From NCBI GenBank assembly GCA_003136555.1, contig PLEW01000233.1:6067-70066 (forward strand): 64,000 nt of DNA. The letters run 5' to 3'. A program made the position numbers and the translations under genes. The first letter of the stretch is position 1; each line of letters starts with the position of its first letter. The notes under the pieces were generated by a model. That model made no database searches. It worked only from the letters and a program-made list of their open reading frames with translations, and was not told the origin of the DNA. Below, piece by piece: positions 1 through 64,000 of the stretch. This stretch comes from Planctomycetota bacterium (GTDB taxonomy: Bacteria > Planctomycetota > UBA11346).

Positions 1-125
1 GCATAAGCCAGTACCGCCGGGATCATGATCACCACCACGGCCAAGCCGGCGATCCCATCGCAGCGCCAGCGCTCCCAGAGGCCGGAGGCTGCCGCAGCAG
101 GCGATACGAGCGGGGATGGTTCCAT
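1..125 (-). CDS. SulP-family anion permease, N-terminal fragment (gene continues beyond window start)
   Basis: Own minus-strand translation: ATG at 125-123, then MEPSPLVSPAAAASGLWERWRCDGIAGLAVVVIMIPAVLAYA... The D-x2-AGL-x-V-x4-IP-x2-LAYA block is the conserved start of SulP/SLC26 permeases. Cut by the window edge, so absent from the ORF track. Confidence 0.5.
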   Translation of the reverse strand, partial: MEPSPLVSPAAAASGLWERWRCDGIAGLAVVVIMIPAVLAY

Positions 126-315
126 GTGGAGACTGTTCTATCAGGCGGTGGGCATTGGCCCAGTACGGCAGCAATGACGGGTGTGCCGGCAGTCCTGCGC
201 GCAGGGCGCCCTGCTGGCGTCGCCGTGGCAGAGGCGAGGCTCCGGAGTCGCACCGGTGCCCAGTGCCAGAAGGCTGTGGGCTCAGTCAATGGGTGATGCG
301 TGCCTGGCAGGGCGG

Positions 316-996
316 TTAGAAGCGGTACCCCAGCGAGATGCCGGCGATCAGGCCATGGCCCTTGGTATCGCTGTTGACCGACACTGTTTGGGTTCCGCCT
401 GCGGGAAGCGGAGCGCTCTGCGAGATGCCGGCCTTCTCGAAGAAGTTCTCGAAGCCAAGGCTGACCCCGATCTGGCAGTGCTCGTTGCAGGTATAATAGG
501 CGGCCGCCGCGATGCCGTAGTCGGCGTAGGTACCCGTCCCGCTGGCATCGTCTCCGTTGGCGAGCAGGCCGCCGACGACGGTGACGCGATCACGGCCGAT
601 GCCGGCAAAGGGCGTCAGCTCGAGATGGACAACGGGGGTGACCCGGTAGGCGATGCCGCCATTCACCCCCCACCCATAATGATTCTCCTTCAGGTCGCGT
701 CCGGTCGTGGAACCGGTTGCCGATCCCTTGCTCGAACCCGCGAAGAGCCGGCCTCCTGCCACCCATCCCCACGTCGGCGTGAGAAAGGTGACATACTGGC
801 CACCGAGGGTGAGCCCACCACCCTCCTTGGGGGCGGTATCGTCGGTTCCGCTCCCGCCCGTCGTCGTGCGCGGGCCGGGGAGGAGTTCGGCACCCAGGCG
901 GATATCCCAGACGGCTTCCTCGGCGGCCATGGCCACGCCAGCCAGACTCGCCAGCAGGGTGAGGTTCAGTAAGGTAGCGAGGGGCTGCGGGAGCAT
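316..996 (-). CDS. Small outer-membrane beta-barrel protein (OmpW/OprG-like size)
   Basis: ORF 316..1275 trimmed to the internal ATG at 996, which has a GAGGA shortly upstream. This gives signal peptide MLPQPLATLLNLTLLASLAGVAMA. Gly/Thr/Tyr-rich alternating strand pattern; C-terminus ...GISLGYRF ends in Phe, as in OM barrels. Confidence 0.6.
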   Translation of the reverse strand: MLPQPLATLLNLTLLASLAGVAMAAEEAVWDIRLGAELLPGPRTTTGGSGTDDTAPKEGGGLTLGGQYVTFLTPTWGWVAGGRLFAGSSKGSATGSTTGRDLKENHYGWGVNGGIAYRVTPVVHLELTPFAGIGRDRVTVVGGLLANGDDASGTGTYADYGIAAAAYYTCNEHCQIGVSLGFENFFEKAGISQSAPLPAGGTQTVSVNSDTKGHGLIAGISLGYRF

Positions 997-1368
997 GAGG
1001 GGGGTCCTCTGCGTCAGGGAAGGTAGGGTATGGATGGTGTCGGGATGCTGGGACGGCGGCATCCTATGGCGCTGGAGCGCACTTACAGCTGCTTTTGCCG
1101 TCAGCAGCTGGGAGCTCGGCTGATGCGCCGCGGCGACTGACCAGCAGTCGGAATACGCAGCCTCGGCGACCCGTCGGCCGGGAGGCATGGCGCAAGATCT
1201 TGCGGTCTGGACAGCGAGGAAGCGACGCTGGGGAAGGCTGGCCGTCAGCGCCGCGGGAGGTGGCGCGCGGGACACTCATCGCCCAGGACAAGCTGCCGTG
1301 TCGAGCGGCGTACGGGTGCTGCGCGCCAAGCGGCAGATCCCCTATTGACAGAATATAATAGCATCTAA

Positions 1369-1382
1369 AGATCCTAATATCT
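1369..1382. promoter_or_regulatory. Candidate operator site 1 of 7 (weakest): AGATCC-TA-ATATCT, reverse complement AGATAT-TA-GGATCT
   Basis: Lies in an AT-rich island 42 nt upstream of the porin start at 1424. The reverse complement is followed by TTTAGATG, resembling the sTTTAs flank of the other sites. Confidence 0.35.
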
Positions 1383-1423
1383 CCATTTGAGCCAGCTCAC
1401 CTCCTTTCCCGGAGAACGCCGCT

Positions 1424-2662
1424 ATGATCCATCACCGCAGCATCGTCCGCTCGACCCTCCTCCTCCTCGCCGGCCTCGGCGTCGTCGTGGCGGCGGAGGA
1501 CCAACAGCCTGCGTCTGCACCCGCCACCGATCCGACCGCCCAGCTCAAGCAGCGCCTGGATGACCTGGAAAAGCAGATCAAGGCTCTCCAGGCCCAGGTC
1601 CAGTCGACGAATCAGCAGCCGTCCGACACCGCCGCCCTCGAAGCACGGGTATGGAAGCTTGAGGCGGAAGGACAGACCGACAACGGCTATGCCTTCGGTG
1701 GGGTCGGAGATGTGACCTTGGTGGCGCAGAAGAATGTCGGCAAGACCGTCAGCGCGGACTTCAATCCGATCTTCATCTACAACTACCGCGAGTCGTTCCT
1801 CTTCATCGCCGAGCTCAATGCCGATGAGAACGGCGTCTCACTCGGGCAAGCGTGGATCGCCTTCACCTCGCTGCCGCATGCGGTCGTCGAAGCCGGCCGC
1901 TTCCCGCTGCCCTTCGGCGTCTACTCCGAACGCCTGTCACCCAGCTGGGTGAACAAGTTCTCCACCAACGCGCCGCAGCCCTACAATACGGACTACGGCA
2001 TCTTCTCCGAAGACCAGACGGCCGATGGTCTGCAGGTGCGTGGGGACATCCCGCTGCCCAACAACGCCAAGGGCAATTACCATATCTTCGCGGTTGCCGC
2101 GCCAACCTATAATAGTCAGGATTTCTCCGATAACCGCCTAGTATTCGGCAATCCGGGCACCGGCGACCACGTCCGTCCGACCCTCGGTGCACGTCTCGGC
2201 TTCCTGCCGATGCCGACCGTCGAAATCGGCGTCTCGGGCATGTTCGGCGCGATCATCAATCAGCAGACCGCCGATCCGACCATCGATGATACGGCCGAAC
2301 GCTCCTACCATGCATTCGATGTCGATGCAGAGTACCACTACCAGAGCGCAGTCATCCGTGGTGAATATGTGCGCATGGACAATCAGGACCCCACCGGAGC
2401 CTGGGTGCATTCCCAGGGCGCCTATCTCCAGGGTTCGCACCGCTTGACCTCGCTGCAGGGCTGGTTGAGCGGCTTCGAGCCGACCATACGCATCGGACGC
2501 GTTCAACGCAGCGTCGTCGATAACGGCTATCAAGATGTCAATGAGCTCGATATCGGGGTGAACTACTATTTCACCAGCTACATCCGCACCTCTTTGATGG
2601 GATTCGACCACAGCGTCCATTCCCTGGACCAGGTCGTCCTCAACACCACATTCTCCTACTAG
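1424..2662 (+). CDS. Porin-like outer-membrane protein with N-terminal coiled coil (OprO/P-like architecture)
   Basis: Signal peptide MIHHRSIVRSTLLLLAGLGVVVAAED. Coiled-coil segment LKQRLDDLEKQIKALQAQVQ. Long beta-rich body ending ...LNTTFSY (aromatic C-terminus). GGAG upstream of the ATG. Confidence 0.65.
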   Translation: MIHHRSIVRSTLLLLAGLGVVVAAEDQQPASAPATDPTAQLKQRLDDLEKQIKALQAQVQSTNQQPSDTAALEARVWKLEAEGQTDNGYAFGGVGDVTLVAQKNVGKTVSADFNPIFIYNYRESFLFIAELNADENGVSLGQAWIAFTSLPHAVVEAGRFPLPFGVYSERLSPSWVNKFSTNAPQPYNTDYGIFSEDQTADGLQVRGDIPLPNNAKGNYHIFAVAAPTYNSQDFSDNRLVFGNPGTGDHVRPTLGARLGFLPMPTVEIGVSGMFGAIINQQTADPTIDDTAERSYHAFDVDAEYHYQSAVIRGEYVRMDNQDPTGAWVHSQGAYLQGSHRLTSLQGWLSGFEPTIRIGRVQRSVVDNGYQDVNELDIGVNYYFTSYIRTSLMGFDHSVHSLDQVVLNTTFSY

Positions 2663-2675
2663 GAAGGAACCGGAC

Positions 2676-2981
2676 ATGACGTTTTTCCCCATGACCACGC
2701 TGTCCCTGTCCCTGGCGCTTGTCGCCTGCGGATCGTTGCAGGCCGAGGATTCCATGCAGAGTGCTGCGATGGGCGCAAAGGTCTTCGCTGAGAATTGCAA
2801 CCGGTGCCATGAGGCCCCGGACCCGGCGTCGCGCGACGGTCGTACCTGGACCGGCATCTCCCTGCATATGCGCGTCTTCGCCGATCTCTCGCAGGAAGAC
2901 CAGCACCGCGTGCTCGCCTTCCTGCGCACCTTCGATACGGCGGCCATCCCCAAGAAGCCGGGTGTCCCCGCCGCACGCTGA
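2676..2981 (+). CDS. Monoheme c-type cytochrome, lipoprotein
   Basis: Lipobox LSLALVAC. Single heme motif CNRCH. AGGAAGGA ribosome-binding site. Starts 14 nt after the porin gene, so probably the same operon. Confidence 0.8.
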   Translation: MTFFPMTTLSLSLALVACGSLQAEDSMQSAAMGAKVFAENCNRCHEAPDPASRDGRTWTGISLHMRVFADLSQEDQHRVLAFLRTFDTAAIPKKPGVPAAR

Positions 2982-3128
2982 GCGAAGGCCTGGTTGCCGG
3001 GTGGTCCGCGCACTACCCGTCCTCTCCGCCCTTCCACGTCAACACCTCTAGCGGGTCGTCGAGCGGTCCTGGGAGGGGTCAGGGCAGGGACTGGTGGTCG
3101 ACGGGCGGATTTCCGCGACCGGCACACT

Positions 3129-3142
3129 GGATAAGAACATCT
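3129..3142. promoter_or_regulatory. Candidate operator site 2 of 7: GGATAA-GA-ACATCT
   Basis: AT-rich island (ggataagaacatctgtttattttattg) 47 nt upstream of ATG 3189. Nearly identical to site 7 (GGATAAGATCATCTGTTTAG). Confidence 0.5.
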
Positions 3143-3188
3143 GTTTATTTTATTGTCATGTGACAGTCACGCGCTAGCATCCTTTTAC

Positions 3189-3992
3189 ATGTCCGATTCG
3201 GCCCCCACGACACGACGTCATTCGCGCGTACCGGCACTCGATCCGGAACGCGCCTTGTCCCGTCTCAGCGCCGTGCAGTTGCGCGAGCGCGAGCTGCGCC
3301 GTCCGGGCTTCCATTTCGCCTCAGCAGACGCGCCGGAAGACTTCATCTCTGCCTATCCAGAACTTGCGCAGATCTGCGCGGAGTGGGAATTGTGCACCGG
3401 GCAAGCGATCGGTGAAAGAGGTCCAGCCGCCACGCAGATCCTGCTCGAACTCGCCCGCAGGGCACAGCCGCCCTATCATGGGTTCGATTGCGGCGAAGTG
3501 AATATCTCCCGCTTGATCGATGAACTGGTGGACCAGCACCACCCCGCCTTGCGCTGGGAATTGGCGCGGCTGGACTTGCTCGTCGCCCGGCAGTCCGAGC
3601 TGCGCAACCGCGCCGATGTGCGCACCCTGCATTGCGGCTGGGAGGTGTTCCGCGATCGCTTCCTGGATCATCTGCATGAGGAGGAGGTCCATTGCTTCCC
3701 GCTCTGCCGCTTCCTCGACCAGGCGCGCTCGGAGCTGCTGCCGTCACGAGCGCAATGCGCTAGCCAACTGGCCATCATGGGCAACAGCCATGCCCAGTCC
3801 CAGTCGGAACTCGACGAGATGCTCGTGCTGGCGCGTCGTGCGGACATCGCGGTCATCGAACCTGATCTAGGCGTGGTCGTCCATGGCCTGGTCGCCATGC
3901 GCCAGGCACTCGTGCTGCATACCGAGCTGGAGAACGGCTCGCTGCTCAAGCGCTGCGCCCTGCTGGCGATCCAGCGGACGTCGGCCGCGTAA
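3189..3992 (+). CDS. RIC/ScdA-type di-iron (hemerythrin-like) protein, paralogue 1
   Basis: The track ORF starts at TTG 3153; ATG 3189 (MSDSAPTT...) is more likely. Hemerythrin-like motifs VDQHHPALRWEL, LDHLHEEEVHCFPL and LHTELENGSLL match RIC H-x3-E / HxxxEN..LFP blocks. N-terminal FISAYPELAQICAEWEL resembles the ScdA_N region. Confidence 0.7.
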   Translation: MSDSAPTTRRHSRVPALDPERALSRLSAVQLRERELRRPGFHFASADAPEDFISAYPELAQICAEWELCTGQAIGERGPAATQILLELARRAQPPYHGFDCGEVNISRLIDELVDQHHPALRWELARLDLLVARQSELRNRADVRTLHCGWEVFRDRFLDHLHEEEVHCFPLCRFLDQARSELLPSRAQCASQLAIMGNSHAQSQSELDEMLVLARRADIAVIEPDLGVVVHGLVAMRQALVLHTELENGSLLKRCALLAIQRTSAA

Positions 3993-4178
3993 TCAGCGGT
4001 CCTGCGCGGGTTCGCGCCATCCGGGGATGCAGGGCGATAGGCACAGCCCATATGGAACGGCCGTGGGGTCCGTACGTTGGGACCGCCGACCGCCGATTTC
4101 CGCTCTGATATGACGATCAGGCAGGACTTGCCTGCGGCGCAGCATCGGCAAGGCACATCGGCACACGAGCAAATATCA

Positions 4179-4192
4179 GGATAAATATATCT
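4179..4192. promoter_or_regulatory. Candidate operator site 3 of 7: GGATAA-AT-ATATCT
   Basis: AT-rich island (caggataaatatatctctttacatgaatagatat) 60 nt upstream of ATG 4252. Followed by CTTTACAT, as at site 6. Confidence 0.5.
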
Positions 4193-4251
4193 CTTTACAT
4201 GAATAGATATGGTGCGACAGTGCCCGTGGACACCGACCGTAGGAGCCGCTC

Positions 4252-5121
4252 ATGGATGCATCAGCCATCACCGTGCCCTTTCTCGGCCACTCCTGGAAGC
4301 GGGTGTACTGGGTAGATGAGCCGGAAAGCGCGCAGCACCTGCCGCCGGTTCCTATGCCGGCATCGCCGGCTCCCGCGGGCGCTCCACCGCTTTTCAGCGG
4401 CGCCAGCCGCCGTGCGGACCTGGTCGCCGCCTATCCCGATCTCGATGCGCTGTGCGATCGCTTGTCCTTCGGCTGGGACATGACGTTGGAGAGCTTGTGC
4501 AGCCAGAGCGACTGGGCGCTCCTTGAACTGGCCCGTGCTGCCAAGCCGCCTCGGCAGGCACGTCAAGCCGATTGGTCGATGGCGACCATGAGCGAGCTGG
4601 TCGGGGACATCCTTATCACCCACCATCTGCCATTGCGCAGTGAACTGCGACGCATCGACATCCTTATCCATCAGTTCTGCCGCCGCCACCCCGAACTGGC
4701 ACATTTCGATCTCCATGGGGTCTATGCGCGTCTGGCCGATGGCCTGAATGCCCATCTCGACCATGAGGAGGGGGTGGTCTTCCCCCTGGGCCTCGCCATC
4801 GAGCGCGCCAGCCGTCACCCTGGCCAGGACGTGCCCGCGAGCAGCGCGGTCACCGGCGCCATCCGCTACATGGCGCTCGGCCACCAGGACGCTGCGCAGG
4901 CGATACGACGCCTGCTGGTGGTCCTACGCCAGGTGCAGATGAACACCTTCGATACCGATCTCGGACTGATCAGCGATGCCTTGGCCGCCATGCTGGCCGA
5001 TCTCACCCAGCATGAGGACAAGGAGGATGGCATCCTGATGCCGGCCGTCATCTTCGCAGATGAATTGCTGCGCTCCCGCGCAGCGGCACCCGCCAGCACC
5101 AGTCACGGATCAGCAGGCTGA
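4252..5121 (+). CDS. RIC/ScdA-type di-iron (hemerythrin-like) protein, paralogue 2
   Basis: AGGAG ribosome-binding site. Motifs LVAAYPDLDALCDRL, ITHHLPLRSEL, LNAHLDHEEGVVFPL and LTQHEDKEDGILMP parallel paralogues 1 and 3. Confidence 0.7.
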   Translation: MDASAITVPFLGHSWKRVYWVDEPESAQHLPPVPMPASPAPAGAPPLFSGASRRADLVAAYPDLDALCDRLSFGWDMTLESLCSQSDWALLELARAAKPPRQARQADWSMATMSELVGDILITHHLPLRSELRRIDILIHQFCRRHPELAHFDLHGVYARLADGLNAHLDHEEGVVFPLGLAIERASRHPGQDVPASSAVTGAIRYMALGHQDAAQAIRRLLVVLRQVQMNTFDTDLGLISDALAAMLADLTQHEDKEDGILMPAVIFADELLRSRAAAPASTSHGSAG

Positions 5122-5260
5122 GCACGCCCCATGGTCACACCTCCCCGATCCGCAGCGACAGGCCTGCACACCGGCGAGCCGGCGAGCGTCCGGACCATCC
5201 CATCATCCAGCATAACCGAGCGGGTCGATCCCGCAGACATCAGCTGAGCAGGAGACCGCC

Positions 5261-6490
5261 ATGTACCGCAAACCCATTCCAACATCGGCCCACGATCGTC
5301 AGCAGCGCGAGCACGCACCCCATGTGCACGCCGAACCAGCCGCGGTGCCTGCGGCCGCACTGGACTATCAGCAGATCCAGGCGCTCGCAGCCCGCCCGGC
5401 GACGCCGACCATCTCCTTATATTTGCCGACGCACCGGGCCGGCAGCGACAAGAAGCAAGACCATACCCTGCTCAAGAACCTCATCCAGGAGGCGCGCCGT
5501 CAGGCGGATGGGACGATGAGCGCGCCAGGCGCAGATGCCCTGATCGCACCATTGAACCGCTTGGTCAACGAGCCCGGCTTCTGGGCGCATCCGCTCGATA
5601 GCCTTGCGGTGTTCAGCAGCGCCACCGGCATGACCCATGCCTGGCTGCCAGCGCCGGTGCCTGCGCTGGCTAGCTTCAGCGAGCACTGCCACCTCAAGCC
5701 GATCATTCCCCTGATCCAAAACGACGGCCGCTTCTATGTCCTCTCGCTGACGCAGCATGGTGTCCACCTCTATCGCGGCACCCGCCATGCCCTGACCATG
5801 ATCGAGCTGCCCAATACCCCGGCATCGATCGAGGAGGCGCTCGGCGAGCCGGTCCAGGAGCGCCACACCGAAGTACGCACCGTACAGGGCGGTGGACAGG
5901 GGTCGACTCGGTATTTCGGCACGGTGGGCGATGAGCAGGCCAAGGGCCGCATCCGGCACTATTTCCGGATCATCGACGGGACGGTTAGCCGCCTGCTGCA
6001 TGCCGAGCACGCCCCGCTGGTCATCGCCGGGGTCGAATTCCTCCTGCCGCTCTACCGCAGCGTCAACAGCTATCCGCACCTTGATCCTGCTGGGATCGGC
6101 GAGCACACCGACCCCCAGGCGCTCGGTGCCCTGCATCAGCGAGCCTGGTCGATCGTCGCCCCGCATTATACGGTGCCGGCGCTGAAGGCTGGTGAGCGGA
6201 TCGCCCAGCTCCTGGGCACCCCGCGCGCCTCGACCGACCTCGCGACCATCCTGCCAGCGCTGATCCAGGGACGGGTCGAGGACCTCTTCGTCGCCAGCGA
6301 TGCCGATCGCTGGGGCACCTATGATGCCAGAAACGACGTCGTGCGTGAGCACCATCCGCGCTGGGCGACCGATGATGATCTTCTCAATCTCGCGCTGATC
6401 CACGCCCTTGCGACGCGGGCTCTGGTCCAAGTCGTGCCCCGCGGCGACATTCCTGGTGGCCACGACATCGCTGCGGTATTCCGCTTCTGA
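5261..6490 (+). CDS. eRF1-like protein (bacterial archaeo-eukaryotic release factor, baeRF-type)
   Basis: AGGAG ribosome-binding site. TISLYLPTHR near the N-terminus, a central FYVLSLTQHGVHLY block, and a C-terminal ...GGHDIAAVFRF tail. These match my recollection of baeRF-family proteins. No search was run. Confidence 0.55.
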   Translation: MYRKPIPTSAHDRQQREHAPHVHAEPAAVPAAALDYQQIQALAARPATPTISLYLPTHRAGSDKKQDHTLLKNLIQEARRQADGTMSAPGADALIAPLNRLVNEPGFWAHPLDSLAVFSSATGMTHAWLPAPVPALASFSEHCHLKPIIPLIQNDGRFYVLSLTQHGVHLYRGTRHALTMIELPNTPASIEEALGEPVQERHTEVRTVQGGGQGSTRYFGTVGDEQAKGRIRHYFRIIDGTVSRLLHAEHAPLVIAGVEFLLPLYRSVNSYPHLDPAGIGEHTDPQALGALHQRAWSIVAPHYTVPALKAGERIAQLLGTPRASTDLATILPALIQGRVEDLFVASDADRWGTYDARNDVVREHHPRWATDDDLLNLALIHALATRALVQVVPRGDIPGGHDIAAVFRF

Positions 6491-6534
6491 CCAGGAACCA
6501 GTCCACCATCATACGCTCGTGAGAGGATGAAGCC

Positions 6535-7584
6535 ATGCACTGCGACCATCTCCATTCCATGATTCCGCTTGAACGCTATCGCGACATCATCGCCGCCATC
6601 GGCGCGAAACGCGAGTCCTGGGCCGACAGCTTCTGGATGCGTTTCGCCGCCCAGGCGGCGGTTCTCTGCCCCGATCCGCCAGAGCAGCTGGCCAAGCGCA
6701 TCCACCACATCGCCTCAGCGCTGCAGCAGCGGACAGCGTGGTATCGCACCCTCGCCTCTCCGGTGCGCTTCGTGGTCGCGGCGATGCTCATCCAGCATCA
6801 CATCCCGGTCGCCGACTTCCTCGGCGAATGCGATCGCGCCTCCGAGGTCTTCAAGGAGGTCGGATTGCACCATCATGGCTTCTACGAAACCATGGCCGTG
6901 CTCATCCTGCGCCTCTCCGCCAAGCATCCAGCCCCGAGCCTGATCCAAGCCGATCGCATCAAGTCGCTCTACGACCATATGAAGGGCTTCCACTGGTGGC
7001 TGACCGGGCCGAGCGACCTGCCTGCATGCGCCGCGCTCGCCTCGTGCCCCGGTCCGGCAGAGGTGGTGGTCGCCCATGTCGAGGATGCCTATCAGCAGCT
7101 CAAGGCCAGCGGACTGGCCAGGAACCATCATCTGCAGACCGCCGCGAATCTCCTGCCGGTCCTCGGCGTGCCGATCGACGAGGGGGTGTCCCGCTACCGG
7201 GCGCTCAAGATGGCCTTCGAAGTGCGCAACGGTGTCCTGGATGTGGAATCCTATGATGCGCTGGTGGTGCTGGCCCTCATCCACCAGACCACCGATATCA
7301 TCATCAACCGCTTGTGCTCGGTGCGCGAGGAGCTCGATCTCTTCCAGCCGGAGCAGTGCGGACCTGCCAATTTCCTGATTGCAGCCGACCTGACCGTGCT
7401 GGATCTGGTGCGTTTCGGTCCGGATCAGGAGCAGATCCGCCAGCCACAGGACGTCGAGAGCATGATGGCCACCATCCATGCCTTCCACATCGCCTCGGCG
7501 GTCCTGGTCAGCCAAGTGCAGCCGGAGATGATCCAGCCGCTCGGCGGCCTGGACGCCATGGGGTGGCCCTATCCCTATGCGTGA
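6535..7584 (+). CDS. Hypothetical all-alpha protein (possibly DUF4003-like)
   Basis: GAGAGGA ribosome-binding site, 45 nt after the baeRF stop, same strand. Long helical, His-rich sequence with no motif I recognise confidently. The antisense ORF 6715..7830 is judged a shadow. Confidence 0.55.
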   Translation: MHCDHLHSMIPLERYRDIIAAIGAKRESWADSFWMRFAAQAAVLCPDPPEQLAKRIHHIASALQQRTAWYRTLASPVRFVVAAMLIQHHIPVADFLGECDRASEVFKEVGLHHHGFYETMAVLILRLSAKHPAPSLIQADRIKSLYDHMKGFHWWLTGPSDLPACAALASCPGPAEVVVAHVEDAYQQLKASGLARNHHLQTAANLLPVLGVPIDEGVSRYRALKMAFEVRNGVLDVESYDALVVLALIHQTTDIIINRLCSVREELDLFQPEQCGPANFLIAADLTVLDLVRFGPDQEQIRQPQDVESMMATIHAFHIASAVLVSQVQPEMIQPLGGLDAMGWPYPYA

Positions 7585-7654
7585 GGGGGGCAGGACAGCG
7601 ATGAGAACCCCTGGGGTGCCCACACCTGGCGCGCGCGGACCGGCCGGCGCACGG

Positions 7655-7945
7655 TCAGAGATTCTGGAGCAGCACCCCTTCGGGGATGTCGGCGGAGAGT
7701 TTGATGACCTGGACCGGGCAGCCGTCGGCGATGAAGCGCATGAACACCACGCCCTCGGCGTCGAGCACGCCCGGGCGCAGCAGGCTGCGTTCGTCGCGGT
7801 TCTCGCTCTGGGTGATGTCACGACGGGCATCCGAACGGATCACGCACCCGTGCTGGCTGACGAAGAAGATCGCCGGTTCGAGATTCTGGCACCAGCCGCA
7901 CTGGATGCAGCCCTCATCGATCCAAATGACAGTCTTATCCGGCAT
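7655..7945 (-). CDS. Single-cluster ferredoxin
   Basis: CIQCGWCQ (CxxCxxC) plus the distal DGCPV motif. 96 aa. Divergent from rrf2 at 8132. Confidence 0.8.
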   Translation of the reverse strand: MPDKTVIWIDEGCIQCGWCQNLEPAIFFVSQHGCVIRSDARRDITQSENRDERSLLRPGVLDAEGVVFMRFIADGCPVQVIKLSADIPEGVLLQNL

Positions 7946-8067
7946 GACAAACCCTTCGACGGAAAGGAGTTAAGTCTAAATGGAGAAACCGCCCTCTGCA
8001 ATCGGAAACTCTGCATTAGGCCGAAGTACCTGCCCCAGCGGGGCTTGATTGTAATATATAAATAAGC

Positions 8068-8081
8068 GGATATATATGTCT
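8068..8081. promoter_or_regulatory. Candidate operator site 4 of 7: GGATAT-AT-ATGTCT
   Basis: In the AT-rich core of the ferredoxin/rrf2 divergent intergenic region, 51 nt upstream of rrf2 ATG 8132. Confidence 0.5.
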
Positions 8082-8131
8082 CATAGCATCCTGCATGTGT
8101 GGTGCGTTTCCCTTCCCCGTGAAAGTCCGTC

Positions 8132-8569
8132 ATGATATCTCAGACGACCGAATATGCCCTGCGAGCGATCGTGTTCCTTGCGGATACGCCGAGCGTCGCC
8201 CATACCGCCGAGTCCATCGCCAATGGCACCAAGGTCCCGGTGGGGTACCTGGCCAAGATCATGCAGGGCCTGGCCAAGGCCGGATTGGTGACCTCGCAGC
8301 GGGGGCTGTATGGCGGCTTCACCCTCGTCGGCCCACCCAAGGACCTCACTGTCTATGCCGTCGTGCAGGCGATCGACCCCATCCGTCGCATCACCGAGTG
8401 CCCGCTCGGTCTCGAGGGGCATGGACCGAACCTCTGCCCGCTGCACCGCGGACTCGACAATGCCATGCTGGCGGTCGAGACCGCATTCAAGAAGCTGACC
8501 ATCCAGCATTTGCTCACCCAGCCCCAATCCACCCGACCCCTGTGTGCGTTCCCTCGGCACGAGGAATAA
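8132..8569 (+). CDS. Rrf2-family transcriptional regulator with candidate Fe-S ligands (NsrR/IscR/RsrR-like)
   Basis: N-terminal wHTH: TEYALRAIVFL...VPVGYLAKIMQGLAKAGLVTSQRGLYGGFTL. Candidate ligands C90, H97, C102 and H105 (ITECPLGLEGHGPNLCPLH), plus C138. Confidence 0.9.
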   Translation: MISQTTEYALRAIVFLADTPSVAHTAESIANGTKVPVGYLAKIMQGLAKAGLVTSQRGLYGGFTLVGPPKDLTVYAVVQAIDPIRRITECPLGLEGHGPNLCPLHRGLDNAMLAVETAFKKLTIQHLLTQPQSTRPLCAFPRHEE

Positions 8570-8773
8570 GGCTGGCCCGCTCATTGCACCAGGGAGTAAC
8601 GGGTCGCGTGCGTGAGCCTACGAGCACATGACGGGCGAGGCGCTGAAACCGGTAAGTCAGGCCGCCTGTGGCAATGGTCAGTCGCCGGGGATTCCGCTGG
8701 TCCGTAGCGACAGCGAAGCAGGCATTGCAAGCCAAGACCCTGGTATCACACACCTGCCGACAAGATAATAACA

Positions 8774-8787
8774 GGATATTGATATCC
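8774..8787. promoter_or_regulatory. Candidate operator site 5 of 7: perfect palindrome GGATAT-TG-ATATCC
   Basis: In an AT-rich island (aacaggatattgatatccaattagactaataatag). 27 nt upstream of a strong-SD short uORF at 8814 and 83 nt upstream of GNAT ATG 8870. Confidence 0.55.
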
Positions 8788-8869
8788 AATTAGACTAATA
8801 ATAGAAGGAGGCTATGGGGTGGCGACAGCCTAACCACCGGTCCGTACCCCTTCCATTCGACCTCATGAC

Positions 8870-9532
8870 ATGATAGGATTGACCATGAACGCCTCGTCAC
8901 GCATGTCGCTCCCATCAGGGCAGCTGGAACCTCATGTCGAGGCAGCGGAACTGGCGGGATTCCCATCCCCGCCGGTGGAGCTGACGACGGGTGGGGGCTT
9001 GGCCGATCTCGCCCATCAACGCACCACGCTGGTCCTCAATGATGGCACGCAGGTCACCGTCAGACCGGTGCAGCCGGAGGACGAAGCGGGCCTGGTGGCC
9101 CTGCACCAGCAGCTCTCCCTGCACACCGTCCGCTTCCGCTACTTCATGGACATCCCGCTGATGACCCGCATCGCCCATGCACGGCTCGAGCGGGTCTGCC
9201 ATCCGGATCCGGCCAAGGAGGTGGTGCTCATCGCCGAGCATGTGCGGCAGGATGGGAGCACGGAAGTGATCGGTGTCGGCCGCATCAATCGCCAGCAGGA
9301 CCTCCAGGTCGGAGAGCTGGCGGTGCTGGTCGCCGATCATTGGCAGCGCCATACGCTCGGCTCCCGTCTTTTCGAGATGCTGATCGCCATCGCCAGGCAG
9401 GTGGGCCTCAAGCGGGTCTTCCTCAGCTTCCTGCCCGAAAACCGCATCATGCGCCTGCTTTGCGATCATCGCGGATTCACCGCGAGCGTGACGCCATCGC
9501 TGGTGACCGCCACCCTGGTGCTTGCGGGCTAG
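8870..9532 (+). CDS. GNAT-family N-acetyltransferase (Pat C-terminal-domain-like)
   Basis: VTVRPVQPEDEAGLVALH..., ELAVLVADHWQRHTLGSRLFEMLIAIAR (acetyl-CoA-binding Q/R-x-x-G-x-G/A-like segment), and FLPENRIMRLLCDHRGF. The start is uncertain (8870 or 8885). Confidence 0.75.
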   Translation: MIGLTMNASSRMSLPSGQLEPHVEAAELAGFPSPPVELTTGGGLADLAHQRTTLVLNDGTQVTVRPVQPEDEAGLVALHQQLSLHTVRFRYFMDIPLMTRIAHARLERVCHPDPAKEVVLIAEHVRQDGSTEVIGVGRINRQQDLQVGELAVLVADHWQRHTLGSRLFEMLIAIARQVGLKRVFLSFLPENRIMRLLCDHRGFTASVTPSLVTATLVLAG

Positions 9533-9563
9533 GGAGCGTCAGCGCGCGCCACAGTGGTGGCGA

Positions 9564-12392
9564 TCACGCCAGCGGCGGTGGGCAGCAGTGCATCAGCGCC
9601 TGGCGCAGCTCGGCGAGCTTGGGCGGTTTGGCCAGGACGTAATCCACATGCATCGGCAATTCACCATCCGCGACCATCGTCCGTCCCCAGCCGGTGAGCA
9701 GGATCACCGGCGTAGTCGCTGAGACGTCCTTGATTGCGCTGGCGACCTGGCGCCCGTCGCAGTGCGGCATACCCAGATCGGTGATCACCGCCGAGAAGCG
9801 CTCGGCCGTAGGCCAGGCTGTACGGAAGAGCTCGATGGCCCGGGTGCTTACATGCTCGGCGACCACCTGATGGCCGTCATCCTCTAGGATGGTGCGCAGC
9901 GAATTGAGCAGGATGGGATCATCATCGATGACCAGCAGGCGCAGACGCGCCGGGATCGACGAGAGGAGCGGCGGTGGCTCACCCTCGGTCCGGGTGTGCG
10001 GGATGGCGAAGGAGAGCCGCATGGTCGTCCCACGATTCACCTCGGTGTCGATCTCTATCTCCGCGTGGTGACGGCGGGCCATCCCGTAGACCATCGCCAA
10101 GCCGAGACCGCTGCCACGCTCCCCTTTGGTGGAGAAGAAGGGTTCCAAGCAGCGCCGGCGGGTCTCTTCATCCATGCCGATGCCGGTATCGCAGATCTCC
10201 ACGAGCACCCGCTCTGGGATGCGCACGCCGCCAGGTCCTGTGCGCGCCTCGGTGGTGCGGGTCGCCAGCGTCAGGGTGCCGCCGTCGGGCATGGCATCCA
10301 CGGCATTGAAGACCAGGTTGGTCAGCGCCTCGCGCACTTCACTGGCCACCCCCATGATCGCGGGCAGCGCCGGATCCAGGGAGGTCACCATTCGGATGAG
10401 CAGGCCTCGCTGCTGCGGCATGTCGTTCCAGCGCGCCCGCGTCAAGTCGATGACGTGCTGAACGAGCAGGTTGAGGTTGGCCGCTTCGAGGGCCAGCTGC
10501 GGCGGGCGCTGGCGGTAGAACTCGCCCAACCGGGCGATGGTGGAGGCGACATCGTCGATCGAACGGTACATGATCTCCAGGTACTTGCGCGCCCGATCGC
10601 TCAGCCCGGACTCTTTGCCCAGCAGCCATTCCGAATAGAGGGCCACAGGCGACAAGGCATTATTGATGTCATGGGCGATTCCGGCGGCCATTTCTCCGAG
10701 CGCACGCAGGCGCTCCTGCTGCATGGCGGCCTGCTGCGAACGGTGGAGGTCATGATAGGCCTGCTGCAGCGAGGTGTGCAGTTGAGATTGGTGCGCGGCG
10801 AGGGCGACATGATCGCCCAGCTGGCGCAGGAACTCGCAGTCGCCGCTGGTGAAGCCCTGTGGTTGACGGCGCGAAGCGATGATCATGCCGAAGAATGTGC
10901 TGTCCACTTGGAGGGGGGCGACGACCAGGGAACGCAGCCCCGCGGCTGCGAATTGGCGCGACAATGGCAGTTCGAGCAGGGCGAGATCCGGCTCATGGAT
11001 GAGCTGGCCATCTAGGCAGCAGGATAGCCCATTCGCAATCACGGGGATCGTTGAGAGTGCATGCAGTGAGAGGGAGTCGGCCATGGCCTGGCTGTGCGCG
11101 CCGATGCTGGCGATGGTCAGGCGATCGTATGGCGGTTCCAGCAGGCAGGCGCAGCAGAAATCGACGGGCAGGTCGTCCTCCAGGCTGTTGACCACGACCT
11201 GGAAGATGCTGGGCAGGTCTTGGCGCTCAGCGATGGCACGGGAGATGCGGTTCAGGAGGTGCAGGCGGGCCAGCTGCACCAGAAGGCGCCGTTCGGCGTT
11301 GGCCCTCTGGGTGATGTCGCGTGCGATCTTCGAGGCGCCAATGATGGTTCCGCTCGCATCGCGGATGGGCGAGACGGTGATGGAGACATCGATGTCCCTG
11401 CCGTCCTTGCGCCGCCGACGGGTATCGAAGTGATCGACGCACTTACCGGCCATGATGCGGTTGAGGATATGCGTCTCCTCCCCAGCCCGCTCTGGGGGGA
11501 TGCACATCAGGATCGGCCGGCCGATCGCCTCGCCAGCCGAGAAGCCGAACATCTTCTCGGCACCCGGATTCCACGACGTGATGATACCGTCGTTGGTCTT
11601 GCCGATAATTGCATCGTCCGAGGAGTCGACGATGGCAGCCAACTGCAGGCGATTCTCCTCCAGCTTCCGGACGGTGATGTCGCGTGCCACCATCGAGACG
11701 CCGATGGTGGCCTGCGCGGCATCGCGAATTGGGGTCATCGTCAGCGAGATGTGGATGGTGCTGCCGTCCTTGCGCCGACGCCTGGCATCGACGAGGTCGA
11801 GTGGTTCGCCCTGGGCTAGACGCTGGACGGTCGGTGACTGCTCGACCCAGGGCTCCTCAGGGGACAGCAGCGAGATCGATCGTCCGATCACCTCCTCGGG
11901 GGCATAGTTGAACATCCGGATCGCTCCGGTGCTCCAATGCGATATGACGCCGTCCAACTGGACGCCGATGATGGCATCGCTGGTGGCGTCGATGAGGGAG
12001 GCGAGGCGTTCGCGTTCGGCGCTCTTGCGCTCGGTCACGTCGCGGATGGCGCTGGCGACATAGAGGCCTTCCGCAGTCCTGATCGGATTCAGGCTGATCT
12101 CGATCTCGAACTCGCTGCCGTCCCTGCGCTTGCCCCAGAGATCCAGTCCGGAGCCCATCGCCCGCCGCTTCGGCTGGGACAGGAAGCGCGTCCGGTGCTG
12201 GAGATGCTGCTGATGGAACCGTTCTGGTATGAGCAGCTCCACCGGTTGGCCGACGAGATCGGGACGTGCGTAGCCGAACAGCTGAATCGCCTGCTCATTG
12301 ACCTCGACCATGGACCCGATGCTGTCGATGATCACAATGGCATCCGGCACGACGTCGAGAACGCCAGGGAATGATGCCGCGACCGCTGTCAT
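9564..12392 (-). CDS. Hybrid sensor histidine kinase: 3 PAS + GAF + HisKA + HATPase_c + receiver
   Basis: Three PAS-like repeats (for example DAIIGKTNDGIITSWNPGAEKMFGF...IARDITQR) and a GAF-like segment. H-box AAGIAHDINNALSP. G-boxes DTGIGMD and GSGLGLAMV. C-terminal receiver LLVIDDDP...VITDLGMP. Confidence 0.9.
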   Translation of the reverse strand: MTAVAASFPGVLDVVPDAIVIIDSIGSMVEVNEQAIQLFGYARPDLVGQPVELLIPERFHQQHLQHRTRFLSQPKRRAMGSGLDLWGKRRDGSEFEIEISLNPIRTAEGLYVASAIRDVTERKSAERERLASLIDATSDAIIGVQLDGVISHWSTGAIRMFNYAPEEVIGRSISLLSPEEPWVEQSPTVQRLAQGEPLDLVDARRRRKDGSTIHISLTMTPIRDAAQATIGVSMVARDITVRKLEENRLQLAAIVDSSDDAIIGKTNDGIITSWNPGAEKMFGFSAGEAIGRPILMCIPPERAGEETHILNRIMAGKCVDHFDTRRRRKDGRDIDVSITVSPIRDASGTIIGASKIARDITQRANAERRLLVQLARLHLLNRISRAIAERQDLPSIFQVVVNSLEDDLPVDFCCACLLEPPYDRLTIASIGAHSQAMADSLSLHALSTIPVIANGLSCCLDGQLIHEPDLALLELPLSRQFAAAGLRSLVVAPLQVDSTFFGMIIASRRQPQGFTSGDCEFLRQLGDHVALAAHQSQLHTSLQQAYHDLHRSQQAAMQQERLRALGEMAAGIAHDINNALSPVALYSEWLLGKESGLSDRARKYLEIMYRSIDDVASTIARLGEFYRQRPPQLALEAANLNLLVQHVIDLTRARWNDMPQQRGLLIRMVTSLDPALPAIMGVASEVREALTNLVFNAVDAMPDGGTLTLATRTTEARTGPGGVRIPERVLVEICDTGIGMDEETRRRCLEPFFSTKGERGSGLGLAMVYGMARRHHAEIEIDTEVNRGTTMRLSFAIPHTRTEGEPPPLLSSIPARLRLLVIDDDPILLNSLRTILEDDGHQVVAEHVSTRAIELFRTAWPTAERFSAVITDLGMPHCDGRQVASAIKDVSATTPVILLTGWGRTMVADGELPMHVDYVLAKPPKLAELRQALMHCCPPPLA

Positions 12393-13077
12393 GACGGGCT
12401 CACGCGGCTAAGCATGCAGCTGGCTGGACGCTGGAGCCAGCTGGGGAGCAAGTGCATGCGTGCGAGAACGGTCCACTCGCCTCAATCGATGCCGTGCTGT
12501 CGCTCCAGGTTCAGCAGCGCAAGTGGACGGGCCGATGCAGCGCGCGGAGCAGAGCAACGGGCCAGCAGGGTGGATCCTGGCAGGGGGTGATGCCATCCAC
12601 CTGGGTCTCAGCCGGTCCCGCTGCCACATATGCTGTGTCACTGATTTCCATCTCCACCGGGGCGTCCCGTTCGCAGCGCTTTGGGCAGCGCCATACTCTA
12701 ATCAACTACAACAGATGTAGAAATATTAAGACCGACTTATCTACAATTAAGCGTACTCGGCCCGGGGTTCCAGAGAAGAGGAAATTAATCACCCACAAGT
12801 CATGTATTTCTAGACGATTGCACGCAATGCAAGGGTCTGGCCAAAGCGTGCGGGCGTGTGCCACCTTTGGGGGTGGCCGCGAGCCCAGCGGGGCGCTAGG
12901 AGGGCCTAAGCCACGGTGGCATCACGAGTCGGCAGGAAGGCCGCATGCGGCGGTTTGGCGTGGTCGCTAGGCCTGACGCTGCCGGCTCATGTCATGTTTG
13001 GGGGAGCGAGGAGGAGCCGGCCGTGCTGCGCGCTACATGCGGTCACCGCCAGAAGTGGCAGGACCGACGTCCGCTCA

Positions 13078-15567
13078 TCACCCCTGGGTGCCGAGCGGGG
13101 CCAATGGGGGCACTAGCGGGAGCGCTTGCGCAGGCGTCGACCGGTCTGGAGTGCTGGCGAGGAAATAGCGCCCGGCCGAGGCCATGGCCACGGCGGTGAT
13201 CGAACTGAGCGGCATCGCCACCGCACAGAGGTAGGGGCCCCAGACACCCATCATCGCCAGGACGATTCCGGCAGCATTATAGACCAGCGAGATGGCGAGG
13301 ATGAGGCGAACCTGGGCATTGGCAGCGGCGCAGCCGGCAAGCAGCTCCTGCAGCCCCTGCCAGGCGTCATTGCGGGCCACGAACACCTGGCAGCTGGCGA
13401 TCGCTGCCTCGACTCCGCCGCGTAGGCCGATGGCGAGATCGGCACGGGCGAGGGCGGCGGCATCGTTGACGCCATCTCCGATGACAGCGACCGCCCCCGA
13501 GCGGTGGAGCATGGTGACCAGGTCGGCCTTGTCCTCTGGCGCCATGCCGCCATGGATCTCCTCGGTGGAGAAGCCGAGCTCCGCTCCGACCGCATGCGCT
13601 ACGCGTGGATCATCGCCCGAGCAGAGATGGGTGGAGATGCCGGCCGCGCGCAGCTGGGTGAGCAGCGCCGCGGCTCCCGGGCGGATGGGATCGGTACAGG
13701 CGATGTGCGCCAGCACGACACCGTCGAGGGTGACGGCGATCACCGTGTCCTCAGGCCCATCGAGCCGCATGGCACCGCACTCGACCCCGGTGAGGCGCTG
13801 ATTGCCGATGCACAGCACGCCCCGTTCGGTCTGGCAGCGCAGTCCCTGACCGGGGATCTCAGACCACTCGGTGATCGGGAGCACGGCGGATAGTCCCAGC
13901 TCAGTGCTGATGGCGAGAGCGAGCGGATGCTGCGAACGGGCTTCGGCGGCGGCCACCGCCATGCGCCCCCACTCCTGCAGCGCGGCGTCGCCGCTTTGCC
14001 ACTGCCAGGCGACCACCCGCAGGCGGCCCTCAGTAAGCGTGCCGGTCTTGTCGAAGACCAGATGGCGGATGTTACCGCCACCCGCACGCATGCCGCCGAG
14101 GGCTTCCAGCGCACCGGCATCGCGCACCAGGATGCCGCGTACCGCTGCGCGTGAGACCGCCAGGGCCTGGACCAGGGGTGTCGCCAAGCCGAGGGCGCAC
14201 GGGCAGCTGACCAGCACCAGGGCGATGGCGCGCTCGAGGCCGCGAACTCCACCGCCCGGACCACCAGTGAGCCAGGATACCAGGATGGTGCCCAAGGCAG
14301 CTGCGGTCACCGAGAGGATGAAGATGGTCTGCAAGCGGTCGGCGATGCGGATCAGGGCGGTTGGGCGGGAGGCCGCATCCCCGATGGCGCTCAGCACCCG
14401 GCCCATGCGGGTCGCAGCACCGGTCGCGCCCACCTGCAGGCAGAGATGGTCGGCGAGGCAGGTGGTACCTGCGAAGACGATGTCGCCAGGGACCAGCTGC
14501 ACCGGCCGCGATTCGCCGCTGAGGGCGGCGGCATCGATGCTCGCCGGCGCATCCTGCAACAGGCCATCGCAGGGGACGACCTCGCCGTTGAGCACCTCGA
14601 CGCGATCCCCTGGGCGCAGCTCCGCGGTCTGGACGTTCTCGGTTCTGCCGGACGGCCCTGTGCGCCGAGCCACCAGCGGCATTAGGTGGTCCAGCGCCTC
14701 GGTCGCATTGGCGACCCGGCTGCCGGCGGCCAGCACCGCTACCCTGCCGGCGAGCAGCAGGGCGACGAACATGGTCACGGCATCGAAGTACAGTTCGCGC
14801 GACCCCTGCAGCAGGTTGACGATGCTGGCCACCACCCCGACCAGGATCACCAGGGTGGCGCTGACATCCATGGTCAGCCGGCCATGGCGGAGCGCCGTGA
14901 TGGCGGCGCGGTAGAAGGGTGCCGCCCCGTAGGTCAGTCCCGGGACCGCCAAGCCGAAGGCGCACAGACCGAACATCCGGGTGGCGCTCGGGTCGAGATC
15001 GCGGGTCATCTCGCCGGCATAGAGGTTGAGCGAGAGGTGCATCGCCCCCAGCGCGGAGGCGGAGGCGATCGCCAGGCGGATCAGCAGATGGCGGCGTTCA
15101 TCACGACGATGGGTGCTGGCCTGGGCGAACGGCTTGGCGCGGTAGCCGAGCGACCCCAGCAGGCGCACCTGTGCGGCGGGAGAGCTGTGCGTCGGGTCGA
15201 AGACCACGGTCAGCCGCCCGGTGGCGATGCTGACGCGGGCGCAGCGCACCCCATGGTCGATCCGGGGCAGCTGCTCGAGCAGCCAGACGCAGGCGGCGCA
15301 GTGCATGCCCACCACATGCCAGCGGACCTCGCTCAGGCCATCCTTCCGGCCGACTACCACCGCAGCGAGGGCGTCGCGCTCGGCGCTCACATCGGCGCTC
15401 GGTGTGGTGATGCGCTCTGCCGATTGTCCGCGCAGGCGGTAGAAGTCGCTCAGTCCACAGGCGTTGATCACCGCATGCGCCGCCTGGCAGCCCGGACAGC
15501 AGAAGTCCTGGTCGGCCGGGGCGAGGGAGGTGGCGCAGTGCTGGCAGAGACGGGCGCTCTCAGGCAT
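13078..15567 (-). CDS. ccoI: Heavy-metal (Cu) translocating P1B-type ATPase, CcoI/FixI-like
   Basis: N-terminal CQHC...CCPGCQ metal-binding domain, membrane CPC (VSCPCALGLATP), DKTGTLT phosphorylation site and GDGVNDAAAL hinge. Adjacent and divergent to the cbb3 operon. Confidence 0.88.
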   Translation of the reverse strand: MPESARLCQHCATSLAPADQDFCCPGCQAAHAVINACGLSDFYRLRGQSAERITTPSADVSAERDALAAVVVGRKDGLSEVRWHVVGMHCAACVWLLEQLPRIDHGVRCARVSIATGRLTVVFDPTHSSPAAQVRLLGSLGYRAKPFAQASTHRRDERRHLLIRLAIASASALGAMHLSLNLYAGEMTRDLDPSATRMFGLCAFGLAVPGLTYGAAPFYRAAITALRHGRLTMDVSATLVILVGVVASIVNLLQGSRELYFDAVTMFVALLLAGRVAVLAAGSRVANATEALDHLMPLVARRTGPSGRTENVQTAELRPGDRVEVLNGEVVPCDGLLQDAPASIDAAALSGESRPVQLVPGDIVFAGTTCLADHLCLQVGATGAATRMGRVLSAIGDAASRPTALIRIADRLQTIFILSVTAAALGTILVSWLTGGPGGGVRGLERAIALVLVSCPCALGLATPLVQALAVSRAAVRGILVRDAGALEALGGMRAGGGNIRHLVFDKTGTLTEGRLRVVAWQWQSGDAALQEWGRMAVAAAEARSQHPLALAISTELGLSAVLPITEWSEIPGQGLRCQTERGVLCIGNQRLTGVECGAMRLDGPEDTVIAVTLDGVVLAHIACTDPIRPGAAALLTQLRAAGISTHLCSGDDPRVAHAVGAELGFSTEEIHGGMAPEDKADLVTMLHRSGAVAVIGDGVNDAAALARADLAIGLRGGVEAAIASCQVFVARNDAWQGLQELLAGCAAANAQVRLILAISLVYNAAGIVLAMMGVWGPYLCAVAMPLSSITAVAMASAGRYFLASTPDRSTPAQALPLVPPLAPLGTQG

Positions 15568-15570
15568 GAG

Positions 15571-16332
15571 TCACACCGGGCTCAGGTGATGGCAGCACGC
15601 CGCCGCGCTCCGGCTGATGGCCATGAAGAGGATCCATGCGCCGCTGAAGGCGAGCGAGGCCGAGGGCAGCCAGCGTCCGCACCAGGTGCGCAGCCCTCCG
15701 CGCCACCGGCTGGCGACGGCGGTGATGGCGGTGGAGGCGGCCAGGGCCGGCGTGGTCATCGCTACCAGGATCACCATCACCAGCGCGCCCTGCAGCGGGT
15801 CGGCGCTGGCCGCAGCGAGGCCGAGCGCCCACAGCACGATGCCGCAGGGGAGGAACGCCATCGCCGCGCCCAGCGCGGCGGCAGCGAACACCGGCCGGCG
15901 GGCGAGGCGCGCCGGCAGCGCGCGCAGCAGCAGGGCAGCGACCGGGGTGGACGAGCCCGTGCGGCTGATCAGGCGAGCGAGGCTGGCGGGATGGCCGAGC
16001 TTGACCAGCGCGGCGATGAAGAATGCCGCCGCCAGGGCGATGCCCAGCCACAGCTCGCCACCATGCAGATCCTTGGCGATGCCAGCTCCGGTCCAGCCCG
16101 CTGCCGCGCCCAGCAGGGCGTAGACGGCGGCGCGTACGAACTGATAAGCGCCGAGCTGGCTGATCACCGTGCGCGTGGAGGGGGGATCGCCGGGAGCGAG
16201 GGCGCCAAGCCTGCCGATGCGCAGTCCCACGACCAGCGGACCGCACATGCCGGCGCAGTGGACCGAGGTCCAGGCCAGGCCGAGGCCGAGCACCAGGCCG
16301 GCGGCCTGCCAGGTCAGCTGCGGATCGCTCAT
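15571..16332 (-). CDS. DsbD_2/TauE-like polytopic membrane protein
   Basis: HCAGMCGPL motif in the first TM segment, with about 6-7 hydrophobic segments. Its stop lies 3 nt upstream of the ccoI start, so the same operon. Antisense ORFs 14686..16377 and 15560..16348 are judged shadows. Confidence 0.7.
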   Translation of the reverse strand: MSDPQLTWQAAGLVLGLGLAWTSVHCAGMCGPLVVGLRIGRLGALAPGDPPSTRTVISQLGAYQFVRAAVYALLGAAAGWTGAGIAKDLHGGELWLGIALAAAFFIAALVKLGHPASLARLISRTGSSTPVAALLLRALPARLARRPVFAAAALGAAMAFLPCGIVLWALGLAAASADPLQGALVMVILVAMTTPALAASTAITAVASRWRGGLRTWCGRWLPSASLAFSGAWILFMAISRSAAACCHHLSPV

Positions 16333-16385
16333 GCGAGCAGCGTGCCATTCTGCGTCTCCATGTCTATGACAATTTGATTGTTTAA

Positions 16386-16399
16386 AGATATAAATATCC
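16386..16399. promoter_or_regulatory. Candidate operator site 6 of 7: AGATAT-AA-ATATCC
   Basis: AT-rich core of the 114-bp divergent region between the ccoI-side operon and ccoS. 48 nt upstream of ccoS ATG 16447. Followed by GTTTACAT. Confidence 0.55.
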
Positions 16400-16446
16400 G
16401 TTTACATTTTGAAAACCGGGTGTAATTTCCCCTCCGCGAACCACAC

Positions 16447-16647
16447 ATGTCCATGCTCTTCCTCTTCACTGGCATCGCCCTGGCGATCTTCGCGATCGCC
16501 GTGGCCCTGCTGATCCTCCTGATCCGCTCCGGCCAGCTCGACGATCTCGATACGCCGCCGCTGCGGCTGCTGGCAGACGATCCACCTGTCGAGGCCCCCC
16601 CCGGCCCGACGCGACCCGACTCAAGGACCCCACCCCATGACCAGTGA
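16447..16647 (+). CDS. ccoS: cbb3 oxidase maturation protein CcoS/FixS
   Basis: Single TM segment followed by SGQLDDLDTPPLRLLADD, which matches the CcoS GQ(F/L)DDL motif. Overlaps the ccoNO start by 11 nt. Confidence 0.8.
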   Translation: MSMLFLFTGIALAIFAIAVALLILLIRSGQLDDLDTPPLRLLADDPPVEAPPGPTRPDSRTPPHDQ

Positions 16648-18889
16648 CGCCGTTACCGGAGAACCCGCCACCCCCGCAGCAGCCACGCTCGACACCTTCG
16701 CCTACGACAACCGCTCGGTCCGCGACTTCATCATCGCGACCGTGGTCTGGGGCCTCGTCGGCATGCTCGTCGGAGTGCTGATCGCACTGCAGCTCGCCTG
16801 GCCCGCAGCCAATTTCGACCTCCCCTGGCTGAGCTACGGCCGCATCCGGCCGCTGCATACCAACGCGGTGGTGTTCGCCTTCGCCGGCAACGCCATCTTC
16901 GCCGGATTCTACTATTCGCTGCAGCGCCTGCTCAAGGCGCGCATGTACAGCGATGTGCTGTCGCGCATCAACTTCTGGGGCTGGCAGCTGATCATCCTCG
17001 CGGCGGCGATCACCCTGCCGCTGGGCAAGACCACTAGCAAGGAGTACGCCGAGCTGGAATGGCCGATCAAGATCGCCATCGCCGTGGTGTGGGTCGCCTT
17101 CGGCATCAACATGATCGGCACCATCCTCAAGCGGCGCGAGCGCCATCTCTATGTCGCGATCTGGTTCTACATCGCCACCTTCCTCGGCATCACCATGCTG
17201 CACGTGATCAACGGCCTGGCGGTTCCGGTATCGTTCCTCAAGTCCTATCCAGTCTATGCCGGGGTGCAGGATGCGCTGGTGGAGTGGTGGTACGGCCATA
17301 ACGCCGTCGCCTTTTTCCTCACCACGCCCTTCCTCGGGATGATGTACTATTTCCTGCCCAAGGCCGCCGAGCGTCCGATCTACAGCTACCGCCTATCGAT
17401 CGTGCACTTCTGGTCGCTGATCTTCCTCTACATCTGGGCCGGTCCCCATCATCTCCTGAATACCGCCCTGCCGGAATGGGCCCAGACCCTTGGGGTGGTG
17501 TTCAGCGTGATGCTGATCGCCCCGTCGTGGGGCGGCATGATCAACGGCCTGCTGACCTTGCGCGGCGCCTGGGACAAGGTGCGCACCAGCGCGGTGCTCA
17601 AGTTCCTGGTCGGCGCGGTGACCTTCTACGGCATGGCGACCTTCGAGGGCTGCCTGCTCGCACTGCGCGATGTCAATGCCCTCAGCCACGACACCGACTG
17701 GACCATCGGCCATGTCCACAGCGGCGCCCTCGGCTGGGTCGGCCTGCTGACCTTCGGCATCATCTACTGGATGATCCCGCGCCTGTGCCGCACCACGCTG
17801 TGGTCCGAAGCGATGGCCAACCTGCACTTCTGGATCGCCACCATCGGCATCTGCATCTACGCCGTGGCAATGTGGATCGCTGGCATCACCGAGGGATCGA
17901 TGCAGCTGGCCTTCGACAGCAACTCGCACCTGGTCTACCGCGACTGGTCCGAGATCGTGCGCGCCACCATCCCCTTCTTCTGGGTGCGCCTGGGCGCCGG
18001 TCTGATCTACCTGGCCGGCATGGTGCTGTGCGCGATCAACGTGTTCCAGACCATCTGCCACGGCAAGCCGGTGCAGGATGAGACCGTCCAGGCGCCGCCC
18101 CTGATCCGCGACACCGAATACGTGGCGCAGATCGATGCCGCGCTGTCGAAGTCGGGATGGCGAGATTTCTCGACCTCGATGCACAGCCTGGTCGAGCGCT
18201 GGCCCGCGGTGATGATCCTGTTCGCCGCCGGCGCATTGGCGATCGGCGGGCTGTGCGAGATCGTGCCGAATATGATCCAGGGCGCGCTGTCGCCCAAAAT
18301 CGCCTCGGTCACGCCCTATACCCCGCTCGAGCTGACCGGACGCGACATCTACATCCGCGAGGGGTGCAGCAACTGCCATACCCAGATGATCCGCACCCTG
18401 CGCGCCGAGACCGAACGCTATGGCGGCCAGTACACCAGGCCCGGGGAGGGCATCTACGACCGCCCCTTCCTCTGGGGTTCGAAGCGCACGGGCCCCGATC
18501 TCGGTCGCGAAGGCGTGCTGCGGCCCTCCGCCGCCTGGCATTACTACCATCTGCAGCGCCCCTCGTCGATGTCGACCGTGACGGTCATGCCGAACTATCC
18601 CTGGCTGATCAGCGATGACATGGATCTCAGCGACATCGGCACCAAGCTCGCGGTGCTGGCAGGCATGCCGATGTTCACCCCCTACAAGGCGGCCGACATC
18701 GAGCAGGCCGAGAGCAATGCGCGGGCGCAGGCACTCGTGGTGGCCAACGAGCTGCGCAAGGAGCCGCGCCTGAAGGACGACAAGGACCTCGAGAAGAAGG
18801 AGATCGTCGCCGTGATCGCCTACCTCCAACGGCTCGGCACCGATCTCGGGAAACCGTCTCCCGCGACGGTGAGCACAGCAGGACACTGA
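16637..18889 (+). CDS. ccoNO: Fused cbb3-type cytochrome c oxidase subunits I and II (CcoN-CcoO)
   Basis: 750 aa. Heme-copper oxidase core with conserved His-containing helices (HFWSLIFLYIWAGPHH, TIGHVHSGALGWV). C-terminal CcoO part with a TM segment, heme site CSNCHTQMIR and FLWGSKRTGPDL. Confidence 0.95.
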   Translation: MTSDAVTGEPATPAAATLDTFAYDNRSVRDFIIATVVWGLVGMLVGVLIALQLAWPAANFDLPWLSYGRIRPLHTNAVVFAFAGNAIFAGFYYSLQRLLKARMYSDVLSRINFWGWQLIILAAAITLPLGKTTSKEYAELEWPIKIAIAVVWVAFGINMIGTILKRRERHLYVAIWFYIATFLGITMLHVINGLAVPVSFLKSYPVYAGVQDALVEWWYGHNAVAFFLTTPFLGMMYYFLPKAAERPIYSYRLSIVHFWSLIFLYIWAGPHHLLNTALPEWAQTLGVVFSVMLIAPSWGGMINGLLTLRGAWDKVRTSAVLKFLVGAVTFYGMATFEGCLLALRDVNALSHDTDWTIGHVHSGALGWVGLLTFGIIYWMIPRLCRTTLWSEAMANLHFWIATIGICIYAVAMWIAGITEGSMQLAFDSNSHLVYRDWSEIVRATIPFFWVRLGAGLIYLAGMVLCAINVFQTICHGKPVQDETVQAPPLIRDTEYVAQIDAALSKSGWRDFSTSMHSLVERWPAVMILFAAGALAIGGLCEIVPNMIQGALSPKIASVTPYTPLELTGRDIYIREGCSNCHTQMIRTLRAETERYGGQYTRPGEGIYDRPFLWGSKRTGPDLGREGVLRPSAAWHYYHLQRPSSMSTVTVMPNYPWLISDDMDLSDIGTKLAVLAGMPMFTPYKAADIEQAESNARAQALVVANELRKEPRLKDDKDLEKKEIVAVIAYLQRLGTDLGKPSPATVSTAGH

Positions 18890-18891
18890 TC

Positions 18892-19074
18892 ATGCAAAAC
18901 TACCTCAACGCCCATCCGAACAGCCTCGCCCTCTTCGCCTTGCTGCTGTTCGTCGGACTCGCAAGCCTAGTCGTGCTCTACATCGCCACCGACCGCCGCA
19001 AGGCGCATCATCGGCGCATGGAGAGCATGGCCCTCGATGACGACAACCAGCAGAAAGGAACCCCGCATGTCTAG
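18892..19074 (+). CDS. CcoQ/FixQ-like small subunit
   Basis: 60 aa with a single TM segment, followed by TDRRKAHHRRMESMALDDD. In the position between ccoNO and ccoP. Confidence 0.6.
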   Translation: MQNYLNAHPNSLALFALLLFVGLASLVVLYIATDRRKAHHRRMESMALDDDNQQKGTPHV

Positions 19075-19669
19075 TACTGGAAGCACCGACGCCGGCGGCG
19101 GCAACATCGATCGCGAGCGCGACCACTCCTTCGATGGCATTACCGAATACGACAACGACCTCCCCCGCTGGTGGCTGGCGATGCTGTGGATCAGCGTGGT
19201 CTTCGCCATCTGGTACGTCGCCTATTTCCATTTCGGCAACGGCCAGATCGGCGTGGATCGCTGGACCAAGGAAACGGCGGCCATCGCCGCTGAGCGCGCC
19301 AAGCACCAGACTGGCCCGCTGACCGAGGAGTCGTTGCGCGCCCTCAGCCACGATCCCGAGCGCATCGCCCGGGGGAAGACGCTGTTCGGCACGGTCGGGT
19401 GCTCGATCTGCCACGGTCCTGAAGGCACCGGCCTGATCGGCCCGAATCTCTGCGACCGCTATTGGATCTATGGCTCGAATATGACCGACATCGTGGAGGG
19501 CATCACCAATGGCCGTGCCAACAACGTCATGCCGCCGCAGAAGGCGGCGCTGTCCCCTGACGACATCAACAATCTGGCGATCTACGTGGTCAGCCTCAGC
19601 CGGGCCGGCTTCAAGCCCGGTAAGCCCGCCGATCTGACGCGTGAAAAAGACAACCCGATCACCTATTGA
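19067..19669 (+). CDS. ccoP: cbb3 oxidase subunit III (CcoP), monoheme variant
   Basis: Conserved FDGITEYDNDLPRWW N-terminal motif. Only one CxxCH (CSICH) is present. The start is placed at ATG 19067 (AAAGGAA RBS, overlaps the ccoQ stop) rather than the track start 19037. Confidence 0.85.
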   Translation: MSSTGSTDAGGGNIDRERDHSFDGITEYDNDLPRWWLAMLWISVVFAIWYVAYFHFGNGQIGVDRWTKETAAIAAERAKHQTGPLTEESLRALSHDPERIARGKTLFGTVGCSICHGPEGTGLIGPNLCDRYWIYGSNMTDIVEGITNGRANNVMPPQKAALSPDDINNLAIYVVSLSRAGFKPGKPADLTREKDNPITY

Positions 19670-19675
19670 TCCCCC

Positions 19676-21082
19676 ATGGACGATGTCAGCGACGACTTCC
19701 GCTCTGTCATGGCATCCGTCGACCGTCGTGGTCGACGGAAATGGGTCTATGTCCACATCGTCCCCGGTATCTGGCGCCGCCGCCGCTTGGTGGTGGCCTA
19801 CCTGATCACCGCCCTGGTGATCGCCCTGCCCCATCTGCGCATCGCCGGTCGTCCGGTCCTGTGCATCGACTTCCCCCACTCGCAGTACACCGTCCTCGGG
19901 CAGGTGTTCTGGCCACAAGATCTCAGCTACCTGCTGCTCCTCCTGCTGATGGCCATCATCGGCACCCTGCTCGCCGTCTCCCTGGTGGGTCGAGTGTTCT
20001 GCGGCTGGCTGTGCCCGCACAACGCCTTGCTGGAATTCATCTTCCGGCCGATCGAGGAACTGCTCGAAGGTCCGGCTCATCGGCGCATCCGCCAGGATCA
20101 CGCGGGGCTGCACCCCGGGCTCATCCTGCGCAAGCTGGTCAAATGGGCGCTCTTCCTGCTGGTGTGCATGACCCTGGCGAGCGCGGTTGCCGCCCTCTTC
20201 ACCGGAGCGGACGCCATGGTCGGCGGCATCCATATCGATGCCGCCGAGCATCCGGGCGGCGCCCTGTTCGCGGGCCTGCTGACTGCCGCCATGCTGTTCA
20301 ACTTCGCCTGGTTCCGCGAGCAGACCTGCACCATCGTCTGCCCCTACGGTCGGCTGCAGGCAGCGATGCTCGATCGTCATTCCCTTGTGCCGGCCTACGA
20401 TGCGCGTCGCGGCGAGCCGCGCGGCAAGGCCGCGAAATCGGCGGCCGCCGAGGCGCCGGCGGCGTTGGGCGACTGCGTCGACTGCAAGCTCTGCGTCTCG
20501 GTATGCCCGACCGCCATCGACATCCGCAATGGCAGCCAGCTGGAGTGCATCAACTGCTTGGCCTGCATCGACGCTTGCGATGGCGTCATGGCCAAGCTGG
20601 GTCGGCCGGCGGGCCTGATCGCCTACCGCAGCGAGAACCAGCTCAGCGGTCAGCCGCGCCAGGTGCTGCGTCCGCGCACCCTTATCTATGGCGCGGTGCT
20701 CGCGGTGCTGCTGGCGGTCTCTGCCATCCGCATCGGCTCGCGCACCGATCTGCAAGTCATGCGCCTGCGTGTCGGTGCCATGCCCTCACTGGTGCGCGAT
20801 GCCGCGGGCAACCAGCTCGTGCGCCAGGATCTCACCTTGTCGGTCATCAATCGCACCGGCGACGAACAGCGCGTCACCTTCGGCCTGCCCGACGATCTGG
20901 GTGCGTCCCTGCACCTGGTGGAGCCGGTGGTGGTATTGGGCCCGAACCAGCGCCGCGAGATCACTCCGACGGTCGATATCCCGGAACAACGCCTGCATGG
21001 CAGCGATCGCGCCACCATCCTCTCCATCACCAGCAGCTCCGGCACCCATGTCGACCTGCCTATCACCCTGCGTGCCCCATGA
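19676..21082 (+). CDS. ccoG: CcoG/FixG 4Fe-4S ferredoxin-type membrane protein
   Basis: TM segments followed by two ferredoxin motifs: CVDCKLCVSVCP and CINCLACIDACD. Confidence 0.9.
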   Translation: MDDVSDDFRSVMASVDRRGRRKWVYVHIVPGIWRRRRLVVAYLITALVIALPHLRIAGRPVLCIDFPHSQYTVLGQVFWPQDLSYLLLLLLMAIIGTLLAVSLVGRVFCGWLCPHNALLEFIFRPIEELLEGPAHRRIRQDHAGLHPGLILRKLVKWALFLLVCMTLASAVAALFTGADAMVGGIHIDAAEHPGGALFAGLLTAAMLFNFAWFREQTCTIVCPYGRLQAAMLDRHSLVPAYDARRGEPRGKAAKSAAAEAPAALGDCVDCKLCVSVCPTAIDIRNGSQLECINCLACIDACDGVMAKLGRPAGLIAYRSENQLSGQPRQVLRPRTLIYGAVLAVLLAVSAIRIGSRTDLQVMRLRVGAMPSLVRDAAGNQLVRQDLTLSVINRTGDEQRVTFGLPDDLGASLHLVEPVVVLGPNQRREITPTVDIPEQRLHGSDRATILSITSSSGTHVDLPITLRAP

Positions 21083-21582
21083 ACCAGCCCCAGACCAGCA
21101 CCTTCAACCCCTGGCCCTGGCTGCCGGTCATCGTGCTCGGCATCACCGTCATCCCGAGCCTGATCTTCGTGATGACCGCGCATCGCCTGCGGCTGGGCCT
21201 GGTGGAGGAGCTGCCCTACCAGTCGTCCGTGCATTACGATGTCGACAAGCAGTCGCGCAGCGATTTCCGCGCCGCTGGCTATCACTTCGCCGCCCAAGGC
21301 GACGGTCCGCTGCGGCTGCGCTTCCAGCTCGCCGCGCCGGTCGGTGCCGGCCCGGCGAAGGACACCCAGATCGCACTCTACCGCCCAGACGACCTGCGCT
21401 GCGACCGTGTCATCGCCTGGCCCGATCCCACGCAGCCGTTGGTCGTCTCGGTGCAGCGCCCCGGTCTCTGGCGCGTGCGCCTGTCTCTGAACCTGGCTGG
21501 ACCGGTGAGCTCCACCGGTACGGCCAACGACCGAGTGCTGACGGACGAGACCGCCGTCGATGCCCCCGAGGAGGAACCATGA
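21079..21582 (+). CDS. FixH/CcoH-like protein
   Basis: Extracted from the long ORF 19666..21582. ATG 21079 overlaps the ccoG stop (ATGA). N-terminal NPWPWLPVIVLGITVIPSLIFV TM segment, as in FixH. Confidence 0.7.
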   Translation: MNQPQTSTFNPWPWLPVIVLGITVIPSLIFVMTAHRLRLGLVEELPYQSSVHYDVDKQSRSDFRAAGYHFAAQGDGPLRLRFQLAAPVGAGPAKDTQIALYRPDDLRCDRVIAWPDPTQPLVVSVQRPGLWRVRLSLNLAGPVSSTGTANDRVLTDETAVDAPEEEP

Positions 21583-22019
21583 TCACCTTGACCGGCGAAT
21601 ATGCCTTACGGGCGGTCGTCTGCCTCGCCGCCCATCCCGGCGAGCCGATGACCGCCGAGGCCATCAGCCAACATACCGCTGTGTCGGTGGGCTACCTGGC
21701 GAAGATCCTGCAGGGGCTCAACCGCTCGGGCCTGGTGGCATCGCAGCGGGGACCGCATGGCGGCTTCACCCTGCGCCACCGGGCGGAAGACATCACCGTC
21801 TATGATGTGGTGGAGGCGGCCGATCAGCTGCCTCGCCTGCATGAGGGTCCAGATGGGGCGGTGGCTCCCAGCCCGAATAAGGTCCTCGATCGCCTGCACC
21901 GCCTGCTGTCGCATGTCCGCGGTCAGCTCGAGGAGGTCTACCGTACCACCACCATCGCGGCGCTGATGGTCGAGACCGGTAGCCCGGACCAGAGCGGTCC
22001 TGCCGCCGTCAGGCCATGA
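21579..22019 (+). CDS. Rrf2-family regulator lacking cluster-ligand cysteines
   Basis: Extracted from ORF 20688..22019. ATG 21579 overlaps the fixH stop (ATGA). GEYALRAVVCL...VSVGYLAKILQGLNRSGLVASQRGPHGGFTL. No Cys/His cluster in the 90-105 region. Confidence 0.85.
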   Translation: MITLTGEYALRAVVCLAAHPGEPMTAEAISQHTAVSVGYLAKILQGLNRSGLVASQRGPHGGFTLRHRAEDITVYDVVEAADQLPRLHEGPDGAVAPSPNKVLDRLHRLLSHVRGQLEEVYRTTTIAALMVETGSPDQSGPAAVRP

Positions 22020-23149
22020 GCCTCCGGCCCGCGTTCGACTTCAATCGTGCCCCCTTCATCGTCATCTGGGAGGTCACGCGGGCCTGCGATCTCGCCTGCC
22101 AGCATTGCCGCGCCGATGCGCAGCCGGACCCCTCCGCGCAGCAGCTCACCACCACCGAGGGCATGGCCCTCCTCGATCACGTGCGCGAGCACTTCGGCGT
22201 GGTGCTGATGGTCTTCACCGGGGGTGACCCGCTCAAGCGCCCCGATCTCCACCAGCTCATCGCCCATGGTACGCGCCTGGGGCTGCGCATGGCCATCACC
22301 CCCTCGGCCACACCGCTGCTCACCGCTGCGGCGATCGGGGCGCTGCAGGACAGCGGAATAAAGCGCATCGCCCTCAGCCTGGATGGCGCCGATGCGGCCA
22401 CCCATGATGCCTTCCGCGGTGTGCCAGGGACCTTTGCCCGCACCATCGATGCGCTGAACACCGCTCGCCGTCTGGGCCTGGAGATCCAGGTCAATACCAC
22501 CGTCTCGCGCCATAACATCGGCCAGCTAGAGCAGATCGCCCGCATGGTCGAATACCTGGATGCGCGGCTGTGGTCGGTCTTCGCCCTGGTCGCGACCGGT
22601 CGCGCTGCTGCCGATCTCCTGCCGACCCCGCTCGAGCATGAGCAGGTCTACCGTCTCCTGGCCGCGCTCGCTTTGGAGCCCGCCACCAGCTTCGATATCA
22701 AGACCACCGCCGGCCAGCCCTATTACCGCGTCCTGGCGCAGCGGCGCGCGGCAGCGCTTGCGGCCGGAGCGGCGGGAGAATCCCTGCGCACCCCCGGCAA
22801 CCGCGCGCCACGCACGGTCAACGATGGCAACGGCCTGGTCTTCATCAGCCATACCGGCGAGATCAGCCCCTCGGGCTTCCTGCCCCTGGTGGCGGGCACT
22901 GTGCGCACGGCGAGCCTGGCCGACGTCTACCGCCAGCAGGCGCTCTTCGTCCGTCTGCGCCAGCCCGAGACCTTCAGCGGCAAATGCGGATGGTGCTCCT
23001 TCCAGCAGCTGTGCGGAGGCAGCCGCAGCCGCGCCTTCGCCGCCACCGGCGACGCCTTCGCCAGCGATCCGACCTGCATCCACCAGCCGAAGCGCCAACT
23101 GCAGGGGGCTTCCGAACCCGGATCAGCAACTTCTGGGAGGAGCACGTAG
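22016..23149 (+). CDS. Radical SAM/SPASM-domain protein (recalls the TIGR04053-type family)
   Basis: WEVTRACDLACQHCRA (CxxxCxxC), TGGDPLKRPDL, SLDGADAATHDAFRG, and a C-terminal Cys-rich SPASM-like segment GKCGWCSFQQLCGG...DPTC. ATGA overlap with the rrf2 stop. Confidence 0.88.
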   Translation: MSLRPAFDFNRAPFIVIWEVTRACDLACQHCRADAQPDPSAQQLTTTEGMALLDHVREHFGVVLMVFTGGDPLKRPDLHQLIAHGTRLGLRMAITPSATPLLTAAAIGALQDSGIKRIALSLDGADAATHDAFRGVPGTFARTIDALNTARRLGLEIQVNTTVSRHNIGQLEQIARMVEYLDARLWSVFALVATGRAAADLLPTPLEHEQVYRLLAALALEPATSFDIKTTAGQPYYRVLAQRRAAALAAGAAGESLRTPGNRAPRTVNDGNGLVFISHTGEISPSGFLPLVAGTVRTASLADVYRQQALFVRLRQPETFSGKCGWCSFQQLCGGSRSRAFAATGDAFASDPTCIHQPKRQLQGASEPGSATSGRST

Positions 23150-23233
23150 ACGAGGCCGCATGCCAAAATGACATCTGACGACATCGCTCGAGACATGCGA
23201 GCTGAGCGGCGCCGGTTTCGGGCAGCAATATAT

Positions 23234-23247
23234 GGATAAGATCATCT
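23234..23247. promoter_or_regulatory. Candidate operator site 7 of 7: GGATAA-GA-TCATCT
   Basis: AT-rich island (atggataagatcatctgtttagaataataatg) 45 nt upstream of ATG 23292. Followed by GTTTAGAAT (a TAGAAT -10-like hexamer). Confidence 0.5.
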
Positions 23248-23291
23248 GTTTAGAATAATAATGAGCGGACCACCCACATTCTGGAGGTCGT

Positions 23292-24083
23292 ATGCCACCA
23301 TTCACGCACGATACCAGCCGATGCGCTCCCGGACGCTCACCGACCGCGGAGTCGGTGCGGCCAATCACCCATGCGGCCAGGAACCAGGGAGCGGTCTTCT
23401 CGTTCTCGGTACAGGATCGCCGCTGCGACTTTGCATCCGCGTATCCCGAGCTCGATCACGCCTGTGCCGCCCTTGGGATCGCAACCGCGGAGTCAATTGC
23501 TGACGGTAGCGCCGATGCTCGCCAAACGCTGCTCATGCTCGCTCGTGCCGCGCAGCCGCTGCTGGATTATGCGAATGGTTCGGCCACAGCGCCCATCCCG
23601 GAGCTGGTCGCGGTGCTCCGTGACCGCCAGCATCAGGCGATTCGCTGGGAGCTGATCCGACTGGGACATCTCATCTCCTGGCTCTCTGAACAGCACCATA
23701 CGGAGGAGAGCATCGCTTTGCATAGGGGATGGCTCAGCTTCTGCGCACGTCTGATGGAGCATATGCAGGAGGAGGAGACCACCTGCTTCCCCTTCTGTGT
23801 CCACGTGGCGCTGTCCCCGGATGCGCAGTTGCCGTCGATGCACGAGTGCATGCACCGCATCCATCAGATGAACGAGACGCATGATGAGACGCAGGCAGAG
23901 ATCCGCTCCCTGCTGGTGCTGGTCAACCGGGCGCAATGCGCGCTTCCGGATGACGACCTGCGCATCGTCGGATTCGGACTCGATGCGCTGCAAGTGACCC
24001 TTGGCATGCATGCTGAGCTCGAAGGGGAATACCTCCTGCCGCGGTGCATCGAGCTGGTGTTCCGAGCGAGAGCGTCGATGTAG
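23292..24083 (+). CDS. RIC/ScdA-type di-iron (hemerythrin-like) protein, paralogue 3
   Basis: Motifs DFASAYPELDHACAALGI, LRDRQHQAIRWEL, LMEHMQEEETTCFPF and LGMHAELEGEYLLPR parallel paralogues 1 and 2. Confidence 0.7.
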   Translation: MPPFTHDTSRCAPGRSPTAESVRPITHAARNQGAVFSFSVQDRRCDFASAYPELDHACAALGIATAESIADGSADARQTLLMLARAAQPLLDYANGSATAPIPELVAVLRDRQHQAIRWELIRLGHLISWLSEQHHTEESIALHRGWLSFCARLMEHMQEEETTCFPFCVHVALSPDAQLPSMHECMHRIHQMNETHDETQAEIRSLLVLVNRAQCALPDDDLRIVGFGLDALQVTLGMHAELEGEYLLPRCIELVFRARASM

Positions 24084-24640
24084 GAGCCGGTCATGGCGTC
24101 GATCGCCGATTGAGGGCGCGGTGCTGCCGCAGCGACCTCGCAATGACCAAGTGCATGGACATGGTTGCAGGGGATCGACAGTCACCACGGATGTGTCGAC
24201 AGCCGTATTGGGCGTCCCTGGTGTTGAGACGCACGTCAGCTCCCCCCATGGCGGGGATCGTCAACTACTCCTGCGCGCATGCAGACCTGCCACGCAACCA
24301 TTTCTATCATAGGTAGTTGCAGCGACATCCGAGCGGATAGCAGCACGGCGTCTGGGCATTGAAGGCCACCTGGGGGGAGTGCTGCGGGGCACCAGGACCG
24401 CTCATCCCATGAGTGCTGCGGCTGCGGCTGCGGCCATGGCAGGCAGGTTCGCCTTGCAGGCGGATGGGCGCGAGTGACAATCACCCCATTGGCAGATCAG
24501 GAATCGGCGCATGTTTTCCAGCGGGCTGGCGAGTGTGAATCCGATGCGCCGTACGGCAGCGGGACCTGCGGTGGGAGGCATGCGGGGATATCCTGGAAAT
24601 GCAGGTATGCGGTGGTCGTCGGTCCAGACAGGAGGTCGGT

Positions 24641-26713
24641 ATGCGGCTGCTCATGATCGGACTGGTTGTCGGCTCGCTGGCCATGGCAGCGCCGTGGTGG
24701 CCGGGCAACCGTGCCTTGGCAGCCGAGGAGGTGACGGGTACGAGCTTCGTCCCGTCGGGCGAACCCAGGGTCACCCCGCGCGCCAAATCCTTCCTGGATG
24801 ACAAGCTGATCAAGGATGCGGCCAAAGCCATCGACGCCCTGATCGATGCCGGCTTGGCCCGCGACCAGATCAAGCCCCAGCCGCGGACCAAGGACCCGCA
24901 ATTCCTGCGCCGGGTGTACCTCGATCTGGCCGGCCGCATCCCCACCATCGATGAGACGCTCGAGTTCCTCGCCTCGACCAAAGCGGACAAGCGCAATGCC
25001 CTGGTCCGGCGGCTGCTCGAGAGCGAGGCCTACGTCAGCACCACCTTCAACTGGTGGGCCGACATGCTGCGTGCGCGGACGCGGCTGCAGGATCGCTACG
25101 ACGGACGCCCCTACATCGACTGGATCAAGCAATCCATCCGCAGCAATACGCCCTATGACCGCCTGGTCTACCAGTTGATCACCGCGTCCGGTCCGACCTG
25201 CGCCCGGGGCAATGGCGCCACCGGCTTCTATGTGACCGATGCTGGCATGCCGCTGGACAACATGGCCAATACCGTCCGGCTCTTCCTCGGCACCCGCGTG
25301 GCCTGCGCCCAATGCCACGACCACCCCTTCGACAAATGGACGCGCAAGGACTTCTACCAGATGGCGGCCTTCACAGCGGGAACCGAGGTGGCAGCCCCGC
25401 TGGGTCTGCTCGATGGCGCGGTCAAGACCTTGGCCGAGCACAGCGCCACGCGTCCGGTATCGACGGGCTGGGGCAAGTGGGGGTCATTCCAGCCGGTCCC
25501 CTATACGGCCGCCCAGGTCACCCAACTGGTCGAAGAGACCATCGGCATGCACGTCTCCTCGGGGGATCTGGGGGAGATCGCCCTGCCGAGCAACTACCAG
25601 TACAACGATGCGAAGCCGGACGACCTGGTCCAAGCCAGGACGATATTTGACGAGCAGATACTCACCGATGCAAGCAAGCGTGCGCGCGCGGTCTACGGCA
25701 GGTGGCTGACCGCCCCGGGCAACCCCCGCTTCACCATGGTTGCGGTCAACCGGCTGTGGAAGCGGCTCATGCGCGTCGGGCTGATCGAGCCGCTCGATCA
25801 GCTCACCGATCAGACTAGGCCCTTCAACGCTGCGCTTGCCGACTACCTGGTCCAGCTGCTGAAGGATGTGCACTACGATACCCGCCTCTTCCAAGCCGCC
25901 ATCTGCGCCACCAATGCCTATCAGGCGCAGACGGTCATGGGCGATGCCGATCGCCTGCAATTCCATCACGAAGGGCAACCGCTGCGCCGGCTGTCAGCCG
26001 AGCAGATGTGGGATTCGCTGATGACGTTGACCGTGGCCGAGGTCGATGGCATCAGGGACGCGAGCGCCGAGGCGCTGTACCGCTTCTACGAGGTCAACAG
26101 GGCGAAGAGCCCGGATCAGCTGGCACCGCTGGTGCTCAAGGTCGCGGATGCCCAGGTTGAGCTCGATAATGTCGAGAAGGACATCGTCTTCAGACGCGAG
26201 AAGCTCGCTGCCGCCTCGGACACGGACAAGCCCGCCCTTGAAACGGAGATCAAGGAGGTCGTGGCCAAGCGCGAGCTGCTCAGGACGCAAGCGGACATCC
26301 TCTCGCCGTATGCCGATGCGCATGCCTCGACCAGCCCGTACCGTCGCGCGTCCGAGTTGTTGTCGCCGACGCCGCCGGGCCATTTCCTGCGCGTCTTCGG
26401 CCAGTCCAACCGGCAGCTGATGGACAATGCCAGCGATGCCATGAACCTGACCCAGGCCCTCGAACTGATGAATGGATTGGTGGAAACCACCATCCTCGGA
26501 GATCCGTCATCGGTGCTCTCGCGCGGTCTGGCCAGGATGCATGCCGCCGAGGACAAGGTGTTCATCCTCTATGCAGCCATCCTGTCGCGGGCGCCGACCG
26601 CGGCGGAAATGGAGTATGGCCTCAAGGTCATGTCGCTGGCCCCCAATAGGCGCGGCGCCGCCTATTTGGGCTGGGCGCTGATAAACAGCGCCGAGTTTGC
26701 CTTCAATCAGTGA
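24641..26713 (+). CDS. DUF1549/DUF1553 (PSCyt2/PSD1) protein
   Basis: Start moved to ATG 24641 (CAGGAGG RBS), giving signal peptide MRLLMIGLVVGSLAMA. RRVYLDLAGRIPTIDE, CAQCHDHPFDKWTRKDFYQMAAF and VNRLWKRLMRVGLIEPLD are hallmark motifs of this family. Confidence 0.85.
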   Translation: MRLLMIGLVVGSLAMAAPWWPGNRALAAEEVTGTSFVPSGEPRVTPRAKSFLDDKLIKDAAKAIDALIDAGLARDQIKPQPRTKDPQFLRRVYLDLAGRIPTIDETLEFLASTKADKRNALVRRLLESEAYVSTTFNWWADMLRARTRLQDRYDGRPYIDWIKQSIRSNTPYDRLVYQLITASGPTCARGNGATGFYVTDAGMPLDNMANTVRLFLGTRVACAQCHDHPFDKWTRKDFYQMAAFTAGTEVAAPLGLLDGAVKTLAEHSATRPVSTGWGKWGSFQPVPYTAAQVTQLVEETIGMHVSSGDLGEIALPSNYQYNDAKPDDLVQARTIFDEQILTDASKRARAVYGRWLTAPGNPRFTMVAVNRLWKRLMRVGLIEPLDQLTDQTRPFNAALADYLVQLLKDVHYDTRLFQAAICATNAYQAQTVMGDADRLQFHHEGQPLRRLSAEQMWDSLMTLTVAEVDGIRDASAEALYRFYEVNRAKSPDQLAPLVLKVADAQVELDNVEKDIVFRREKLAAASDTDKPALETEIKEVVAKRELLRTQADILSPYADAHASTSPYRRASELLSPTPPGHFLRVFGQSNRQLMDNASDAMNLTQALELMNGLVETTILGDPSSVLSRGLARMHAAEDKVFILYAAILSRAPTAAEMEYGLKVMSLAPNRRGAAYLGWALINSAEFAFNQ

Positions 26714-27041
26714 CCAGCGCCAGGTGGTGGCTGGTGCGCCCGTCCAGCCTTGGTGAGCCGCCGCCGCTCACGAGGTTGGCAAGCGGTTCAGGCGTGATGC
26801 CGAATCATGGCGGTGCCGTCGCCGAGCGTCTGGGAAGTGAGCCCATCTGCACGCAGTCTGGGTCTGGAAATCCAGATCTCGACCACCTGCTCGTGCCACA
26901 CTATCGGCAGCTGGAGCAGATCGGCCGCAGGGTCGGCTACCCGGAGGCGCGGCTATGCTCAACCGTCGCCGACGTCGCGCCGGGAACCTGGACGGGGCAC
27001 ATAGTGGCTCTCGATTCGCGTGAAACTGGCAGCACCTCGGT

Positions 27042-27080
27042 TTCCAGAATGGAAACACAACCATTGTTTCCATTCTGGAA
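27042..27080. promoter_or_regulatory. Perfect 16-bp inverted repeat (TTCCAGAATGGAAACA-N7-TGTTTCCATTCTGGAA), candidate higBA operator
   Basis: Read directly from the sequence. Ends 17 nt upstream of higB ATG 27097. Confidence 0.6.
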
Positions 27081-27096
27081 GCATTTATCATCGATC

Positions 27097-27405
27097 ATGC
27101 AGCTCATGAGTCTCGGAACCCTGCGAACCTTCCGGGAAGCCAATGAGCGGGCACGGCAGGAGCTTGTGCAATGGTCGAAGATCGTCCGTAAGGCTACGTG
27201 GCGGAATTTCCATGATGTTCGCAAGGATCTTCGCAGCGCCGACAACCTCACTGGTGGTTGGATCTGCTTCAACATCCGGCGCAATGAATTCCGCCTCATC
27301 GTCCTCATGGTGTACGATGTCAAGATGGTCCTCGTGAAGTTCATTGGATCGCATGCCCAGTACGATCTCCTGCTCACAAACCCGAAATGGAAGAAAGCCC
27401 TATGA
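27097..27405 (+). CDS. higB: Type II toxin HigB (RelE/ParE superfamily)
   Basis: C-terminal part of ORF 26710..27405. LRTFREANERARQELVQWSKIVRKATWRNFHDVRKDLRSAD...CFNIRRNEFRLIV...KFIGSHAQYD matches the HigB_toxin pattern. Visibly lower GC than the flanks. Confidence 0.85.
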   Translation: MQLMSLGTLRTFREANERARQELVQWSKIVRKATWRNFHDVRKDLRSADNLTGGWICFNIRRNEFRLIVLMVYDVKMVLVKFIGSHAQYDLLLTNPKWKKAL

Positions 27406-27794
27406 GTCCGACCCGCCCCATTCGATCAGTACGTGAATATGAGCGCGCCCAGAAGCGCGTTGCCGAACTCGTCGCGCTAGGCGTCAAGAAGGGCTCTCCA
27501 CAAGGGGATGAACTCGAAATGCTCGGACTGCTCATAACCGCATTTGACGATGAGCATCATCCCCTTGGCCCGACGGATCCAGTGGCCGCCATCGAATTTC
27601 AGATGAACCAACGTGGTCTGACGCGCAGAGACCTGGAACCCTTCATTGGCAATCGCGCACGGGTGTCCGATATACTCAACCGCCGTCGTGGCCTGACCCT
27701 GTCCATGATCCGGCGCCTTCACGCTGGCCTGCGCATACCGCTCCAGTCTCTGATTGAGACCGAGACCGACGTCGGCTCAGCGGCGGTCCACTAG
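27387..27794 (+). CDS. higA: Type II antitoxin HigA (XRE-type HTH)
   Basis: PIRSVREYERAQKRVAELV...GDELEMLGLLITAFDDEHHP...DPVAAIEFQMNQRGLTRRDLEPFIGNRARVSDILNRRRGLTLSMIRRLH. The alternative start ATG 27402 forms an ATGA overlap with the higB stop. Confidence 0.85.
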   Translation: MEESPMSPTRPIRSVREYERAQKRVAELVALGVKKGSPQGDELEMLGLLITAFDDEHHPLGPTDPVAAIEFQMNQRGLTRRDLEPFIGNRARVSDILNRRRGLTLSMIRRLHAGLRIPLQSLIETETDVGSAAVH

Positions 27795-27854
27795 TCCCAA
27801 CGCGAGAACGAGGCACCCCAGGCGGAGTCCTCATCACGGCATGCGGTGGTTGAG

Positions 27855-28430
27855 CTACTTGCCGGCTGGCAGCGCGCCGTAGGCCTTGGCCAGGATCTCC
27901 AGGCCGGCCCGGGAGAACGACACGTCATCCTCCGATTTCGCTCCGGAGAAGGCGGCCAGCACATAGCCCCCGGGGACCTGCTGGATGACGCCGCCCTTGT
28001 AGCCATTCTCGCCCTTCAGCGACGGCCTGACACCGCTGCCGCTGTCCTTCAGGGTGTCGGCCATCTCCGCGGCCTTGGTGTAGACGATGCCGAGTACATT
28101 GGTGTTGTTCTTGCTGAATGAGCCGACCACCAGCATGCGCGATGCCCACGATCTGGTCGCCTCGCCCGGGATGTAGGCGACGATGGCGGCGCCGTTGGCA
28201 TTGATCGCCCCGGCATGCTGCTTCATCGCCTCAAGAGCATCGCTGGCGACCTGGTCGAAGTCCACCCCGCCAGCGTGCGCCGGGCTCGGGGAAGGTGACG
28301 ATTCCGTCTCGCATGCGACCAGGAGCAGGCACAGGCAGGGGAGGACGCAGCGGAGCAAGATGGTAGCGATGGGGCACCTCGATGAGGGTTCTAGCGGCAT
28401 CCACCTGCTCGGCAATACGGCGTCGGGCAT
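27855..28430 (-). CDS. GlcG/HbpS-like (DUF336) putative heme-binding lipoprotein
   Basis: Lipobox LLLVAC. C-terminal GGVIQQVPGGYVLAAFSGAKSEDDVSFSRAGLE resembles the GlcG/DUF336 core. The start shares 1 nt with the upstream RR stop (TGATG). Confidence 0.6.
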   Translation of the reverse strand: MPDAVLPSRWMPLEPSSRCPIATILLRCVLPCLCLLLVACETESSPSPSPAHAGGVDFDQVASDALEAMKQHAGAINANGAAIVAYIPGEATRSWASRMLVVGSFSKNNTNVLGIVYTKAAEMADTLKDSGSGVRPSLKGENGYKGGVIQQVPGGYVLAAFSGAKSEDDVSFSRAGLEILAKAYGALPAGK

Positions 28431-29641
28431 CAGGAATCACGTTGGAAGGTGAGGATGTCATCCACCCAGGCGCTCGGCACGGCGCTGGGAGCCTGCGCAC
28501 GGGCGTCCACCGGCAGGGTGACGGTGAACCCGGGCCCTGCGGGGCCCTGCGGGTGGACATCCACCTGACCGCCATGGTGGTGGGCGATGAAGGTCGCCGA
28601 CAGCAGTCGTGCCGGGTGCGGCTGCACCCCGCCAGCGAAGCTGAGGGTGGCATACAGCCCCGCATGCTGTGCCGGCGTCCAAGGCGCGCCGCCGGTGCGC
28701 ACAGTGACCGCGACGCTCCGCTGGCCCTGGAGCGGCGGGCCGTCAGCGACCCGGATATCCAGCCGCGGCGCCGCCGGGTCCACCGCCAGCGCCTCCGCCG
28801 CCAGCAGGGCGAAGAGGCGCGCGACCAGATGGCCATCGCTGGTGATCGCCGTCACCGTGGTCTGGAGCTCGACCGCCACCGCTGCCGGTCCGTGCGCGCC
28901 GGCGAGCGCGCGCGCCGGCGCGAGCAGATCACCGAGCGGCTGGACGGTGAAGCGCGGAGCATCGGCCGCGACATCGCGGCTGATGGCCTGCGTCAAGTCG
29001 ACCAGTCGTCGGCTCTCTGCCTGGACGCGGGCATAGGGATCGCCGCCATCGAGCGAGGGAGAACCACCGTCCCCGCCAGGTGCAGGCGCCTGCTCGATGT
29101 AGGATTTCAGCGCCGTGAGGGTGTTCTGCAGGCGCGGCGTCAGGCCTGCGGCGAGGACCGCGAACGCGCGCACGCGGTCCAGCATCACCAGGGTCTGCAG
29201 GGTCGAGAGCTTCTCGCGCAGCAGGCTGTCGCGTTCGCGGGCGATGATGTGCCACTCCATCGCATGCATCAGGATGCCGACCAGCTCGCGGGCGTTCCAG
29301 GGCTTGACCACATAGCGGTAGATCTCGCCGGAATTGACCGAGGCGATGGCGCTGTCGATGTCGGTGTAGGCGGTGGTGAGGATGCGCACCACGCGCGGAT
29401 AGGCGCTGCGCACCCAGGTCAGCAGGTCGACGCCGCTCTCGCCCGGCATGCGCTGGTCGGTGATCAGCACGCCGATCGAGTCCCCCTGCGCGGCGAAGAT
29501 CGCGCGCGCCTCGCGGGCGGAATTCGCGGTCAGGCAGCGGAAATCTTTGAACAGGATGGGGAAGTACTTGAGCGCCTGCTCCTCGTCGTCGACATACAAC
29601 ACGGAGAACTTCTTCACATCAGGGGTGCTCATGGGGCTCAT
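28430..29641 (-). CDS. Response regulator with degenerate histidine-kinase-like output domain (PhcR-like)
   Basis: Trimmed from ORF 28430..30607 to ATG 29641 (ATGA overlap with the HK stop). Receiver VLYVDDEE...VLITDQRMPG...VVKPW. Output AAGLTPRLQNTLTAL aligns with an H-box but has Pro in place of His. C-terminal IAHHHGGQVDVHPQGPAGPGFTVTLP resembles a G2/ATP-lid remnant. Confidence 0.8.
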   Translation of the reverse strand: MSPMSTPDVKKFSVLYVDDEEQALKYFPILFKDFRCLTANSAREARAIFAAQGDSIGVLITDQRMPGESGVDLLTWVRSAYPRVVRILTTAYTDIDSAIASVNSGEIYRYVVKPWNARELVGILMHAMEWHIIARERDSLLREKLSTLQTLVMLDRVRAFAVLAAGLTPRLQNTLTALKSYIEQAPAPGGDGGSPSLDGGDPYARVQAESRRLVDLTQAISRDVAADAPRFTVQPLGDLLAPARALAGAHGPAAVAVELQTTVTAITSDGHLVARLFALLAAEALAVDPAAPRLDIRVADGPPLQGQRSVAVTVRTGGAPWTPAQHAGLYATLSFAGGVQPHPARLLSATFIAHHHGGQVDVHPQGPAGPGFTVTLPVDARAQAPSAVPSAWVDDILTFQRDS

Positions 29642-32259
29642 TCCTTGGTGGCTTGCGGCCGGCCGCTGTTGGGACGCGGGAGGTGTATGGAGAATTCCGT
29701 CCAGTGGTGGTGTTCGCTGCGCACAGCGATGGTGCCGCCGTGGTTGGCGATGATGGTATGGCAGATGCTCAGCCCGAGCCCAGTCCCCTGGCCGACGGTG
29801 CGGGTGGTGAAGAAGGGCTCGAAGATCCGCGGTATGACCTCCGCAGCGATGCCGCAGCCGTTGTCCCGCACCAAGATGGTGGTACCGGCGCCATCCTGCT
29901 GCGCGGTTATCGCTATCGTCGGCTGGCGATCGGCCGCATCCTTCAGCGCCTTGCTCGAATTGATGAGCATGTTCATGAAGACATGGCTCAGCTGCGTCTG
30001 CGAACCCTGCACCAGCAGGCCGGAGGGGACCTGGCGTTCCACCTGGACGGTGCGCAGCTCGAAGGCCACCAGCCGCAGTGACGATTCGATCACCGCGCCC
30101 AGATCGACGATGTCGTTCTCGCGTCCGCTCGACTTGTAGGCGAACATGCTCAGGTCGCTGACGATGGTCTTGATGCGCGCCATGCCCTGGCCGATGTCGT
30201 CGAAGATCTCCTTCAGGCTGGCATCGCCCGGGGGGATGCAGCCATAGGCGACCTGCAGGGCGGTGAGGGTGAAGTTCAGGGGATTGTTCACCTCGTGCAT
30301 CAATCCGGCCGCCACCGTCCCCAGGGCGCTCATCTTCTCGCTCTGGACCAGCTGCGACTCGGTGGCCTTGAGCCGCGCAAGCGTCTGTTCCAGCTCGGTG
30401 GCGCGTTCGAGCTCCGAACGCTGCAGATCGGCGGTGCGCAGCAGGTTGGCGACCCGGGTCTGGATCTCGAGGATCGAGAACGGCTTGGTCAGGAAGTCGT
30501 CGGCGCCGTTCTCCAGCGCGGTGATCTTCGAGGCCTCGTCCATGCGGGCGGTCAGCAGGATGATCTTGGTCCTCGCCATGCTCGCATGCCCGCGCAGGGT
30601 GCGGCACACCTGGATGCCATCCATGCCCGGCAGCATGAGGTCGAGGAGGATGAGATCGGGAATGCGCTCGAGCGCCAGGGCGACCGCGCGTTCTCCATGG
30701 TCCGACTGCAGGATGCGGTAGCGGTCTGCCAGGCGCGAGGCGATGAAGCGCCGCATGTCCGGCTCGTCATCCACCACCAGCACCGTATGCGTGCCGGCAC
30801 CGGCATGCTGGCCCTCGACGTCGCTGCCCTCGTCCAGGGTCACGCCGCCGCGCCGTTCGGCGCTGCGGTAGATCTCGCTCACCACATCGTCCTCGTGCTC
30901 CTCGGAGGTGCGAGCGGGTGGCTGCAGCTGGCGCAGCGCGTCGACGGAATGCAGTGGCAGCGCCACCGTCATGGTTGTGCCGCGGCCGAGCGTGCTGTGC
31001 GGGGTGATCACCCCGCCATGCTCCTCGACCAGCTCCTTCACCAGCGCCAAGCCGATGCCCACGCCCTGGAACTTCCTGGTCGACGAGCCGTCGACCTGGT
31101 GGAAGCGGCTGAAGAGGTTCGCCATCTCGCTTTCCGGGATGCCGATGCCATTGTCCTCGATCTCGATGAGTGCGCGCTCGGCGCTGCGGCGCGTGCGGAT
31201 GGCGATGGTGCCGCCGCGCGGGGTGAACTTGATCGCATTGGTCAGGAGGTTGAGGACGATCTTCTCAAGGCGCGAGGGATCGGCATCGACCGGCAGCGCC
31301 TCGGTCGGGGCGCTGCATTCCAGGGTCAGGCCCTTGGCATCGGCGAGATAGCGGATGGTCTCGGCGATGCCGATGGCGAACGGCGCGGCATCGAACACCT
31401 CCTTGCGGATGGCGATGCCCTTGTCCTCCAGGCGCACCAGTTCGAGCAGGTCGTTGATCAGCTTGAGCAGGCGCAGGGCGTTCTGGCGGGCAATGCCGAG
31501 CGCCTCGGCGGTGGTATCGCTGAGCTGATGGCCCCGGCGCAGGAGGTCCTCGATGGGAGCGATGATCAGGGTCAGCGGGGTGCGCAGCTCATGGCTGACA
31601 TTGGCGAAGAACTGGCTGCGCAGGCGATCCATCTCCGCGAGCTTGGCATAGGAGCCGGCCAGTTCGTGGTTGCGGCTGTCGAGCTCATCGCGCAGGCGGA
31701 AGTCCTCATACTGTCTACGCGCGGAGAAATGGCAGCCGATGGTGCAGATGATCGCGGTCAGGGTGATGAAGAACAGGTTGTTGAGCAGGTAGTGGGTATC
31801 GATCGGGGTCGGATTGCCGAGGCAGGCGAGCAGATAGCAGACGAGGATGGCGATGCAGCAGCAGATCGCCTCGAAGGTGGTCCAGCTGAAGAGCGTGCAG
31901 ACGCCCATGTTGACCAGCAGCAGGCCGGTATAATAGGGCGAACGGGAACCTTCCGTCTCGTAGATCAGCCAGGACATCGCCACGATCGGCACCATGACCC
32001 AGGCGAAGCCCAGGACCTTGATCCAACGCAGCCCGAAGGGCAGGAAATGGCAGGCGAGGATCACCGCCAGGACAGCATCGAACACCAGACGACCGACCAG
32101 GAAGGTCCAGAAGTGCGTCGGATACACCACCAGGTCCAGCAGCGAACCGGCGGGGATGAGGGCCAGGGCGATGATCGCACCGGCAACCGACAGGCGCATG
32201 CGCAGGGCACGGCTGGCAACGGCATAGCGCGCCTGGAGCGGCGCTTCCGCGGTCGTCAT
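29638..32259 (-). CDS. Membrane hybrid sensor kinase: about 6 TM + HisKA/HATPase + receiver + second HisKA/HATPase
   Basis: Hydrophobic N-terminal 200 aa. First H-box FFANVSHELRTPL with DNGIGIP/GVGIGLALV. Receiver VLVVDDEPD...LILLDLMLPGMDG...TKPF. Second H-box AAGLMHEVNNPL with DNGCGIA/GTGLGLSI. Confidence 0.9.
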   Translation of the reverse strand: MTTAEAPLQARYAVASRALRMRLSVAGAIIALALIPAGSLLDLVVYPTHFWTFLVGRLVFDAVLAVILACHFLPFGLRWIKVLGFAWVMVPIVAMSWLIYETEGSRSPYYTGLLLVNMGVCTLFSWTTFEAICCCIAILVCYLLACLGNPTPIDTHYLLNNLFFITLTAIICTIGCHFSARRQYEDFRLRDELDSRNHELAGSYAKLAEMDRLRSQFFANVSHELRTPLTLIIAPIEDLLRRGHQLSDTTAEALGIARQNALRLLKLINDLLELVRLEDKGIAIRKEVFDAAPFAIGIAETIRYLADAKGLTLECSAPTEALPVDADPSRLEKIVLNLLTNAIKFTPRGGTIAIRTRRSAERALIEIEDNGIGIPESEMANLFSRFHQVDGSSTRKFQGVGIGLALVKELVEEHGGVITPHSTLGRGTTMTVALPLHSVDALRQLQPPARTSEEHEDDVVSEIYRSAERRGGVTLDEGSDVEGQHAGAGTHTVLVVDDEPDMRRFIASRLADRYRILQSDHGERAVALALERIPDLILLDLMLPGMDGIQVCRTLRGHASMARTKIILLTARMDEASKITALENGADDFLTKPFSILEIQTRVANLLRTADLQRSELERATELEQTLARLKATESQLVQSEKMSALGTVAAGLMHEVNNPLNFTLTALQVAYGCIPPGDASLKEIFDDIGQGMARIKTIVSDLSMFAYKSSGRENDIVDLGAVIESSLRLVAFELRTVQVERQVPSGLLVQGSQTQLSHVFMNMLINSSKALKDAADRQPTIAITAQQDGAGTTILVRDNGCGIAAEVIPRIFEPFFTTRTVGQGTGLGLSICHTIIANHGGTIAVRSEHHHWTEFSIHLPRPNSGRPQATKE

Positions 32260-33686
32260 GCGGAACCCGGCTTGGTTATCTCGAGGAAGATGTTCACTCC
32301 GGTCTGGTCGCGGACGGTGCGCGCCGGCACATCGCCCGGGGCGAGCGACAGCATCTGGGCGTCATTGCGGTGGTAGAGGTGCCATTCCAGGAGGTGCTCC
32401 ATGTACAGGCGGTTGGGATTGTCGCTGTGGACATTGGTCACCAGCACCATGCCGCCGGGACGGGTCATGTGGGTGAATAGCCGCACCAGGCGCTGGCAGA
32501 TCTTGTCGGAGAGGTAATCAAACAGCCCGGCGCAGTAGACCAGGTCATAGCTCGGCAGCGCGCGCTGGCTGTCGAAGCGGCTCGAGGTCTCCTTGAGCAG
32601 GTCATGGATGGATTTCAGGATGGTGGTGATCGATACCGTGGTCTTCGCATCCCTAGCCACGCCTTCGATCATGGCAGTGGCATACTTCAGGGTCTCGGCA
32701 TTGAAGTCGAGCAGGGTGAATTCGCAGGATGCCACCAGGGGATCCTTGGCGAATTGCTGGATTTCGGCCGCCGGTCCGCAGGCGATGTTGAGCACCCGCA
32801 GCTTCTGCCCGCGTGCGCTGGCGGCGCTGGCGCTCTGCCTGAGGTAGGCGACCAGCATCGCGATGCGGTTGCGGTGGGCGGTGGCGGCGGCGCCGTTGAG
32901 GTTGAGCAGATTGAGGATGCGGGCGTAGGTGTTGGGACCCTTGATGGGATCGGTCAGGATCATGTTGACCATCTCATAGTCGCCGGCATATCCCAGGGGC
33001 TTTGTGAAGGTGCGGTGGAGGAAGGGCGAGCACAGGATGAGCGGATGGATCTCGCGCCGGGCATAGGATTTGTGGATGTTGACCGCATCCGGCGCGACGT
33101 CCTGCGCCGCCGCCTCGAACCCCTTCATCAACTCCCAGATCTTCCCGCCGACGCCATTCATCACATCGTGGACGAAGTTCCGCTTGGCTGAATCGGGCGT
33201 CGCCGGATCGGAGATGCCCGCCAGGGCCTCTCCTTGACCGAGCCAGCGGCTGAGCTCCTCGAGGAAATTGCGGAAGCGATTGACGATCGAGAGGTAGGAC
33301 GGCAGCAGCCGCCCCTGGGTCTGCTCCCAGTCGTTGACGAACACCGAGACCTCGGAGACGATCTCATCGCTGAGCTTGAGAGTGCGTTTCGATGACCAGT
33401 CGTCCACCAGCGTGGCCGAGACGATGAGCATCAACCCGGTGTTGACGAGATTGCTGACCACGGCCTTGCCGGCATAGACCGTGCGATCGCCCCGGCTGAT
33501 GCGCAGCTCATTGAGGACCTCGCTCAACTGCACGATCGAATACGGATTGTAGACCTCGAAGACGGCCATCTGCTGGGTGACGCTCATCAACGTTCCACGG
33601 CATTCAACCCCGCTCGAATTCCTGAACACCAGGAGACTTTCACCGAAGTCATCGCGCTGATCGCTCCCTTTGCTGACGGTACTCAC
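32256..33686 (-). CDS. SAM-dependent methyltransferase with N-terminal beta-rich domain (PhcB-like architecture)
   Basis: GTG start at 33686 with GAGGA upstream. Class I MTase motifs VLNIACGPAAE and DLVYCAGLFDYLSD. 476 aa. ATGA overlap with the downstream HK. Confidence 0.75.
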   Translation of the reverse strand: MSTVSKGSDQRDDFGESLLVFRNSSGVECRGTLMSVTQQMAVFEVYNPYSIVQLSEVLNELRISRGDRTVYAGKAVVSNLVNTGLMLIVSATLVDDWSSKRTLKLSDEIVSEVSVFVNDWEQTQGRLLPSYLSIVNRFRNFLEELSRWLGQGEALAGISDPATPDSAKRNFVHDVMNGVGGKIWELMKGFEAAAQDVAPDAVNIHKSYARREIHPLILCSPFLHRTFTKPLGYAGDYEMVNMILTDPIKGPNTYARILNLLNLNGAAATAHRNRIAMLVAYLRQSASAASARGQKLRVLNIACGPAAEIQQFAKDPLVASCEFTLLDFNAETLKYATAMIEGVARDAKTTVSITTILKSIHDLLKETSSRFDSQRALPSYDLVYCAGLFDYLSDKICQRLVRLFTHMTRPGGMVLVTNVHSDNPNRLYMEHLLEWHLYHRNDAQMLSLAPGDVPARTVRDQTGVNIFLEITKPGSA

Positions 33687-34729
33687 GGGATGATGTCCTC
33701 GCTAAACATGGTGATGGCCTCGCAGAGAGACGCAGGACAGGCGGGCATTGAGATCACCGTGCGCGGTGGGCGCCGGAGCTGGAGGGCTCGTGCGCCCACC
33801 GTGCAGGGACACGATGGCGATTGGCACTCATACCAGGTGCCGGCGCAACTATTTCCATAATAGCGCCGCGGCATCCTGATCGCAAAGTTGGTATTGGCCT
33901 GCTCGCAGTGGTGAGCCGGACCTGGAGACGGTCTCGACGGCATCTCGCGGGATCGTCCAGGTGGAATCCGACTGGTGTGCGTCGTGCGTGTCACGTCAGC
34001 GAGCCCACCCATGGGATCAGGTGCGACGCAAGAGAGGACACATCCACACCATCACCCACCGCAGTCTCCCTGTGTGGATGTCCAGACATGGCGTCGGTCG
34101 GCATGAGGGTCTGCGCATCAGCGTGCGGAACCTGCTGCCGATGAAGTGGGAGGTCAGGTGGATGTGCAGCAAGTGGATCACCGTCGACCACCCATCACAT
34201 CGTCGCGATCGTGGCACAGCGACGGTGACACGGGCGTGGTATCGGGTCGCTGCTTGGCATCTCCATGGTGTGTCCTCCAGGTCGTCAGCCATCGACGGTG
34301 AACCGGAATGCCATTCAATGACCGAGCATTGGCAGCATGGGGTGCTGCTCAGGCGCGAATTGTCCACCCCGATCCTGTTCTGTAAATATGAATAATATAT
34401 GCACTTATGATGTTATTTGTGGCAATGCCTCCGGCAGCCAGATCCCGGTGGCCGAGATCGGTCCAGGGCCAGACCCCGGTCTGGCGAGCGCACCACGCGC
34501 GTGATCCCACCCGCTACGTATGGGGATCAGGTGGCGGTGCCATCCGGGCCGGAGCATTGCAGCGCCGGTCAGCGGTCGATTCTCAACATCCGACTCCGAC
34601 GCGCAATGTACTCGTCTTTCGGTGGGATGCCGCCTCCGCACATGCAGTGCCATGGGGGTTGGTGGCCGCGGATGAGGCGGACGGCTGCGGGGTCACGAGT
34701 CCTGGTCAGGGGGTGGGTTACACCGTCTG

Positions 34730-35530
34730 ATGCCGAATGCATATCGGGGTTCTGCGATCATCCAGGTCCGGCAGCCTACCACCATGCCATCCGCACGCTC
34801 CCCGTCACGCCTGCAGCGCACCGAGCCTGTGATCCCGCCCGCGGCGCCATCGCTGCGCATCCCCTGGTCGCTGCTCGGGCCCTATGACCATGCGACCGCC
34901 TGGCGCGGGCGGCGTTGGCATCGCCTGCAGCCGCTCGACCGGAGGCGGCCGTGTCCGCCGACCCGCGTCAGTCTGCTTGCAGCCGCCGACGGCCTGCATG
35001 CGCGCTTCATCTGCACGTCCCGACGGATTACGGCAGAAATGCGCGACGATGGCGCTCCGCTCTATCTCCAGGATGTGGTCGAGCTCTTCGCCTGGCCATC
35101 GCCGGGCGATGTCCGTGCCGCGCGTTACCTCGAACATGAGGTCTCTCCGGCCGGCAGCTGCCTGACGCTCATCATCGCCAGCGACGGACGGCCGCGTGCC
35201 CGCTGGACGCCTTGGGGGCTGGCGCCGGCCGATCGGCCCCGCCAGCGGGTGACCATACGTCGGCAGCACGGCAGGGTGTGCGGATGGGATGTCGATGTCG
35301 TGTTGCCGTGGACGCTGTTCACCGGTCTCGGAGTCGTCCCACCGGTAGCGGGGAGCTGCTGGCGGGGCAACCTGACCCGCATCGACCACGCTCAGGGAGG
35401 GGAGCGCTTTGCCGCTTGGAGTCTCCCGCCAGTGGTCGATTTCCACCGGCTGGATGCCTTGGGCGAGTGGTGCTTCGAGGCTCCTCCGTCGGCTCCACGC
35501 ACCCGCCGGCGCAGCAAAAGCGGTCGCTGA
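34730..35530 (+). CDS. CBM9-like/DOMON-like carbohydrate-binding domain protein
   Basis: WRGNLTRIDHAQGGERFAAWSLPPVVDFHRLDALGEWCFE resembles the C-terminal signature of CBM9-like domains. The start is uncertain (34730 or ATG 34784) and the N-terminus is Arg/Pro-rich. Confidence 0.45.
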   Translation: MPNAYRGSAIIQVRQPTTMPSARSPSRLQRTEPVIPPAAPSLRIPWSLLGPYDHATAWRGRRWHRLQPLDRRRPCPPTRVSLLAAADGLHARFICTSRRITAEMRDDGAPLYLQDVVELFAWPSPGDVRAARYLEHEVSPAGSCLTLIIASDGRPRARWTPWGLAPADRPRQRVTIRRQHGRVCGWDVDVVLPWTLFTGLGVVPPVAGSCWRGNLTRIDHAQGGERFAAWSLPPVVDFHRLDALGEWCFEAPPSAPRTRRRSKSGR

Positions 35531-35810
35531 CCACGAGGCATCGCGGGCCCTCAGGCCGTCCTCAGCGACCCACGGGCGGCGTCCCAGAGTATTTCATGAC
35601 AACGGCATACGTCGTATTCTACGTGCCCTTTGAGCGTAGCCACAGCCCATCAGCCCCCGCTCGCCCGGTCACCCAGGGTGGGAGTCACATTCGGCATCGG
35701 GGCCCGCGAACGCCAACGCTGGGGTAACCTCCCCTGACCAGCTGCTATCCTGTACTGCACCTGCACGACCTGCCTCTCCCGGTCTGACTCCTCCTGCACC
35801 CGGCCGATCC

Positions 35811-36383
35811 ATGCTCGAACCCACCGCCATCGATGCGCTCGTCCTGCGCGCCCAAGCCGGCGACCAGGAGGCCTTCGGGGCGCTGGTGATGGATTTCGAG
35901 TGGCCGGTCCGCGCCTGGATCACCGCTAGGTGCCCCGCCGGGGCAGACGCGGATGACGTCGCCCAGACGACCTTCGTCGAGGCGTTCAAGAATCTCGGCC
36001 GCTATCAGGTTGGATCGGATTTCCGCACCTGGCTGTTCACCATCGCCCGCTATCAGGTGATGGCCGAGCTGACGCGCTTGCGGCGCCTGGCCGACTACCA
36101 CGAGCGCTATTTCCCGCACGCGCTGTGGCAGGAGCTGGAACGGCGGGCGCTGATGATGGACCTGCGCGACGATGAGCGCCTGACCGCCCTGCGCGACTGT
36201 TTAGCGGCCCTGGACGACGACGACCGTGCGCTCCTGACCCAGCGCTACAGCGACGAGATGCCGCTGCGCCAGATGGCGCAGCTGCGCCAGCGCTCCGAGG
36301 GAGCGATCAAAAAGAGCCTGTTCCAGCTGCGCGAGCAGCTGCACACCTGCCTGATCCGCCGTCTGCGCAGCGAGCACCCATGA
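35811..36383 (+). CDS. ECF-type RNA polymerase sigma factor
   Basis: Region 2: FGALVMDFEWPVRAWI...DADDVAQTTFVEAF. Region 4: RALLTQRYSDEMPLRQMAQLRQRSEGAIKKSLFQLR. Confidence 0.9.
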   Translation: MLEPTAIDALVLRAQAGDQEAFGALVMDFEWPVRAWITARCPAGADADDVAQTTFVEAFKNLGRYQVGSDFRTWLFTIARYQVMAELTRLRRLADYHERYFPHALWQELERRALMMDLRDDERLTALRDCLAALDDDDRALLTQRYSDEMPLRQMAQLRQRSEGAIKKSLFQLREQLHTCLIRRLRSEHP

Positions 36384-38062
36384 CCGCGGCGGACGAGTCG
36401 ATGACACCAGCGCTCGCAGAGCTGTGGTCGCAGTTCCTCGATGGCGCACTGGAAGCGGGCCAGGCGGCGGAGCTGGAAGCGCTGCTACGAGCCGACCCGG
36501 CGAGTGCACGCCTGGCGGGGGAACATTATGTCGAGCACCGCCTGCTATCGCTGGCGCTCCAGCGCGAGGCGCCGGGGCGCTTCGTCACCGCTACCCTCAG
36601 CCGGATGGCGGAGGAAGGGCGATCCTTCTCCCAGCGGGTGCAGCAGCGCCTGACGCCCCTCCAGCCGACCCTGGTGCCCGCGCCTGCGCCCCGACGCCGC
36701 ACTCCGGCGTGGTTCGCCCCTACCGCTGCTGCGGCGTTGATCGCCATCATCACGGCCGGTTCCTTGCTGTACACGCACTCCACGCGACCCGCGCAGGAGA
36801 GCGCGCCGGCCACGCTGGTGGCCACCCTGGTGGTCGCTGACCATTGCGTCTGGCGGGGCACGCCGCGGGAGACCGGCGAACGGCTGGCTTCCGGAGAACT
36901 GGAGCTGGCTGCGGGGACCGCCCTGGTGCGCTGCGATGGCGGGGCCGAGCTGCTGCTCTCGGGTGCGGTCGCGGTGCGCCTCGAATCCGGCGGCAGCGCC
37001 GCATGCAGCCACGGCAGCGTGACCGTGCGTGCAGCCAAGCCGGTGGCCGGCTTCATCCTGCGCACCCCGGTGGCCGAGATCAGCGACCTCGGCACCGAAT
37101 TCGCCGTCACCGTCGGCGACGGTGGGATCACCGAGGTGCAGGTGCTCGAAGGCGGCGTCGAGTGGCGCAGCCGGTCAGCCGCGGCGGCCGATCCCGGGAC
37201 GCTGCTGCATCAGGGCCAGGCGGTGCGCGTGCGCTCGGCCGAGGACCGCATCGGCGAGCCGCTGCCCGTGACCGCCGTGCGTCTCGATGCCCAGCTTGAG
37301 CGGATCGAGACGGGAGCGCCCAACGCCGCCCTGATCAGCTATGACGGCTTCAGCTACGGTTTCCCAACCACCATCAGCAGGCGCAAGGACGCCAATGGCG
37401 GTACGGGCTGGCGCTCCGCCTGGTTCCGCAGCCAGCAGAGCAATGACCTGGTCATCGACTTCACCCCTGATGCCAGCCTCGCCATGCCCGATGACCTGCT
37501 CCCTGCACGCGGTGGCCGCATGGAGCTCCCGTCGGAGCCGGAGCGCCCAGGCACCTACCGCGAGGCCTGCATGCGGCTGTTCGCCCAACCGATCGCGATG
37601 GCCCGCGATGGTGTGCGCTATGTCAGCCTGCTCGTCTGCCGCAGCGCGGTCGCTAGCGGTCCGACACATTGGTGGTTCCGCTGCATGCTGACCTCGGAAA
37701 TGGTGCCGGATGACCGCATCGGCTTCGGCATCCTCAGCAATGGCTGCCCGGAGCTGATGAGCCACTTCGGCAACAGCCAGGCGGAGCAGCCGATCGTGGA
37801 TGGACGGCCCTACCTCTTCGTCTTCAAGCTGGTAACTGGACGCAGATCACCGGATCAGGCCTTCCTCAAGGTCTATGGCCAGCACGATGCAATCGATATG
37901 CATGAGCCCTCGTCCTGGACCGTGGCGGGTGTGCCGTGCCACTTCGATGGCGTCCTGGGGTCCATCCACATCAACAACGGCACCGAGCGCGCCTACAGCG
38001 TCGATGAGCTGCGCATCGGCATGACCTGGCAGTCGGTCACACCGCGTCGCAACACGCATTGA
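36380..38062 (+). CDS. Anti-sigma factor: N-terminal anti-sigma domain + TM + FecR-like + C-terminal LamG-like domain
   Basis: ATGA overlap with the sigma gene. TM segment FAPTAAAALIAIITAGSLLY. FecR-like central beta region (LRTPVAEISDLGTEFAV). Long C-terminal jelly-roll-like domain ending VDELRIGMTWQSV. Confidence 0.8.
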   Translation: MTAADESMTPALAELWSQFLDGALEAGQAAELEALLRADPASARLAGEHYVEHRLLSLALQREAPGRFVTATLSRMAEEGRSFSQRVQQRLTPLQPTLVPAPAPRRRTPAWFAPTAAAALIAIITAGSLLYTHSTRPAQESAPATLVATLVVADHCVWRGTPRETGERLASGELELAAGTALVRCDGGAELLLSGAVAVRLESGGSAACSHGSVTVRAAKPVAGFILRTPVAEISDLGTEFAVTVGDGGITEVQVLEGGVEWRSRSAAAADPGTLLHQGQAVRVRSAEDRIGEPLPVTAVRLDAQLERIETGAPNAALISYDGFSYGFPTTISRRKDANGGTGWRSAWFRSQQSNDLVIDFTPDASLAMPDDLLPARGGRMELPSEPERPGTYREACMRLFAQPIAMARDGVRYVSLLVCRSAVASGPTHWWFRCMLTSEMVPDDRIGFGILSNGCPELMSHFGNSQAEQPIVDGRPYLFVFKLVTGRRSPDQAFLKVYGQHDAIDMHEPSSWTVAGVPCHFDGVLGSIHINNGTERAYSVDELRIGMTWQSVTPRRNTH

Positions 38063-38074
38063 TTGGAAGCATCT

Positions 38075-40726
38075 ATGATCGTGAGCCGCCTCTTTCGGAT
38101 GTTCGTGTGTGCGCTGCTGGGCGGCGGCACGTTCATGTCGGCGTCCGATGCCGTGGGGCAGCCGGCGGCTCCGGAGGCCGAGTTCTTCAAGCAGCATTGC
38201 TATGACTGCCATGATCATGAGACCAAGAAGGCCGGCCTCGATCTGACCGCCATCACCTGGCAGCCGCAGGATCCGGACAATGTCGTGCGCTGGGTGAAGA
38301 TCCACGACCGCATCCTCAGTGGAGAGATGCCTCCGGCCAAGAAGCCGCGGCCCGAGCCGACGGAGGTGACGATCCTGACCGGACGACTGGCGGAGCGGCT
38401 GACCAGCGCGGAGCTGGCGATCCGGCGCCAGGACGGCCGCTCACCGCTGCGCCGCCTCAACCGCGTCGAGTTCGAATGGAGCGTGCGCGATCTCCTCGCC
38501 ATGCCTGCGCTGCACGTCAAGGACTCTCTGCCAGAGGATGGGCGCTCGCACGGCTTCGACCGCCTCGCCGGCGCGCTCGACTTCTCCTCGATCCACCTGG
38601 AGGCCTACCTGGCGGCGGTCGACCGCTCGCTCGAGGCGGCGCTCTGCCCGCTGCCGGAGAAGCCGCCGGTGTTCAAGCACCGCTACCGGCTGTGGGATAT
38701 GACACGCCACGAGGGCAAGGAGTGCGAGGGCTGGCTCGGCATGTCGGTGCATGACCACATCGGCATCGGCCTGAATGGCCTGACCCTGCTCGAGCATTTC
38801 ACCGCGCCGACCTCCTACACCATCCGCGATGATGACCACGCCGCCACCGCGGTGGGCCTGTTCCGCAACGAGGACGCCGACTACCGCTGCTCCCTCGACA
38901 CCATCCATCCTGTGCTCACCGGATGGCACAAGCTGCGGGTCTCCGGCTACAGCTTCGCCTGGGACGGCAAGAAGGTGGTGCCGACCGATCGCGGCGGCGC
39001 CATCTCATGGGGCGTCTACCACCGCAACGAGCATTATGGCACGGTCGGCTTGCCGCCGAACAAGCCGGCGGTCGCCGAGCTGACCGCCTGGCTGACGCGC
39101 GGAGGCGGCATGATCCACCCCTACGACGACCACCTGCGCTTCATCCTGTCATCGTGCGAGAACATCCGCGATTTCGGCCATGCCGACACGCTCAAGGGGC
39201 CGCCGACCGCAGCACCCGGCATCGCCATCGAATGGGTCGAGCTCGAGGGGCCGTTCAACGACCAGTGGCCGCCCGCCAGCCATCATGCGCTGTTCGACGA
39301 TCTGCAGGTCAAGACCTGGACCAAGGAGCTCGGGGTGCCGCGACCGACCCAGCAGAGCTGGCCGCAAGGCAATCCGTGGTCATTCCCCAAGGATATCTAT
39401 GGCGAACGCGGGGAGAAGCGGCCGGTGGTCTACGTCGAGACCGCTGCGCCCGCCCAGGATGCCCAGCGGCTGCTCGCGCGCTTCGCTCGCCGCGCTTTCC
39501 GCCGTCCGGTGAGCACCAGCGACCTCGCGCCCTACGAGGACATCGTGCGCCAGCGCCTGGAGGCCGGGATCGCCTTCCAGGACGCCATGCTGGCGGCCTA
39601 CCGGGGCATGCTGACGGCGCCCGATTTCCTCCTCCTGCGCGAAGCGCCCGGCACGCTCAGCGCGCATGCCCTGGCGGCGCGGCTGTCCTTCCTCCTATGG
39701 TGCTCGGTCCCGGATGACGAGCTCGCGCGGCTGGCGGATACCGGTGAGCTGACCAAGTCCGCGGTGCTGTATGCGCAGACCGAGCGCATGCTCAAGGATG
39801 CGAAGGCGGCGCGCTTCACCGAGCATTTCCTCGATCTCTGGCTGTCGCTGCGCGACATCTACGCCACCCAGCCGGACAAGAAGCTCTACCCCGAGTTCAT
39901 GCCCTGGCTAGCGGAGGCGATGCTGATGGAGTCGCACGCCTTCTTCAACGAGCTGATCACCAACGACCTACCGGTGACCAACCTCGTGCAGTCGGACTTC
40001 TCCATGCTCAACGAGCCGCTCGCCCGCCATTACGGCATCCCCGGGGTCTCCGGCTGGGACATCCGCAAGGTGGCCCTGCCGCCCGGCAGCCATCGCGGCG
40101 GCGTGCTCACCCAGGCGGCAGTGCTCAAGGTCACCGCGGCCGGCACCACCACCTCGCCGGTGAAGCGCGGCGCCTTCGTGCTCGAGCGCATCCTCGGCAT
40201 CGTGCCCGATCCGCCGCCGCCGGATGCCGGGGCGATCGAGCCGGATGTGCGCGGTGCGACCACCGTGCGCGAGCAGCTGGAGAAGCATCGCCGCAATGAC
40301 ACCTGCAAGGCGTGCCACGCCAAGATGGACAGCTACGGCTTCGCCCTCGAGAGCTTCGATGTCACCGGGGCGTGGCGCGACCACTACCGCGCCGTCGGGG
40401 GCAGCGGCCCGGACGACCAGCGCAAGATCGTCAATGGCCATCCGGTCGAATACCACCCAGGCCTGCCGGTCGACTGCAGCGGCACCCTGGTGGATGGCCG
40501 CACCTTTAGCGATGTCGATGCCCTGCGCGCCATCCTGGTCGCCGATCCCGCCCGCCTTGCGCGCGCCTTCACCACCCAGCTGATCACCTATGCCACCGGA
40601 GCCCCAATCACCTTCGCCGATCGCGCCGCGGTGGAGGATATCCTCAGCAAGGCCAAGGCGAAGCAGTATGGATTACGCACCATCCTGCATGAGATCATCC
40701 AGAGCGACCTCTTCCGTTCGAAGTAA
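38075..40726 (+). CDS. DUF1592/DUF1588/DUF1587/DUF1585/DUF1595-type protein with N-terminal cytochrome-c motif
   Basis: ATG 38075 preferred over the TTG track start 38063. Signal peptide, CYDCHDHETKKAGLDL, LNRVEFEWSVRDLL and CKACHAKMDSYGFALESFD. Confidence 0.85.
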   Translation: MIVSRLFRMFVCALLGGGTFMSASDAVGQPAAPEAEFFKQHCYDCHDHETKKAGLDLTAITWQPQDPDNVVRWVKIHDRILSGEMPPAKKPRPEPTEVTILTGRLAERLTSAELAIRRQDGRSPLRRLNRVEFEWSVRDLLAMPALHVKDSLPEDGRSHGFDRLAGALDFSSIHLEAYLAAVDRSLEAALCPLPEKPPVFKHRYRLWDMTRHEGKECEGWLGMSVHDHIGIGLNGLTLLEHFTAPTSYTIRDDDHAATAVGLFRNEDADYRCSLDTIHPVLTGWHKLRVSGYSFAWDGKKVVPTDRGGAISWGVYHRNEHYGTVGLPPNKPAVAELTAWLTRGGGMIHPYDDHLRFILSSCENIRDFGHADTLKGPPTAAPGIAIEWVELEGPFNDQWPPASHHALFDDLQVKTWTKELGVPRPTQQSWPQGNPWSFPKDIYGERGEKRPVVYVETAAPAQDAQRLLARFARRAFRRPVSTSDLAPYEDIVRQRLEAGIAFQDAMLAAYRGMLTAPDFLLLREAPGTLSAHALAARLSFLLWCSVPDDELARLADTGELTKSAVLYAQTERMLKDAKAARFTEHFLDLWLSLRDIYATQPDKKLYPEFMPWLAEAMLMESHAFFNELITNDLPVTNLVQSDFSMLNEPLARHYGIPGVSGWDIRKVALPPGSHRGGVLTQAAVLKVTAAGTTTSPVKRGAFVLERILGIVPDPPPPDAGAIEPDVRGATTVREQLEKHRRNDTCKACHAKMDSYGFALESFDVTGAWRDHYRAVGGSGPDDQRKIVNGHPVEYHPGLPVDCSGTLVDGRTFSDVDALRAILVADPARLARAFTTQLITYATGAPITFADRAAVEDILSKAKAKQYGLRTILHEIIQSDLFRSK

Positions 40727-40742
40727 CACCGGAGCCGACACC

Positions 40743-42050
40743 ATGACCATGCCCCATTTCCTCCGGCGCCGGCCGCTCGACCGCCGCACCCTGCTCAAGG
40801 CCGCCGGCGTCCTGGTCGCCCTGCCGCTGCTCGATGCGATGCTCCCGGCTGCGGCCGCCGGCGCCGACACGCCCGTATCCGCCCAGCCCCCGAAGCGCTT
40901 CGTCGGCATGCTGACCAACATGGGCATCCTGCCCGAGTACTTCTTCCCCCAGCAGGCCGGCAGCGACTATGTCGCACCGCCCTACCTCGAGCTGCTCAAG
41001 CAGCACCGCCCCTCTTTCACCGTCTTCTCGGGCGTCTCCCTCCCGGGCGTCGACGGCGGGCACGCGGCCGAGCGCTCCTTCCTCACCGGGGCGCCGGGCG
41101 CCAGCAGGGGGTCCTTCCGCAACAGCGTGTCGCTCGACCAGGTGATGGCCGAGCAGATCGGCAGCCAGACTCGCTTCCCCTCGCTGACGCTGATGGCGGG
41201 CGCCGAGGACATGAGCATCTCCTACACCCGCAGCGGCGCGATGATCCCGCCAGTGCGCAGCCCGGTGAAGCTCTACCAGCAGCTGTTCGTCGAGAACACC
41301 CCGGAGGCCAAGCTGGCCGCGCATGAGCGGCTGAAGGCCGACCGCAGCCTCCTGGATGGGCTGCGCGAGCGCACCAAGGCCCTCGAGGGCAGCGTCAATG
41401 CCGCCGACCGGCAAGAGCTCGACCAGTACTTCAGCGCCATCCGCGACCTGGAGAAGCGCCTTGCCGCATCCGAGAACTGGGTCGATCGGCCGAAGCCCAA
41501 GGCCGGACAGCCGCAGCCGGAGGAGGTGACCGACTCGCAGCGCCTGATCACCCACTCCAAGGCCATGCTGGCCCTGGTGCGCCTCGCCCTGGAGAGCGAT
41601 TCCACGCGGATCGTGAGCCTGTGCTTCAATACCGGCACCACCACCCCGCGCGAGATTGCCGGCGTCAACTCGATGGTTCACGAGATGACCCATCACGGCA
41701 GCCGGCCGGCGGTGATGAAGGAGCTGGCGCTGGTCGAGGCGGCGCAGTTCAAGGAGCTGGCGATCTTCCTCGACAGCCTGAAATCCGTGCAGCAGGGCGG
41801 GCGCAGCCTGCTCGATCTCACCGCCGTGCTCTACGGCACCAACATGGGCAGCGCCAATTCGCATTCCAATGACAACCTGCCGGTGCTGCTGGCCGGTGGC
41901 GGCTACCGCCATGTCGGCCACCTGGCCTTCGACCGCAAGAGCAATTATCCGCTTAGCACCCTCTACGTCTCGCTGCTCCAGCGCATGGGCGTGGCCACCG
42001 ACCGCTTTGCCAGCGCCACCGGGACGATGCGCGGCATGGAGCTGGCCTGA
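40743..42050 (+). CDS. DUF1552 protein (Tat signal)
   Basis: Trimmed from ORF 40590..42050 to ATG 40743. MTMPHFLRRRPLDRRTLLKAAGVLVALPLLDAM twin-Arg signal. HEMTHHG motif. Confidence 0.85.
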   Translation: MTMPHFLRRRPLDRRTLLKAAGVLVALPLLDAMLPAAAAGADTPVSAQPPKRFVGMLTNMGILPEYFFPQQAGSDYVAPPYLELLKQHRPSFTVFSGVSLPGVDGGHAAERSFLTGAPGASRGSFRNSVSLDQVMAEQIGSQTRFPSLTLMAGAEDMSISYTRSGAMIPPVRSPVKLYQQLFVENTPEAKLAAHERLKADRSLLDGLRERTKALEGSVNAADRQELDQYFSAIRDLEKRLAASENWVDRPKPKAGQPQPEEVTDSQRLITHSKAMLALVRLALESDSTRIVSLCFNTGTTTPREIAGVNSMVHEMTHHGSRPAVMKELALVEAAQFKELAIFLDSLKSVQQGGRSLLDLTAVLYGTNMGSANSHSNDNLPVLLAGGGYRHVGHLAFDRKSNYPLSTLYVSLLQRMGVATDRFASATGTMRGMELA

Positions 42051-42071
42051 GGCGCTGCCCGCCGGACCGGC

Positions 42072-43208
42072 TCAGGCCGGTCCGGCGGGCGCGGGCGGCG
42101 CGAGGCTGCCGCGGTCACGGAGGGTGACCGGCACCGCCGCGGGCGGTCCGCCGTCGAGCAGGAGGCGTACCGCGGAGCGTCCGAGCTGGTGCCGGTCGAC
42201 AGCCATGGTCGACAGCGGCGGAACGCAGAAGTCCCCGGCCTCGATGCCATCGAAGCCGAGCACGCTGATGGCCCGGGGGACATGCCGTCCGATGGCATGC
42301 AGGTGCTGAATGGCGCCGATGGCCATCAGGTCATTGCCGGCAAAGGCCGCCGTGAGGGTCGGATGGCGCCGCAGCGCCTGCGCCATGGCGGCCGCTCCCG
42401 CCGCCACCGAGCCGCCCCCGGCGCTGGCGCTGATCACCGGTTCCGTCAGCGCCGCCGCACCCAGATCACCCACGGCCTCCTCGAAGCCCTGGCGTACTGA
42501 GCGCCAGTGCGGTGTCGACTCGCCGCTGTTCAGATGCACGATCAGGCGGTGCCCCAGCGCGATGAGCGCGCGCGTTCCCGCTAGCGCCCCACCGCGGTCA
42601 TCGGGATGGACCATGGGCAGGCCGGGGATGGCCTCGTTCACCGCCACCACCGGCAGGCCCCCGGACTGGAACAGGCGCGCGCGTGCGCGGCTGCCGGTGC
42701 CGACCAGGATGAGTGCGCCACGCAGACGCAGCCGCCGCACTGCGGCGGCGATGTCCCCCGGCTCCTGCCAGGCCGGATCGTCGAACAGCAGCTGCATCCC
42801 GCGTGTGGACGCCTCCTCGCGCATGCCCTCGAAGACCGAGCGGAAGTACATCGCCTGCATGCTGCTGAGCGCATCCGGTCCCCAGCCGGAGAAGACGATG
42901 GTCTCGGCCAGGTGGGCGTCGACCAGGCGTCGGGCGGCCGCGGTGACATAGGTGCCGCTGCCGTGCCGCCGCTCGAGCAGCCCGCGCTCCACCAGCTGGT
43001 CGACCGCCTGACGGGCGGTGAGCAGGCTGATGCCGAAGCGGCTGACCAGCGCGCGGTCGGTATGGAAGCGCTCGCCGGCCTCGAGGGCGCGGGCGAGGAT
43101 CTCCCCTTCGAGCCGCACCGCGAGCTGGTGGTAGAGCGGCAGCGCAGAATCGCGCACCAGCGCCGACGTGGGGCCGCGAGGGGGGAGAGGTCGGGCGGGG
43201 CGTGTCAT
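42072..43208 (-). CDS. GntR-type HTH regulator fused to LacI/PBP1-type sugar-binding domain
   Basis: PLYHQLAVRLEGEI...ERFHTDRALVSRFGISLLTARQAVDQLVERGLLERRHGSGTYV, followed by a periplasmic-binding-fold region (ALILVGTGS..., PVVAVNE..., SVLGFDGIE). Confidence 0.85.
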   Translation of the reverse strand: MTRPARPLPPRGPTSALVRDSALPLYHQLAVRLEGEILARALEAGERFHTDRALVSRFGISLLTARQAVDQLVERGLLERRHGSGTYVTAAARRLVDAHLAETIVFSGWGPDALSSMQAMYFRSVFEGMREEASTRGMQLLFDDPAWQEPGDIAAAVRRLRLRGALILVGTGSRARARLFQSGGLPVVAVNEAIPGLPMVHPDDRGGALAGTRALIALGHRLIVHLNSGESTPHWRSVRQGFEEAVGDLGAAALTEPVISASAGGGSVAAGAAAMAQALRRHPTLTAAFAGNDLMAIGAIQHLHAIGRHVPRAISVLGFDGIEAGDFCVPPLSTMAVDRHQLGRSAVRLLLDGGPPAAVPVTLRDRGSLAPPAPAGPA

Positions 43209-43285
43209 GGCAGTTGGGATCAGCGTAGGATGAGGCGCCTCCAGGACAGTGCAAAGGCCGGATGGGGAGGCTTCCCACGTGCATC

Positions 43286-43693
43286 TCAGCGTTTGGTGGG
43301 CTCTCGCCAGGCCTCAACACGCAGTCCTCTCACGTGCTTGAATTCCCGCTGATTGTCGGTGACGACACGAGCACCCAATGCTAAGGCGTGGCCTGCGAGC
43401 AAGGTGTCGTGGGGACCCATCGAGGAGCCGCAGCGCGAGGGGGCTGCGCGCTCGGCAGTGGCATGACGATCGCCATCGGCATCGAAGGGATGGACGCTGA
43501 TTGCACTCAGCACCCGTGCGACATTGCGGCGCTCCTGCTCGGGATCGCAAGCGAAGTGGACACCGCTCTCGATTTCGAAGATCGTGACGGTTGAGATGGC
43601 CAGGGCAGCTGGTGTATGGGCAATGAGCCATTTCTCGGTATCGGGCTTCGTGCGCAGATGTGAAATCAGCAGGTCGACGTCGAGTAGCAGCAC
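43286..43693 (-). CDS. vapC: PIN-domain toxin VapC
   Basis: GTG start at 43693 with GGAGAGGA upstream. Acidic PIN residues are in place: LLLDVD, TIFEIESG, PHDTLLAGHA, VVTDNQREF. Confidence 0.75.
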   Translation of the reverse strand: MLLLDVDLLISHLRTKPDTEKWLIAHTPAALAISTVTIFEIESGVHFACDPEQERRNVARVLSAISVHPFDADGDRHATAERAAPSRCGSSMGPHDTLLAGHALALGARVVTDNQREFKHVRGLRVEAWREPTKR

Positions 43694-43791
43694 GGTGGTG
43701 AGGATCCTCTCCGACCTTCCAGGCGCCGGATAGGCGCTCCCTTCGGCTGTGGGAGGCGTACCAGCGTCGAACCAGCCTCGATCGCATCGAA

Positions 43792-43995
43792 TTACCCGGC
43801 TGGCCAGCCGATGGCGCCGATTGGTTCGATGACCAACGATGCGCCATCACGGCGGATGGTGACCTCGTTGCAATCAAGACGTAGTGCGACCGGAATGCGT
43901 ACCGCCTGGTTATTGCCGCTGCGGAATACCGTTGAACGCACACGCAGGGGTGCGTCGCGGTGGCGACGAGAGGGGAATGGCGCAGGGTGAGGCAT
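43792..43995 (-). CDS. vapB: AbrB/SpoVT-type antitoxin VapB, apparently truncated by an in-frame TAA
   Basis: STVFRSGNNQAVRIPVALRLDCNEVTIRRDGASLVIEP matches the VapB swapped-hairpin DNA-binding domain. GGGAG RBS before ATG 43995 (alternative GTG 43941). The same frame stays open for about 41 more codons after TAA 43792-43794. Confidence 0.6.
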   Translation of the reverse strand: MPHPAPFPSRRHRDAPLRVRSTVFRSGNNQAVRIPVALRLDCNEVTIRRDGASLVIEPIGAIGWPAG

Positions 43996-45069
43996 GGCGG
44001 CTCCCAGGATATACGTGGTACATATACTGCCATCCTGCATTTCAAGGTGTGCGACGTGGGAAATGCGGCCAATATGGGGCGTCGGTTTCGCTCTCGGTCC
44101 TCGACCCCGCTGCTGAGCGATTCGACGTGGAAAGCCTCAGACGCTTGATCGTTCGTCGCCAGTCGTGCTCAGCATTCATCTGTCAACGATGTCGACACGC
44201 TGGACGTGTGATCAACGCATAGGCATCCCCCACGCACATCATCCAACGCGTCGGCAGCATCGCGAATGAACGGCCAGAGGTAGCGGCTAATCGCAATTCA
44301 TACCCCATTCGGGCCCGAGACCGTTCTCGGGTCGGTCCGGGCCGAGTGGAAGCCCGGCATCAATACGTGCCCAGCGTTCTCGATGCGGACACCGACTCGA
44401 CCCAACAGCACCATCCGCGCTTCTGGATGGGAGCATCTGGCTAATGATCCTGGCAGCAGCTTTCCCTGCTTCCCTGGGACCGTGACCCGCACCATCTGAC
44501 TGGCGGCTGACTAGGAGGCGAAGCCCATAACAGCGCGATCCTCGACGTGAGCTATGACCCAGGTCCGGGAAAGCCTGTCGCCAGCATCACGCTGGGAATC
44601 TGGAGCGAGTGACGGAACACGTGGGCTGCTGGCGATGGGCGTTCGGTCTACGGGTGGGGTAGGGCAGGCTGAGCCTGTGGACGGCAGACGAGTGGGACAA
44701 TCGCTGGCCATTCTGATCCAGGAACAACGCCCCTCGGTCCGACCCGCGCAGCAGGTCCCGCCGGAACGCCAATCAGGCCTTCACCGCCGTCAAGTCAGTG
44801 CTGATGACCGGCAGCCACCGCTCCTGACTTCCCTTGCCATTGCGCATGCGGAGTGCCCGTTCACTGGGGTCGACAGCGGGTCAATGCTGTTCGCGACCCA
44901 ACCGGTGCCGAGCGCGAGATTAGGTCCATATTTGGTCAAATGGCAGACCCGCACCAATAGCGGGATTGGACGTTGATCGGACGTGTCCAAGGGGTAAGGC
45001 TACTTCGAAATGGCGATTCTCCACATGACGGCAATCATGGGCACGACCGGGATTGGCAGGGTGGCCCGC

Positions 45070-45954
45070 ATGCCGAGGTCGGCATCTGGCCTCATCGCCA
45101 TCCTGGTCGCATGCTCCCTCGGAGGCATTGCCGATGAGGCGCCGATCAGCCCGTCGCCTGCCCGTCCCAGCTGGGCCTCTGCCATCGGCATGGGCTGCGA
45201 CCACGCCGGGACCTGGGCGGACTTCGCCATTGCCGGCGTGGTGCAGCGGATGCGCTGGATACCCCCGGGGCATTTCATCATGGGCAGCCCACCGCAGGAA
45301 CAGGAGCGTGCCATCAGCGGCGGTGCGCTCCCTGAATGGGTCTCCGGCGAGACCCTGCATACCGTCACTCTGACCCATGGCTTCTGGCTGGGGGACAGCG
45401 TCGTGACCCAGGGATTCTGGGTCGCTGCGATGGGCACCAATCCGAGCGCGCACATCAGCGCAGATGCCGAGCTTCCGGTAGACTCGGTCTCCTGGACGCA
45501 GTGCGCCCTCTTCAATGCCACGCTGAACACGCGCGTTCCAGGAGCCCAAGCGCGCTTCCCAAGTGAAGCGGAATGGGAGTATGCCTGCCGCGCGGGGATC
45601 GACGAGCCGTATGGAGGACTGACGTTGGAGCAGGTGGGCTGGTTCCGCGCCAATGCCCATGGCGTGACGCATCCGGTGAAGCAGAAGCTGGCCAATCCAT
45701 GGGGATTGTACGATATGCATGGCAATGTCTTCGAGTGGTGCGGCGACGTCTATGCCGCGTACAGACTCTCCGACGTCAGTGATCCGGTTGGACCCCCGGC
45801 CGGGGCATCACGGGTCCGGCGTGGGGGTGCCTACCAATGCCTGGCCTATGATTGCCGGTCGGCGATGCGCTTCCATGGTGCAATCGAGGATAGTCAGGAT
45901 GTCTCTGGGTATCGCCTCTGCCTCTCAACGCAGGAGCATGGCACCGCACCGTGA
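45070..45954 (+). CDS. Formylglycine-generating-enzyme (FGE/SUMF1) family protein, lipoprotein
   Basis: Start chosen at the third in-frame ATG (MPRSASGLIAILVACSLGG lipobox). MRWIPPGHFIMGSP, VDSVSWTQCALF, FPSEAEWEYACRAG, NPWGLYDMHGNVFEWCGD and RVRRGGAY motifs. Confidence 0.85.
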   Translation: MPRSASGLIAILVACSLGGIADEAPISPSPARPSWASAIGMGCDHAGTWADFAIAGVVQRMRWIPPGHFIMGSPPQEQERAISGGALPEWVSGETLHTVTLTHGFWLGDSVVTQGFWVAAMGTNPSAHISADAELPVDSVSWTQCALFNATLNTRVPGAQARFPSEAEWEYACRAGIDEPYGGLTLEQVGWFRANAHGVTHPVKQKLANPWGLYDMHGNVFEWCGDVYAAYRLSDVSDPVGPPAGASRVRRGGAYQCLAYDCRSAMRFHGAIEDSQDVSGYRLCLSTQEHGTAP

Positions 45955-46027
45955 TCGCGAGTCGCTTGCCCGTAATGGCGCGCTACGCCGATGTCCTGTC
46001 CGCTCTCCTCCAGGTGAGCCGGCGCTT

Positions 46028-48316
46028 TTACCGCCAGAGGGTGGACCTGTCATCGCAGTGGGCGCGGCGCGTCGGTAGGGTGCTGTGGCGGCGGCGCACC
46101 GCGCCCAGCAGTCCCAGGATGCCAATGGCGGAGACCCAGCCGCTGCCGCATCCCTTCCCAGACGATGACGCCGTGGGGTTGGGCGAGATCCCGGTCCTGT
46201 AGATGCCCGACGATGCCGAGCCACCCGGGGTGGTGACGGTGATCGGGCCATTGGTCGCTCCGCCCGGGACGGTGGTGGTGATCTGCGTGCCGGCGCCATT
46301 GACGGTGAAGGAGGCAGCGGTGCCATTGAAGCTGACCAGGGTCGTGCCGGCGAAGTTGCTGCCGTCGATCTGCACTTGGGTGCCGCTGCCCCCGGACGTG
46401 GGGCTGATTGAGGTGATCACCGGTGCGGGGATGACGGTGAAAGAGGTGCTGCTGGTGCCGGTGCCGCCGAGCGCGGTGATGCTGATGGTCCCGCTGGTGG
46501 CGCCGACGGGGATGGTGGCGGTGCACTGGGTGGTGGAGGAGCTTGAGAAGCTTGCTGCGCTGCCGGCGAACTGCACTGCCGTCACGCCGACGAAATTGGC
46601 CCCCTGAATCACCACGGACGCACCGATGCCACCGGAGGTGGGTGCGAACGAGGTGATCGACGGCAATGGAGGGGTGGTGACGGAAAACGGCGCGCTGGTG
46701 GCGCTGGTGAGGATGCCGGCGGTGGCGGAGAGGGTATAGCCGGTCCCAGGGGTGGTGAGTGAGAGGGAGGAGAAGGTGGCGACGCCTTGGATGGTGGGAA
46801 CGGTCAACGTCCCGAGCAGCGAGCCCGAACCGGAGGCGAGTGCGAGGGTGATGTTTCCGGCTGTGGCCGTCACGGTCGTGCCGGTAGTGTCCTGGATGGC
46901 GACCTGGACCGCAGGAGCAATGGTGCTGCCGGCCACCGTCGTCGATGGCTGGACGACGAAGGCGAGTTGGCTGGCGCCGGCAGCTCCTGCGCTGAGCACC
47001 AGCGGTCCGGCCTGGTAGTACTCATAGAGCTTCCAGCGCAGATAGCCGCCATCATCATCAGCGGCATTGGGAGTGGTCAGCGTGGCGGCGGCGGCAGCGA
47101 AGACCGGCGCCGATCCCGCGGCACCCAGGACGGCTTGGATAGTGTTGGGATTCTGGTTGCTGCTGGATGGATTGGCCGCTATCGGGCCGGGATCGGTCAC
47201 GCCATCACCGTCGGCATCGCTGGGCTGGGTATCGCTGGGCTGGCCACCGCCGAAGAGCACGGCGATGACGCCATCATTGGCGAAATCGGCGAGCTGATCA
47301 TTGGCCAGATTGTCGAGCAGCCATTCCACCTGGTTGCTCTGGTAGTGCCCCGAGCTGTTGTTGCAGGATTGCATCAGGGTGTTGCCGATCGGGGTCTGCC
47401 ACAGGACGATGCGGAGATTGGCATTGGCGGAAAGGTTGGCGTCGAATTCGCCGAGGTGGCGGTAGTCGTCGCTCTGGAACCAGTCGAGCGCATCGCCGCG
47501 GATGATCTGGCCGTAGGCGGAATCGGCATCGAGGGTCTCGCCGAACAGCAGGTCGAGCTGGGCACCCAGCGAGGCGAAATAGGCGGCCGACTGCTGGCCC
47601 ATCGCCATGGCCTTGGCATCGTCCGGCTTCGGGACCGAGGTCAGCAGGTCCCAGCCGGTGCCCCAGATGCTGGCATTGAATCCGATCAGGACATTGGGTG
47701 CGTAGAGGTTGCGCAGATGGATGATCGCCTGGGCGAAGCCGGCGACATTGTTGGCATAGCCCACGACATCGCCGCCGCAGGCGCCCACCTGACCCGGCAC
47801 ATTGGCGACCCCCCCGGCGGCGGTGGCGGCCTGCTCGAAGTAGCCCCACAGATCCGGTTCGACATTGAGCACCACCGTCTTGCCGGTGAAGGCCCCGGCC
47901 TTCTGCAGCAGCAGGGTGAAGTCGGCGAACCAGGCCTTCATGGTCAGGAGGTTGCCGAAGTTGCTGAGATCCTCGGCCGATTCGCCGCTGCCGCTGTGAG
48001 GTGTTGACTGCAGCAGCTGGTAGTAGATGCCCACCGGGACCAGGCCGTTGGTGATGGATTCCTGGAAATAGAGCGTCGCATAGTCGCCGGGGGGGGAGTT
48101 CCAGGTTGACCAGCCCGCACCGGTATTGACCCCGCCGCTGAAATAGGTGTAGCGGAAGCCGCCCGGGACGGCCTGGGCCAGCACCGGGGCTCCGCCGGGT
48201 GCATCGGCGATGCCGAACTGCAGCACGCTCGGCCAGCCGGTCGGCAGCGGCGCCTGGGCGCCCTCGATGGCGCAGCTGACGAACAGCAACCAGGCGGTGA
48301 CGAGGAGCAGGCGCAT
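46028..48316 (-). CDS. Large secreted/surface protein: GH-like N-terminal domain + Ig-like region + 2 IPT/TIG repeats + Cys-containing C-terminal TM anchor-like tail
   Basis: Signal peptide MRLLLVTAWLLFVSCAIEGAQA. DADGDGVTDPGP Ca-binding-like loop. Two IPT/TIG-like repeats (ITSFAPTSGGIGASVVIQGANF..., ITSISPTSGGSGTQVQIDGSNF...). C-terminal GKGCGSGWVSAIGILGLLGAVRRRH. Confidence 0.8.
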   Translation of the reverse strand: MRLLLVTAWLLFVSCAIEGAQAPLPTGWPSVLQFGIADAPGGAPVLAQAVPGGFRYTYFSGGVNTGAGWSTWNSPPGDYATLYFQESITNGLVPVGIYYQLLQSTPHSGSGESAEDLSNFGNLLTMKAWFADFTLLLQKAGAFTGKTVVLNVEPDLWGYFEQAATAAGGVANVPGQVGACGGDVVGYANNVAGFAQAIIHLRNLYAPNVLIGFNASIWGTGWDLLTSVPKPDDAKAMAMGQQSAAYFASLGAQLDLLFGETLDADSAYGQIIRGDALDWFQSDDYRHLGEFDANLSANANLRIVLWQTPIGNTLMQSCNNSSGHYQSNQVEWLLDNLANDQLADFANDGVIAVLFGGGQPSDTQPSDADGDGVTDPGPIAANPSSSNQNPNTIQAVLGAAGSAPVFAAAAATLTTPNAADDDGGYLRWKLYEYYQAGPLVLSAGAAGASQLAFVVQPSTTVAGSTIAPAVQVAIQDTTGTTVTATAGNITLALASGSGSLLGTLTVPTIQGVATFSSLSLTTPGTGYTLSATAGILTSATSAPFSVTTPPLPSITSFAPTSGGIGASVVIQGANFVGVTAVQFAGSAASFSSSSTTQCTATIPVGATSGTISITALGGTGTSSTSFTVIPAPVITSISPTSGGSGTQVQIDGSNFAGTTLVSFNGTAASFTVNGAGTQITTTVPGGATNGPITVTTPGGSASSGIYRTGISPNPTASSSGKGCGSGWVSAIGILGLLGAVRRRHSTLPTRRAHCDDRSTLWR

Positions 48317-48538
48317 CGGAACTCCCGGGCAGCGGTGGCTCTGCGTGCACGAGTGGCAGCCCGCACGGCGGTGCCACCGCAGCGGTGCGGCGTCAGGACC
48401 CGGTTGATCATCTCAGGTGCCGCGCTGGCGCCAGGGCCATCGAATGCCGCGCCGACCTGGCCGGTGATACTCGCGTGATCCTCTCCGGGCGGCGTATCGG
48501 CTGCCCCGGCGCCCGAGGGCTGGTATACTCGCGCGCCC

Positions 48539-49528
48539 ATGCCCCTTCCCGCCTGTCCCCACCCCCAGCTGCGCACCACACCGGCGGGCATGGTGTGCAC
48601 CACCTGTGGACAGCTGGTCCACCCGCGCGACACCGCGGCGGCCGTCGCCGCGAGCGTCGCCGCGCTCTGTGGGCGCATGCCGCATGCCGCATCCCCAGCT
48701 CCTGTCCCAACCGACCCCAACCCGGCGTCCAGGCGTCCTGGAGCGTCCGTGCGCGCGTCTCTCTGGTCCCAGGCCCTGACCATGCGTGGACTGATCCTCC
48801 TGGCCGTGACCCTGCCGGCGGCGATCCTGGTGATGAACACCCTGCCAATGGTTCACTATATACTCTACGCGCTTGGCATCCTCTGCCATGAGACGGGGCA
48901 TACGGTGGTTGCGCTGCTCACCGGCCATCTCGCGATCCCGTCCTTCGACTTGCAGAATGGTGGCGGATTCACCCACATCCTGGGCCGCTCCTGGTGGCTG
49001 ACGCTGCTGGTGTTCGTCCTGATCGCCGACCTCGCCCGGCGCTATCGCGATCAGCCACCGGTGCCCCTCCTCTGCGCGGTTGGCGGCGCCATCCTCCTCC
49101 TGCTCATCCTGACCGGTTGGGATGAGCCCCTGGGGTTGGAGATGGGCCATGGCGGGCAACTGGTTGCCGGCGGCATCTTCCTCTACCGCGGGCTGACCGG
49201 GGTGGCCGAGGTCTATCCCGGCGAGCGCTGGCTCTATGGCTTCGTGGGCTGGTCGCTGATCCTCGATGTGGTGTCGTTGTGCTGGAGGCTGACACATGAT
49301 CAGGCGACCCTGAACACCTACCTCCTGGGGCACGGGAATGTCGACAACGATTTCGTGCGCTTGGCTTGCGATCATCTCAACACCAGCTTGGCGACCGTCG
49401 TGTGGGCGAATTTCGGCGCCTGCCTGCTGGTGCCGGTGGTCGTGGTGGGTGTGCGGCTCCTCCTGGTGCATCACAGCCTGGTGCGCGATGCAGCATCCGG
49501 GCAGACGGCCCCGCACCCCCGCGGGTGA
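48539..49528 (+). CDS. M50B-like polytopic membrane metalloprotease
   Basis: HExxH inside a TM helix: ILYALGILCHETGHTVVALLTGHLAIPSFDLQNGGGFTH. At least 5 further hydrophobic segments. The N-terminal 80 aa are uncertain (alternative start MRGLILLAV). Confidence 0.6.
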   Translation: MPLPACPHPQLRTTPAGMVCTTCGQLVHPRDTAAAVAASVAALCGRMPHAASPAPVPTDPNPASRRPGASVRASLWSQALTMRGLILLAVTLPAAILVMNTLPMVHYILYALGILCHETGHTVVALLTGHLAIPSFDLQNGGGFTHILGRSWWLTLLVFVLIADLARRYRDQPPVPLLCAVGGAILLLLILTGWDEPLGLEMGHGGQLVAGGIFLYRGLTGVAEVYPGERWLYGFVGWSLILDVVSLCWRLTHDQATLNTYLLGHGNVDNDFVRLACDHLNTSLATVVWANFGACLLVPVVVVGVRLLLVHHSLVRDAASGQTAPHPRG

Positions 49529-49752
49529 CCCGGAGCCATGCTCATCCTCGGACGATGGAGCGATGGCGGGAGGCGGGACCAGGACCGGCAAGACCGCACC
49601 CACAAATATTTACGTAAGAATAAAATTTATAATGGGTTACACATAATTCCGCAGGGAGAGGCTCGGTTCCGCCGGGTCGCATCCGGGGGAGCATGGGTCG
49701 ATCGGAACCTCTGGCGTCACACACATGACCTGGCTGCATCATTTCGCTCAAC

Positions 49753-52206
49753 ATGTCCACCTCTGCATTCGTATTCATATGCATGCCGATCTGGATATTC
49801 CTGCACCTGCCGCCACAGCGAGCCTGGGCTGCGGCGGGCCGCCTGGCGCTGCTCGCACTGGGCCTGTCGATCCGGCTGGTAGGGGCGGAGCCACCTGCCA
49901 CGGACATGACGCCGGCGCAGCTGACGACGGCCTTCCAGCAGCAAGTCGTCCCCCTCATTAATACCTACTGCATTGCCTGCCACGGTCCGGAGAAGCATAA
50001 GGGCGACCTCAACCTCAAAGCCCTGGCCAGCGGAAGTGCGATCCTGACCGAGCGGGCAACCTGGAAAGCCTGTGCCGCCAAGGTGCTTGCGCGCGTCATG
50101 CCACCTGATCAGGAGAAGCACCAACCCGCGGATGACGAGCGCAACCAGCTGATTGCCTGGGTCACCAGCCTCAAGCGCCTGGCGCCCAAGGATCCGGGAC
50201 CCGGCATCATCCGCCGCCTCTCGCGCAGCGAGTACGCCAACACCCTGCATGATCTGCTGGGCGTCGATCCCAAGGTCGCCGCCGACCTTCCCGGCGACAC
50301 CGTCGGCGAGGGCTACAATAGCACCATCGCACCGCTGTTGATGGAGAAGTACCTGCTGATCGCCGACGATGTGCTCGACCAGCTCATCAAGCCCGACCAG
50401 ATGCTGTTGAAATGGAACGCCGGCCAGCTCGATGCGATCGTCGAGCGCATGGTCCAGGAGGGCAAGCCCGATGGCGCCGAGCGCCGCTTCGCCGGTCCAA
50501 GCGAGCTGATGGCGGTCATACCCGCACCGGCGGACGGCACGTATACCATTCGCATCAGGGCCTCGGCGGAGCGCACCACCAGTAAGGAACCGGCGCGACT
50601 GGCCATACGCATCGATGGCCAGGTGATCGGTGAGCTGAAGATCACCGCGCCGTCCAAGTACCCCGCGGTCTCCTCCATCACCTGCAAGCTGGGCGTCGGC
50701 AAGGTCCACCTCTCGGTGCTGCTCGCCAACCCCTTCATCGAGGATTCCTCCGCGAGCAGTGCCGCCAAGGCCCCGGCAGGCGCACAGCCGGCGGCCAAGC
50801 CGGGTACCGCCGCGGCGGTGTCGAAAACCGCTCCGGCGGCGGTGCGCACCGTGACCATCGAGTCGGTCGAGATCGCCGGGCCGCCCGCGGGCCTGCCCTC
50901 CGAGGCGCAGCGCCGCCTGTTCATCGCCCTGCCGGGCAAGGACCTCAGCAAGCGCGAGGCGGCCAAGCGCATCGCCGTGTCGTTCGCGCGGCGCGCGTTC
51001 CGCCGTCCGCCGACGGCGGATGAGATCGGCCTTCTGCTCAAGGTCTTCGACCTCGCCGATGGCCAGGACGAGGTCTTCTCAGAGTCGGTCAAGCTCATGC
51101 TCAAGGCGGTGCTGGTATCGCCGGAGTTCCTCTTCCTCACCCCGGATGATGGCACGACCTTGACCGGCGACATCGTCGCGATCGGCGACTACCAGCTCGC
51201 TGCCCGGCTGTCCTACCTGTTCTGGGCGACCATGCCGGATGAGGAGCTCTCTGCCCTGGCGGCTGCCGGGACGCTGCACCAGCCCGCTGTCATCGCCCAG
51301 CAGGTCCGCCGCCTGGTGGCTGATCCGCGCGCGCACGCCCTGTTCGACAGCTTCGGCGCACCCTGGTTGGGCCTCGACAAGCTGGAGGACGCGCCCTTCG
51401 ACGAGAAGAAGTTCCCGCAGATGACCAAGGATCTGCGCAAGGCGATGTTTGCGGAAGCGGCGCTGGTCTTCGACGACATCATGCGGGATAACCGCAGCAT
51501 CATCGCTTTCATCGATAGCGATTTCACCTATCTCAACGGGCCGCTGGCCCGGCTCTACGGCTTGGAGGCCGAGGTGAAGGGCCCGCAGATGCGCAAGGTC
51601 CAGCTCGCCGACGGCAACCGCGGCGGGGTGCTCACCATGCCTGGCGTCCTGGCAGTCACCTCCCTGCCCAACCGCACCAGCCCGGTCAAGCGCGGTCGCT
51701 GGGTGCTCGAGCAGATCCTCGGCCAGACACCGCCTCCACCGCCGATGAACGTGCCGCCGCTGGAGAAGCAGGACACCAGCGAGAATGCCGTGCTCAACCT
51801 GCGCCAGCGCACCGAGCGCCACCGAGCCGACCCGGCCTGCGCCGGATGCCACCGCCTGCTCGATCCCATCGGCTTCGGCCTGGAGAACTTCGACCCCCTG
51901 GGCCGCTGGCGTGAGAAGGACGATACCGGCGTGGCGGTCGATCCGGTCGGCGAGCTGCCCGGCCACATCACCTTCCGCACCCCCCAGGATCTCAAGCGCA
52001 TCATCGCCGGACGCGCAGATGACTTCTGCCACACCCTGGTCACCAAATTCCTCGCCTACACCCTCTGCCACCACCTCGAGGACTACGACGAGGTGGTCGC
52101 GGACGAGATCAGCGCCGCGGTTGCCAAGGGCGGCTACCACTTCCAGGATCTGCTGATCCAGGTCGCGACCAGCTATCCCTTCCTCAATCGCCACATTACC
52201 CACTGA
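49753..52206 (+). CDS. DUF1592/DUF1588/DUF1587/DUF1585/DUF1595-type protein with cytochrome-c motif (paralogue 2)
   Basis: CIACHGPEKHKGDLNL, RRLSRSEYANTLHDLL and CAGCHRLLDPIGFGLENFD. The antisense ORFs are judged shadows. Confidence 0.85.
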   Translation: MSTSAFVFICMPIWIFLHLPPQRAWAAAGRLALLALGLSIRLVGAEPPATDMTPAQLTTAFQQQVVPLINTYCIACHGPEKHKGDLNLKALASGSAILTERATWKACAAKVLARVMPPDQEKHQPADDERNQLIAWVTSLKRLAPKDPGPGIIRRLSRSEYANTLHDLLGVDPKVAADLPGDTVGEGYNSTIAPLLMEKYLLIADDVLDQLIKPDQMLLKWNAGQLDAIVERMVQEGKPDGAERRFAGPSELMAVIPAPADGTYTIRIRASAERTTSKEPARLAIRIDGQVIGELKITAPSKYPAVSSITCKLGVGKVHLSVLLANPFIEDSSASSAAKAPAGAQPAAKPGTAAAVSKTAPAAVRTVTIESVEIAGPPAGLPSEAQRRLFIALPGKDLSKREAAKRIAVSFARRAFRRPPTADEIGLLLKVFDLADGQDEVFSESVKLMLKAVLVSPEFLFLTPDDGTTLTGDIVAIGDYQLAARLSYLFWATMPDEELSALAAAGTLHQPAVIAQQVRRLVADPRAHALFDSFGAPWLGLDKLEDAPFDEKKFPQMTKDLRKAMFAEAALVFDDIMRDNRSIIAFIDSDFTYLNGPLARLYGLEAEVKGPQMRKVQLADGNRGGVLTMPGVLAVTSLPNRTSPVKRGRWVLEQILGQTPPPPPMNVPPLEKQDTSENAVLNLRQRTERHRADPACAGCHRLLDPIGFGLENFDPLGRWREKDDTGVAVDPVGELPGHITFRTPQDLKRIIAGRADDFCHTLVTKFLAYTLCHHLEDYDEVVADEISAAVAKGGYHFQDLLIQVATSYPFLNRHITH

Positions 52207-52221
52207 TATTGGAGTCTCCCC

Positions 52222-53661
52222 ATGCACCGTCACTGGCACATCTCGCGTCGCACCTGCCTGCGCGGCCTCGGCGTCGCCTTGGCCCTGCCGCTGTTGGAGA
52301 CCATGGGCTGGGCGGACCCGCCCAAGGGCGGAGTGGCCAGCCTGCCGATCCGCCTCGGCTTCATGTACATGCCGCTGGGGGTCAACACCAAGCAGTTCTG
52401 GCCCACCGATGCCAAGACCTATCCGGTGACCCTGCCGCCGAGCCTGGAGCCGCTGCGCCCGGTCATCGACCAATGCCTGCTCCTGGAGGGGGTGGACAAC
52501 GTCGACCATGGCCCGCTGGGCAATGCCGCCCATGCCTTGGAGCTGTCCACCTGGCTGACCGCCACCCTGCCCAGCGTCACCAAGCGCGACAGCATCAACA
52601 TCGCGGTTTCGGCGGATCAGCTGGCCGCCCAGCATATCGGCCTCTACACGCCACTGCCGTCCCTCGAGCTGGCCACCCAGGGCAACAGCGCCAGCGGCAC
52701 CGGGCAGGAAGGGCTGAACAACATGTACTACACCACCGGCAGCTTCGGCACGCCGACCCAGCCGCTGCCGGTCGAGACCAGCCCGGCCAACGTCTACAAG
52801 CGCCTGTTCTCCTCGCGCCAGTCGACCCCGCGCAAGCGCGGCGCTCCGACAGTCGACACCGCGACATTCGCCAGCACCGGGCCTGCTGCCGGCGGCGAGG
52901 AGCAGACCCTGGACCGCAGCATGCTCGACCTGGTGATGGAGGAGGCCAAGGGCCTGCGCGCACGCGTCAGCCTGGATGACCAGCACCGGCTCGACGACTA
53001 CCTCGAGACCGTGCATGCGCTGGAAACGCGCGTCGCCGCGATCGAGCGCCAGCAGGCGGAGGCGGCCAAGGCGGCCAAGGGCGGCAGCAGCAGGCGCGCG
53101 AACGACATCAAGCGCTCGGACCCCATCGAGGTCACCATCCCCAGCGGCAACGTCAGCTGGAGCGAGCACGTCAAGGTGATGGGCGATCTGATGATCCTCG
53201 CCTTCCAGGCCGATCTCACCCGGGTCTGCACCCTCATCAGCTCCCACCCGCAGGGCATCAACTACCCCGAACTGGGGTTCAGCGATGGCCATCATGATGT
53301 GAGCCACCACGACGCCGACCAGGTGAAGCTGACCAAGGTGGCGCAGATCGACAAGTTCAACCTGGAGCAGTTCGCCTACATCATTACCAAGATGAAGGGT
53401 CTGCGTGAAGGGCCGGGCACGCTGCTCGACAACAGCATCATGCTATGGGGCTCCGGCCAGGAGGATGGCAGCAACCACTCCAACCGGCGCCTGCCCACCA
53501 TCATCGCTGGCAAGGGCGGCGGCACCATCCGCACCGGCCGCCATGTGCCCAAGGCTTCGGGCAACCAGGGCGATCTGCTGACGGCGATCCTGGCGCGGGT
53601 GGGCGTGCCGCTCGAGCGCCCCATCGGTATCGGCACCAAGTTGCTGCCGGATCTCTCCTGA
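52222..53661 (+). CDS. DUF1552 protein (Tat signal), paralogue 2
   Basis: GGAG RBS. MHRHWHISRRTCLRGLGVALALPLLETM twin-Arg-like signal. HHDVSHHD motif. Confidence 0.85.
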   Translation: MHRHWHISRRTCLRGLGVALALPLLETMGWADPPKGGVASLPIRLGFMYMPLGVNTKQFWPTDAKTYPVTLPPSLEPLRPVIDQCLLLEGVDNVDHGPLGNAAHALELSTWLTATLPSVTKRDSINIAVSADQLAAQHIGLYTPLPSLELATQGNSASGTGQEGLNNMYYTTGSFGTPTQPLPVETSPANVYKRLFSSRQSTPRKRGAPTVDTATFASTGPAAGGEEQTLDRSMLDLVMEEAKGLRARVSLDDQHRLDDYLETVHALETRVAAIERQQAEAAKAAKGGSSRRANDIKRSDPIEVTIPSGNVSWSEHVKVMGDLMILAFQADLTRVCTLISSHPQGINYPELGFSDGHHDVSHHDADQVKLTKVAQIDKFNLEQFAYIITKMKGLREGPGTLLDNSIMLWGSGQEDGSNHSNRRLPTIIAGKGGGTIRTGRHVPKASGNQGDLLTAILARVGVPLERPIGIGTKLLPDLS

Positions 53662-54085
53662 CGAATACCGCCGCGGGTCATGGAGAGGCGAGCGGAGGAG
53701 GGTCTAGTATGACGGCGTCCGCCGCGACATATCCCAGCGTGCCAGTAGCAATGGCCTTGAGGGACGACCCCGCACGGGTCTCATCCCAGTAAAGTACTAA
53801 CGTACCCAATCAACAGGCTTAGGCCTCTGATTCGTGCGCTTCACCAGAACTTCACAGGTCAGCGCTACAGAGCCAGCCCGGTGCATTGGACAGCGATGCC
53901 CGCGGGCACTCGTCCAAGTGAGCACTCGACCCGCGGATCACCGGTTACGCGCACGCGTTCAACCGGGCATGCCCGTTCGGCCTCTGCGGCGACAGGGGGA
54001 GCGTCAGAGGCATCTCGGCGGTGGACTGCACATTGACCTGGGTCGCGGCATCCCCAGGGTGCGTCTTCCTACCAAGGATTCCGGC

Positions 54086-55888
54086 ATGGTCGCGAGGCTG
54101 AAACGCATATGGGGTGGCGCGTTGGCCGGCGAGCGATCCAGCCAGAAGCCGCCCGGCTGGTTCGACTTCCTCCTGCTCATCGGCGTTTTCGGCCTGTTTT
54201 ACGGGCTTTTCCACATCGCTGGTCAGTGGTCGAGTGTGATGCGCGCCAAGGTCGAGATCGACCTCTCGCCCTGGATGCTGCCGTGGTACACCTTCCAGTC
54301 GCTGATGCGGGGCATCTTTGCCTACGTCCTCTCCCTGATCTTCACCCTCATCTACGGCTATTGGGCCGCCAAGGATGCCCGCGCCGAGCGCATCCTGGTA
54401 CCCATCCTCGACATCCTCCAGAGCATCCCCGTCCTCGGCTTCATGCCCGGACTCGTGCTCGCCTTGGTGGCGCTCTTCCCGACGAGCAATACCGGCCTCG
54501 AACTGGCGGCGGTGCTGATGATCTTTACCAGCCAGGTCTGGAACATGACATTCAGCTTCTACCGGTCGATCCAGACCGTCCCACGCGAGCAGCAGGAGGC
54601 GGCACAGGTCTTCGGCTTCACCTGGCTGCAGAAGTTCGGCAGGGTGGAGGTGCCCTTCGCCACCTTGGGACTGGTATGGAACAGCATGATGAGCATGGCG
54701 GGCGGCTGGTTCTTCCTCACCGTCAGCGAATCGTTCACCCTCGGTGACCAAGATTTCAGGCTCCCGGGGCTGGGATCGTATATGCAGGCGGCGACCGCGC
54801 AGGAGAACACCGCCGCCCAGATCTACGCCATCATCGCCATGATGGTCATGGTGGTGTCCCTGGACCAGCTGCTCTGGCGCCCGATGGTCGCGTGGGCGCA
54901 GAAATTCCGTGTCGAGGAGGGTGGAGGAGGGGAGGTTGCGAGCTCTTGGTTCCTCGAGTGGCTGCAGCGCTCGCACCTGCTGAGCAGGGCCCAGAGCGTG
55001 GCATTCTGGGTGGGACGACCCTGTGCCCGCTTTGCCCGCACGGTCGGTCGCCAGCTGAAGGGGCTGCGCCGGTCCATGGTGCGGCCCGCATTCCCGCTGG
55101 CTGACGATGCGGCAGCCTCGAACTCACGCTCCCATCCGGTCGCCTCCGCCTTCTCGCTCTGCATGCTGATCGCCCTTGTGGTGCTGATGGCCTGGGGGGC
55201 GGTGGAACTGATGCGCCTCCTTCGCCAGGTCCATCTTCAGACCTGGGAGGAGATCGCCGCCTCCGGTGGCATCACCTTCGCACGAGTGTTCACCGCCGTT
55301 GTCCTGGGCACGCTTTGGACCCTGCCGGCCGGTCTGATCATCGGCCTGTCGCCGCGGCTCTCGCGCATCCTGCAGCCGATCATCCAGATCGCCGCCTCGT
55401 TCCCCGCTTCCATGCTCTTCGTGATCGTCGTCGGCGCGCTCTATTCCTGCGGCCTCCCGCTCGGCTTCAGCAGCATCGTGCTGATGATGCTCGGCACCCA
55501 ATGGTACATCCTCTTCAATGTCATCGCCGGGGCGATGACCATCCCTGCCGATCTGCGCGAGGCGGCGCGTGCGTATGGGATCGTCGGCTTCCAGCGCTTC
55601 AGGATACTGTACTTCCCAGCGATCTTCCCCTACCTCGTCACTGGTTGGGTTACCGCCATGGGTGGGGCCTGGAATGCCAGCATCGTCGCCGAGCTGATGA
55701 CCACCAAGGCCGGCGAACTCTCGACCGTCGGCCTGGGGGCTATGATCAGCAAGGCCGCAACCAGCAGCGATATGCCGACCCTGGCCGCCAGCGTGGTGGG
55801 GATGTCCTTCATCGTCGTCGGCATCAACCGCACGGTCTGGCGTCGACTCTATCGGATCAGCGAAACCACCTATTGTATCGACAAGTAG
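54086..55888 (+). CDS. ABC transporter, duplicated permease (NitT/TauT-like, COG4986-type)
   Basis: Trimmed from ORF 53834..55888 to ATG 54086 (MVARLKRIWGG...). Two tandem permease modules, each with 5-6 TM segments (ILVPILDILQSIPVLGFMPG... and RILQPIIQIAASFPASMLF...). Confidence 0.85.
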   Translation: MVARLKRIWGGALAGERSSQKPPGWFDFLLLIGVFGLFYGLFHIAGQWSSVMRAKVEIDLSPWMLPWYTFQSLMRGIFAYVLSLIFTLIYGYWAAKDARAERILVPILDILQSIPVLGFMPGLVLALVALFPTSNTGLELAAVLMIFTSQVWNMTFSFYRSIQTVPREQQEAAQVFGFTWLQKFGRVEVPFATLGLVWNSMMSMAGGWFFLTVSESFTLGDQDFRLPGLGSYMQAATAQENTAAQIYAIIAMMVMVVSLDQLLWRPMVAWAQKFRVEEGGGGEVASSWFLEWLQRSHLLSRAQSVAFWVGRPCARFARTVGRQLKGLRRSMVRPAFPLADDAAASNSRSHPVASAFSLCMLIALVVLMAWGAVELMRLLRQVHLQTWEEIAASGGITFARVFTAVVLGTLWTLPAGLIIGLSPRLSRILQPIIQIAASFPASMLFVIVVGALYSCGLPLGFSSIVLMMLGTQWYILFNVIAGAMTIPADLREAARAYGIVGFQRFRILYFPAIFPYLVTGWVTAMGGAWNASIVAELMTTKAGELSTVGLGAMISKAATSSDMPTLAASVVGMSFIVVGINRTVWRRLYRISETTYCIDK

Positions 55889-55897
55889 GATACCGTC

Positions 55898-57250
55898 ATG
55901 GCCCAGCCCACTCCGCTCTGCGAAGTCAAGGATATCGTCCAGGATTTCCGTCGTCCCAGCGGCCAGACGCTGCGCGTCCTGGACGGCGTGTCGCTGACCG
56001 TCAATGAGCACGAAGTGGTCGCCCTCCTTGGGCCATCGGGGTGCGGCAAATCGACGGTGCTGCGCATCCTCGCCGGCCTCATCCCAGCGACCGCGGGCAG
56101 CGTCTCCAACCAAGGCGCGCCGCTGACAGGGCGGAACGAGGATGTCGCGATGGTGTTCCAGAGCTTCGCCCTCTACCCATGGATGACGGCGCGCGAGAAC
56201 ATCGAGGCGGTGCTGCGCGCGCAGGGCCTCTCCGAGGATAAGGTCAAGGAGCGCACCGATCAGGTGATCAAGGTGGTCGGGCTGACCGGCTTCGCCAATT
56301 CGCATCCGCGCGAGATGTCCGGCGGCATGAAGCAGCGCATCGGCATCGCGCGGGCGATCTCGGTCGATCGCAAATTGCTGTTCATGGACGAGCCCTTCAG
56401 CCAGGTCGATGCCCTGACGGCGGAAAGCCTGCGCAGCGAGGTGCTCGATCTGTGGGCCCCGGTCGACCGCAACCCCTCCTCGATCCTGATGGTCAGCCAT
56501 GACATCAAGGAAGTGGTCTACATGGCCGACCGGATCGTGATCTTCGGCACCAATCCGGGCCGCATCCGCAAGATCATCGACAACCACCTGCCACGGCCGC
56601 GCGACTACCGCTCGCCGGAATTCCTCCAGCTGGTCGACCACATCCATGACATCATCACCGGCATGGAGTTGCCCGATGCGGCTCCCCTGGCGGCCGCCAC
56701 GCCAGCGGGGGAGATCGAACAGCTGCCGCCGGTCATCCCGAGCGAGATCGTCGGTCTGATCGAATACCTCGAGGCGCGGCGCGGCCAGGAGGACGTCTTC
56801 CGCATCGCCACCGACACAGCACGCGAATTCGGCGAGATCATCTCGGTGGTCAAGGCCGCCGAGGTGCTCGACCTGGTCGACACGCCCAAGCGCCTGGTGG
56901 TGCTCACCGCCGAGGGACGGAAGTTCGCCAAGGCCTTGGCCGAGGAGCGCCGCAGCATCTGGCGATCCTGTCTGATGAGCTTGCAGATCTTCAAGACGCT
57001 GCACGCGATGATTTCCCGCCAACCTACCCACGAGATCGATCGCGAGATCGTCGAGGAGACCATCATCCTGGCGATGCCGCACGAGGACTATGCCCGGCAG
57101 TTCATGACCATCATCGCCTGGGCCCGTTACGGCAACATGCTCTCCTATGACGAGACCACCGAGAAGGTCTCTCTCAGCGAGGGGAACGGCACCGGCAATG
57201 GGGGCAGTCACGGCAGCACCCCCGCTCCGACGGTCACGCCATCCGCGTAA
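55898..57250 (+). CDS. ABC transporter ATP-binding protein with C-terminal AAA-associated domain
   Basis: Walker A GPSGCGKST, signature MSGGMKQRIGIAR, Walker B LLFMDEPFS, H-loop VSHD. Followed by a C-terminal extension of about 190 aa (EIVGLIEYLEARRGQEDVFRIA...). Confidence 0.9.
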   Translation: MAQPTPLCEVKDIVQDFRRPSGQTLRVLDGVSLTVNEHEVVALLGPSGCGKSTVLRILAGLIPATAGSVSNQGAPLTGRNEDVAMVFQSFALYPWMTARENIEAVLRAQGLSEDKVKERTDQVIKVVGLTGFANSHPREMSGGMKQRIGIARAISVDRKLLFMDEPFSQVDALTAESLRSEVLDLWAPVDRNPSSILMVSHDIKEVVYMADRIVIFGTNPGRIRKIIDNHLPRPRDYRSPEFLQLVDHIHDIITGMELPDAAPLAAATPAGEIEQLPPVIPSEIVGLIEYLEARRGQEDVFRIATDTAREFGEIISVVKAAEVLDLVDTPKRLVVLTAEGRKFAKALAEERRSIWRSCLMSLQIFKTLHAMISRQPTHEIDREIVEETIILAMPHEDYARQFMTIIAWARYGNMLSYDETTEKVSLSEGNGTGNGGSHGSTPAPTVTPSA

Positions 57251-57327
57251 ACGAGGCGCCCGCCAGGCCGGGCCGCGTTCATTCAGCATTCACTTGACGG
57301 CCATCTGCGGCCGGGAATGGTGACCGC

Positions 57328-57939
57328 ATGCGCGGAACCCCACTGCCCAAGAAGCACGTCCACATCAAGACCAAGCACCGCAAGCTGCGCGGTCCGGATT
57401 GGCATATCTCGGAGATGATGCTGGACCGCACCATCGATGCGATATACCGCCGTCTTCCGGTGAACCGCAAATACCACGTGCCCTACCTGGCAGGCTACAG
57501 CACCGACGGCACGCAGATCTACATCGACAAAGACCTCCCGCCGAGCTTCACCAACAGCAACGGGGAGGAGATCGAGATCGACCGCTACCTGCTGCTGCAT
57601 GAGGCGGTCGAGAAGAGCCTGATCGATACCCTGGGCCTGCGCTATCAGCACGCGCACCAGATCGCCTTGCGCGCCGAGCAGGCGGCGGTGCGCGCCGACG
57701 GCGTCTCATGGCACGAATACGACAGCTTCATGATGAAGTTCGTCAAGGAGATGGGCGAGGGGAAGGTCACGCACGTGCCCCCGGATCTCGACCTCAAGCC
57801 CTACATCGATGAGCACGATACCGAGATCCTCGAGCAGATGCGCGTGCTGATCAAGGCGGCCAAGGCGCGTCACGCTGCCAAGGCGTCGACGTCAGCAAAG
57901 AGGGCCAAGAAGGCAAAATTGGCTAAGAAATCGTCGTAG
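57328..57939 (+). CDS. Hypothetical protein with Lys/Ala-rich basic tail
   Basis: 77 nt downstream of the ABC ATPase, same strand. No recognised motif apart from LLLHEAVEKS and the C-terminal KAAKARHAAKASTSAKRAKKAKLAKKSS tail. Confidence 0.5.
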   Translation: MRGTPLPKKHVHIKTKHRKLRGPDWHISEMMLDRTIDAIYRRLPVNRKYHVPYLAGYSTDGTQIYIDKDLPPSFTNSNGEEIEIDRYLLLHEAVEKSLIDTLGLRYQHAHQIALRAEQAAVRADGVSWHEYDSFMMKFVKEMGEGKVTHVPPDLDLKPYIDEHDTEILEQMRVLIKAAKARHAAKASTSAKRAKKAKLAKKSS

Positions 57940-57958
57940 GGACCCGGGCAGGGGGGCA

Positions 57959-59077
57959 TCAGTCGTGTCGCGGGGCGGTCAGACCAGCTAACGCGTCGAC
58001 CACCGGCAGCAGCGTGCCGTGCTGATCCCAGAAGGAGCGCGACTCGAAGCCATCGAAGCCGAGGCCAGGGGTGGTCTGGAATTCCGCGCCCCACCAGAAC
58101 ACGCCCCGGCCAGCCCCCTGAGGCAGCGCGGCGAGGATGCGGCGCAGGTCGGTGGCGAAGCGGACCTGGCCGTCCGGACCGATGGGAATGCCGTTTATCG
58201 CGGTGGGTGTCCCAGGGACCGGGCTGGCGGCCCAGGGGAAGGCGGTCTCGGCGATGATCACCGGCTTGCCATAGCGTCCGACGCAGCCGTTCAGGCAGGT
58301 GGTCAGCGCATCGAGCGAGCCATGCCAGAACGGGTAGTAGCTCTCGCCGATGATGTCGAACGCGACGCCCTGTGTGCGGATGAGCTCGTCGAAGAACCAG
58401 CGGGTGGTCTCCCAGTCCCCGCCACGATCGAGATGGATGATGGTCTGAGGTTTCTGCGCACCGCTGGCCTCGGCGATGCCGCGATCGGCGGCGCGGATCA
58501 GACGGGCGAGCTGCCGCCATTTCCCCGCACTATCCACCTTGCCCTCGGGCCACACCAGGCCCATCGGCGTCTCGTTGCCGATCTGCACCAGATCGGGCAG
58601 CACCCCGGCGGTGCGGAAGGCGGCGATGGTGTCGCGATTGTAACGGTACATCTGCTCTTCGAGCTGATCCATGCTCAGGCCTTCCCAGGCCATGGGCTTC
58701 TGCTGGTGGCCGGGATCCGCCCAGGAATCCGAATAGTGGAGATCAAGCAGGAGCTTGAGCCCGACCGCCTTGACCCGGCGGGCCAGCACCAGGGTGGCGG
58801 CGAGGGTGTTGCCATGATTGTAGGGATCTGCGGCGGCCTGCGCATCGCTGCAGGTCCACAGGCGCAGGCGGATGCAGGTGATGCCATGCGCTTTGAGGAT
58901 GGCGAGGGCATCGCGGGCGCCCGTGCCATCACGATAGAGATGGCCGCGGCTCTCCATCAGCGCCAGGTGCGACATGTCCGCACCGGCCAGGAACGGGAGG
59001 GCGGCCTCGGCCGCGCCGATGATGCAGCAGGCAGTGCTGAGCAGCAGCAGGGATCGTCGCATCAGGCCGTCCATCAT
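57959..59077 (-). CDS. GH53 arabinogalactan endo-beta-1,4-galactanase
   Basis: Signal peptide MMDGLMRRSLLLLSTACCIIGAAEA. GADMSHLALMESRG, CIRLRLW, HYSDSWADPGHQ, VQIGNETPMGLVWPEG and IIAETAFPW motifs, typical of GH53. Confidence 0.85.
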   Translation of the reverse strand: MMDGLMRRSLLLLSTACCIIGAAEAALPFLAGADMSHLALMESRGHLYRDGTGARDALAILKAHGITCIRLRLWTCSDAQAAADPYNHGNTLAATLVLARRVKAVGLKLLLDLHYSDSWADPGHQQKPMAWEGLSMDQLEEQMYRYNRDTIAAFRTAGVLPDLVQIGNETPMGLVWPEGKVDSAGKWRQLARLIRAADRGIAEASGAQKPQTIIHLDRGGDWETTRWFFDELIRTQGVAFDIIGESYYPFWHGSLDALTTCLNGCVGRYGKPVIIAETAFPWAASPVPGTPTAINGIPIGPDGQVRFATDLRRILAALPQGAGRGVFWWGAEFQTTPGLGFDGFESRSFWDQHGTLLPVVDALAGLTAPRHD

Positions 59078-59117
59078 GGTGGCTTGCCGTCATCCCCGCG
59101 AGGCCAGCTGACGATCC

Positions 59118-60560
59118 TCACGGCGTCTGCGCCTGGAGCCGATAGAGGCGGATCCAGTCGATGTCGAGCTGGTGGTCGGGCGCGGCTGCTGAAGCTTCAG
59201 GGGTGACGGTGAGCTCCACGGCCAGGCTCAGCCCGCGAGCGATCGCCGAGGTCCAGCCGGCATCCCGCGGGACGGCAGCGGTGCCGATGCGCTCACCATC
59301 GCGCGTGCAGATCAATCCGCTGGACGTCCAGGTGATGCTGAAATCGTGGTAGCCAGGCGTCACCGGCGGACCGACGCCCAGCTGCATGTCCTGCCCGTCC
59401 CGCAGCGACCACCGCCAGTGCGCCGGATCGCCGGTGGTGGACAGGAAGACGATCTCCGCCCCGGCCGGCCAGTGGTCCGCGTCGACCGCCCAGACCAGCG
59501 GCCAGAAGCCAGGGCTCATGGGCATGCGTGCACGGATGTCCAGACGCATGCCCGGACGCATGCGCACCGCCTGCGCCACCAGCGCCGCGGAGGTCCAGCC
59601 GCTGGCACTGCGGGTGGCGGTGATATGCAGGGCGCCATGGTCCACCTGGGCATGGGCGGCATCGTAGCGCTGCATGTCATGGTTCGATCCCGTCGGGCGG
59701 CTCCACGGCCGCCAGCGTCCCGGATCAGGCTGCCCGCTGGCTACGAACTCATCGGCCCACACCAGCTGCCAGCCCGCGGGCAGGCCACTGGCGAGCGCGG
59801 CAGTGGTCATCGTCCCACCGCTGGCGATCCGCGCCGTCCGTCCTCCCGCGCTGAACGTGACCGTGCCGCGCTCGACCTGGCAGGTGGTCTGGCCGCCGAC
59901 GGTGACGGTGAAGACCGTCCCCACCACCGCGATGGTGGCGTCGAGCGTGCGGACGCGGAACGGATGCCGGGGGGAATGGGGCAGGACCGTGCAGCGGACC
60001 TCGCCACCCTCCACCTGGAGCACCCCGTCGACCAGCCGCAGGCGGCTGCCTGGGGTCGCCTGAGCGGTGGTGCCATCGCTCCAGCAGAGCATGACACCGG
60101 TGCTCGCGGCAATACCAGCACCGCTGCTGGGCAGCGGGCTGCCGACATCGCTGCGGCCATCCGCCGCGATCCACGCGCCGCTGGTGACGTGCACCGGTCC
60201 TTCGTCACCAGGCCGCGTCAGGAAGGCTACTCCGATCCCCAGCAGGAGGAGGGCGGCTGACGCCCAGGCGAGGGGGGTGAGACGGCGGCGCTGGCGCGGG
60301 GCGGGCAGGGTGCGGATGGTTGCCAGGGTGCGTTCGTGCAGGCGATCGCGGTCATACTGGCGGACGCGCGCCATGATCCGTCCGGCCAGGCCGGCGGGAG
60401 ACGACGCGCTGCGCAGCAGGGCATGCTGGTGCAGCAGCTGCATAGCCGCTGCAACCTCGTCGGGATGGGTGAGCTGCTCCTGGCGCAAGGCCGCATCCAG
60501 GGCGTCGGCATCGCTGCTGCCGTTGAGATAGGCGAGCACCAGCTCATCGGCTGCGGTCAC
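59118..60560 (-). CDS. Anti-sigma factor: N-terminal anti-sigma + TM + FecR-like + C-terminal GH16-like (catalytically degenerate) domain
   Basis: Trimmed from ORF 59118..60737 to GTG 60560 (GTGA overlap with the sigma stop). TM segment LAWASAALLLLGIGVAFL. FecR-like VRTLDATIAVVGTVFTV. GH16-like WQLVWADEF...GWTSAAL...GFWPLVWAV...WPAGAEIVFLS, where the canonical E-I-D-I-x-E reads E-I-V-F-L-S (59439..59456). Confidence 0.8.
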   Translation of the reverse strand: MTAADELVLAYLNGSSDADALDAALRQEQLTHPDEVAAAMQLLHQHALLRSASSPAGLAGRIMARVRQYDRDRLHERTLATIRTLPAPRQRRRLTPLAWASAALLLLGIGVAFLTRPGDEGPVHVTSGAWIAADGRSDVGSPLPSSGAGIAASTGVMLCWSDGTTAQATPGSRLRLVDGVLQVEGGEVRCTVLPHSPRHPFRVRTLDATIAVVGTVFTVTVGGQTTCQVERGTVTFSAGGRTARIASGGTMTTAALASGLPAGWQLVWADEFVASGQPDPGRWRPWSRPTGSNHDMQRYDAAHAQVDHGALHITATRSASGWTSAALVAQAVRMRPGMRLDIRARMPMSPGFWPLVWAVDADHWPAGAEIVFLSTTGDPAHWRWSLRDGQDMQLGVGPPVTPGYHDFSITWTSSGLICTRDGERIGTAAVPRDAGWTSAIARGLSLAVELTVTPEASAAAPDHQLDIDWIRLYRLQAQTP

Positions 60561-61129
60561 GACGCCCCCTGCTTGCGGGCAAGGCACGCTCGCAACGCGA
60601 TGCGGATGCGCGACAGCAGCTTCTGGGTCGCCCCCTCGCTGCGCCCCAGTCGCGTCGCCACCAGGGCGATGGACAGGTCCTCGGCATAGAACAGGCGCAG
60701 CGCCTCCTGGGCGACGTCGTCGAGCTGGTCGCGGCATTCCTCCAGACTTCTACGCAGGAGCTCCTGAGTGGAGTGCCAGCTGGCATCCGGTTCGCTCGCC
60801 GCGCTCAGGGACTCCTGATACAGGGTCACTCGCCGCTGTTCACGGCTCCGGTCACGCAGATGGTTGCGCGCCAGGTTGCGCGCCATGGTCACCAGCCAGG
60901 CTTGGATGTCGGTGCCCAGGGCGTAGGCATCGAGCCGTTCATAGGCGCGGATGAAGGTGCGGTGCACCAGATCCTCGGTCGCCAGGCGATCCTCCAACAG
61001 CGGTGCCACCACGCGCCAGACGGCGTCCTGGCAGTGCTCCACTACCATCGCGAATGCCTCACGGTCGCCAGCCAGGACGTGCGCTACCGCGCTGTCAAGG
61101 CGGTTCAGCTGATCCGGTGGAGTGCTCAT
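60557..61129 (-). CDS. ECF-type RNA polymerase sigma factor
   Basis: Region 2: FAMVVEHCQDAVWRVV...EDLVHRTFIRAY. Region 4: EALRLFYAEDLSIALVATRLGRSEGATQKLLSRIR. Confidence 0.9.
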   Translation of the reverse strand: MSTPPDQLNRLDSAVAHVLAGDREAFAMVVEHCQDAVWRVVAPLLEDRLATEDLVHRTFIRAYERLDAYALGTDIQAWLVTMARNLARNHLRDRSREQRRVTLYQESLSAASEPDASWHSTQELLRRSLEECRDQLDDVAQEALRLFYAEDLSIALVATRLGRSEGATQKLLSRIRIALRACLARKQGAS

Positions 61130-61261
61130 GCCACCAGACTAACACCGCAGTCCGCTGGACCAGACCGGGAATCGTGGCCACGATGGTGTCCGGAAGCAGG
61201 AGTTGGCTCCGGTACGGGGATGCGCACACGCCTGCCACGGGCGAGACAGGCTCGTGCAGCG

Positions 61262-62374
61262 TCAGGGCCGCTGCAGCACCCGCGCGATATTGTCGTGATA
61301 CAGATCCTGGAGCGTCTGCTCGCTGAGGGCTAGGCCGTAGAGCGGCCAATGATAGCCGAATTTGCCGGTCTCATAGAAATGCTCGTCGGCGGTCTCGAGG
61401 ATGCGGAAGGTCACCGGATAGATCCCGACCGTGTAGTGGTTGTCCGTGCCATAGAGCAGGCGCGTGTGATAGCGCTCAATGAAGGCTTGGACGAAGCGGG
61501 GGATCGGCGCGATCTCGCCGTAACGCGCAGCGATATCGGCATAGAGGTTCGGGTAGGCGTCGAGCAGACGTCCCAATTGGGTGAGATCCGCGCAGCAATT
61601 GGCCAGATGGCAGGCGATGAAGGTGGTCGCGGGATTGTCGCGCACGGCCGCCTCCAGCGCAGCGAGCAGGTAGTCGTGATCGGCGAGTCCTGGGCGCTGG
61701 CGGTCGACCCGCCACTTGGCGGCATTCATCAAGCCGTCATTGGTGGCATCCGGCGCATGGTACATCCAGGCGTCTTCGCCAATGTGGATGTTGATCGGCA
61801 TGTGCAGCTGGGCGCAGGCGGCCAGGAGCGGCTTCATGCGCGGGTCGTTGATATGCATGCCGACGGTGGTGTCGCTGTGCGATGTCAGGGTCGCAGTGGT
61901 GGAGATCGGCTTGAAGCCCATGCCCTTGTCCATCAGCTCGCCGACCCCGCGAGCGCCCAGCTCATGGCTGTGGTGGAGGTCGGCAACCGCACGCTCGCTC
62001 CAGCCCGGCTTGTCCCAGTCGGTGAAATCGAAATAGCACCACAGCTCGAAGCGATCGGGGTAGCGGCCGTATTTGGCGATCAGCGCGGCCAGGGCGTCGC
62101 CGGTCGCGAAGGACAGCACGATGGACCGGCTGATGTTCGCCCCATCCATCGCGGCCACCCAGGCGTCGACTTCCTCCGGGGTCTTGGCGTAGTCATGGGT
62201 GTGGACGTCGATCGCCGCGAACTTGGCCCGGTGCACCTGGGTCTGTGGGATGTGGTAGATGGATTCCGGGCGGAAATCCTTGAGCAGGATCAGATCGGCG
62301 CCATCCGTGGCCGGGTCGGCAGCAGCGAGCACGGAGGTGCAGATGGCACAAAGCAGCAGATGATCGTAGCGCAT
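61262..62374 (-). CDS. Amidohydrolase-family (TIM-barrel metal-dependent hydrolase) secreted protein
   Basis: Trimmed to ATG 62374 (AAGGAG RBS), giving signal peptide MRYDHLLLCAICTSVLAAA. AIDVHTHDY (HxH metal motif), MPINIHIGED and LYGTDN motifs. Confidence 0.8.
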   Translation of the reverse strand: MRYDHLLLCAICTSVLAAADPATDGADLILLKDFRPESIYHIPQTQVHRAKFAAIDVHTHDYAKTPEEVDAWVAAMDGANISRSIVLSFATGDALAALIAKYGRYPDRFELWCYFDFTDWDKPGWSERAVADLHHSHELGARGVGELMDKGMGFKPISTTATLTSHSDTTVGMHINDPRMKPLLAACAQLHMPINIHIGEDAWMYHAPDATNDGLMNAAKWRVDRQRPGLADHDYLLAALEAAVRDNPATTFIACHLANCCADLTQLGRLLDAYPNLYADIAARYGEIAPIPRFVQAFIERYHTRLLYGTDNHYTVGIYPVTFRILETADEHFYETGKFGYHWPLYGLALSEQTLQDLYHDNIARVLQRP

Positions 62375-62599
62375 CGGGAACTCCTTCGCTGTGGACAGGC
62401 GACCCAGGCGGTGGGCCACGCGATGTTCGACGCTCCTTCGTGGGAGAGGAGGCCGTACCTCCAGCATCGTCGCAGTCCCCGGGGGTGGCGCGCAGAATCA
62501 CAGCGGTGGTGTCCAATCGTCTCATGTCGAGAAGACGGAACGGGGGAACGACTCAGGCAGCCCAGTGGAGGGGCGACCGACTGGAATCATACTGGCCGC

Positions 62600-63814
62600 A
62601 TGATGCATCCCGGCATGCTCGTGCGCCCGCTCAGCGTCCTCGCGGTAGCCGCCGGTCTCCTGATGGCCGCTGACGATCGCTCGACGCTCATAGACGCCAT
62701 GGAGCAACCGACCTTCACCCCCGGATCTGCGAAGGTCGCGATCACGGTGGTGGATGGACAGGTCGGTCATGCGCTCCAGTTCTCCTTTGCCGACGGCTGC
62801 CAGAGCACCTTCGCCACCAGCCGCATCCATGGCACCCCGGAGTGGGATCACGCCGCCGGCATCTCCTTTTGGGTCAAGGGCGATGGCTCAGCGCACCTGG
62901 GCGGCATCGAATTCCTGTGGAATGATGATTATGGACAGCGGTACGACGCGGCATTCCCGATCAGCAGTACCACCTGGACGAAGGTGGTGATCCCCTGGCG
63001 CGACCTCATCCCGGTGATTGCTGCGCCGGGATGCACGCCCCTCGATGCGCAAGGAGCGCATCGGCCGTCGCAGCTGAGCGGCCTTGCCGTTGGCAAGTGG
63101 TGGTACTGGGGGGATTACGTCGCCCATGCCTATGCCATCGACGAGATCCGCCTCGAAGCGGATATCGCGGTGGATTCTCTGGCGCTGCGCGCCGCGGCTG
63201 GACCCCTATCGCGGGTCGCCGCCAAGCTCCAGGCCAGTCAGCCAATCACCGTGGTCACTCTGGGCGACTCGCTGACGGATACGCATCATTGGTCCAACCA
63301 TGAGCACAACTGGCCGGCAATCTTCACCCAGCTGATCACGGCGCGCTACCACGTGCCGGTGACGCTCATCAATCCGGCGATGGGGGGGACAGAACTGAAG
63401 CAGAACCTGGTGGTGATGCCGCGCTGGCTTGCCACCACACCGCACCCCGATCTGGTGACGGTAGAGTTCGGCGGCAACGATTGGAACAGCGGCATGCGCG
63501 GTCCGTCCTTCCTGGCCGCCCAGCGCGACGCCATCCAGCGCATCCGCCGAGCCACCCAGCAAGGTGCGGATGTGCTGATCATTACCACCCTGCCCAGCGT
63601 CGCGACCTGGGACGTCATTGGCGAGCTCGCCGAGGCCTGCCGTGGGGCGGCGACCGCCGAACACGCGGGATGCTGCGATGCATTCGCGGCGTTCCATGCC
63701 CTGGGCAAGGACCATGAGGGGCTTTTCGCCAGCGATCATGTCCACCTCGGAGCGAGCGGACAGCAGGCGCTCGCCGAGGCGGTGGTCCAGTCCATCGCAG
63801 CCGGCCATCCCTGA
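62600..63814 (+). CDS. Secreted CBM-like domain + SGNH/GDSL hydrolase
   Basis: Trimmed from ORF 61349..63814, whose 5' part is antisense to the amidohydrolase, to ATG 62600 (signal MMHPGMLVRPLSVLAVAAGLLMA). SGNH blocks VVTLGDSLTD, GGTE, EFGGNDW and SDHVHL. Confidence 0.8.
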   Translation: MMHPGMLVRPLSVLAVAAGLLMAADDRSTLIDAMEQPTFTPGSAKVAITVVDGQVGHALQFSFADGCQSTFATSRIHGTPEWDHAAGISFWVKGDGSAHLGGIEFLWNDDYGQRYDAAFPISSTTWTKVVIPWRDLIPVIAAPGCTPLDAQGAHRPSQLSGLAVGKWWYWGDYVAHAYAIDEIRLEADIAVDSLALRAAAGPLSRVAAKLQASQPITVVTLGDSLTDTHHWSNHEHNWPAIFTQLITARYHVPVTLINPAMGGTELKQNLVVMPRWLATTPHPDLVTVEFGGNDWNSGMRGPSFLAAQRDAIQRIRRATQQGADVLIITTLPSVATWDVIGELAEACRGAATAEHAGCCDAFAAFHALGKDHEGLFASDHVHLGASGQQALAEAVVQSIAAGHP

Positions 63815-64000
63815 CCCGTCCGGCTGCGCATCCTCCACCGGGGTTGCGCCCGCTTGGCCGTTGAGCGTGCCGTGCAGTGAGCCAGGGGGCTCGACACCTC
63901 ACCTACGTGACCCAATCGTAACGTCCGACGCATGGCGCATTCCGGCTCATGCAGACCTGCCTGAGTCCGTAACGCCCAGACGGCAGCAGCTGCGTGGTGA

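Follow-up and report, generated by a model that had tools for sequence, protein, structure and literature searches.

A candidate Rrf2 regulon of a Planctomycetota bacterium that links the regulator gene with a cbb3 oxidase system and RIC-like di-iron proteins

Introduction

NsrR, known from E. coli, Neisseria, Bacillus and Streptomyces, is an NO-sensing [4Fe-4S] repressor of the Rrf2 family. IscR is a [2Fe-2S] regulator of the same family, with the ligands C92-X5-C98-X5-C104-X2-H107, and activates suf from a site adjoining the −35 element. The cbb3 operons are classical FNR/FixK targets, and the FNR/FixK boxes at their promoters are centred near −41.5. In RsrR of Streptomyces venezuelae (PDB 6HSD), an Rrf2 protein that senses redox state, Cys, Glu and His residues ligate a [2Fe-2S] cluster; its operator is an 11-3-11 repeat and its targets lie in NAD(P)H and glutamine metabolism (PMC5015018).

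The DNA analysed here is a 64,000-nt stretch from a Planctomycetota bacterium (GCA_003136555.1 PLEW01000233.1:6067-70066; hereafter the window). It carries seven short palindromes that an unusual Rrf2 regulator encoded beside them very probably binds. Along with its own gene, this candidate regulator would control three iron-repair-like proteins and a low-oxygen respiratory oxidase. An initial annotation of the window had considered such a regulon undescribed, and no description of this wiring was found in the searchable literature.

Genes of the candidate regulon

The gene assignments made initially for the units served by the palindromes agree with Pfam and NCBIfam. These identify three hemerythrin/RIC-like proteins, baeRF family 3, DUF4003, a ferredoxin, two Rrf2 proteins and a GNAT protein, and also ccoS-ccoNO-ccoP-ccoG, DsbD_2-CcoI and a cytochrome c. 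The units are as follows.

316-2981, divergent: OMP β-barrel (316-1275, − strand), 412-aa secreted protein (1424-2662, + strand) and cytochrome c (2676-2981, + strand)
3189-3992, + strand: RIC-like di-iron (hemerythrin-domain) protein 1, candidate target
4252-7584, + strand: RIC-like 2 (4252-5121), baeRF family 3 (5261-6490) and DUF4003 (6535-7584), candidate target
7655-7945, − strand: small ferredoxin, divergent from rrf2-A, candidate target
8132-8569, + strand: rrf2-A, candidate regulator with an Rrf2 wHTH, identified by Pfam, NCBIfam, family conservation and linkage of the motif to its orthologues
8814-9532, + strand: uORF (8814-8873, 19 codons, Shine-Dalgarno AAGGAGG) overlapping the start of a GNAT acetyltransferase gene (8870-9532), candidate target
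13078-16332, − strand: dsbD2 (15571-16332) and the P-type ATPase gene ccoI (13078-15567), candidate target
16447-23149, + strand: operon of ccoS, fused ccoNO, ccoQ-like, ccoP, ccoG, ccoH, rrf2-B and a radical SAM gene (TIGR04053, AhbD-like), candidate target
21579-22019, + strand: rrf2-B, paralogue of rrf2-A (46% identical)
23292-24083, + strand: RIC-like di-iron protein 3, candidate target

Several of these arrangements recur in related genomes, including the divergent fdx-rrf2 pair (8 related loci), dsbD2-ccoI (L004, L005, L091 and L094) and the operon from ccoS to the radical SAM gene (L091/L092). Within this operon rrf2-B overlaps both of its neighbours, ccoH (21079-21582) at its 5' end and the radical SAM gene at its 3' end, and its position at the end of the cco operon is kept in L091-L093. 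No AT-rich island or terminator-like site lies between the RIC-like 2, baeRF and DUF4003 genes, which are presumed to form a single transcription unit. The inclusion of an eRF1-like protein in the regulon, as initially proposed, survives in this restricted form: the eRF1-like (baeRF) gene presumably belongs only through co-transcription with RIC-like 2. DUF4003 has a motif site of its own in one distant relative (L057). The classical NO-detoxification genes hmp, norB and hcp are absent from the window.

The palindromes and their enrichment

All seven 14-mers are present at the coordinates given initially. They follow the consensus RGATAW-N2-WYRTCY, with the core RGAYAW-N2-WTRTCY, that is, GGAT and ATCC blocks 10 bp apart.

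1361-1382, unstranded: double candidate operator, GCATCTAAAGATCC (1361) overlapping AGATCCTAATATCT (1369) at an 8 bp offset, between the divergent OMP gene (316-1275, −) and the genes for the 412-aa secreted protein and cytochrome c (1424-2981, +)
3129-3142, unstranded: candidate operator GGATAAGAACATCT, upstream of RIC-like 1
4179-4192, unstranded: candidate operator GGATAAATATATCT, upstream of RIC-like 2, baeRF and DUF4003
8068-8081, unstranded: candidate operator GGATATATATGTCT, between the divergent ferredoxin gene and rrf2-A
8774-8787, unstranded: candidate operator GGATATTGATATCC, a perfect palindrome, upstream of the uORF and GNAT gene
16386-16399, unstranded: candidate operator AGATATAAATATCC, between the divergent dsbD2-ccoI and ccoS-ccoNO-ccoQ-ccoP-ccoG-ccoH-rrf2B-rSAM units
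23234-23247, unstranded: candidate operator GGATAAGATCATCT, upstream of RIC-like 3

The window contains only 11 AT-rich islands (at least 70% A+T across 30 bp), and RGATAW-N2-WYRTCY occurs in seven of them, as the initial annotation had it. In a PWM scan of the window the seven sites have the highest scores (14.1-21.9 bits) and every one is intergenic, the next-best matches, at 11384 and 52146, being intragenic (13.3-13.6 bits). The sites end 41-59 nt before a start codon, and 26 nt separate the 8774 site from the uORF at 8814. The form GGATAWNNWYATCY has 5 distinct matches, against 0.00 expected from 100 window shuffles, with 8068 (GGATATATATGTCT) and 1369 (AGATCCTAATATCT) representing weaker variants. 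When the islands were shuffled one by one with dinucleotide content preserved (5000 shuffles), RGAT-N6-ATCY was found in a mean of 0.11 islands and a maximum of 2, compared with 6 observed, so that AT-richness does not explain the motif. Its occurrence and enrichment in the window are thus confirmed.

Duplication of promoter cassettes could also generate such a pattern. The RIC-like 1 and RIC-like 3 promoters are identical at 19/20 bases (GGATAAGAnCATCTGTTTA) and the genes are paralogues; the 23234 site, a near-duplicate of that of RIC-like 1, is therefore probably not independent of it. No independent orthologue of the 23234 site was found among the related loci, L084 being the same organism. 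Nevertheless, the notion that the motif is a by-product of duplicated cassettes or of AT-rich promoter composition, with no regulatory role, has next to no plausibility given the shuffling result, the presence of the motif at unrelated genes (cco, fdx/rrf2 and GNAT), and the fact that it is retained at orthologous positions, between diverged flanks, in genomes with 46-74% G+C.

The site at 1369 is the weakest, as initially claimed, but is really two overlapping sites, 1361 and 1369, the pair scoring 14.1 and 10.7 bits. This three-half-site layout recurs upstream of rrf2 in L056, L060, L063 and L067. The OMP, secreted protein and cytochrome c are possible regulon targets through this site only.

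Conservation in related genomes

A PWM built from the window's sites only was used to scan the 220 bp preceding the rrf2-A orthologue at 76 loci. Sites of at least 10 bits were found in 27 of the 76 (0.82 expected) and of at least 16 bits in six (0.05 expected), and the loci with a site include Acidobacteriota, Melainabacteria and Armatimonadota. An upstream site of at least 10 bits is lacking in 40/76 loci, which may reflect operator drift, for example to single GGATATCC elements or GGACRTC variants, or no autoregulation. In 1.1 Mb of related DNA, all five exact occurrences of GGATATNNATATCC lie upstream of rrf2 (L014, L017, L020 and L076) or of a RIC-like gene (L002).

Sites are also kept upstream of orthologues of the target genes. 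They are conserved at RIC-like genes (L001, L002, L081, L082/83, L086 and L087), with orthologues of the 4179 site at L001 14660, L002 4953 and L087 3556 (GGATATAAATATCY); at the matching position between fdx and rrf2 (L001-L005, L008/9 and L094); at the cco promoter (L004/L005, L091, L013, L066 and L094); and at the GNAT unit (L094). Linkage of the rrf2-A orthologue to cco genes recurs (L004, L005, L007, L013, L019, L057, L066 and L094). The neighbourhoods in relatives also show an NO/O2 theme: canonical RIC is the sole recurrent functional neighbour, in L069 a qNOR gene diverges from an rrf2-RIC-rrf2A unit with a motif site in between, and in L060 a truncated globin gene lies 3' of rrf2. The conservation upstream of orthologues supports the earlier suggestion of a dedicated Rrf2 regulon in which the regulator's own gene is tied to cbb3 respiration and RIC-like di-iron proteins.

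The binder could in principle be another regulator, for example one of the CRP/FNR family or MerR type encoded elsewhere, with the Rrf2 genes as targets only. The GGATA-N4-TATCC architecture does match TTGAT-N4-ATCAA, the 5-4-5, 14-bp geometry of the FNR box, and FNR and FixK are the familiar regulators of cbb3 operons. However, the motif accompanies the rrf2-A gene in four phyla and is often the sole site in 20 kb, none of the window ORFs scanned has a CRP/FNR or MerR domain, and the half-sites are not known to match any FNR, DNR or NnrR consensus, which makes such a binder very improbable.

The Rrf2-A and Rrf2-B proteins

As judged by sequence, Rrf2-A belongs to a distinct, widespread Rrf2 subfamily and is not an NsrR, IscR or RsrR orthologue. 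Its conserved residues are E7, C90, H97, C102, H105, D109 and C138, comprising a sensor loop C-X6-H-X4-C-X2-H together with a conserved Cys near the C-terminus and Glu7; CX6HX3-5CX2H is present in 132 of the top 150 representative clusters. This signature suggests a putative Fe-S cluster with mixed Cys/His ligation, although the ligand pattern is unlike that of any Rrf2 protein with a known cofactor. Assignment as an NsrR, IscR or RirA orthologue was rejected: Rrf2-A falls short of the equivalog models, and the ligand pattern and operator geometry differ. The original label "NsrR-type" consequently holds as a functional analogy only. One subfamily member (P0017) carries the JGI automatic annotation "nitric oxide-sensitive transcriptional repressor".

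Rrf2-B lacks the Cys/His ligands, as do its homologues P0001-P0005, but has the same recognition-helix and wing residues as Rrf2-A and retains the family wHTH residues Y39, K42, Q45, Q56, R57, G58 and GGF. It very probably binds the seven palindromes too.

The regulon could be real and yet respond to Fe-S cluster or iron status, as with IscR and RirA, or to redox poise, as with RsrR, rather than to NO or O2. The ligand spacing copies that of IscR, with the middle Cys replaced by His one residue earlier, the closest solved structure by sequence is that of RsrR (6HSD, E = 2.7e-9), and many of the targets are iron, heme or Fe-S proteins (ferredoxin, radical SAM, CcoG and the di-iron proteins). 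Against this, neither the window nor the related loci examined have isc, suf or iron-uptake genes beside any site, in relatives it is RIC, qNOR, globin and cbb3 that occur as neighbours, and His12 of RsrR is Arg in Rrf2-A. An iron or redox signal is accordingly considered unlikely.

Promoter geometry

The promoter elements described here are consensus guesses, and a σ70 scan gave promoter-like sites no more numerous than in shuffles. Five sites had been described as followed by TTTA(C/G/T), read as a −10-like element. An exact TTTA follows four only (3129, 4179, 16386 and 23234), the 8774 site having aaTTAG, and the box is more likely a −35-like hexamer than a −10. Such hexamers at the operators are TTTACA, TTGCAT, TTTGCA and TTGACT. 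TAnnnT follows 15-17 nt 3' of the hexamer in L094, in L048/L029 and, in three lineages, at the cco promoter, so the operator would abut the −35 at those promoters, with its centre at about −42. Downstream of the 16386 site come TTTACA (16401-16406) and, across a 16-nt spacer, TAATTT (16423-16428); the 3129 site has TTGTCA (3153-3158) and, with a spacer of equal length, TAGCAT (3175-3180). In L081, which has an 86% orthologue of RIC-like 1, the site and both hexamers are kept while the spacers have diverged. The orthologous Pat-GNAT unit of L094, immediately 3' of rrf2, has GGATAAAAATATCT, c, TTTGCA, a 16-nt spacer and TAGGCT.

Only at rrf2 promoters does the operator lie over the predicted −10. 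The 8068 site encloses a predicted TATATA (8071-8076), 16 nt 3' of TTGTAA (8049-8054), and in several lineages TTGCAA, TTGCCC or TTGTAA lies 16 nt 5' of a TATnnA enclosed by the operator. Many autoregulatory sites end just 20-45 nt before the start codon, a geometry that fits repression. At the target promoters, in contrast, the operator would abut the −35.

This difference raises the possibility of dual action as in IscR, in which Rrf2-A would repress its own promoter from over the −10 and activate cco, RIC-like and Pat/GNAT genes from a class-II-like position upstream of the −35, the role of FNR/FixK at proteobacterial ccoN promoters. The operator ends 1-2 nt 5' of the −35-like hexamer with TAnnnT 15-17 nt on (window cco, L004, L091 and L094 Pat-GNAT), and its centre at about −42 at cco and Pat-GNAT is also the classical class-II activator position. 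Yet good −35-like hexamers (TTTACA, TTGACT) are unusual at activator-dependent promoters, and L048/L029 have the same layout 5' of rrf2 itself, with near-consensus TTGACT, a 17-nt spacer and ATAATT. In addition, since known Rrf2 operators span 23-29 bp, a hexamer just 1-2 nt from the site would probably lie under the bound dimer, TAATAAT lies just 8 nt 3' of the RIC-like 3 and GNAT sites, and the promoter assignments are predicted. Activation of the targets is a less likely alternative, and repression by Rrf2-A is plausible.

Proposed regulon

The palindromes are interpreted as operators of an Rrf2-A dimer in an NsrR-like, signal-released repressor regulon, with a probability of roughly 0.7. 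The in silico analysis shows that the motif exists and is enriched, that it is linked to the regulator gene and that orthologous promoters conserve it, whereas binding of Rrf2-A to the operators, the cofactor, the signal (NO, O2 or redox) and the direction of regulation are inferred. The regulon would comprise rrf2-A and the divergent ferredoxin gene, the entire cbb3-oxidase system in both directions (dsbD2-ccoI and ccoS-NO-Q-P-G-H-rrf2B-radical SAM), the three RIC-like di-iron proteins (one with baeRF and DUF4003) and the GNAT acetyltransferase, with the outer-membrane protein/cytochrome c pair as a possible member. Cluster-bearing Rrf2-A would bind the operators and repress, covering the predicted −10 at its own promoter and abutting or occluding the −35 at target promoters. 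Damage to or alteration of the cluster by NO, O2 or oxidants would abolish binding, leading to joint derepression of the oxidase, the di-iron proteins and the regulator. An NsrR-like logic would in this way be executed by a different Rrf2 lineage.

Comparison with known systems

The candidate regulon shares with NsrR the Rrf2 wHTH, AT-rich palindromic operators at promoters, autoregulation, RIC/YtfE-type di-iron proteins as prime targets, linkage to NO reductase and globin genes in relatives, and an acidic residue, E7, at the position of NsrR Asp8. Unlike NsrR, Rrf2-A scores 47 bits against an equivalog cut-off of 182 and lacks the middle cluster Cys, having a conserved His and a C-terminal Cys instead; the operator is 6-2-6 (14 bp) rather than 11-1-11, and the main target is the cbb3 oxidase system in a window without hmp, hcp or nor. 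RsrR likewise has two sensor-region Cys with non-Cys ligands, a Glu8 equivalent to E7 and an autoregulated gene, but its His12 corresponds to Arg11 in Rrf2-A and the Cys positions and spacing differ, as do the operator and the targets. In IscR the first Cys, last Cys and His are equally spaced (C-X11-C-X2-H), and dual repressor/activator use of sites relative to −35/−10 is conceivable here too. However, the second ligand is His97 in Rrf2-A and Cys98 in IscR, Rrf2-A reaches 39 bits against the IscR cut-off of 207.55, the regulon is without isc/suf genes and the operator is unrelated. With FNR/FixK/Anr control of proteobacterial ccoNOQP/ccoGHIS, the locus has in common a 14-bp palindrome adjoining the cbb3 −35, centred at about −42, and co-regulation of respiration with hemerythrin- or NO-related genes, whereas the regulator is an Rrf2 wHTH rather than a CRP/FNR protein, the half-sites are not the same and regulation probably has the opposite sign.

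Gene content of the cluster

Genes were identified with Pfam and NCBIfam, both of which agree with the calls of the initial annotation.

Genes of the motif-bearing cluster (window coordinates; −, minus strand)
316-1275, −: OMP β-barrel gene
1424-2662: 412-aa secreted protein
2676-2981: cytochrome c
3189-3992: hemerythrin-domain protein, RIC-like 1
4252-5121: hemerythrin-domain protein, paralogous, RIC-like 2
5261-6490: baeRF family 3
6535-7584: DUF4003
7655-7945, −: small ferredoxin (fdx)
8132-8569: Rrf2-A
8870-9532: GNAT
9564-12392, −: hybrid histidine kinase (three PAS, GAF, HisKA-HATPase, receiver)
13078-16332, −: CcoI + DsbD_2
to 21582: ccoS, fused ccoNO, ccoQ-like ORF, ccoP, ccoG, then FixH-like ccoH (21079-21582)
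21579-22019: Rrf2-B
22016-23149: TIGR04053 radical SAM/SPASM protein, related to heme b synthase AhbD
23292-24083: hemerythrin-domain protein, paralogous, RIC-like 3

The window contains a cbb3 oxidase gene set (CcoN, O and P, with the maturation proteins CcoG, H, I and S), recognised from a COX1+FixO fusion, FixP_N, Fer4_18/FixG_C, FixS, a P-type ATPase and the FixH-like ORF at 21079-21582. CcoN and CcoO are fused in one 750-aa protein (16637-18889), as they are in the related loci L091 (748 aa) and L066 (754 aa). The hybrid kinase gene lies mid-cluster without an operator of its own, and its product could act as a second sensor, for O2, NO or redox state. The locus has its closest relatives in Planctomycetota MAGs, and the remainder of the window encodes PSCyt/PSD “planctomycete” domains. 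The stretch 35811-42050 encodes an ECF sigma factor, a FecR-like anti-sigma factor and then, as a pair, a PSCyt/PSD multi-domain protein and DUF1552 (HXXSHH); another PSCyt/PSD-DUF1552 pair occurs 10 kb further along (49753-53661); such pairs are typical of planctomycetes, of unknown function and unrelated to the motif.

Seven His/Glu residues are invariant among the three hemerythrin-domain paralogues (H118, H148, H161, E165, H201, H244 and E248), with a spacing like that of the YtfE ligands. Their scores against the RIC/YtfE model TIGR03652 are 46-66 bits against a cut-off of 204.7, and none matches the ScdA_N domain, so they are named RIC-like only. Downstream of RIC-like 2 lies a pair of genes for a baeRF-1 family 3 (eRF1-like) protein and DUF4003 (5261-7584). 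Burroughs and Aravind predicted that baeRF-1 proteins act in ribosome rescue or hibernation under stress, and their paper makes no mention of a DUF4003-baeRF link (PMC6514570). This role would suit a stress regulon, of which the pair would be a member by presumed co-transcription only. Upstream of GNAT is a uORF of 19 codons (8814-8873; MGWRQPNHRSVPLPFDLMT) with a strong Shine-Dalgarno sequence, AAGGAGG, and a stop codon overlapping the GNAT start codon (ATGA). In the related locus L094 a full Pat-type protein acetyltransferase (897 aa) occupies this position, so the uORF could be a remnant or encode a leader peptide.

The motif in the window

All seven 14-bp elements reported in the initial annotation were found, at 1369, 3129, 4179, 8068, 8774, 16386 and 23234. 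In the 64 kb of the window, which is ~65% G+C, the strict pattern GGATAWNNWYATCY occurs at five distinct places, against 0.00 expected from window shuffles, and the 8068 and 1369 sites are looser variants. The element at 1369, annotated as one site, is present but belongs to a double site, in which GCATCTAAAGATCC at 1361 and AGATCCTAATATCT at 1369 overlap at a distance of 8 bp. In a position weight matrix (PWM) scan the seven sites gave the best scores and were all intergenic, the next matches (13.3-13.6 bits) lying inside genes. Only 11 AT-rich islands (≥70% A+T over 30 bp) exist in the window and seven contain the motif. As a control for local AT-richness, the islands were shuffled one by one, with dinucleotide content preserved; RGAT-N6-ATCY, observed in six islands, reached a mean of 0.11 and a maximum of two over 5000 shuffles, so the motif also withstands this check on composition. 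Rfam and tRNA scans of the whole window gave no match, indicating that the islands are not known RNA elements. Exact enumeration of 4-N-4 palindromes proved underpowered (GATA-N4-TATC, three observed against 0.14 expected), and the PWM and per-island shuffles were used instead. Four islands are without the motif, a pair at 12693-12812 and single islands at 34369-34426 and 49596-49653; the pair lies within a 685-bp stretch (12393-13077) with no convincing ORF, flanked by the PAS/GAF hybrid kinase gene and ccoI.

The predicted operator core is 14 bp long (6-2-6), its GGAT and ATCC blocks being set 10 bp from each other; additional half-sites, in an 8-bp phase, occur in some promoters. Arrays of such phased half-sites, for example GGATATCTGGATATCCACGTCT and GGATATnnAGATCCnnATATCC, are frequent, and the operator is elsewhere extended by flanks of the type GATCAA...TTGATC or ATATCA...TGATAT (arrays or flanks at L001 9940-9961, L004 9902-9923, L060 8388-8409, L067 1719-1740, L014 9953-9980 and L076 9957-9982). 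Certain clades have a lone GGATATCC only, or GGACRTC variants (L065, L070, L072). The arrays and variants suggest the binding of more than one dimer and operator drift.

Association of the motif with rrf2-A and candidate target genes

Comparison was made with 80 loci encoding Rrf2-A relatives of 83-49% identity, L037 and L047 at about 60%, mostly from Planctomycetota, with some from Acidobacteriota and Melainabacteria and one Armatimonadota MAG. A PWM built from the window's seven sites only was applied to the ≤220 bp upstream of each rrf2-A orthologue, with 4703 other 220-bp windows from the same loci as background. A site of ≥10 bits was found at 27 of 76 loci (0.82 expected), and one of ≥16 bits at six of 76 (0.05 expected). 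Exact GGATATNNATATCC occurs five times in 1.1 Mb of related DNA, on each occasion just upstream of rrf2 (L014, L017, L020, L076) or of a RIC-like gene (L002). Once related sites had been added to the PWM, it gave 29 matches of ≥15 bits, mostly upstream of rrf2 and the remainder mostly upstream of RIC-like or cco genes. That the motif travels with the regulator gene across phyla is the main argument for Rrf2-A as the binder, and it speaks against a CRP/FNR or MerR-type protein. Reading the sites as CRP/FNR boxes is very unlikely: no domain of this family was found among the 40 window ORFs scanned, the half-sites are unlike TTGAT-N4-ATCAA, and the motif co-occurs with rrf2. The 127 genes next to rrf2-A orthologues reflect mainly housekeeping synteny (Obg, MurG), and only RIC recurs as a functional neighbour.

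Sites are also conserved upstream of the orthologues of rrf2, cco, RIC-like, fdx/rrf2 and GNAT genes. At the cco promoter the site is AGATATAAATATCC in the window, GGACATGAATATCC in L004/L005, AGATAAAAATATCC in L091, GTATCTCTATATCC in L013, AGACCCATTTATCC in L066 and AGATATTCATATCC in L094; the flanks diverge between these loci while the site stays. The RIC-like 1 orthologue of L081 (86%) is preceded by GGATAAGAATATCT, and RIC-like genes have sites in L082/83, L086 (48% G+C), L087, L001 and L002. Divergent fdx/rrf2 pairs with a site are found in L001-L005, L008/9 and L094. The last of these (74% G+C) has the neighbourhood of the window, ccoS/dsbD2-ccoI and fdx/rrf2 followed by Pat-GNAT, with a site in all three intergenic regions. 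GNAT homologues in other genomic contexts (L095-L097) have no site, suggesting that membership of GNAT is lineage-specific. In L057, a planctomycete of 43% G+C, DUF4003 (13307-14347) has its own operator and is divergent from a Usp gene, and in eight loci the rrf2-A orthologue is linked to cco genes. The unit of OMP, 412-aa protein and cytochrome c is a candidate member through its site at 1369, the weakest of the seven. The double-site layout of 1361/1369 recurs upstream of rrf2 in L056, L060, L063 and L067. Two short JGI contigs, L084 (RIC-like 3) and L089 (RIC-like 2), from metagenomes Ga0302267 and Ga0302187, match the window's upstream DNA, so that the organism is seemingly present in those samples, and the close relative L081 comes from another JGI metagenome, Ga0302319.

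The candidate regulators Rrf2-A and Rrf2-B

Rrf2-A belongs to the Rrf2 superfamily (PF02082, 91.8 bits; TIGR00738, 99.6 bits against a cut-off of 73.3), as does Rrf2-B (99.9 and 100.5 bits). Both pass the superfamily model only, their scores being well short of the cut-offs for the NsrR, IscR, RirA, CymR and SUF-regulator equivalogs. Among 84 members of the Rrf2-A family, conserved residues are E7 (98%), C90, H97, C102 and H105 (99% each), D109 (95%) and C138 (86%). A search of 1.84 billion representatives gave 111 clusters at E ≤ 1e-30, and C-X6-H-X3-5-C-X2-H is present in 132 of the best 150 representatives, against two with the three-Cys pattern (CX4-6CX4-6C). By sequence, the Rrf2-A group is a coherent and widespread subfamily with a predicted non-canonical sensor site, and we infer that it binds an Fe-S cluster. 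The subfamily would extend the range of Rrf2 sensors by a new arrangement of ligands, carried by at least ~110-130 clusters (50% identity) in several phyla.

Rrf2-B is 46% identical to Rrf2-A and keeps only H105 of the sensor Cys/His residues, together with the conserved recognition-helix and wing residues (GYLAKI[M/L]QGL, SQRG, GGF). Its few relatives (P0001-P0005) are likewise ligand-less, and in L091-L093 they are encoded between ccoH and the radical SAM gene, as in the window. At the 3' end of the cbb3 operon, rrf2-B and the TIGR04053 radical SAM/SPASM gene overlap in reading frame (window 21579-23149, L091 8392-9928, L092 4101-5637), an arrangement conserved in relatives at 58% identity. 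The closest named relative of the TIGR04053 protein is heme b synthase AhbD (E = 1e-89), and the oxidase could conceivably have a heme-maturation step of its own that does not need O2.

Promoter geometry and sign of regulation

The TTTA(C/G/T) after the site had been read as a −10 element; comparison across lineages instead places a −35-like hexamer there, and the box is probably a −35 element. This geometry is a consensus reading of hexamers conserved between lineages, with uncertain placements; a σ70 consensus scan gave no promoter excess over shuffles and conflicting placements. In the cco promoter, TTTACA (window), TTGCAT (L004) or TTTTCA (L091) begins 1-2 nt past the site, and TAATTT, TAGCTT or TAGCGT comes 15-16 nt past those hexamers. 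The Pat-GNAT promoter of L094 reads site, c, TTTGCA, 16 nt, TAGGCT, and L048/L029 read site, 2 nt, TTGACT, 17 nt, ATAATT. Matches of ≥4/6 to TTGACA start at offset 2 in 11 of 39 oriented sites. From this placement the operator would abut the −35 at these promoters, with its centre near −42, a position that would also suit class-II-like activation by Rrf2. Activation at the targets is a serious rival, but repression is favoured, since known Rrf2 operators span 23-29 bp, so that a hexamer only 1-2 nt from the 14-bp core would be covered by the bound dimer, and since the −35 hexamers are good.

The layout at rrf2 promoters would fit autorepression: TTGCAA, TTGCCC or TTGTAA is followed after 16 nt by TATnnA within the operator (window 8049-8054 + 8071-8076; also L001, L004, L087 and L014), and many orthologue sites end just 20-45 nt before the start codon, with the predicted −10 within the operator. 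RIC-like 1 has a conserved TTGTCA, 16 nt, TAGCAT, which starts 10 nt past the site and stops 8 nt short of the ATG. Both genomes (window 3153-3191; L081 311-349) have this element and no Shine-Dalgarno sequence, which makes a leaderless mRNA possible. At RIC-like 3 and GNAT, TAATAAT is found 8 nt past the site.

Signal and proposed regulon

The gene contexts in relatives point to NO or O2 as the signal. A quinol NO reductase gene and an rrf2-RIC-rrf2A unit flank a site in the Melainabacteria locus L069, rrf2 is followed by a truncated globin gene in L060, and the sole recurrent functional neighbour among the 127 flanking genes is canonical RIC (ScdA_N + hemerythrin). The main target in Planctomycetota is the cbb3 oxidase, and one subfamily member has been auto-annotated by JGI as an NO-sensitive repressor. 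A response to Fe-S or iron status, or to redox poise, is less probable; none of the sites has an isc or suf gene nearby. By NsrR-type logic, a cluster-bearing Rrf2 repressor would be released by NO, O2 or oxidants, and its release would switch on an O2/NO-consuming oxidase with the heme and maturation genes that belong to it, as well as a ferredoxin, di-iron repair-type proteins and the repressor's own gene.

Linkage of the motif to rrf2 and conservation at targets support the core interpretation, and it is highly probable that the sites serve as operators for Rrf2-A/B within a single regulon. The best explanation as a whole has a probability of about 0.7; once repression and an NO/O2-type signal are both made part of the claim, the odds are even or slightly better. 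Proteobacterial control of cbb3 respiration is exerted by FNR/FixK. More speculatively, an uncharacterised Rrf2 lineage with a Cys/His-ligated sensor (C-X6-H-X4-C-X2-H and a C-terminal Cys) might have taken over this job in Planctomycetota, as master control of cbb3 respiration and di-iron repair proteins. Its ligand-less partner Rrf2-B, encoded inside the target cco operon, would read the same operator, so that derepression would produce a signal-blind repressor that resets the regulon, through built-in negative feedback or A/B heterodimers. Were the regulon borne out, an Rrf2 instead of a CRP/FNR protein would be seen to control high-affinity cbb3 respiration, and a defined stress/respiratory response would gain several little-understood members, namely RIC-like proteins lacking ScdA_N, baeRF-1 family 3, DUF4003 and a radical SAM enzyme of AhbD-like type. 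To our knowledge, almost nothing is known of transcriptional control in Planctomycetota, to which this sequence-defined triplet of regulator, operator and regulon, with two small proteins and seven sites, offers a testable entry point.

Comparison with known Rrf2 systems

The earlier designation “Rrf2/NsrR-type” holds at the level of the superfamily but not for the NsrR model, ligands or operator form. Against the NsrR equivalog NF008240 (cut-off 182 bits), Rrf2-A scores 47.3 and Rrf2-B 42.2 bits. The ligands of Streptomyces coelicolor NsrR are C93, C99 and C105 with Asp8; in alignment C90 corresponds to C93, C102 to C105 and E7 to D8, whereas C99 is opposite G96, beside the invariant H97. Instead of the three-Cys set, the Rrf2-A family conserves H97, H105 and C138. 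The NsrR operator is an 11-1-11 bp inverted repeat, unlike the 6-2-6 core (14 bp) found here. NsrR regulons comprise genes for NO detoxification and repair and are derepressed by NO; here RIC-like genes occur in the window, and canonical RIC, qNOR and a truncated globin are linked in relatives. For IscR (TIGR02010, cut-off 207.55 bits) the score is 39.4 bits. IscR ligands are C92, C98, C104 and H107; the second position is His here, not Cys, and H105 occupies the position of His107. Among solved structures, those closest in sequence are RsrR (6HSD, E = 2.7e-9) and NsrR of S. coelicolor (5N07, E = 8.8e-6). Of the RsrR ligands Glu8, His12, Cys90 and Cys110, the first is conserved as E7, whereas His12 is replaced by Arg11, which is Arg in 100% of the family, and both Cys are offset; the operator and targets of RsrR also differ from those of the present system (PMC5015018).

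A literature search, with most subscription journals outside its scope, found no description of this subfamily, of its operator or of Rrf2 control of a cbb3 oxidase, in keeping with the initial annotation, which had considered the system undescribed for this kind of genome. It would work like an NsrR regulon, but HMM score, ligand set and operator form all place it outside NsrR, IscR and RsrR. An Rrf2 sensor-repressor, a palindromic operator and RIC-type targets are already known; the ligand pattern, the operator, the cbb3-centred regulon and the ligand-less paralogue within the target operon are new.

Follow-up and report, generated by a model that had tools for sequence, protein, structure and literature searches.

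A Balon-family ribosome hibernation factor homologue in a three-gene cluster behind an operator-like palindrome in a bog planctomycete

Background

What connects three neighbouring planctomycete genes that encode a hemerythrin-like protein, an eRF1-like protein and an all-alpha protein of the DUF4003 family, and does their association concern the ribosome under stress? The genes lie near one end of a stretch of 64,000 nt of contig PLEW01000233.1, which is called the window below; its source is a bog planctomycete. A first-pass annotation, made from the letters alone, had read the cluster as an operon in which nitrosative or hypoxic stress is linked to a release-factor-like protein. We compared the locus with profile and structure databases and with related loci in other genomes (designated by L numbers). 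Overall, the layout, the operator and the baeRF and DUF4003 assignments of that reading held, and the RIC label, the NO signal and the novelty did not.

Results and discussion

Layout of the cluster

The three open reading frames (Table 1) were recovered exactly as first annotated, on the plus strand and with spacers of 139 and then 44 nt. The good ribosome-binding sites that had been claimed correspond to AGGAG or GAGG boxes located 7-9 nt 5' of each of the three start codons (gtAGGAGccgctcATG, gcAGGAGaccgccATG and gaGAGGAtgaagccATG). The gene that was said to converge on the cluster is present as well: it encodes a small ferredoxin-like protein and lies 70 nt past the cluster end; its orthologues occupy the same position in L065 and lie before the RIC-like gene in L068. 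Neither unusual structure (z = +0.99) nor an Rfam match was found in the 139-nt spacer, Rfam gave no matches across 2500-9500, and no intrinsic terminator was found within 4179-7584. The operon-like layout, with one strand, short gaps and no terminator found between the genes, thus holds, and we infer that the three genes are co-transcribed.

Table 1. Features of the window discussed in the text (coordinates are those of the window)
Feature	Coordinates	Strand	Basis
Operator-like palindrome GGATAAGAACATCT, before RIC-like gene 1	3129-3142	+	Pattern search
RIC-like 1, 279 aa	3153-3992	+	PF01814 25.4 bits, just above cut-off; TIGR03652 46 bits, far below cut-off
Operator-like palindrome GGATAAATATATCT, 59 nt before the start of RIC-like gene 2	4179-4192	+	Pattern search
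RIC-like 2, predicted di-iron protein, first gene of cluster, 289 aa	4252-5121	+	ORF; PF01814 35.9 bits (cut-off 25.3); TIGR03652 65.9 bits
baeRF / Balon-family gene, middle gene of cluster, 409 aa	5261-6490	+	ORF
DUF4003 gene, third gene of cluster, 349 aa	6535-7584	+	ORF
Small ferredoxin-like gene, 96 aa, CxxCxxC...CP	7655-7945	-	Fer4_13, weak match
Operator-like palindrome GGATATATATGTCT, 50 nt before Rrf2 gene	8068-8081	+	Pattern search
Rrf2-family regulator, candidate operator binder, 145 aa	8132-8569	+	PF02082 91.8 bits
Perfect palindrome GGATATTGATATCC, before GNAT gene	8774-8787	not assigned	Pattern search
GNAT acetyltransferase	8870-9532	+	PF00583; NF058543 (Pat) best, 54.6 bits against a cut-off of 460
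Operator-like site between divergent DsbD_2-like gene and cbb3 oxidase operon	16386-16399	-	Pattern search
Operator-like site before RIC-like paralogue 3	23234-23247	+	Pattern search
RIC-like paralogue 3, 263 aa	23292-24083	+	Alignment of five paralogues

The operator and its candidate regulator

The operator is described by a 14-bp palindromic pattern (GGATAW-NN-WYRTCY) that was defined after the first sites had been seen, and that matches 6 distinct sites of the window where 0.05 would be expected; it is not a product of chance. The copy GGATAAATATATCT occupies the sole AT-rich island of the 259-nt intergenic region before RIC-like gene 2. Genome-wide, nine such AT-rich intergenic sites were found, which precede the five RIC-like paralogues, two Rrf2 genes, the GNAT gene and the cbb3 genes. 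The operator part of the proposed single operator-bearing promoter holds; no sigma-70 consensus promoter was found within 4179-7584. In L065 and L069 the motif lies directly before the baeRF gene, in L068 it lies before the RIC-like gene, and the equivalent of the cbb3-operon site lies at position 13515 in L065; no clear operator was found upstream of the baeRF gene in L002, L003, L006, L007, L009, L010 and L011.

The Rrf2-family gene is the candidate for the cognate regulator: it lies close to the cluster, and a second copy on another contig (C26; 126 of 145 residues identical) has the same operator. From two observations, this proximity and the sites before both Rrf2 copies, the protein would be the one that binds the operator. 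The specifically nitrosative signal of the first-pass annotation was not borne out: the NsrR model NF008240, with a cut-off of 182, gives 47.3 bits. Among solved structures, 6hsd/6y45 (RsrR of Streptomyces venezuelae) comes nearest (E 2.7e-9), and NsrR (5n07) follows behind it (8.8e-6). Because a 6hsd-type regulator and not NsrR is the closest solved relative, the signal is, as far as sequence similarity indicates, more likely to be a redox or oxygen cue than NO specifically. The protein shares with the Rrf2 Fe-S regulators (6hsd/6y45, NsrR, IscR) the winged-helix fold of the family, a palindrome in front of its own gene that would serve autoregulation, and a predicted regulon of redox, Fe-S and respiration genes. 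It differs from the three-Cys members in its candidate ligands C90, H97, C102 and H105, the cluster region reading C90-x6-H97-x4-C102-x2-H105. Homologues of the neighbouring GNAT gene occur in the neighbourhoods of L065, L010 and L067, the one in L067 being part of a Pat-type fusion of 907 aa whose gene immediately precedes the baeRF gene.

The middle gene encodes a Balon-family homologue

The eRF1-like (baeRF) assignment of the middle gene was confirmed by PF18845 (baeRF_family3; 119.8 bits). The NCBIfam Balon model NF052287 matched over the full length with 110.2 bits against an equivalog cut-off of 330, and the protein is therefore a family-level relative of the P. urativorans Balon and not its equivalog. 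Residues 40-406 matched the solved Balon 8rd8_B in a HMMER search (E 1.1e-8), and a profile built from 60 homologues recovered 8rd8_B at 8.1e-42 and MSMEG_1130 at 2.6e-14; the identity to the solved Balons is only 15-19%. When the AF2 model (pLDDT 86.4) was compared with the PDB by Foldseek, the first six places were taken by structures of Balon, Msmeg1130 and Rv2629 (E 1e-21 to 3e-14; TM 0.68-0.70 over 384-404 columns), with a three-domain aeRF1-like architecture (N, M, C/Pelota), and aRF1, eRF1 and Pelota ranked below this group. By sequence and by modelled fold, the product is a homologue of the Balon family of ribosome hibernation factors (Helena-Bueno et al., Nature 2024, PMC10901736; PDB 8rd8, 8v9j, 8v9k).

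This bears directly on the earlier interpretation. That baeRF proteins lack an established function is an outdated view: Balon, Rv2629 and Msmeg1130 were reported in 2024 to bind in the A site of the ribosome and to inhibit translation, Rv2629 and Msmeg1130 are hypoxia-induced, and genes of the family were observed within operons for hypoxia and stress (PMC10901736). The first-pass description of Rv2629 as an eRF1-like protein of the hypoxia response proved correct. As both the A-site action and the hypoxia context were published then, the link from stress to the ribosome is not a new hypothesis.

The window protein resembles the Balon group in the absence of the NIKS stop-codon motif (missing from all 60 homologues as well) and in a non-conserved middle-domain loop. 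A predicted beta-hairpin of the C-terminal domain, with strands at 351-355 and 360-363 in the model, may correspond to the hairpin insertion through which Balon contacts EF-Tu; all 60 aligned sequences share G352, and W351 is nearly invariant. The Balon motif THREHP, whose HP contacts the decoding centre from the N domain, aligns with THRAGS, and no HP dipeptide stands at the corresponding place. Within the clade, P56 and H58 hardly vary; the main text of the Balon paper gives no residue numbers.

The middle-domain loop bears on a different reading, in which the protein is a catalytic rescue factor whose GGQ hydrolyses peptidyl-tRNA where oxidative or nitrosative damage has stalled ribosomes. 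A GGQ is indeed present at residues 211-213, in the loop that corresponds to the catalytic loop of eRF1 (198-222, modelled with low confidence or as disordered), and a few baeRF-1 families are described as keeping a catalytic Gln (Burroughs and Aravind, PMC6514570). However, only 6 of the 60 homologues have the GGQ in this loop, even the closest relatives do not keep the Gln, the length of the loop varies, the pattern matches that described for inactive baeRF-1 families (PMC6514570), and the fold is nearer to Balon than to eRF1. This lack of conservation makes a catalytic role of the GGQ improbable, and we consider a rescue enzyme very unlikely. Still more improbable, to the point that we give it hardly any weight, is that the cluster forms a conflict or anti-phage module aimed at ribosomes. 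Conflict-related origins have been proposed for baeRF-1 (PMC6514570), but PADLOC returned no matches for any of five proteins, there is neither a mobile-element signature nor a compositional break, and the cluster is inherited within one clade and embedded in a respiratory/redox regulon with the cbb3 oxidase.

RIC-like proteins

The first-pass annotation had named the first gene a second copy of RIC, the iron-centre repair protein known as YtfE, ScdA or DnrN. We prefer RIC-like, because TIGR03652 gives 65.9 bits against a cut-off of 204.7 and ScdA_N (PF04405) has no match in the protein; the YtfE model NF008221 likewise scores 31 against 254. What is shared is a hemerythrin-like domain at the C-terminus: a sequence search of the PDB gave YtfE as the best match (E 0.004), and H125, E131, H168, E172, H211, H254 and E258 are invariant across the five paralogues, RIC-like 1 aligning with the other four at the conserved His/Glu positions. 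H125, H168 and E172 align with di-iron ligand residues of YtfE and are putative ligands here. In E. coli, ytfE is under NsrR, and the RIC-like gene would similarly be under a candidate Rrf2-family regulator. It departs from YtfE, ScdA and DnrN in its long divergent N-terminal part and in its expansion to five paralogues, each with its own operator. A same-strand RIC-like gene lies upstream of the baeRF gene in four loci, adjacent to it in the window and L068 and one gene removed in L065 and L067.

The DUF4003 gene and its pairing with the baeRF gene

The third product had been described as all-alpha and His-rich with a possible relation to DUF4003, and was found to be so: PF13170 gives 75 bits (gathering cut-off 28.1), the AF2 model (pLDDT 87.7, pTM 0.88) has 16 helices, and 19 of the 349 residues (5.4%) are His. 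The protein contains no P-loop or CxxC motif, and the PDB yielded neither a sequence match nor a structural match with E < 0.1; weak likenesses to designed helical toroids, terpene synthases and membrane transporters were set aside as not significant.

The neighbourhood is conserved in related genomes, as the first-pass annotation required. The baeRF and DUF4003 genes are adjacent in 8 of the 13 loci of one planctomycete clade, with the baeRF gene first in the window, L006, L011 (the contig of which is also that of L070), L065, L067, L068 and L069, and with the order swapped and the genes overlapping in L010. All paired loci fall in this clade (SH-aLRT 100%; L065 was placed by similarity and is not in the tree). 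DUF4003 linkage was found in none of 66 baeRF rows outside the clade, and there was no pairing among about 190 other baeRF loci examined. Among more distant baeRF loci, 80 from genomes (Planctomycetota, Chloroflexota, Cyanobacteriota, Bipolaricaulota and others) gave no new DUF4003 or RIC-like neighbour, and 80 from metagenomes contributed L151 alone, which duplicates the locus of the window. The genome contigs were scanned with a 20-sequence alignment as the query; a single-protein query found nothing, and the 60-sequence alignment was too diverse. The pairing is confined to this clade and, with its regulator wiring, was not found described in the literature searched; the cluster is a new operon variant of the known Balon family.

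How closely the two proteins belong together is less clear-cut. They could be merely co-regulated within an Fe-S/redox regulon, the Balon-like protein alone acting on the ribosome and the DUF4003 and RIC-like proteins carrying out metal or redox chemistry that has no connection with it. Several observations agree with this: the pairing is absent in 5 of the 13 clade members, and the genome G211, of the same genus, has a baeRF gene and no DUF4003 match anywhere; four of the five DUF4003 copies of the window's own genome are in unrelated contexts, with no operator and no common neighbour; no baeRF gene adjoins those for P0120 and P0126, two close homologues of the DUF4003 protein with 59-62% identity; and the RIC-like gene is separately placed in L065. 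On the other hand, the pair is kept through the rearrangements in L006, L011 and L069, where the RIC-like, GNAT and Rrf2 genes have moved or gone, and through the swap in L010, which makes it more persistent than mere regulon membership predicts. We thus regard co-regulation without a shared function as possible but rather doubtful. At the other extreme, DUF4003 might be a dedicated partner of this Balon clade that loads, stabilises or releases it on ribosomes, the two forming a hibernation module switched by an Fe-S redox sensor; we put this forward tentatively, as an unlikely elaboration that, if true, would provide the first function for the DUF4003 family.

Proposed model and implications

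The reading that we favour, and hold to be reasonably probable, is that of a clade-specific stress operon centred on a Balon-type ribosome hibernation factor. The Fe-S-type Rrf2 protein, encoded 0.5 kb downstream, would bind the 14-bp palindrome at 4179-4192, which would overlap the promoter region, and arrival of the signal would jointly change the transcription of the RIC-like, Balon-like and DUF4003 genes. This signal would most likely come from redox state or oxygen limitation and also bear on Fe-S clusters; NO could act as well, although nothing points to it. The Balon-like protein would then enter the ribosomal A site without reading mRNA or releasing the peptide, so that ribosomes are parked, and the RIC-like di-iron protein would handle damage to metal centres or Fe-S clusters. 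DUF4003 may be a clade-specific accessory, either as a partner of the Balon-like protein or merely as a co-regulated stress protein.

The neighbours of Balon genes that are given in the main text of the Balon paper are RaiA, Hsp20, OsmC/OsmY, HdeD, MarC, EmrB, RtcB and Hrp1 (PMC10901736); RIC-like and DUF4003 proteins are not in this list, and the HPF gene is single in the window's genome and unlinked to the cluster. Since its first description in 2024 (PMC10901736), Balon has raised the questions of when cells deploy it and which partners it has beyond EF-Tu and RaiA, and the locus bears on both: through the operator, a defined cis element, and its candidate regulator of the Fe-S type, a Balon-type factor would share a regulon with the high-affinity cbb3 oxidase and five putative di-iron proteins, and DUF4003, a conserved and uncharacterised neighbour, offers a concrete candidate for an accessory protein of Balon. 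Like the gene for Rv2629, the window's baeRF gene appears to belong to a stress operon tied to a low-oxygen or redox response, although the regulator is DosR there and an Rrf2 protein with its own palindrome here. This parallel with the mycobacterial DosR/Rv2629 system, reached through a different regulator in a distant phylum, suggests by analogy that the parking of ribosomes under oxygen or redox stress may be a recurrent solution.

Composition of the cluster

The first-pass annotation had described three same-strand genes with ribosome-binding sites and, behind the third, a convergent gene, and the ORF listing and Pfam searches bear this layout out (see table of features). The genes are separated by 139 and then 44 nt, and an AGGAG or GAGG box lies 7-9 nt upstream of each start codon. 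A sequence search found no intrinsic terminator and no sigma-70 consensus promoter inside the cluster, the 139-nt spacer is no more structured than its shuffled versions (z = +0.99), Rfam gave no match in 2500-9500, and no defence-system signature was found for the cluster.

Features of the cluster and operator-like sites in the window
Feature	Position	Strand	Remarks
RIC-like 2	4252-5121	+	289 aa; Pfam Hemerythrin, 35.9 bits
Balon-like eRF1-type gene	5261-6490	+	409 aa; Pfam baeRF_family3, 119.8 bits
DUF4003 gene	6535-7584	+	349 aa; Pfam DUF4003, 75 bits
Ferredoxin gene, CxxCxxC...CP	7655-7945	convergent with cluster	96 aa; 70 nt beyond cluster end
Operator-like site	3129		before RIC-like 1
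Operator-like site	4179		before RIC-like 2/baeRF/DUF4003 cluster
Operator-like site	8068		before Rrf2
Operator-like site, perfect palindrome	8774		before GNAT
Operator-like site	16386		before cbb3 oxidase operon
Operator-like site	23234		before third RIC-like gene (23292-24083)

The eRF1-like (baeRF) assignment of the middle gene holds in Pfam, NCBIfam, PDB sequence and fold matches alike. The sole NCBIfam match of the 409-aa protein is NF052287 ('AOC03_06830 family ribosome hibernation factor'), over the full length at 110 bits, which is below the 330-bit equivalog cut-off, and the only match in the PDB sequence search is chain B of 8rd8/8rdv/8rdw, the Balon of Psychrobacter urativorans (8rd8 chain B: E 1.1e-8, query residues 40-406 versus 6-366). 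A 60-homologue profile retrieved Balon from the PDB at E 8.1e-42 and added the Msmeg1130 Balon at 2.6e-14. The six top PDB fold matches of the AlphaFold model (pLDDT 86.4, pTM 0.77) are ribosome complexes of Balon, Msmeg1130 and Rv2629 (E 1.4e-21 to 2.6e-14, TM 0.68-0.70); aRF1, eRF1 and Pelota rank after these with clearly lower TM, and the NIKS motif is absent from the protein. Judged by sequence and model, the gene very probably encodes a Balon-type hibernation factor. It is the single baeRF_family3 gene of the genome, which also carries one HPF gene, unlinked to the cluster.

The protein has a GGQ tripeptide at residues 211-213 (window 5891-5899), in a disordered middle-domain loop corresponding to the catalytic loop of eRF1. 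This GGQ is probably incidental, since it is present at this place in just 6 of the 60 homologues, whose loops differ in length; a rare GGQ and a variable loop are the pattern of the catalytically inactive baeRF-1 families of Burroughs and Aravind (PMC6514570). A G-Q-G/S pattern is kept in several of the closest relatives.

The label 'RIC' for the first gene stood in part. The hemerythrin domain is present, among PDB sequences YtfE comes closest (E 0.004), and the five RIC-like paralogues have invariant His/Glu where the di-iron ligands align, but RIC-like 2 misses the cut-offs of the RIC family by a wide margin, and no ScdA_N domain was detectable with Pfam or NCBIfam; by these sequence criteria 'RIC-like' is the correct name. 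The DUF4003 assignment of the third product was upheld by its Pfam score. Its confident model (pLDDT 87.7, pTM 0.88) consists of 16 helices, and the PDB gave no significant fold or sequence match. Invariant residues in the alignment include M149, H153, W155, P163, C165, E183 and R220, and the family is mentioned only incidentally in the literature searched. On another contig of this genome (C20; locus L062, 5794-8322) one of the four other DUF4003 paralogues is next to, and divergent from, a DnaJ-like gene, CbpA-type by look, that is followed by a small 101-aa gene which could be cbpM-like; the other DUF4003 paralogues of the genome have no recognisable common neighbours.

Conservation of the neighbourhood

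Of the 401 genomes sampled from the phylum, 56 have a family-3 baeRF gene and 32 have DUF4003, with 5 copies in the genome studied here. We inspected ~12 kb around 54 baeRF loci of the phylum-sample genomes, together with contigs encoding the closest homologues. The question of whether baeRF genes neighbour hemerythrin/RIC genes across genomes, raised in the first-pass annotation, has a positive answer: the neighbourhood recurs in related genomes, with a RIC-like gene near baeRF in several loci. Among relatives with a name, the nearest are MAGs labelled 'Planctomycetota bacterium'.

Gene order at loci with neighbouring baeRF and DUF4003 genes
Locus	Source	Gene order
window	this genome	RIC-like, baeRF, DUF4003, ferredoxin (minus strand), Rrf2, GNAT
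L006	JGI metagenome	baeRF -> DUF4003
L011	relative's genome G360	baeRF -> DUF4003 (contig end)
L065	142-kb contig	GNAT, RIC-like, baeRF, DUF4003, ferredoxin (minus strand), Rrf2, ccoI, cbb3 operon
L067	Logan contig	RIC-like, 907-aa Pat-type acetyltransferase, baeRF, DUF4003
L068	Logan contig	Rrf2 (minus strand), ferredoxin, RIC-like, baeRF, DUF4003
L069	Logan contig	baeRF, DUF4003, Fer2 (minus strand), ECF sigma factor
L010	relative's genome G347	DUF4003 -> baeRF, overlapping; RIC-like and GNAT genes ~3 kb off

In a maximum-likelihood tree of 78 baeRF proteins, all genes adjacent to DUF4003 fall within one clade (100% SH-aLRT), being 7 of the 12 rows inside it versus 0 of the 66 outside. L065, where the gene order closely follows that of the window, does not figure in the tree, since an in-frame stop interrupts its baeRF gene; this stop lies in a locally garbled stretch of the nanopore-derived contig (7600-7800, ...GIGACFR*SPLVL...) and is either an assembly error or the mark of a pseudogene. 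Clade members L002, L003, L007 and L009 have no DUF4003 neighbour, the genome of L007 (G211) has no DUF4003 match anywhere, and L073 ends at a contig edge, so that its pairing is not scorable. Because linked genes occur only inside one clade and some of its members are unlinked, the baeRF-DUF4003 pairing is a genuine feature specific to this clade without being obligatory in it; the RIC-like gene often belongs to the neighbourhood, though less tightly. At 80 genome baeRF loci (four from Planctomycetota, the remainder from Chloroflexota, Cyanobacteriota, Bipolaricaulota and further groups) neither DUF4003 nor a RIC-like gene turned up as a new neighbour, and 80 metagenome loci gave nothing new except L151, which duplicates the locus of the window.

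Genes for GNAT or Pat-type acetyltransferases also recur beside the Balon-like gene (L067 3215-5938, L215 2-1327, window 8870-9532, L065 4229-4789, L010 904-1944), a hint that the hibernation factor may be connected with acetylation. The Pat-type fusion of L067 and the GNAT homologue of L215, a relative just 36% identical, stand directly upstream of it. In a sister lineage without DUF4003 neighbour (L003/L004/L005; GCA_038213315.1 and related contigs) the Balon-like gene is immediately preceded by a gene of the nitroreductase family (genes 2760-3548, 3620-4933) and a DnaJ gene is divergent. The mycobacterial DosR regulon includes nitroreductases, and the nitroreductase-family neighbour echoes these.

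A putative operator and its regulon

An AT-rich island (4170-4215) carries the sequence GGATAAATATATCT. The 14-bp palindromic pattern GGATAW-NN-WYRTCY has 6 distinct matches in the window versus 0.05 expected; it was drawn up after the first sites had been seen, and sites off the window and in other genomes serve as independent checks. Across the whole genome there are 15 distinct matches, 9 of them in AT-rich intergenic DNA and the other 6 in GC-rich sequence, at chance level (~5 expected). The off-window AT-rich sites stand in front of a further pair of RIC-like paralogues, on contigs C223 and C26, and of a second copy of Rrf2 (126/145 residues identical). At L065 the motif is found ahead of baeRF, Rrf2 and ccoNO and also in the space separating GNAT from a divergent DUF4003; at L068 it precedes the RIC-like gene, at L069 it stands directly before baeRF, and L067 has a copy with one mismatch. 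The sites end 39-59 nt 5' of most start codons checked, and so would fit an operator within the core promoter.

A TTTACA, TTTAGA or ATTAGA-like hexamer directly follows most copies (window 4193-4199, 16379-16385 and equivalent positions after the other sites); it may belong to a longer site or to a -35-like element of the promoter. On C26 (26489-27948) the second Rrf2 copy lies tail to tail with the fifth RIC-like paralogue, each with its own operator, and on C223 (40023-40933) the fourth paralogue has a perfect-palindrome operator.

The nitrosative signal proposed at first reading found no specific backing: the window Rrf2 scores 47 bits with the NsrR model (cut-off 182), which rules it out as an NsrR equivalog. 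Its closest solved relative is 6hsd/6y45 (E 2.7e-9), of which we take 6hsd to be the redox-sensing RsrR, with NsrR behind at 8.8e-6, and its cluster region reads C-x6-H-x4-C-x2-H. These relatives, with a putative regulon that includes five di-iron proteins as well as a high-affinity oxidase, make redox, oxygen limitation or Fe-S status a likelier signal than NO.

Relation to published Balon factors

In the literature searched we found no conserved baeRF-DUF4003 pairing, no RIC-like neighbour of a Balon-type gene, and no Rrf2-type operator tying such an operon to a cbb3 oxidase and a five-member RIC-like family in Planctomycetota. Helena-Bueno et al. (Nature 2024; PMC10901736) found the ribosomal A site occupied by Balon, Rv2629 and Msmeg1130; according to the same study, Rv2629 and Msmeg1130 match RaiA as inhibitors of translation and are hypoxia-induced, for which DosR work is cited, and stress operons are the typical setting of Balon genes. 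The first-pass annotation, which named Rv2629 as an eRF1-like member of the DosR regulon, was thus right about it, and the stress-to-ribosome link offered there as a new functional hypothesis has been in print since 2024. The Balon-like gene described here, set in a putative regulon for redox or low-oxygen conditions, has a published parallel in Rv2629, and therefore the core idea, a Balon-type factor tied to the low-oxygen or redox response, is already known.

Follow-up and report, generated by a model that had tools for sequence, protein, structure and literature searches.

The closest described system is the phc system of Ralstonia, in which PhcB synthesizes methyl 3-hydroxymyristate, PhcS requires His230 to sense it, PhcR and PhcQ lack DNA-binding domains, and PhcQ binds PhcA (PMC8578825, PMC11960443, PMC13320629). 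The PhcB-family members studied make a secreted autoinducer (PMC8578825). The literature treats phc signalling as peculiar to Ralstonia and closely related bacteria, in which virulence is under its control by way of methyl 3-hydroxy fatty acid esters. A literature search found nothing relevant on PhcB or phc systems outside the Burkholderiaceae; in the literature searched, quorum sensing was not reported for Planctomycetota, and a review of the phylum from 2025 is silent on it.

The window analyzed here, a stretch of 64,000 nucleotides from a bog planctomycete (GCA_003136555.1 PLEW01000233.1:6067-70066), contains a minus-strand operon that is probably a phc-family signal-synthase/receptor operon, by which a lipid methyl-ester-type signal would be made and sensed via a two-tier phosphorelay. 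The following features were identified, with positions counted from the first letter of the window:

33687..34729, no strand: presumed promoter/regulatory region, gene-free, about 1.05 kb, upstream of the operon and common to a divergent gene (basis: ORF list and public gene calls)
32256..33686, minus strand: gene 1, PhcB-family SAM-dependent methyltransferase, 476 aa, GTG start, putative signal synthase
33408..33635, minus strand: gene 1, N-terminal beta-rich domain, PhcB-family-specific (residues 18-93), with six modelled strands, aligning with the PhcB N-terminus
32274..32801, minus strand: gene 1, Rossmann domain of a class I methyltransferase (residues 296-471); motif I, VLNIACGPAAE (Pfam 295-424; Foldseek)
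29638..32259, minus strand: gene 2, long PhcS-type receptor, 873 aa, comprising membrane sensor, HK1, REC and HK2
31660..32259, minus strand: gene 2, polytopic membrane sensor of MASE8 type (residues 1-200), homolog of the PhcS sensor
30925..31659, minus strand: gene 2, HK1, first kinase core (residues 201-445; H-box SHELRTPL, His223), recognized by Pfam and absent from Ralstonia-type PhcS
30424..30807, minus strand: gene 2, internal receiver (residues 485-612; Asp540), Pfam Response_reg 493-603
29641..30423, minus strand: gene 2, HK2, second kinase core (residues 613-873; H-box HEVNNP, His655), counterpart of the PhcS kinase
28430..29641, minus strand: gene 3, PhcQ-type response regulator, 403 aa, with REC and a degenerate kinase-like C-terminal domain
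27855..28430, minus strand: gene 4, exported lipoprotein, 191 aa, with a predicted GlcG/HbpS/EfgA (DUF336) fold

The four overlapping minus-strand genes had been described in a sequence-only reading, and both the open reading frames and the junctions were verified in the sequence; the latter read ATGA at 32256-32259, ATGA at 29638-29641 and TGATG at 28428-28432. Such overlaps of stop and start codons are commonplace within operons and unremarkable alone. On identical metagenome contigs, the public gene calls place the starts of two genes slightly later, with gene 3 beginning at ATG 29632 (400 aa, AAGGA 9 nt upstream) and gene 4 represented by one stored sequence of 181 aa. The intergenic gaps with these starts are still no longer than 30 nt, and gene 4 is probably co-transcribed with the operon. 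The upstream region contains an AT-rich patch near 34375-34420 and gave two weak sigma-70-like matches, a number that chance alone could account for. Scans for promoters and terminators stayed at chance level, and an Rfam search of 27000-35500 returned no match.

The phc proteins used as references come from a record labelled Ralstonia pickettii and are 98-99% identical to those of one labelled Cupriavidus necator, so they represent a Burkholderiaceae phc operon and not the experimentally studied one of R. solanacearum. Gene 1 is 45% identical to this PhcB (BLAST, residues 16-471 vs 8-461, E 1.7e-138), and the aligned span covers the N-terminal beta, helical and class I SAM domains. The proposed closeness to PhcB is borne out, since the best generic class I models reached only about 1e-6, and the expected PhcB-like N-terminal domain is present, as the full-length identity takes in the beta domain. 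Both motifs reported earlier, VLNIACGPAAE and DLVYCAGLFDYL, were found in the translation. The length of 476 aa compares with 464-468 aa for published PhcB (PMC8578825). In the alignment, R30 is the counterpart of PhcB R22, and R22C is an adaptive mutation in strain GMI1000 (PMC6989110).

Pfam gave weak generic matches only (Methyltransf_31/25/12, residues 295-424), as did NCBIfam. In the AlphaFold model of gene 1 (pLDDT 87), residues 18-93 form six beta strands, 107-291 make up a helical domain and 296-471 the Rossmann domain. Foldseek matches of the model were confined to small-molecule O- and C-methyltransferases and 3ocj, and a sequence search of solved structures found nothing. The beta domain has no Pfam match, and a PilZ-like nature, which would link it to c-di-GMP, was considered and dropped for want of support: ten diverse N-terminal domains gave 0 PilZ matches at Pfam E<=5. 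Homologs of gene 1 number more than 4,789, many with a JGI/KEGG description as PhcB, and the PhcB-specific N-terminal and middle region alone yielded 961 clusters at 50% identity, mostly of 460-500 aa. The next family is plasmid-borne and shares 25-29% identity with gene 1 over the C-terminal 60% only. A sister family of methyltransferases of about 347 aa, lacking the beta domain, adjoins GGDEF/EAL genes. By analogy with PhcB, the most likely substrate of gene 1 is a lipid acid, such as a 3-hydroxy fatty acid, that would be methylated at its carboxyl group. Since identity to PhcB is 45%, the substrate and chain length are not predictable, and the product need be neither a 3-hydroxy fatty acid ester nor a compound that leaves the cell.

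Gene 2 was described in the sequence-only reading as a polytopic-membrane hybrid kinase. This was confirmed, but its domain list lacked a second HATPase: Pfam recognized HisKA at 214-279, HATPase at 327-437, REC at 493-603 (E 3e-25) and another HATPase at 755-859. The protein is indeed much larger than PhcS, and the cause is an entire HK-REC module that separates the sensor from the PhcS-type core. The sensor shares 27.8% identity over 198 aa with PhcS residues 11-205 (E 9.5e-18); its MASE8 label rests on precomputed Pfam assignments for the identical protein and related loci, and was absent from both proteins in a direct Pfam search. Hydrophobic segments lie within residues 18-180, and the sensor has very short loops and is almost wholly intramembrane.

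The catalytic motifs are intact in all three signalling modules of gene 2. The N, G1 and G2 motifs of HK1 are legible in the translation, and so are the DD, D, T and K residues of the internal receiver. HK2 shares 45% identity with PhcS residues 208-451 (E 3e-68), a region that includes His230, the essential autophosphorylation site of PhcS in strain OE1-1 (PMC11960443). A fusion of PhcS and PhcR was considered as the origin of gene 2 and rejected, because the PhcS kinase matches HK2 and not HK1 (28%), and the internal receiver is 29% identical to that of PhcR. Gene 2 does contain an REC-HK2 unit, but its HK2 groups with PhcS and not with PhcR, to which it is 28% identical.

Gene 3 carries a Pfam REC domain at 14-122 (Asp62), while the remainder has no Pfam match; no DNA-binding Pfam domain was found. 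The earlier assignment of this gene as an equivalent of PhcR was not upheld, and it belongs instead to the PhcQ type: BLASTP gave 38% identity to PhcQ over residues 13-225 (E 7e-43) vs a receiver-only match to PhcR (E 1e-28), and the JGI name is "probable response regulator PhcQ". Profile comparison by hhalign gave E 5.5e-49 for PhcQ, E 5.7e-42 for PhcR with the full length aligned, and a probability of 94.9 for the PhcS kinase region; the alignment of the C-terminal halves of gene 3 and PhcQ was limited to the first ~80 aa. The predicted layout of a receiver with a kinase-like output thus stands, being PhcR-like in the hhalign comparison, but the output has lost its catalytic residues, with Pro in place of the H-box His and degenerate N, G1 and G2 motifs.

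The order of all four genes is not conserved; the first three genes alone are kept, and the lipoprotein gene is absent even at the closest relative (76% PhcB identity). A methyltransferase, a long kinase and a regulator of about 400-420 aa occur together in three distant planctomycete-type loci and in this relative. Among 65 metagenome loci in which a PhcB homolog is followed by the same sensor type, the receptor was of the long double-kinase form in 43 and of the short Ralstonia type, with PhcS-PhcR-PhcQ, in 21. The complete long-kinase architecture was found at 28 metagenome loci, and at two loci (L110 and L160) the receptor is split into separate sensor-HK1 and REC-HK2 genes. The PhcB-S-R-Q order was present at 72 of 80 Burkholderiales loci, which were the 80 best of a genome scan and included none labelled R. 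solanacearum. A descent of the short type from within the long type was considered and dropped because the outgroup tree and bootstraps disagree on the root: the short type was nested inside the long one in a midpoint-rooted NJ tree, the two formed reciprocal clades in the outgroup tree with full data, and bootstraps with the outgroup gave nesting in 136 and a monophyletic long type in 60 of 200. Precomputed Pfam lists for positions 22256-43686, about 10 kb around the operon, contained no LysR-family entry, PhcA-like or other. In Ralstonia, too, phcA is unlinked to the phc operon.

The proposed circuit would begin with gene 1 methylating a lipid acid to give a membrane-permeant methyl ester, which the PhcS-type polytopic sensor of gene 2 would detect inside the membrane. 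As the direction of phosphotransfer, we infer that the sensor drives HK1 (His223) first, and not the PhcS-type kinase directly as in Ralstonia PhcS; HK1 would then phosphorylate the internal receiver (Asp540), which would gate HK2 (His655), and HK2 would phosphorylate the gene 3 regulator at Asp62. The intact catalytic motifs of HK1, REC and HK2 support this two-tier relay, and so do the split receptors, in which the receiver, or else protein contact, is the sole route from the sensor to HK2. The internal receiver could also be a phosphate sink instead of a gate. Because gene 3 lacks a DNA-binding domain and its kinase-like domain is dead, its product would take effect by contacting other proteins, in the way that Ralstonia PhcQ contacts PhcA.

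The same parts could serve a purpose other than quorum sensing, with the methyltransferase modifying an internal or envelope lipid and the kinase monitoring this pool, so that the system reports the cell's own lipid or envelope state. A membrane-embedded sensor with very short loops suits membrane lipids as well as a diffusible ester, nothing points to release of the product, and the location of the ~347-aa sister methyltransferases suggests coupling to intracellular signalling. Against this, the only family members studied make a secreted autoinducer (PMC8578825), and synthase and receptor are tightly linked at loci numbering in the hundreds, as is typical of a signal and its receptor. We consider such self-monitoring unlikely, though it is the strongest of the alternatives to a methyl-ester signal.

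The fourth gene was predicted to encode a GlcG/DUF336 lipoprotein. Export and fold agree with this: a single N-terminal hydrophobic segment (21-39) ends in the lipobox LVAC, and the model (pLDDT 84, above 90 over the domain) has the alpha/beta fold of about 140 residues that is a trait of the GlcG/HbpS family. A sequence-profile match, on the contrary, was not obtained either in Pfam (E<=10) or in NCBIfam (0.01), and comparison with PDB sequences gave nothing meaningful. The best Foldseek matches in PDB were 6bws, 4nkp, 9jth, 3fpv, 2a2l and 5cx7 (target-normalised TM 0.56-0.70), and the top 23 all belonged to the DUF336 family (EfgA, 4nkp, NahX, HbpS, ORFY, PduO C-terminal domain and Ybr137w), with E-values from 2.5e-4 to 3.5e-2, TM of 0.56-0.70 for the bacterial proteins and 0.44-0.48 for Ybr137w, and about 17% identity in the structural alignments. 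Through gene 4 a family emerges whose members, at least 419 exported DUF336-fold proteins, are unmatched by current Pfam and NCBIfam models. One distant homolog lies close to heme-biosynthesis genes.

HbpS is a putative extracellular heme-binding protein and partner of SenS/SenR, and EfgA is a formaldehyde sensor. The lipoprotein might likewise be a working accessory sensor whose extracytoplasmic binding of heme, iron or a reactive aldehyde modulates the kinase as a second input. Its fold, its predicted export and lipid anchoring, a start that overlaps the regulator stop or lies within 30 nt of it, and the genomic setting of the distant homolog all speak for this role. We nevertheless judge it doubtful, since a gene 4 homolog was found at 0 of about 165 other phc-like loci (about 80 Burkholderiales, 80 metagenome and 4 planctomycete-type, nearest relative included), homologs elsewhere are not beside two-component genes, a population variant has a 23-bp frameshifting deletion within the signal peptide, and the kinase offers almost no extracytoplasmic surface for contact. 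An HbpS-like heme or redox input as a feature of the system, as suggested earlier, is therefore unsupported; gene 4 is tied to the operon in this organism only and is best treated as a lineage-specific add-on outside the core circuit.

Chance adjacency of a generic class I methyltransferase and an ordinary two-component system unrelated to phc would fit the generic Pfam and NCBIfam matches of gene 1, but is refuted, with hardly any probability left to it, by full-length homology to PhcB, domain-specific homology to PhcS and PhcQ, and a gene order that recurs in every class of loci examined.

The phc-family reading of the operon suggests that phc-type signalling extends well beyond plant pathogens, and makes the locus a testable candidate for cell-to-cell signalling in Planctomycetota. 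Judged by the clusters of the PhcB-specific region, the synthase-receptor-regulator unit is widespread, and among the metagenome loci sampled, receptors of the long double-kinase form are about twice as frequent as those of the known short form. Receptor design can be compared across these loci as in a natural experiment, one type of sensor and kinase being wired either directly (Ralstonia type) or via a kinase-receiver stage, sometimes split over two genes. We offer more tentatively a broader picture, in which Ralstonia phc might be one streamlined branch of a cross-phylum family of methyltransferase-made lipid-ester signals where the two-tier receptor is commoner, Planctomycetota might communicate by a phc-type system, and this lineage might have gained a second, extracytoplasmic input by recruiting a lipoprotein of GlcG/HbpS fold.

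Among known systems, gene 4 resembles HbpS-SenS-SenR of Streptomyces reticuli and other DUF336/GlcG proteins (EfgA, PduO C-terminal domain, NahX) in fold, export and a two-component neighbour, but differs in having no Pfam profile match at E<=10 and in a two-component link limited to one lineage. For gene 2, the best NCBIfam match was LvrA (E 4.7e-95, residues 187-609), with which it has the HisKA-HATPase-REC order in common; the match is generic, scoring 319 bits vs a cut-off of 1,200, and covers neither the sensor nor the second kinase of gene 2. The same domain order is the likeness of gene 2 to hybrid and tandem kinases of the EspA/EspC type. In the alpha-hydroxyketone systems CqsA/CqsS and LqsA/LqsS/LqsR, the synthase of a lipid-derived autoinducer also stands beside a kinase that senses the ligand in a polytopic membrane domain. 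This likeness is in logic only, as the proteins are not known to be related and the synthase there is aminotransferase-like instead of a methyltransferase. The phc system of Ralstonia shares a PhcB-type methyltransferase in first position, of the same length and three-domain build, a kinase directly downstream with the same membrane sensor and HEVNNP-type core, and a PhcQ-type receiver protein without a DNA-binding domain; all three planctomycete proteins are homologous to their counterparts (E 1e-17 to 1e-138). It differs in that the planctomycete receptor has an inserted HK1-REC module (residues 201-612) and 873 aa vs about 445 aa in PhcS, a single regulator gene follows the kinase and a separate gene for PhcR, with its REC and intact kinase domain, is missing, the regulator retains a recognisable but dead kinase-like domain, and, in a planctomycete host, a lipoprotein is appended and no linked PhcA was seen.

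Four successive minus-strand ORFs occupy positions 27855–33686 of the window, as found in the ORF list and its translation:

32256–33686, minus strand: gene 1, methyltransferase (476 aa)
29638–32259, minus strand: gene 2, membrane kinase (873 aa)
28430–29641, minus strand: gene 3, response regulator (403 aa)
27855–28430, minus strand: gene 4, lipoprotein (191 aa)

The junctions between these genes read as described before in the sequence-only reading (ATGA at 32256–32259, ATGA at 29638–29641, and TGATG at 28428–28432). The gene calls of identical public contigs place the start of gene 3 at ATG 29632 (400 aa), with AAGGA 9 nt upstream, and for gene 4 one of the stored sequences has 181 aa; even with the later public starts, the spacing between genes is at most 30 nt. 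The G+C content of the operon region (0.61–0.68) is in line with the remainder of the window. In JGI metagenomes, 28 contigs, the longest of about 112 kb, carry the identical gene 1 sequence. Neighbouring genes encode PSCyt/PSD and DUF1501-type (Pfam HXXSHH) domains (precomputed Pfam, identical contig), which are typical of Planctomycetota, and the closest gene 1 homologs with an NCBI organism name all belong to Planctomycetota or Pirellulaceae.

Between the operon and a divergent upstream gene is a stretch of about 1.05 kb (33687–34729) in which no gene is called; it includes an AT-rich patch near 34375–34420, the G+C content of the genome being about 65%. No Rfam match was found in this upstream region, and promoter-like sites occurred there only at chance level. 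The 3' end of the operon faces two convergent genes (27097–27794, plus strand; precomputed Pfam, identical contig), which encode a HigB-type toxin and a partner of 130 aa and probably represent a toxin-antitoxin pair. Elsewhere in the window, the 2-kb block 14001–16000 has a G+C content of 0.716 (window average about 0.65) and an AT skew of 0.17.

Pfam and NCBIfam recognized nothing in gene 1 except a weak generic class I methyltransferase domain at residues 295–424. More than 4,789 homologs, of about 465–480 aa, were retrieved, and many of them share one JGI product name, the KEGG description of PhcB, the methyltransferase of Ralstonia-type phc quorum sensing. The first full-length homolog for comparison came from a plasmid of Paraburkholderia graminis (43.5% identity) and served as the query for the best 80 Burkholderiales loci, and 72 of these 80 contained the order PhcB-PhcS-PhcR-PhcQ. 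The phc genes of the reference locus L079 encode, in order, proteins of 463, 453, 377, and 333 aa, in agreement with the published lengths of PhcB (464–468 aa), PhcR (368–374 aa), and PhcQ (336–337 aa) (PMC8578825). PhcB and PhcS of L079 (titled Ralstonia pickettii RAL3) are 98%–99% identical to those of L059 (titled Cupriavidus necator EM36); one of the two organism names is probably wrong, and, given this near-identity, the reference should be considered a Burkholderiaceae phc operon and not an experimentally studied strain.

Gene 1 aligned with L079 PhcB at 45% identity (residues 16–471 versus 8–461, E = 1.7e-138). Since this full-length match includes the N-terminal domain, the earlier assignment of gene 1 to PhcB stands against generic class I enzymes. 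Arg30 of gene 1 is the conserved counterpart of PhcB Arg22, the site of the adaptive R22C mutation that changes quorum-sensing dynamics in GMI1000 (PMC6989110). The AlphaFold model (pLDDT 87) consists of a six-stranded beta part (18–93), a helical part (107–291), and a Rossmann part (296–471); no solved PhcB structure was found by sequence search or by Foldseek against PDB. The PhcB-specific first 290 residues, searched alone, matched 961 clusters at 50% identity. A sister family of class I methyltransferases of about 347 aa, without the beta domain, matches residues 172–473. Three loci of this family on plasmids of Rhizobium and Roseateles were inspected (L172 2794–3837, L173 2791–3837, and L174 2704–3741), and in each the methyltransferase gene is divergent from an adjoining GGDEF/EAL gene.

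Gene 2 was compared by BLAST, one domain at a time, with the membrane kinase PhcS. Residues 1–200 contain several hydrophobic segments, are MASE8 in precomputed Pfam, and correspond to the membrane domain of PhcS, with 27.8% identity over 198 aa (E = 9.5e-18). Residues 613–873 (HK2) are 45% identical to the kinase core of PhcS (E = 3e-68) and share its HEVNNP H-box, in which His655 corresponds to PhcS His230, essential in OE1-1 (PMC11960443). The middle part comprises a complete ordinary HisKA/HATPase kinase, HK1 (His223), whose identity to PhcS is only 28%, and a receiver with Asp540; the catalytic motifs of HK1, the receiver, and HK2 are all intact. Fusion of PhcS with PhcR was rejected, since it is HK2 and not HK1 that resembles the PhcS kinase. 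The domain-wise matches and the three intact modules indicate that gene 2 is a PhcS whose sensor and kinase are separated by an inserted HK-REC stage.

Three distant loci encode the methyltransferase, a MASE8 HK-REC-HK kinase of about 870 aa, and a REC protein of about 408 aa; the fourth gene differs in each. Of the four-gene order, only the first three genes are conserved. A metagenome scan added 80 loci (41%–52% identity), in 65 of which a sensor-type kinase lies directly behind the PhcB homolog. The long receptor, sensor-HK1-REC-HK2 as in gene 2, was present in 43 of the 65 (28 complete, 12 ending at a contig edge, 2 divided between a sensor-HK1 gene and a REC-HK2 gene, and 1 with a separate HK2 ORF). 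The short, Ralstonia-type form was found in 21, with a kinase of about 445 aa and, behind it, a REC-HK protein of about 400 aa and a REC-X protein of about 335 aa; these three are equivalent to PhcS, PhcR, and PhcQ. In one locus the sensor segment alone was recognized. Short-type loci formed a single clade in the PhcB tree, recovered with an outgroup in 147 of 200 bootstraps; this type may be either nested within the long type (136 of 200) or its sister clade. The two split receptors are located at 8392–11109 of L110 and 1444–3986 of L160. In one long-type subgroup (L102, L112, L114, L123, and L134), two regulators of about 360–400 aa and a receiver-containing third protein of 300–368 aa follow the long kinase in place of one PhcQ-type gene.

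The gene 3 receiver has complete phospho-acceptor residues. By BLAST its closest counterpart was PhcQ (38% identity, residues 13–225, E = 7e-43), PhcR matching over the receiver only (E = 1e-28), and the JGI name of the identical protein is "probable response regulator PhcQ". The C-terminal 270 residues had no Pfam match; among nine homologs from a word-indexed search, one from Verrucomicrobia is still recognized as HATPase_c. In profile-profile comparisons the gene 3 family aligned over the full length with PhcR (columns 4–378 versus 1–367, E = 5.7e-42) and, at a probability of 94.9, also with the kinase region of PhcS, while the alignment with PhcQ reached column 212 only. In the alignment a Pro replaces the H-box His, and degeneration is also evident in the N, G1, and G2 boxes; the C-terminal domain is a pseudokinase. 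The kinase-like layout proposed earlier is therefore right in architecture, given the alignments with PhcR and the PhcS kinase region, but by the BLAST E-values gene 3 stands at the position of PhcQ and not of PhcR.

No match to gene 4 was found in Pfam (to E ≤ 10) or NCBIfam. Its family includes at least 419 clusters of exported "hypothetical" proteins, the named examples being Acidobacteriota, and the lipobox Cys is kept in the nearest relatives. The best PDB matches of a model from 40 homologs (pLDDT 84; >90 over the domain) all belong to the DUF336/GlcG family (EfgA, a putative extracellular heme-binding protein, NahX, HbpS, ORFY, and the PduO C-terminal domain), and the predicted structure thus bears out the proposed GlcG/DUF336 fold. 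The suggested functional tie to the operon found no such backing: tblastn against all fetched loci revealed no gene 4 homolog at other phc-like loci, only on contigs of the same organism and in two unrelated contexts, and no two-component genes were adjacent to gene 4 homologs in the loci inspected. The nearest relative (PhcB 76% identity) has two regulators and the kinase, the latter missed by gene calling owing to a 100-N scaffold gap, and lacks the lipoprotein. The gene 4 lipoprotein is a lineage-specific curiosity. An otherwise identical contig of the same population from another sample (L004) carries at 5480–5516 (window 28338–28360) a 23-bp deletion that shifts the frame within the signal-peptide coding part; this reflects either a true loss of function or an error of the assembly. 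In another contig (L091 6001–11868), a cytochrome c assembly gene and hemA, hemC, and hemD follow about 1.4 kb downstream of a distant homolog, a faint hint at a heme connection for the family.

From sequence and analogy, we infer all steps of a possible mechanism, from ester synthesis and sensing to relay and partner binding. By homology, the gene 1 methyltransferase would most likely make a lipid methyl ester, which the membrane-embedded sensor of gene 2 would detect. HK1 would then act on the Asp540 receiver, gating HK2, and HK2 would phosphorylate the gene 3 receiver. HK1 and the receiver, both intact, separate the sensor from the PhcS-type kinase, which implies such a two-tier relay; the relay is supported by the loci with the receptor split into two genes, which could be considered its natural dissection. 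The gene 3 regulator has no DNA-binding domain and its kinase domain is dead; it would probably work through binding a partner, by analogy with PhcQ, which was reported to act with PhcA via binding (PMC13320629).

Automatic annotation already names such proteins PhcB and PhcQ. Our literature searches brought up no paper on phc systems beyond Burkholderiaceae, and quorum sensing is not mentioned in a 2025 review of Planctomycetota. Compared with the Ralstonia-type systems, the operon is a phc-family module whose receptor has two kinases, found in a phylum for which signalling of this type has not been described.
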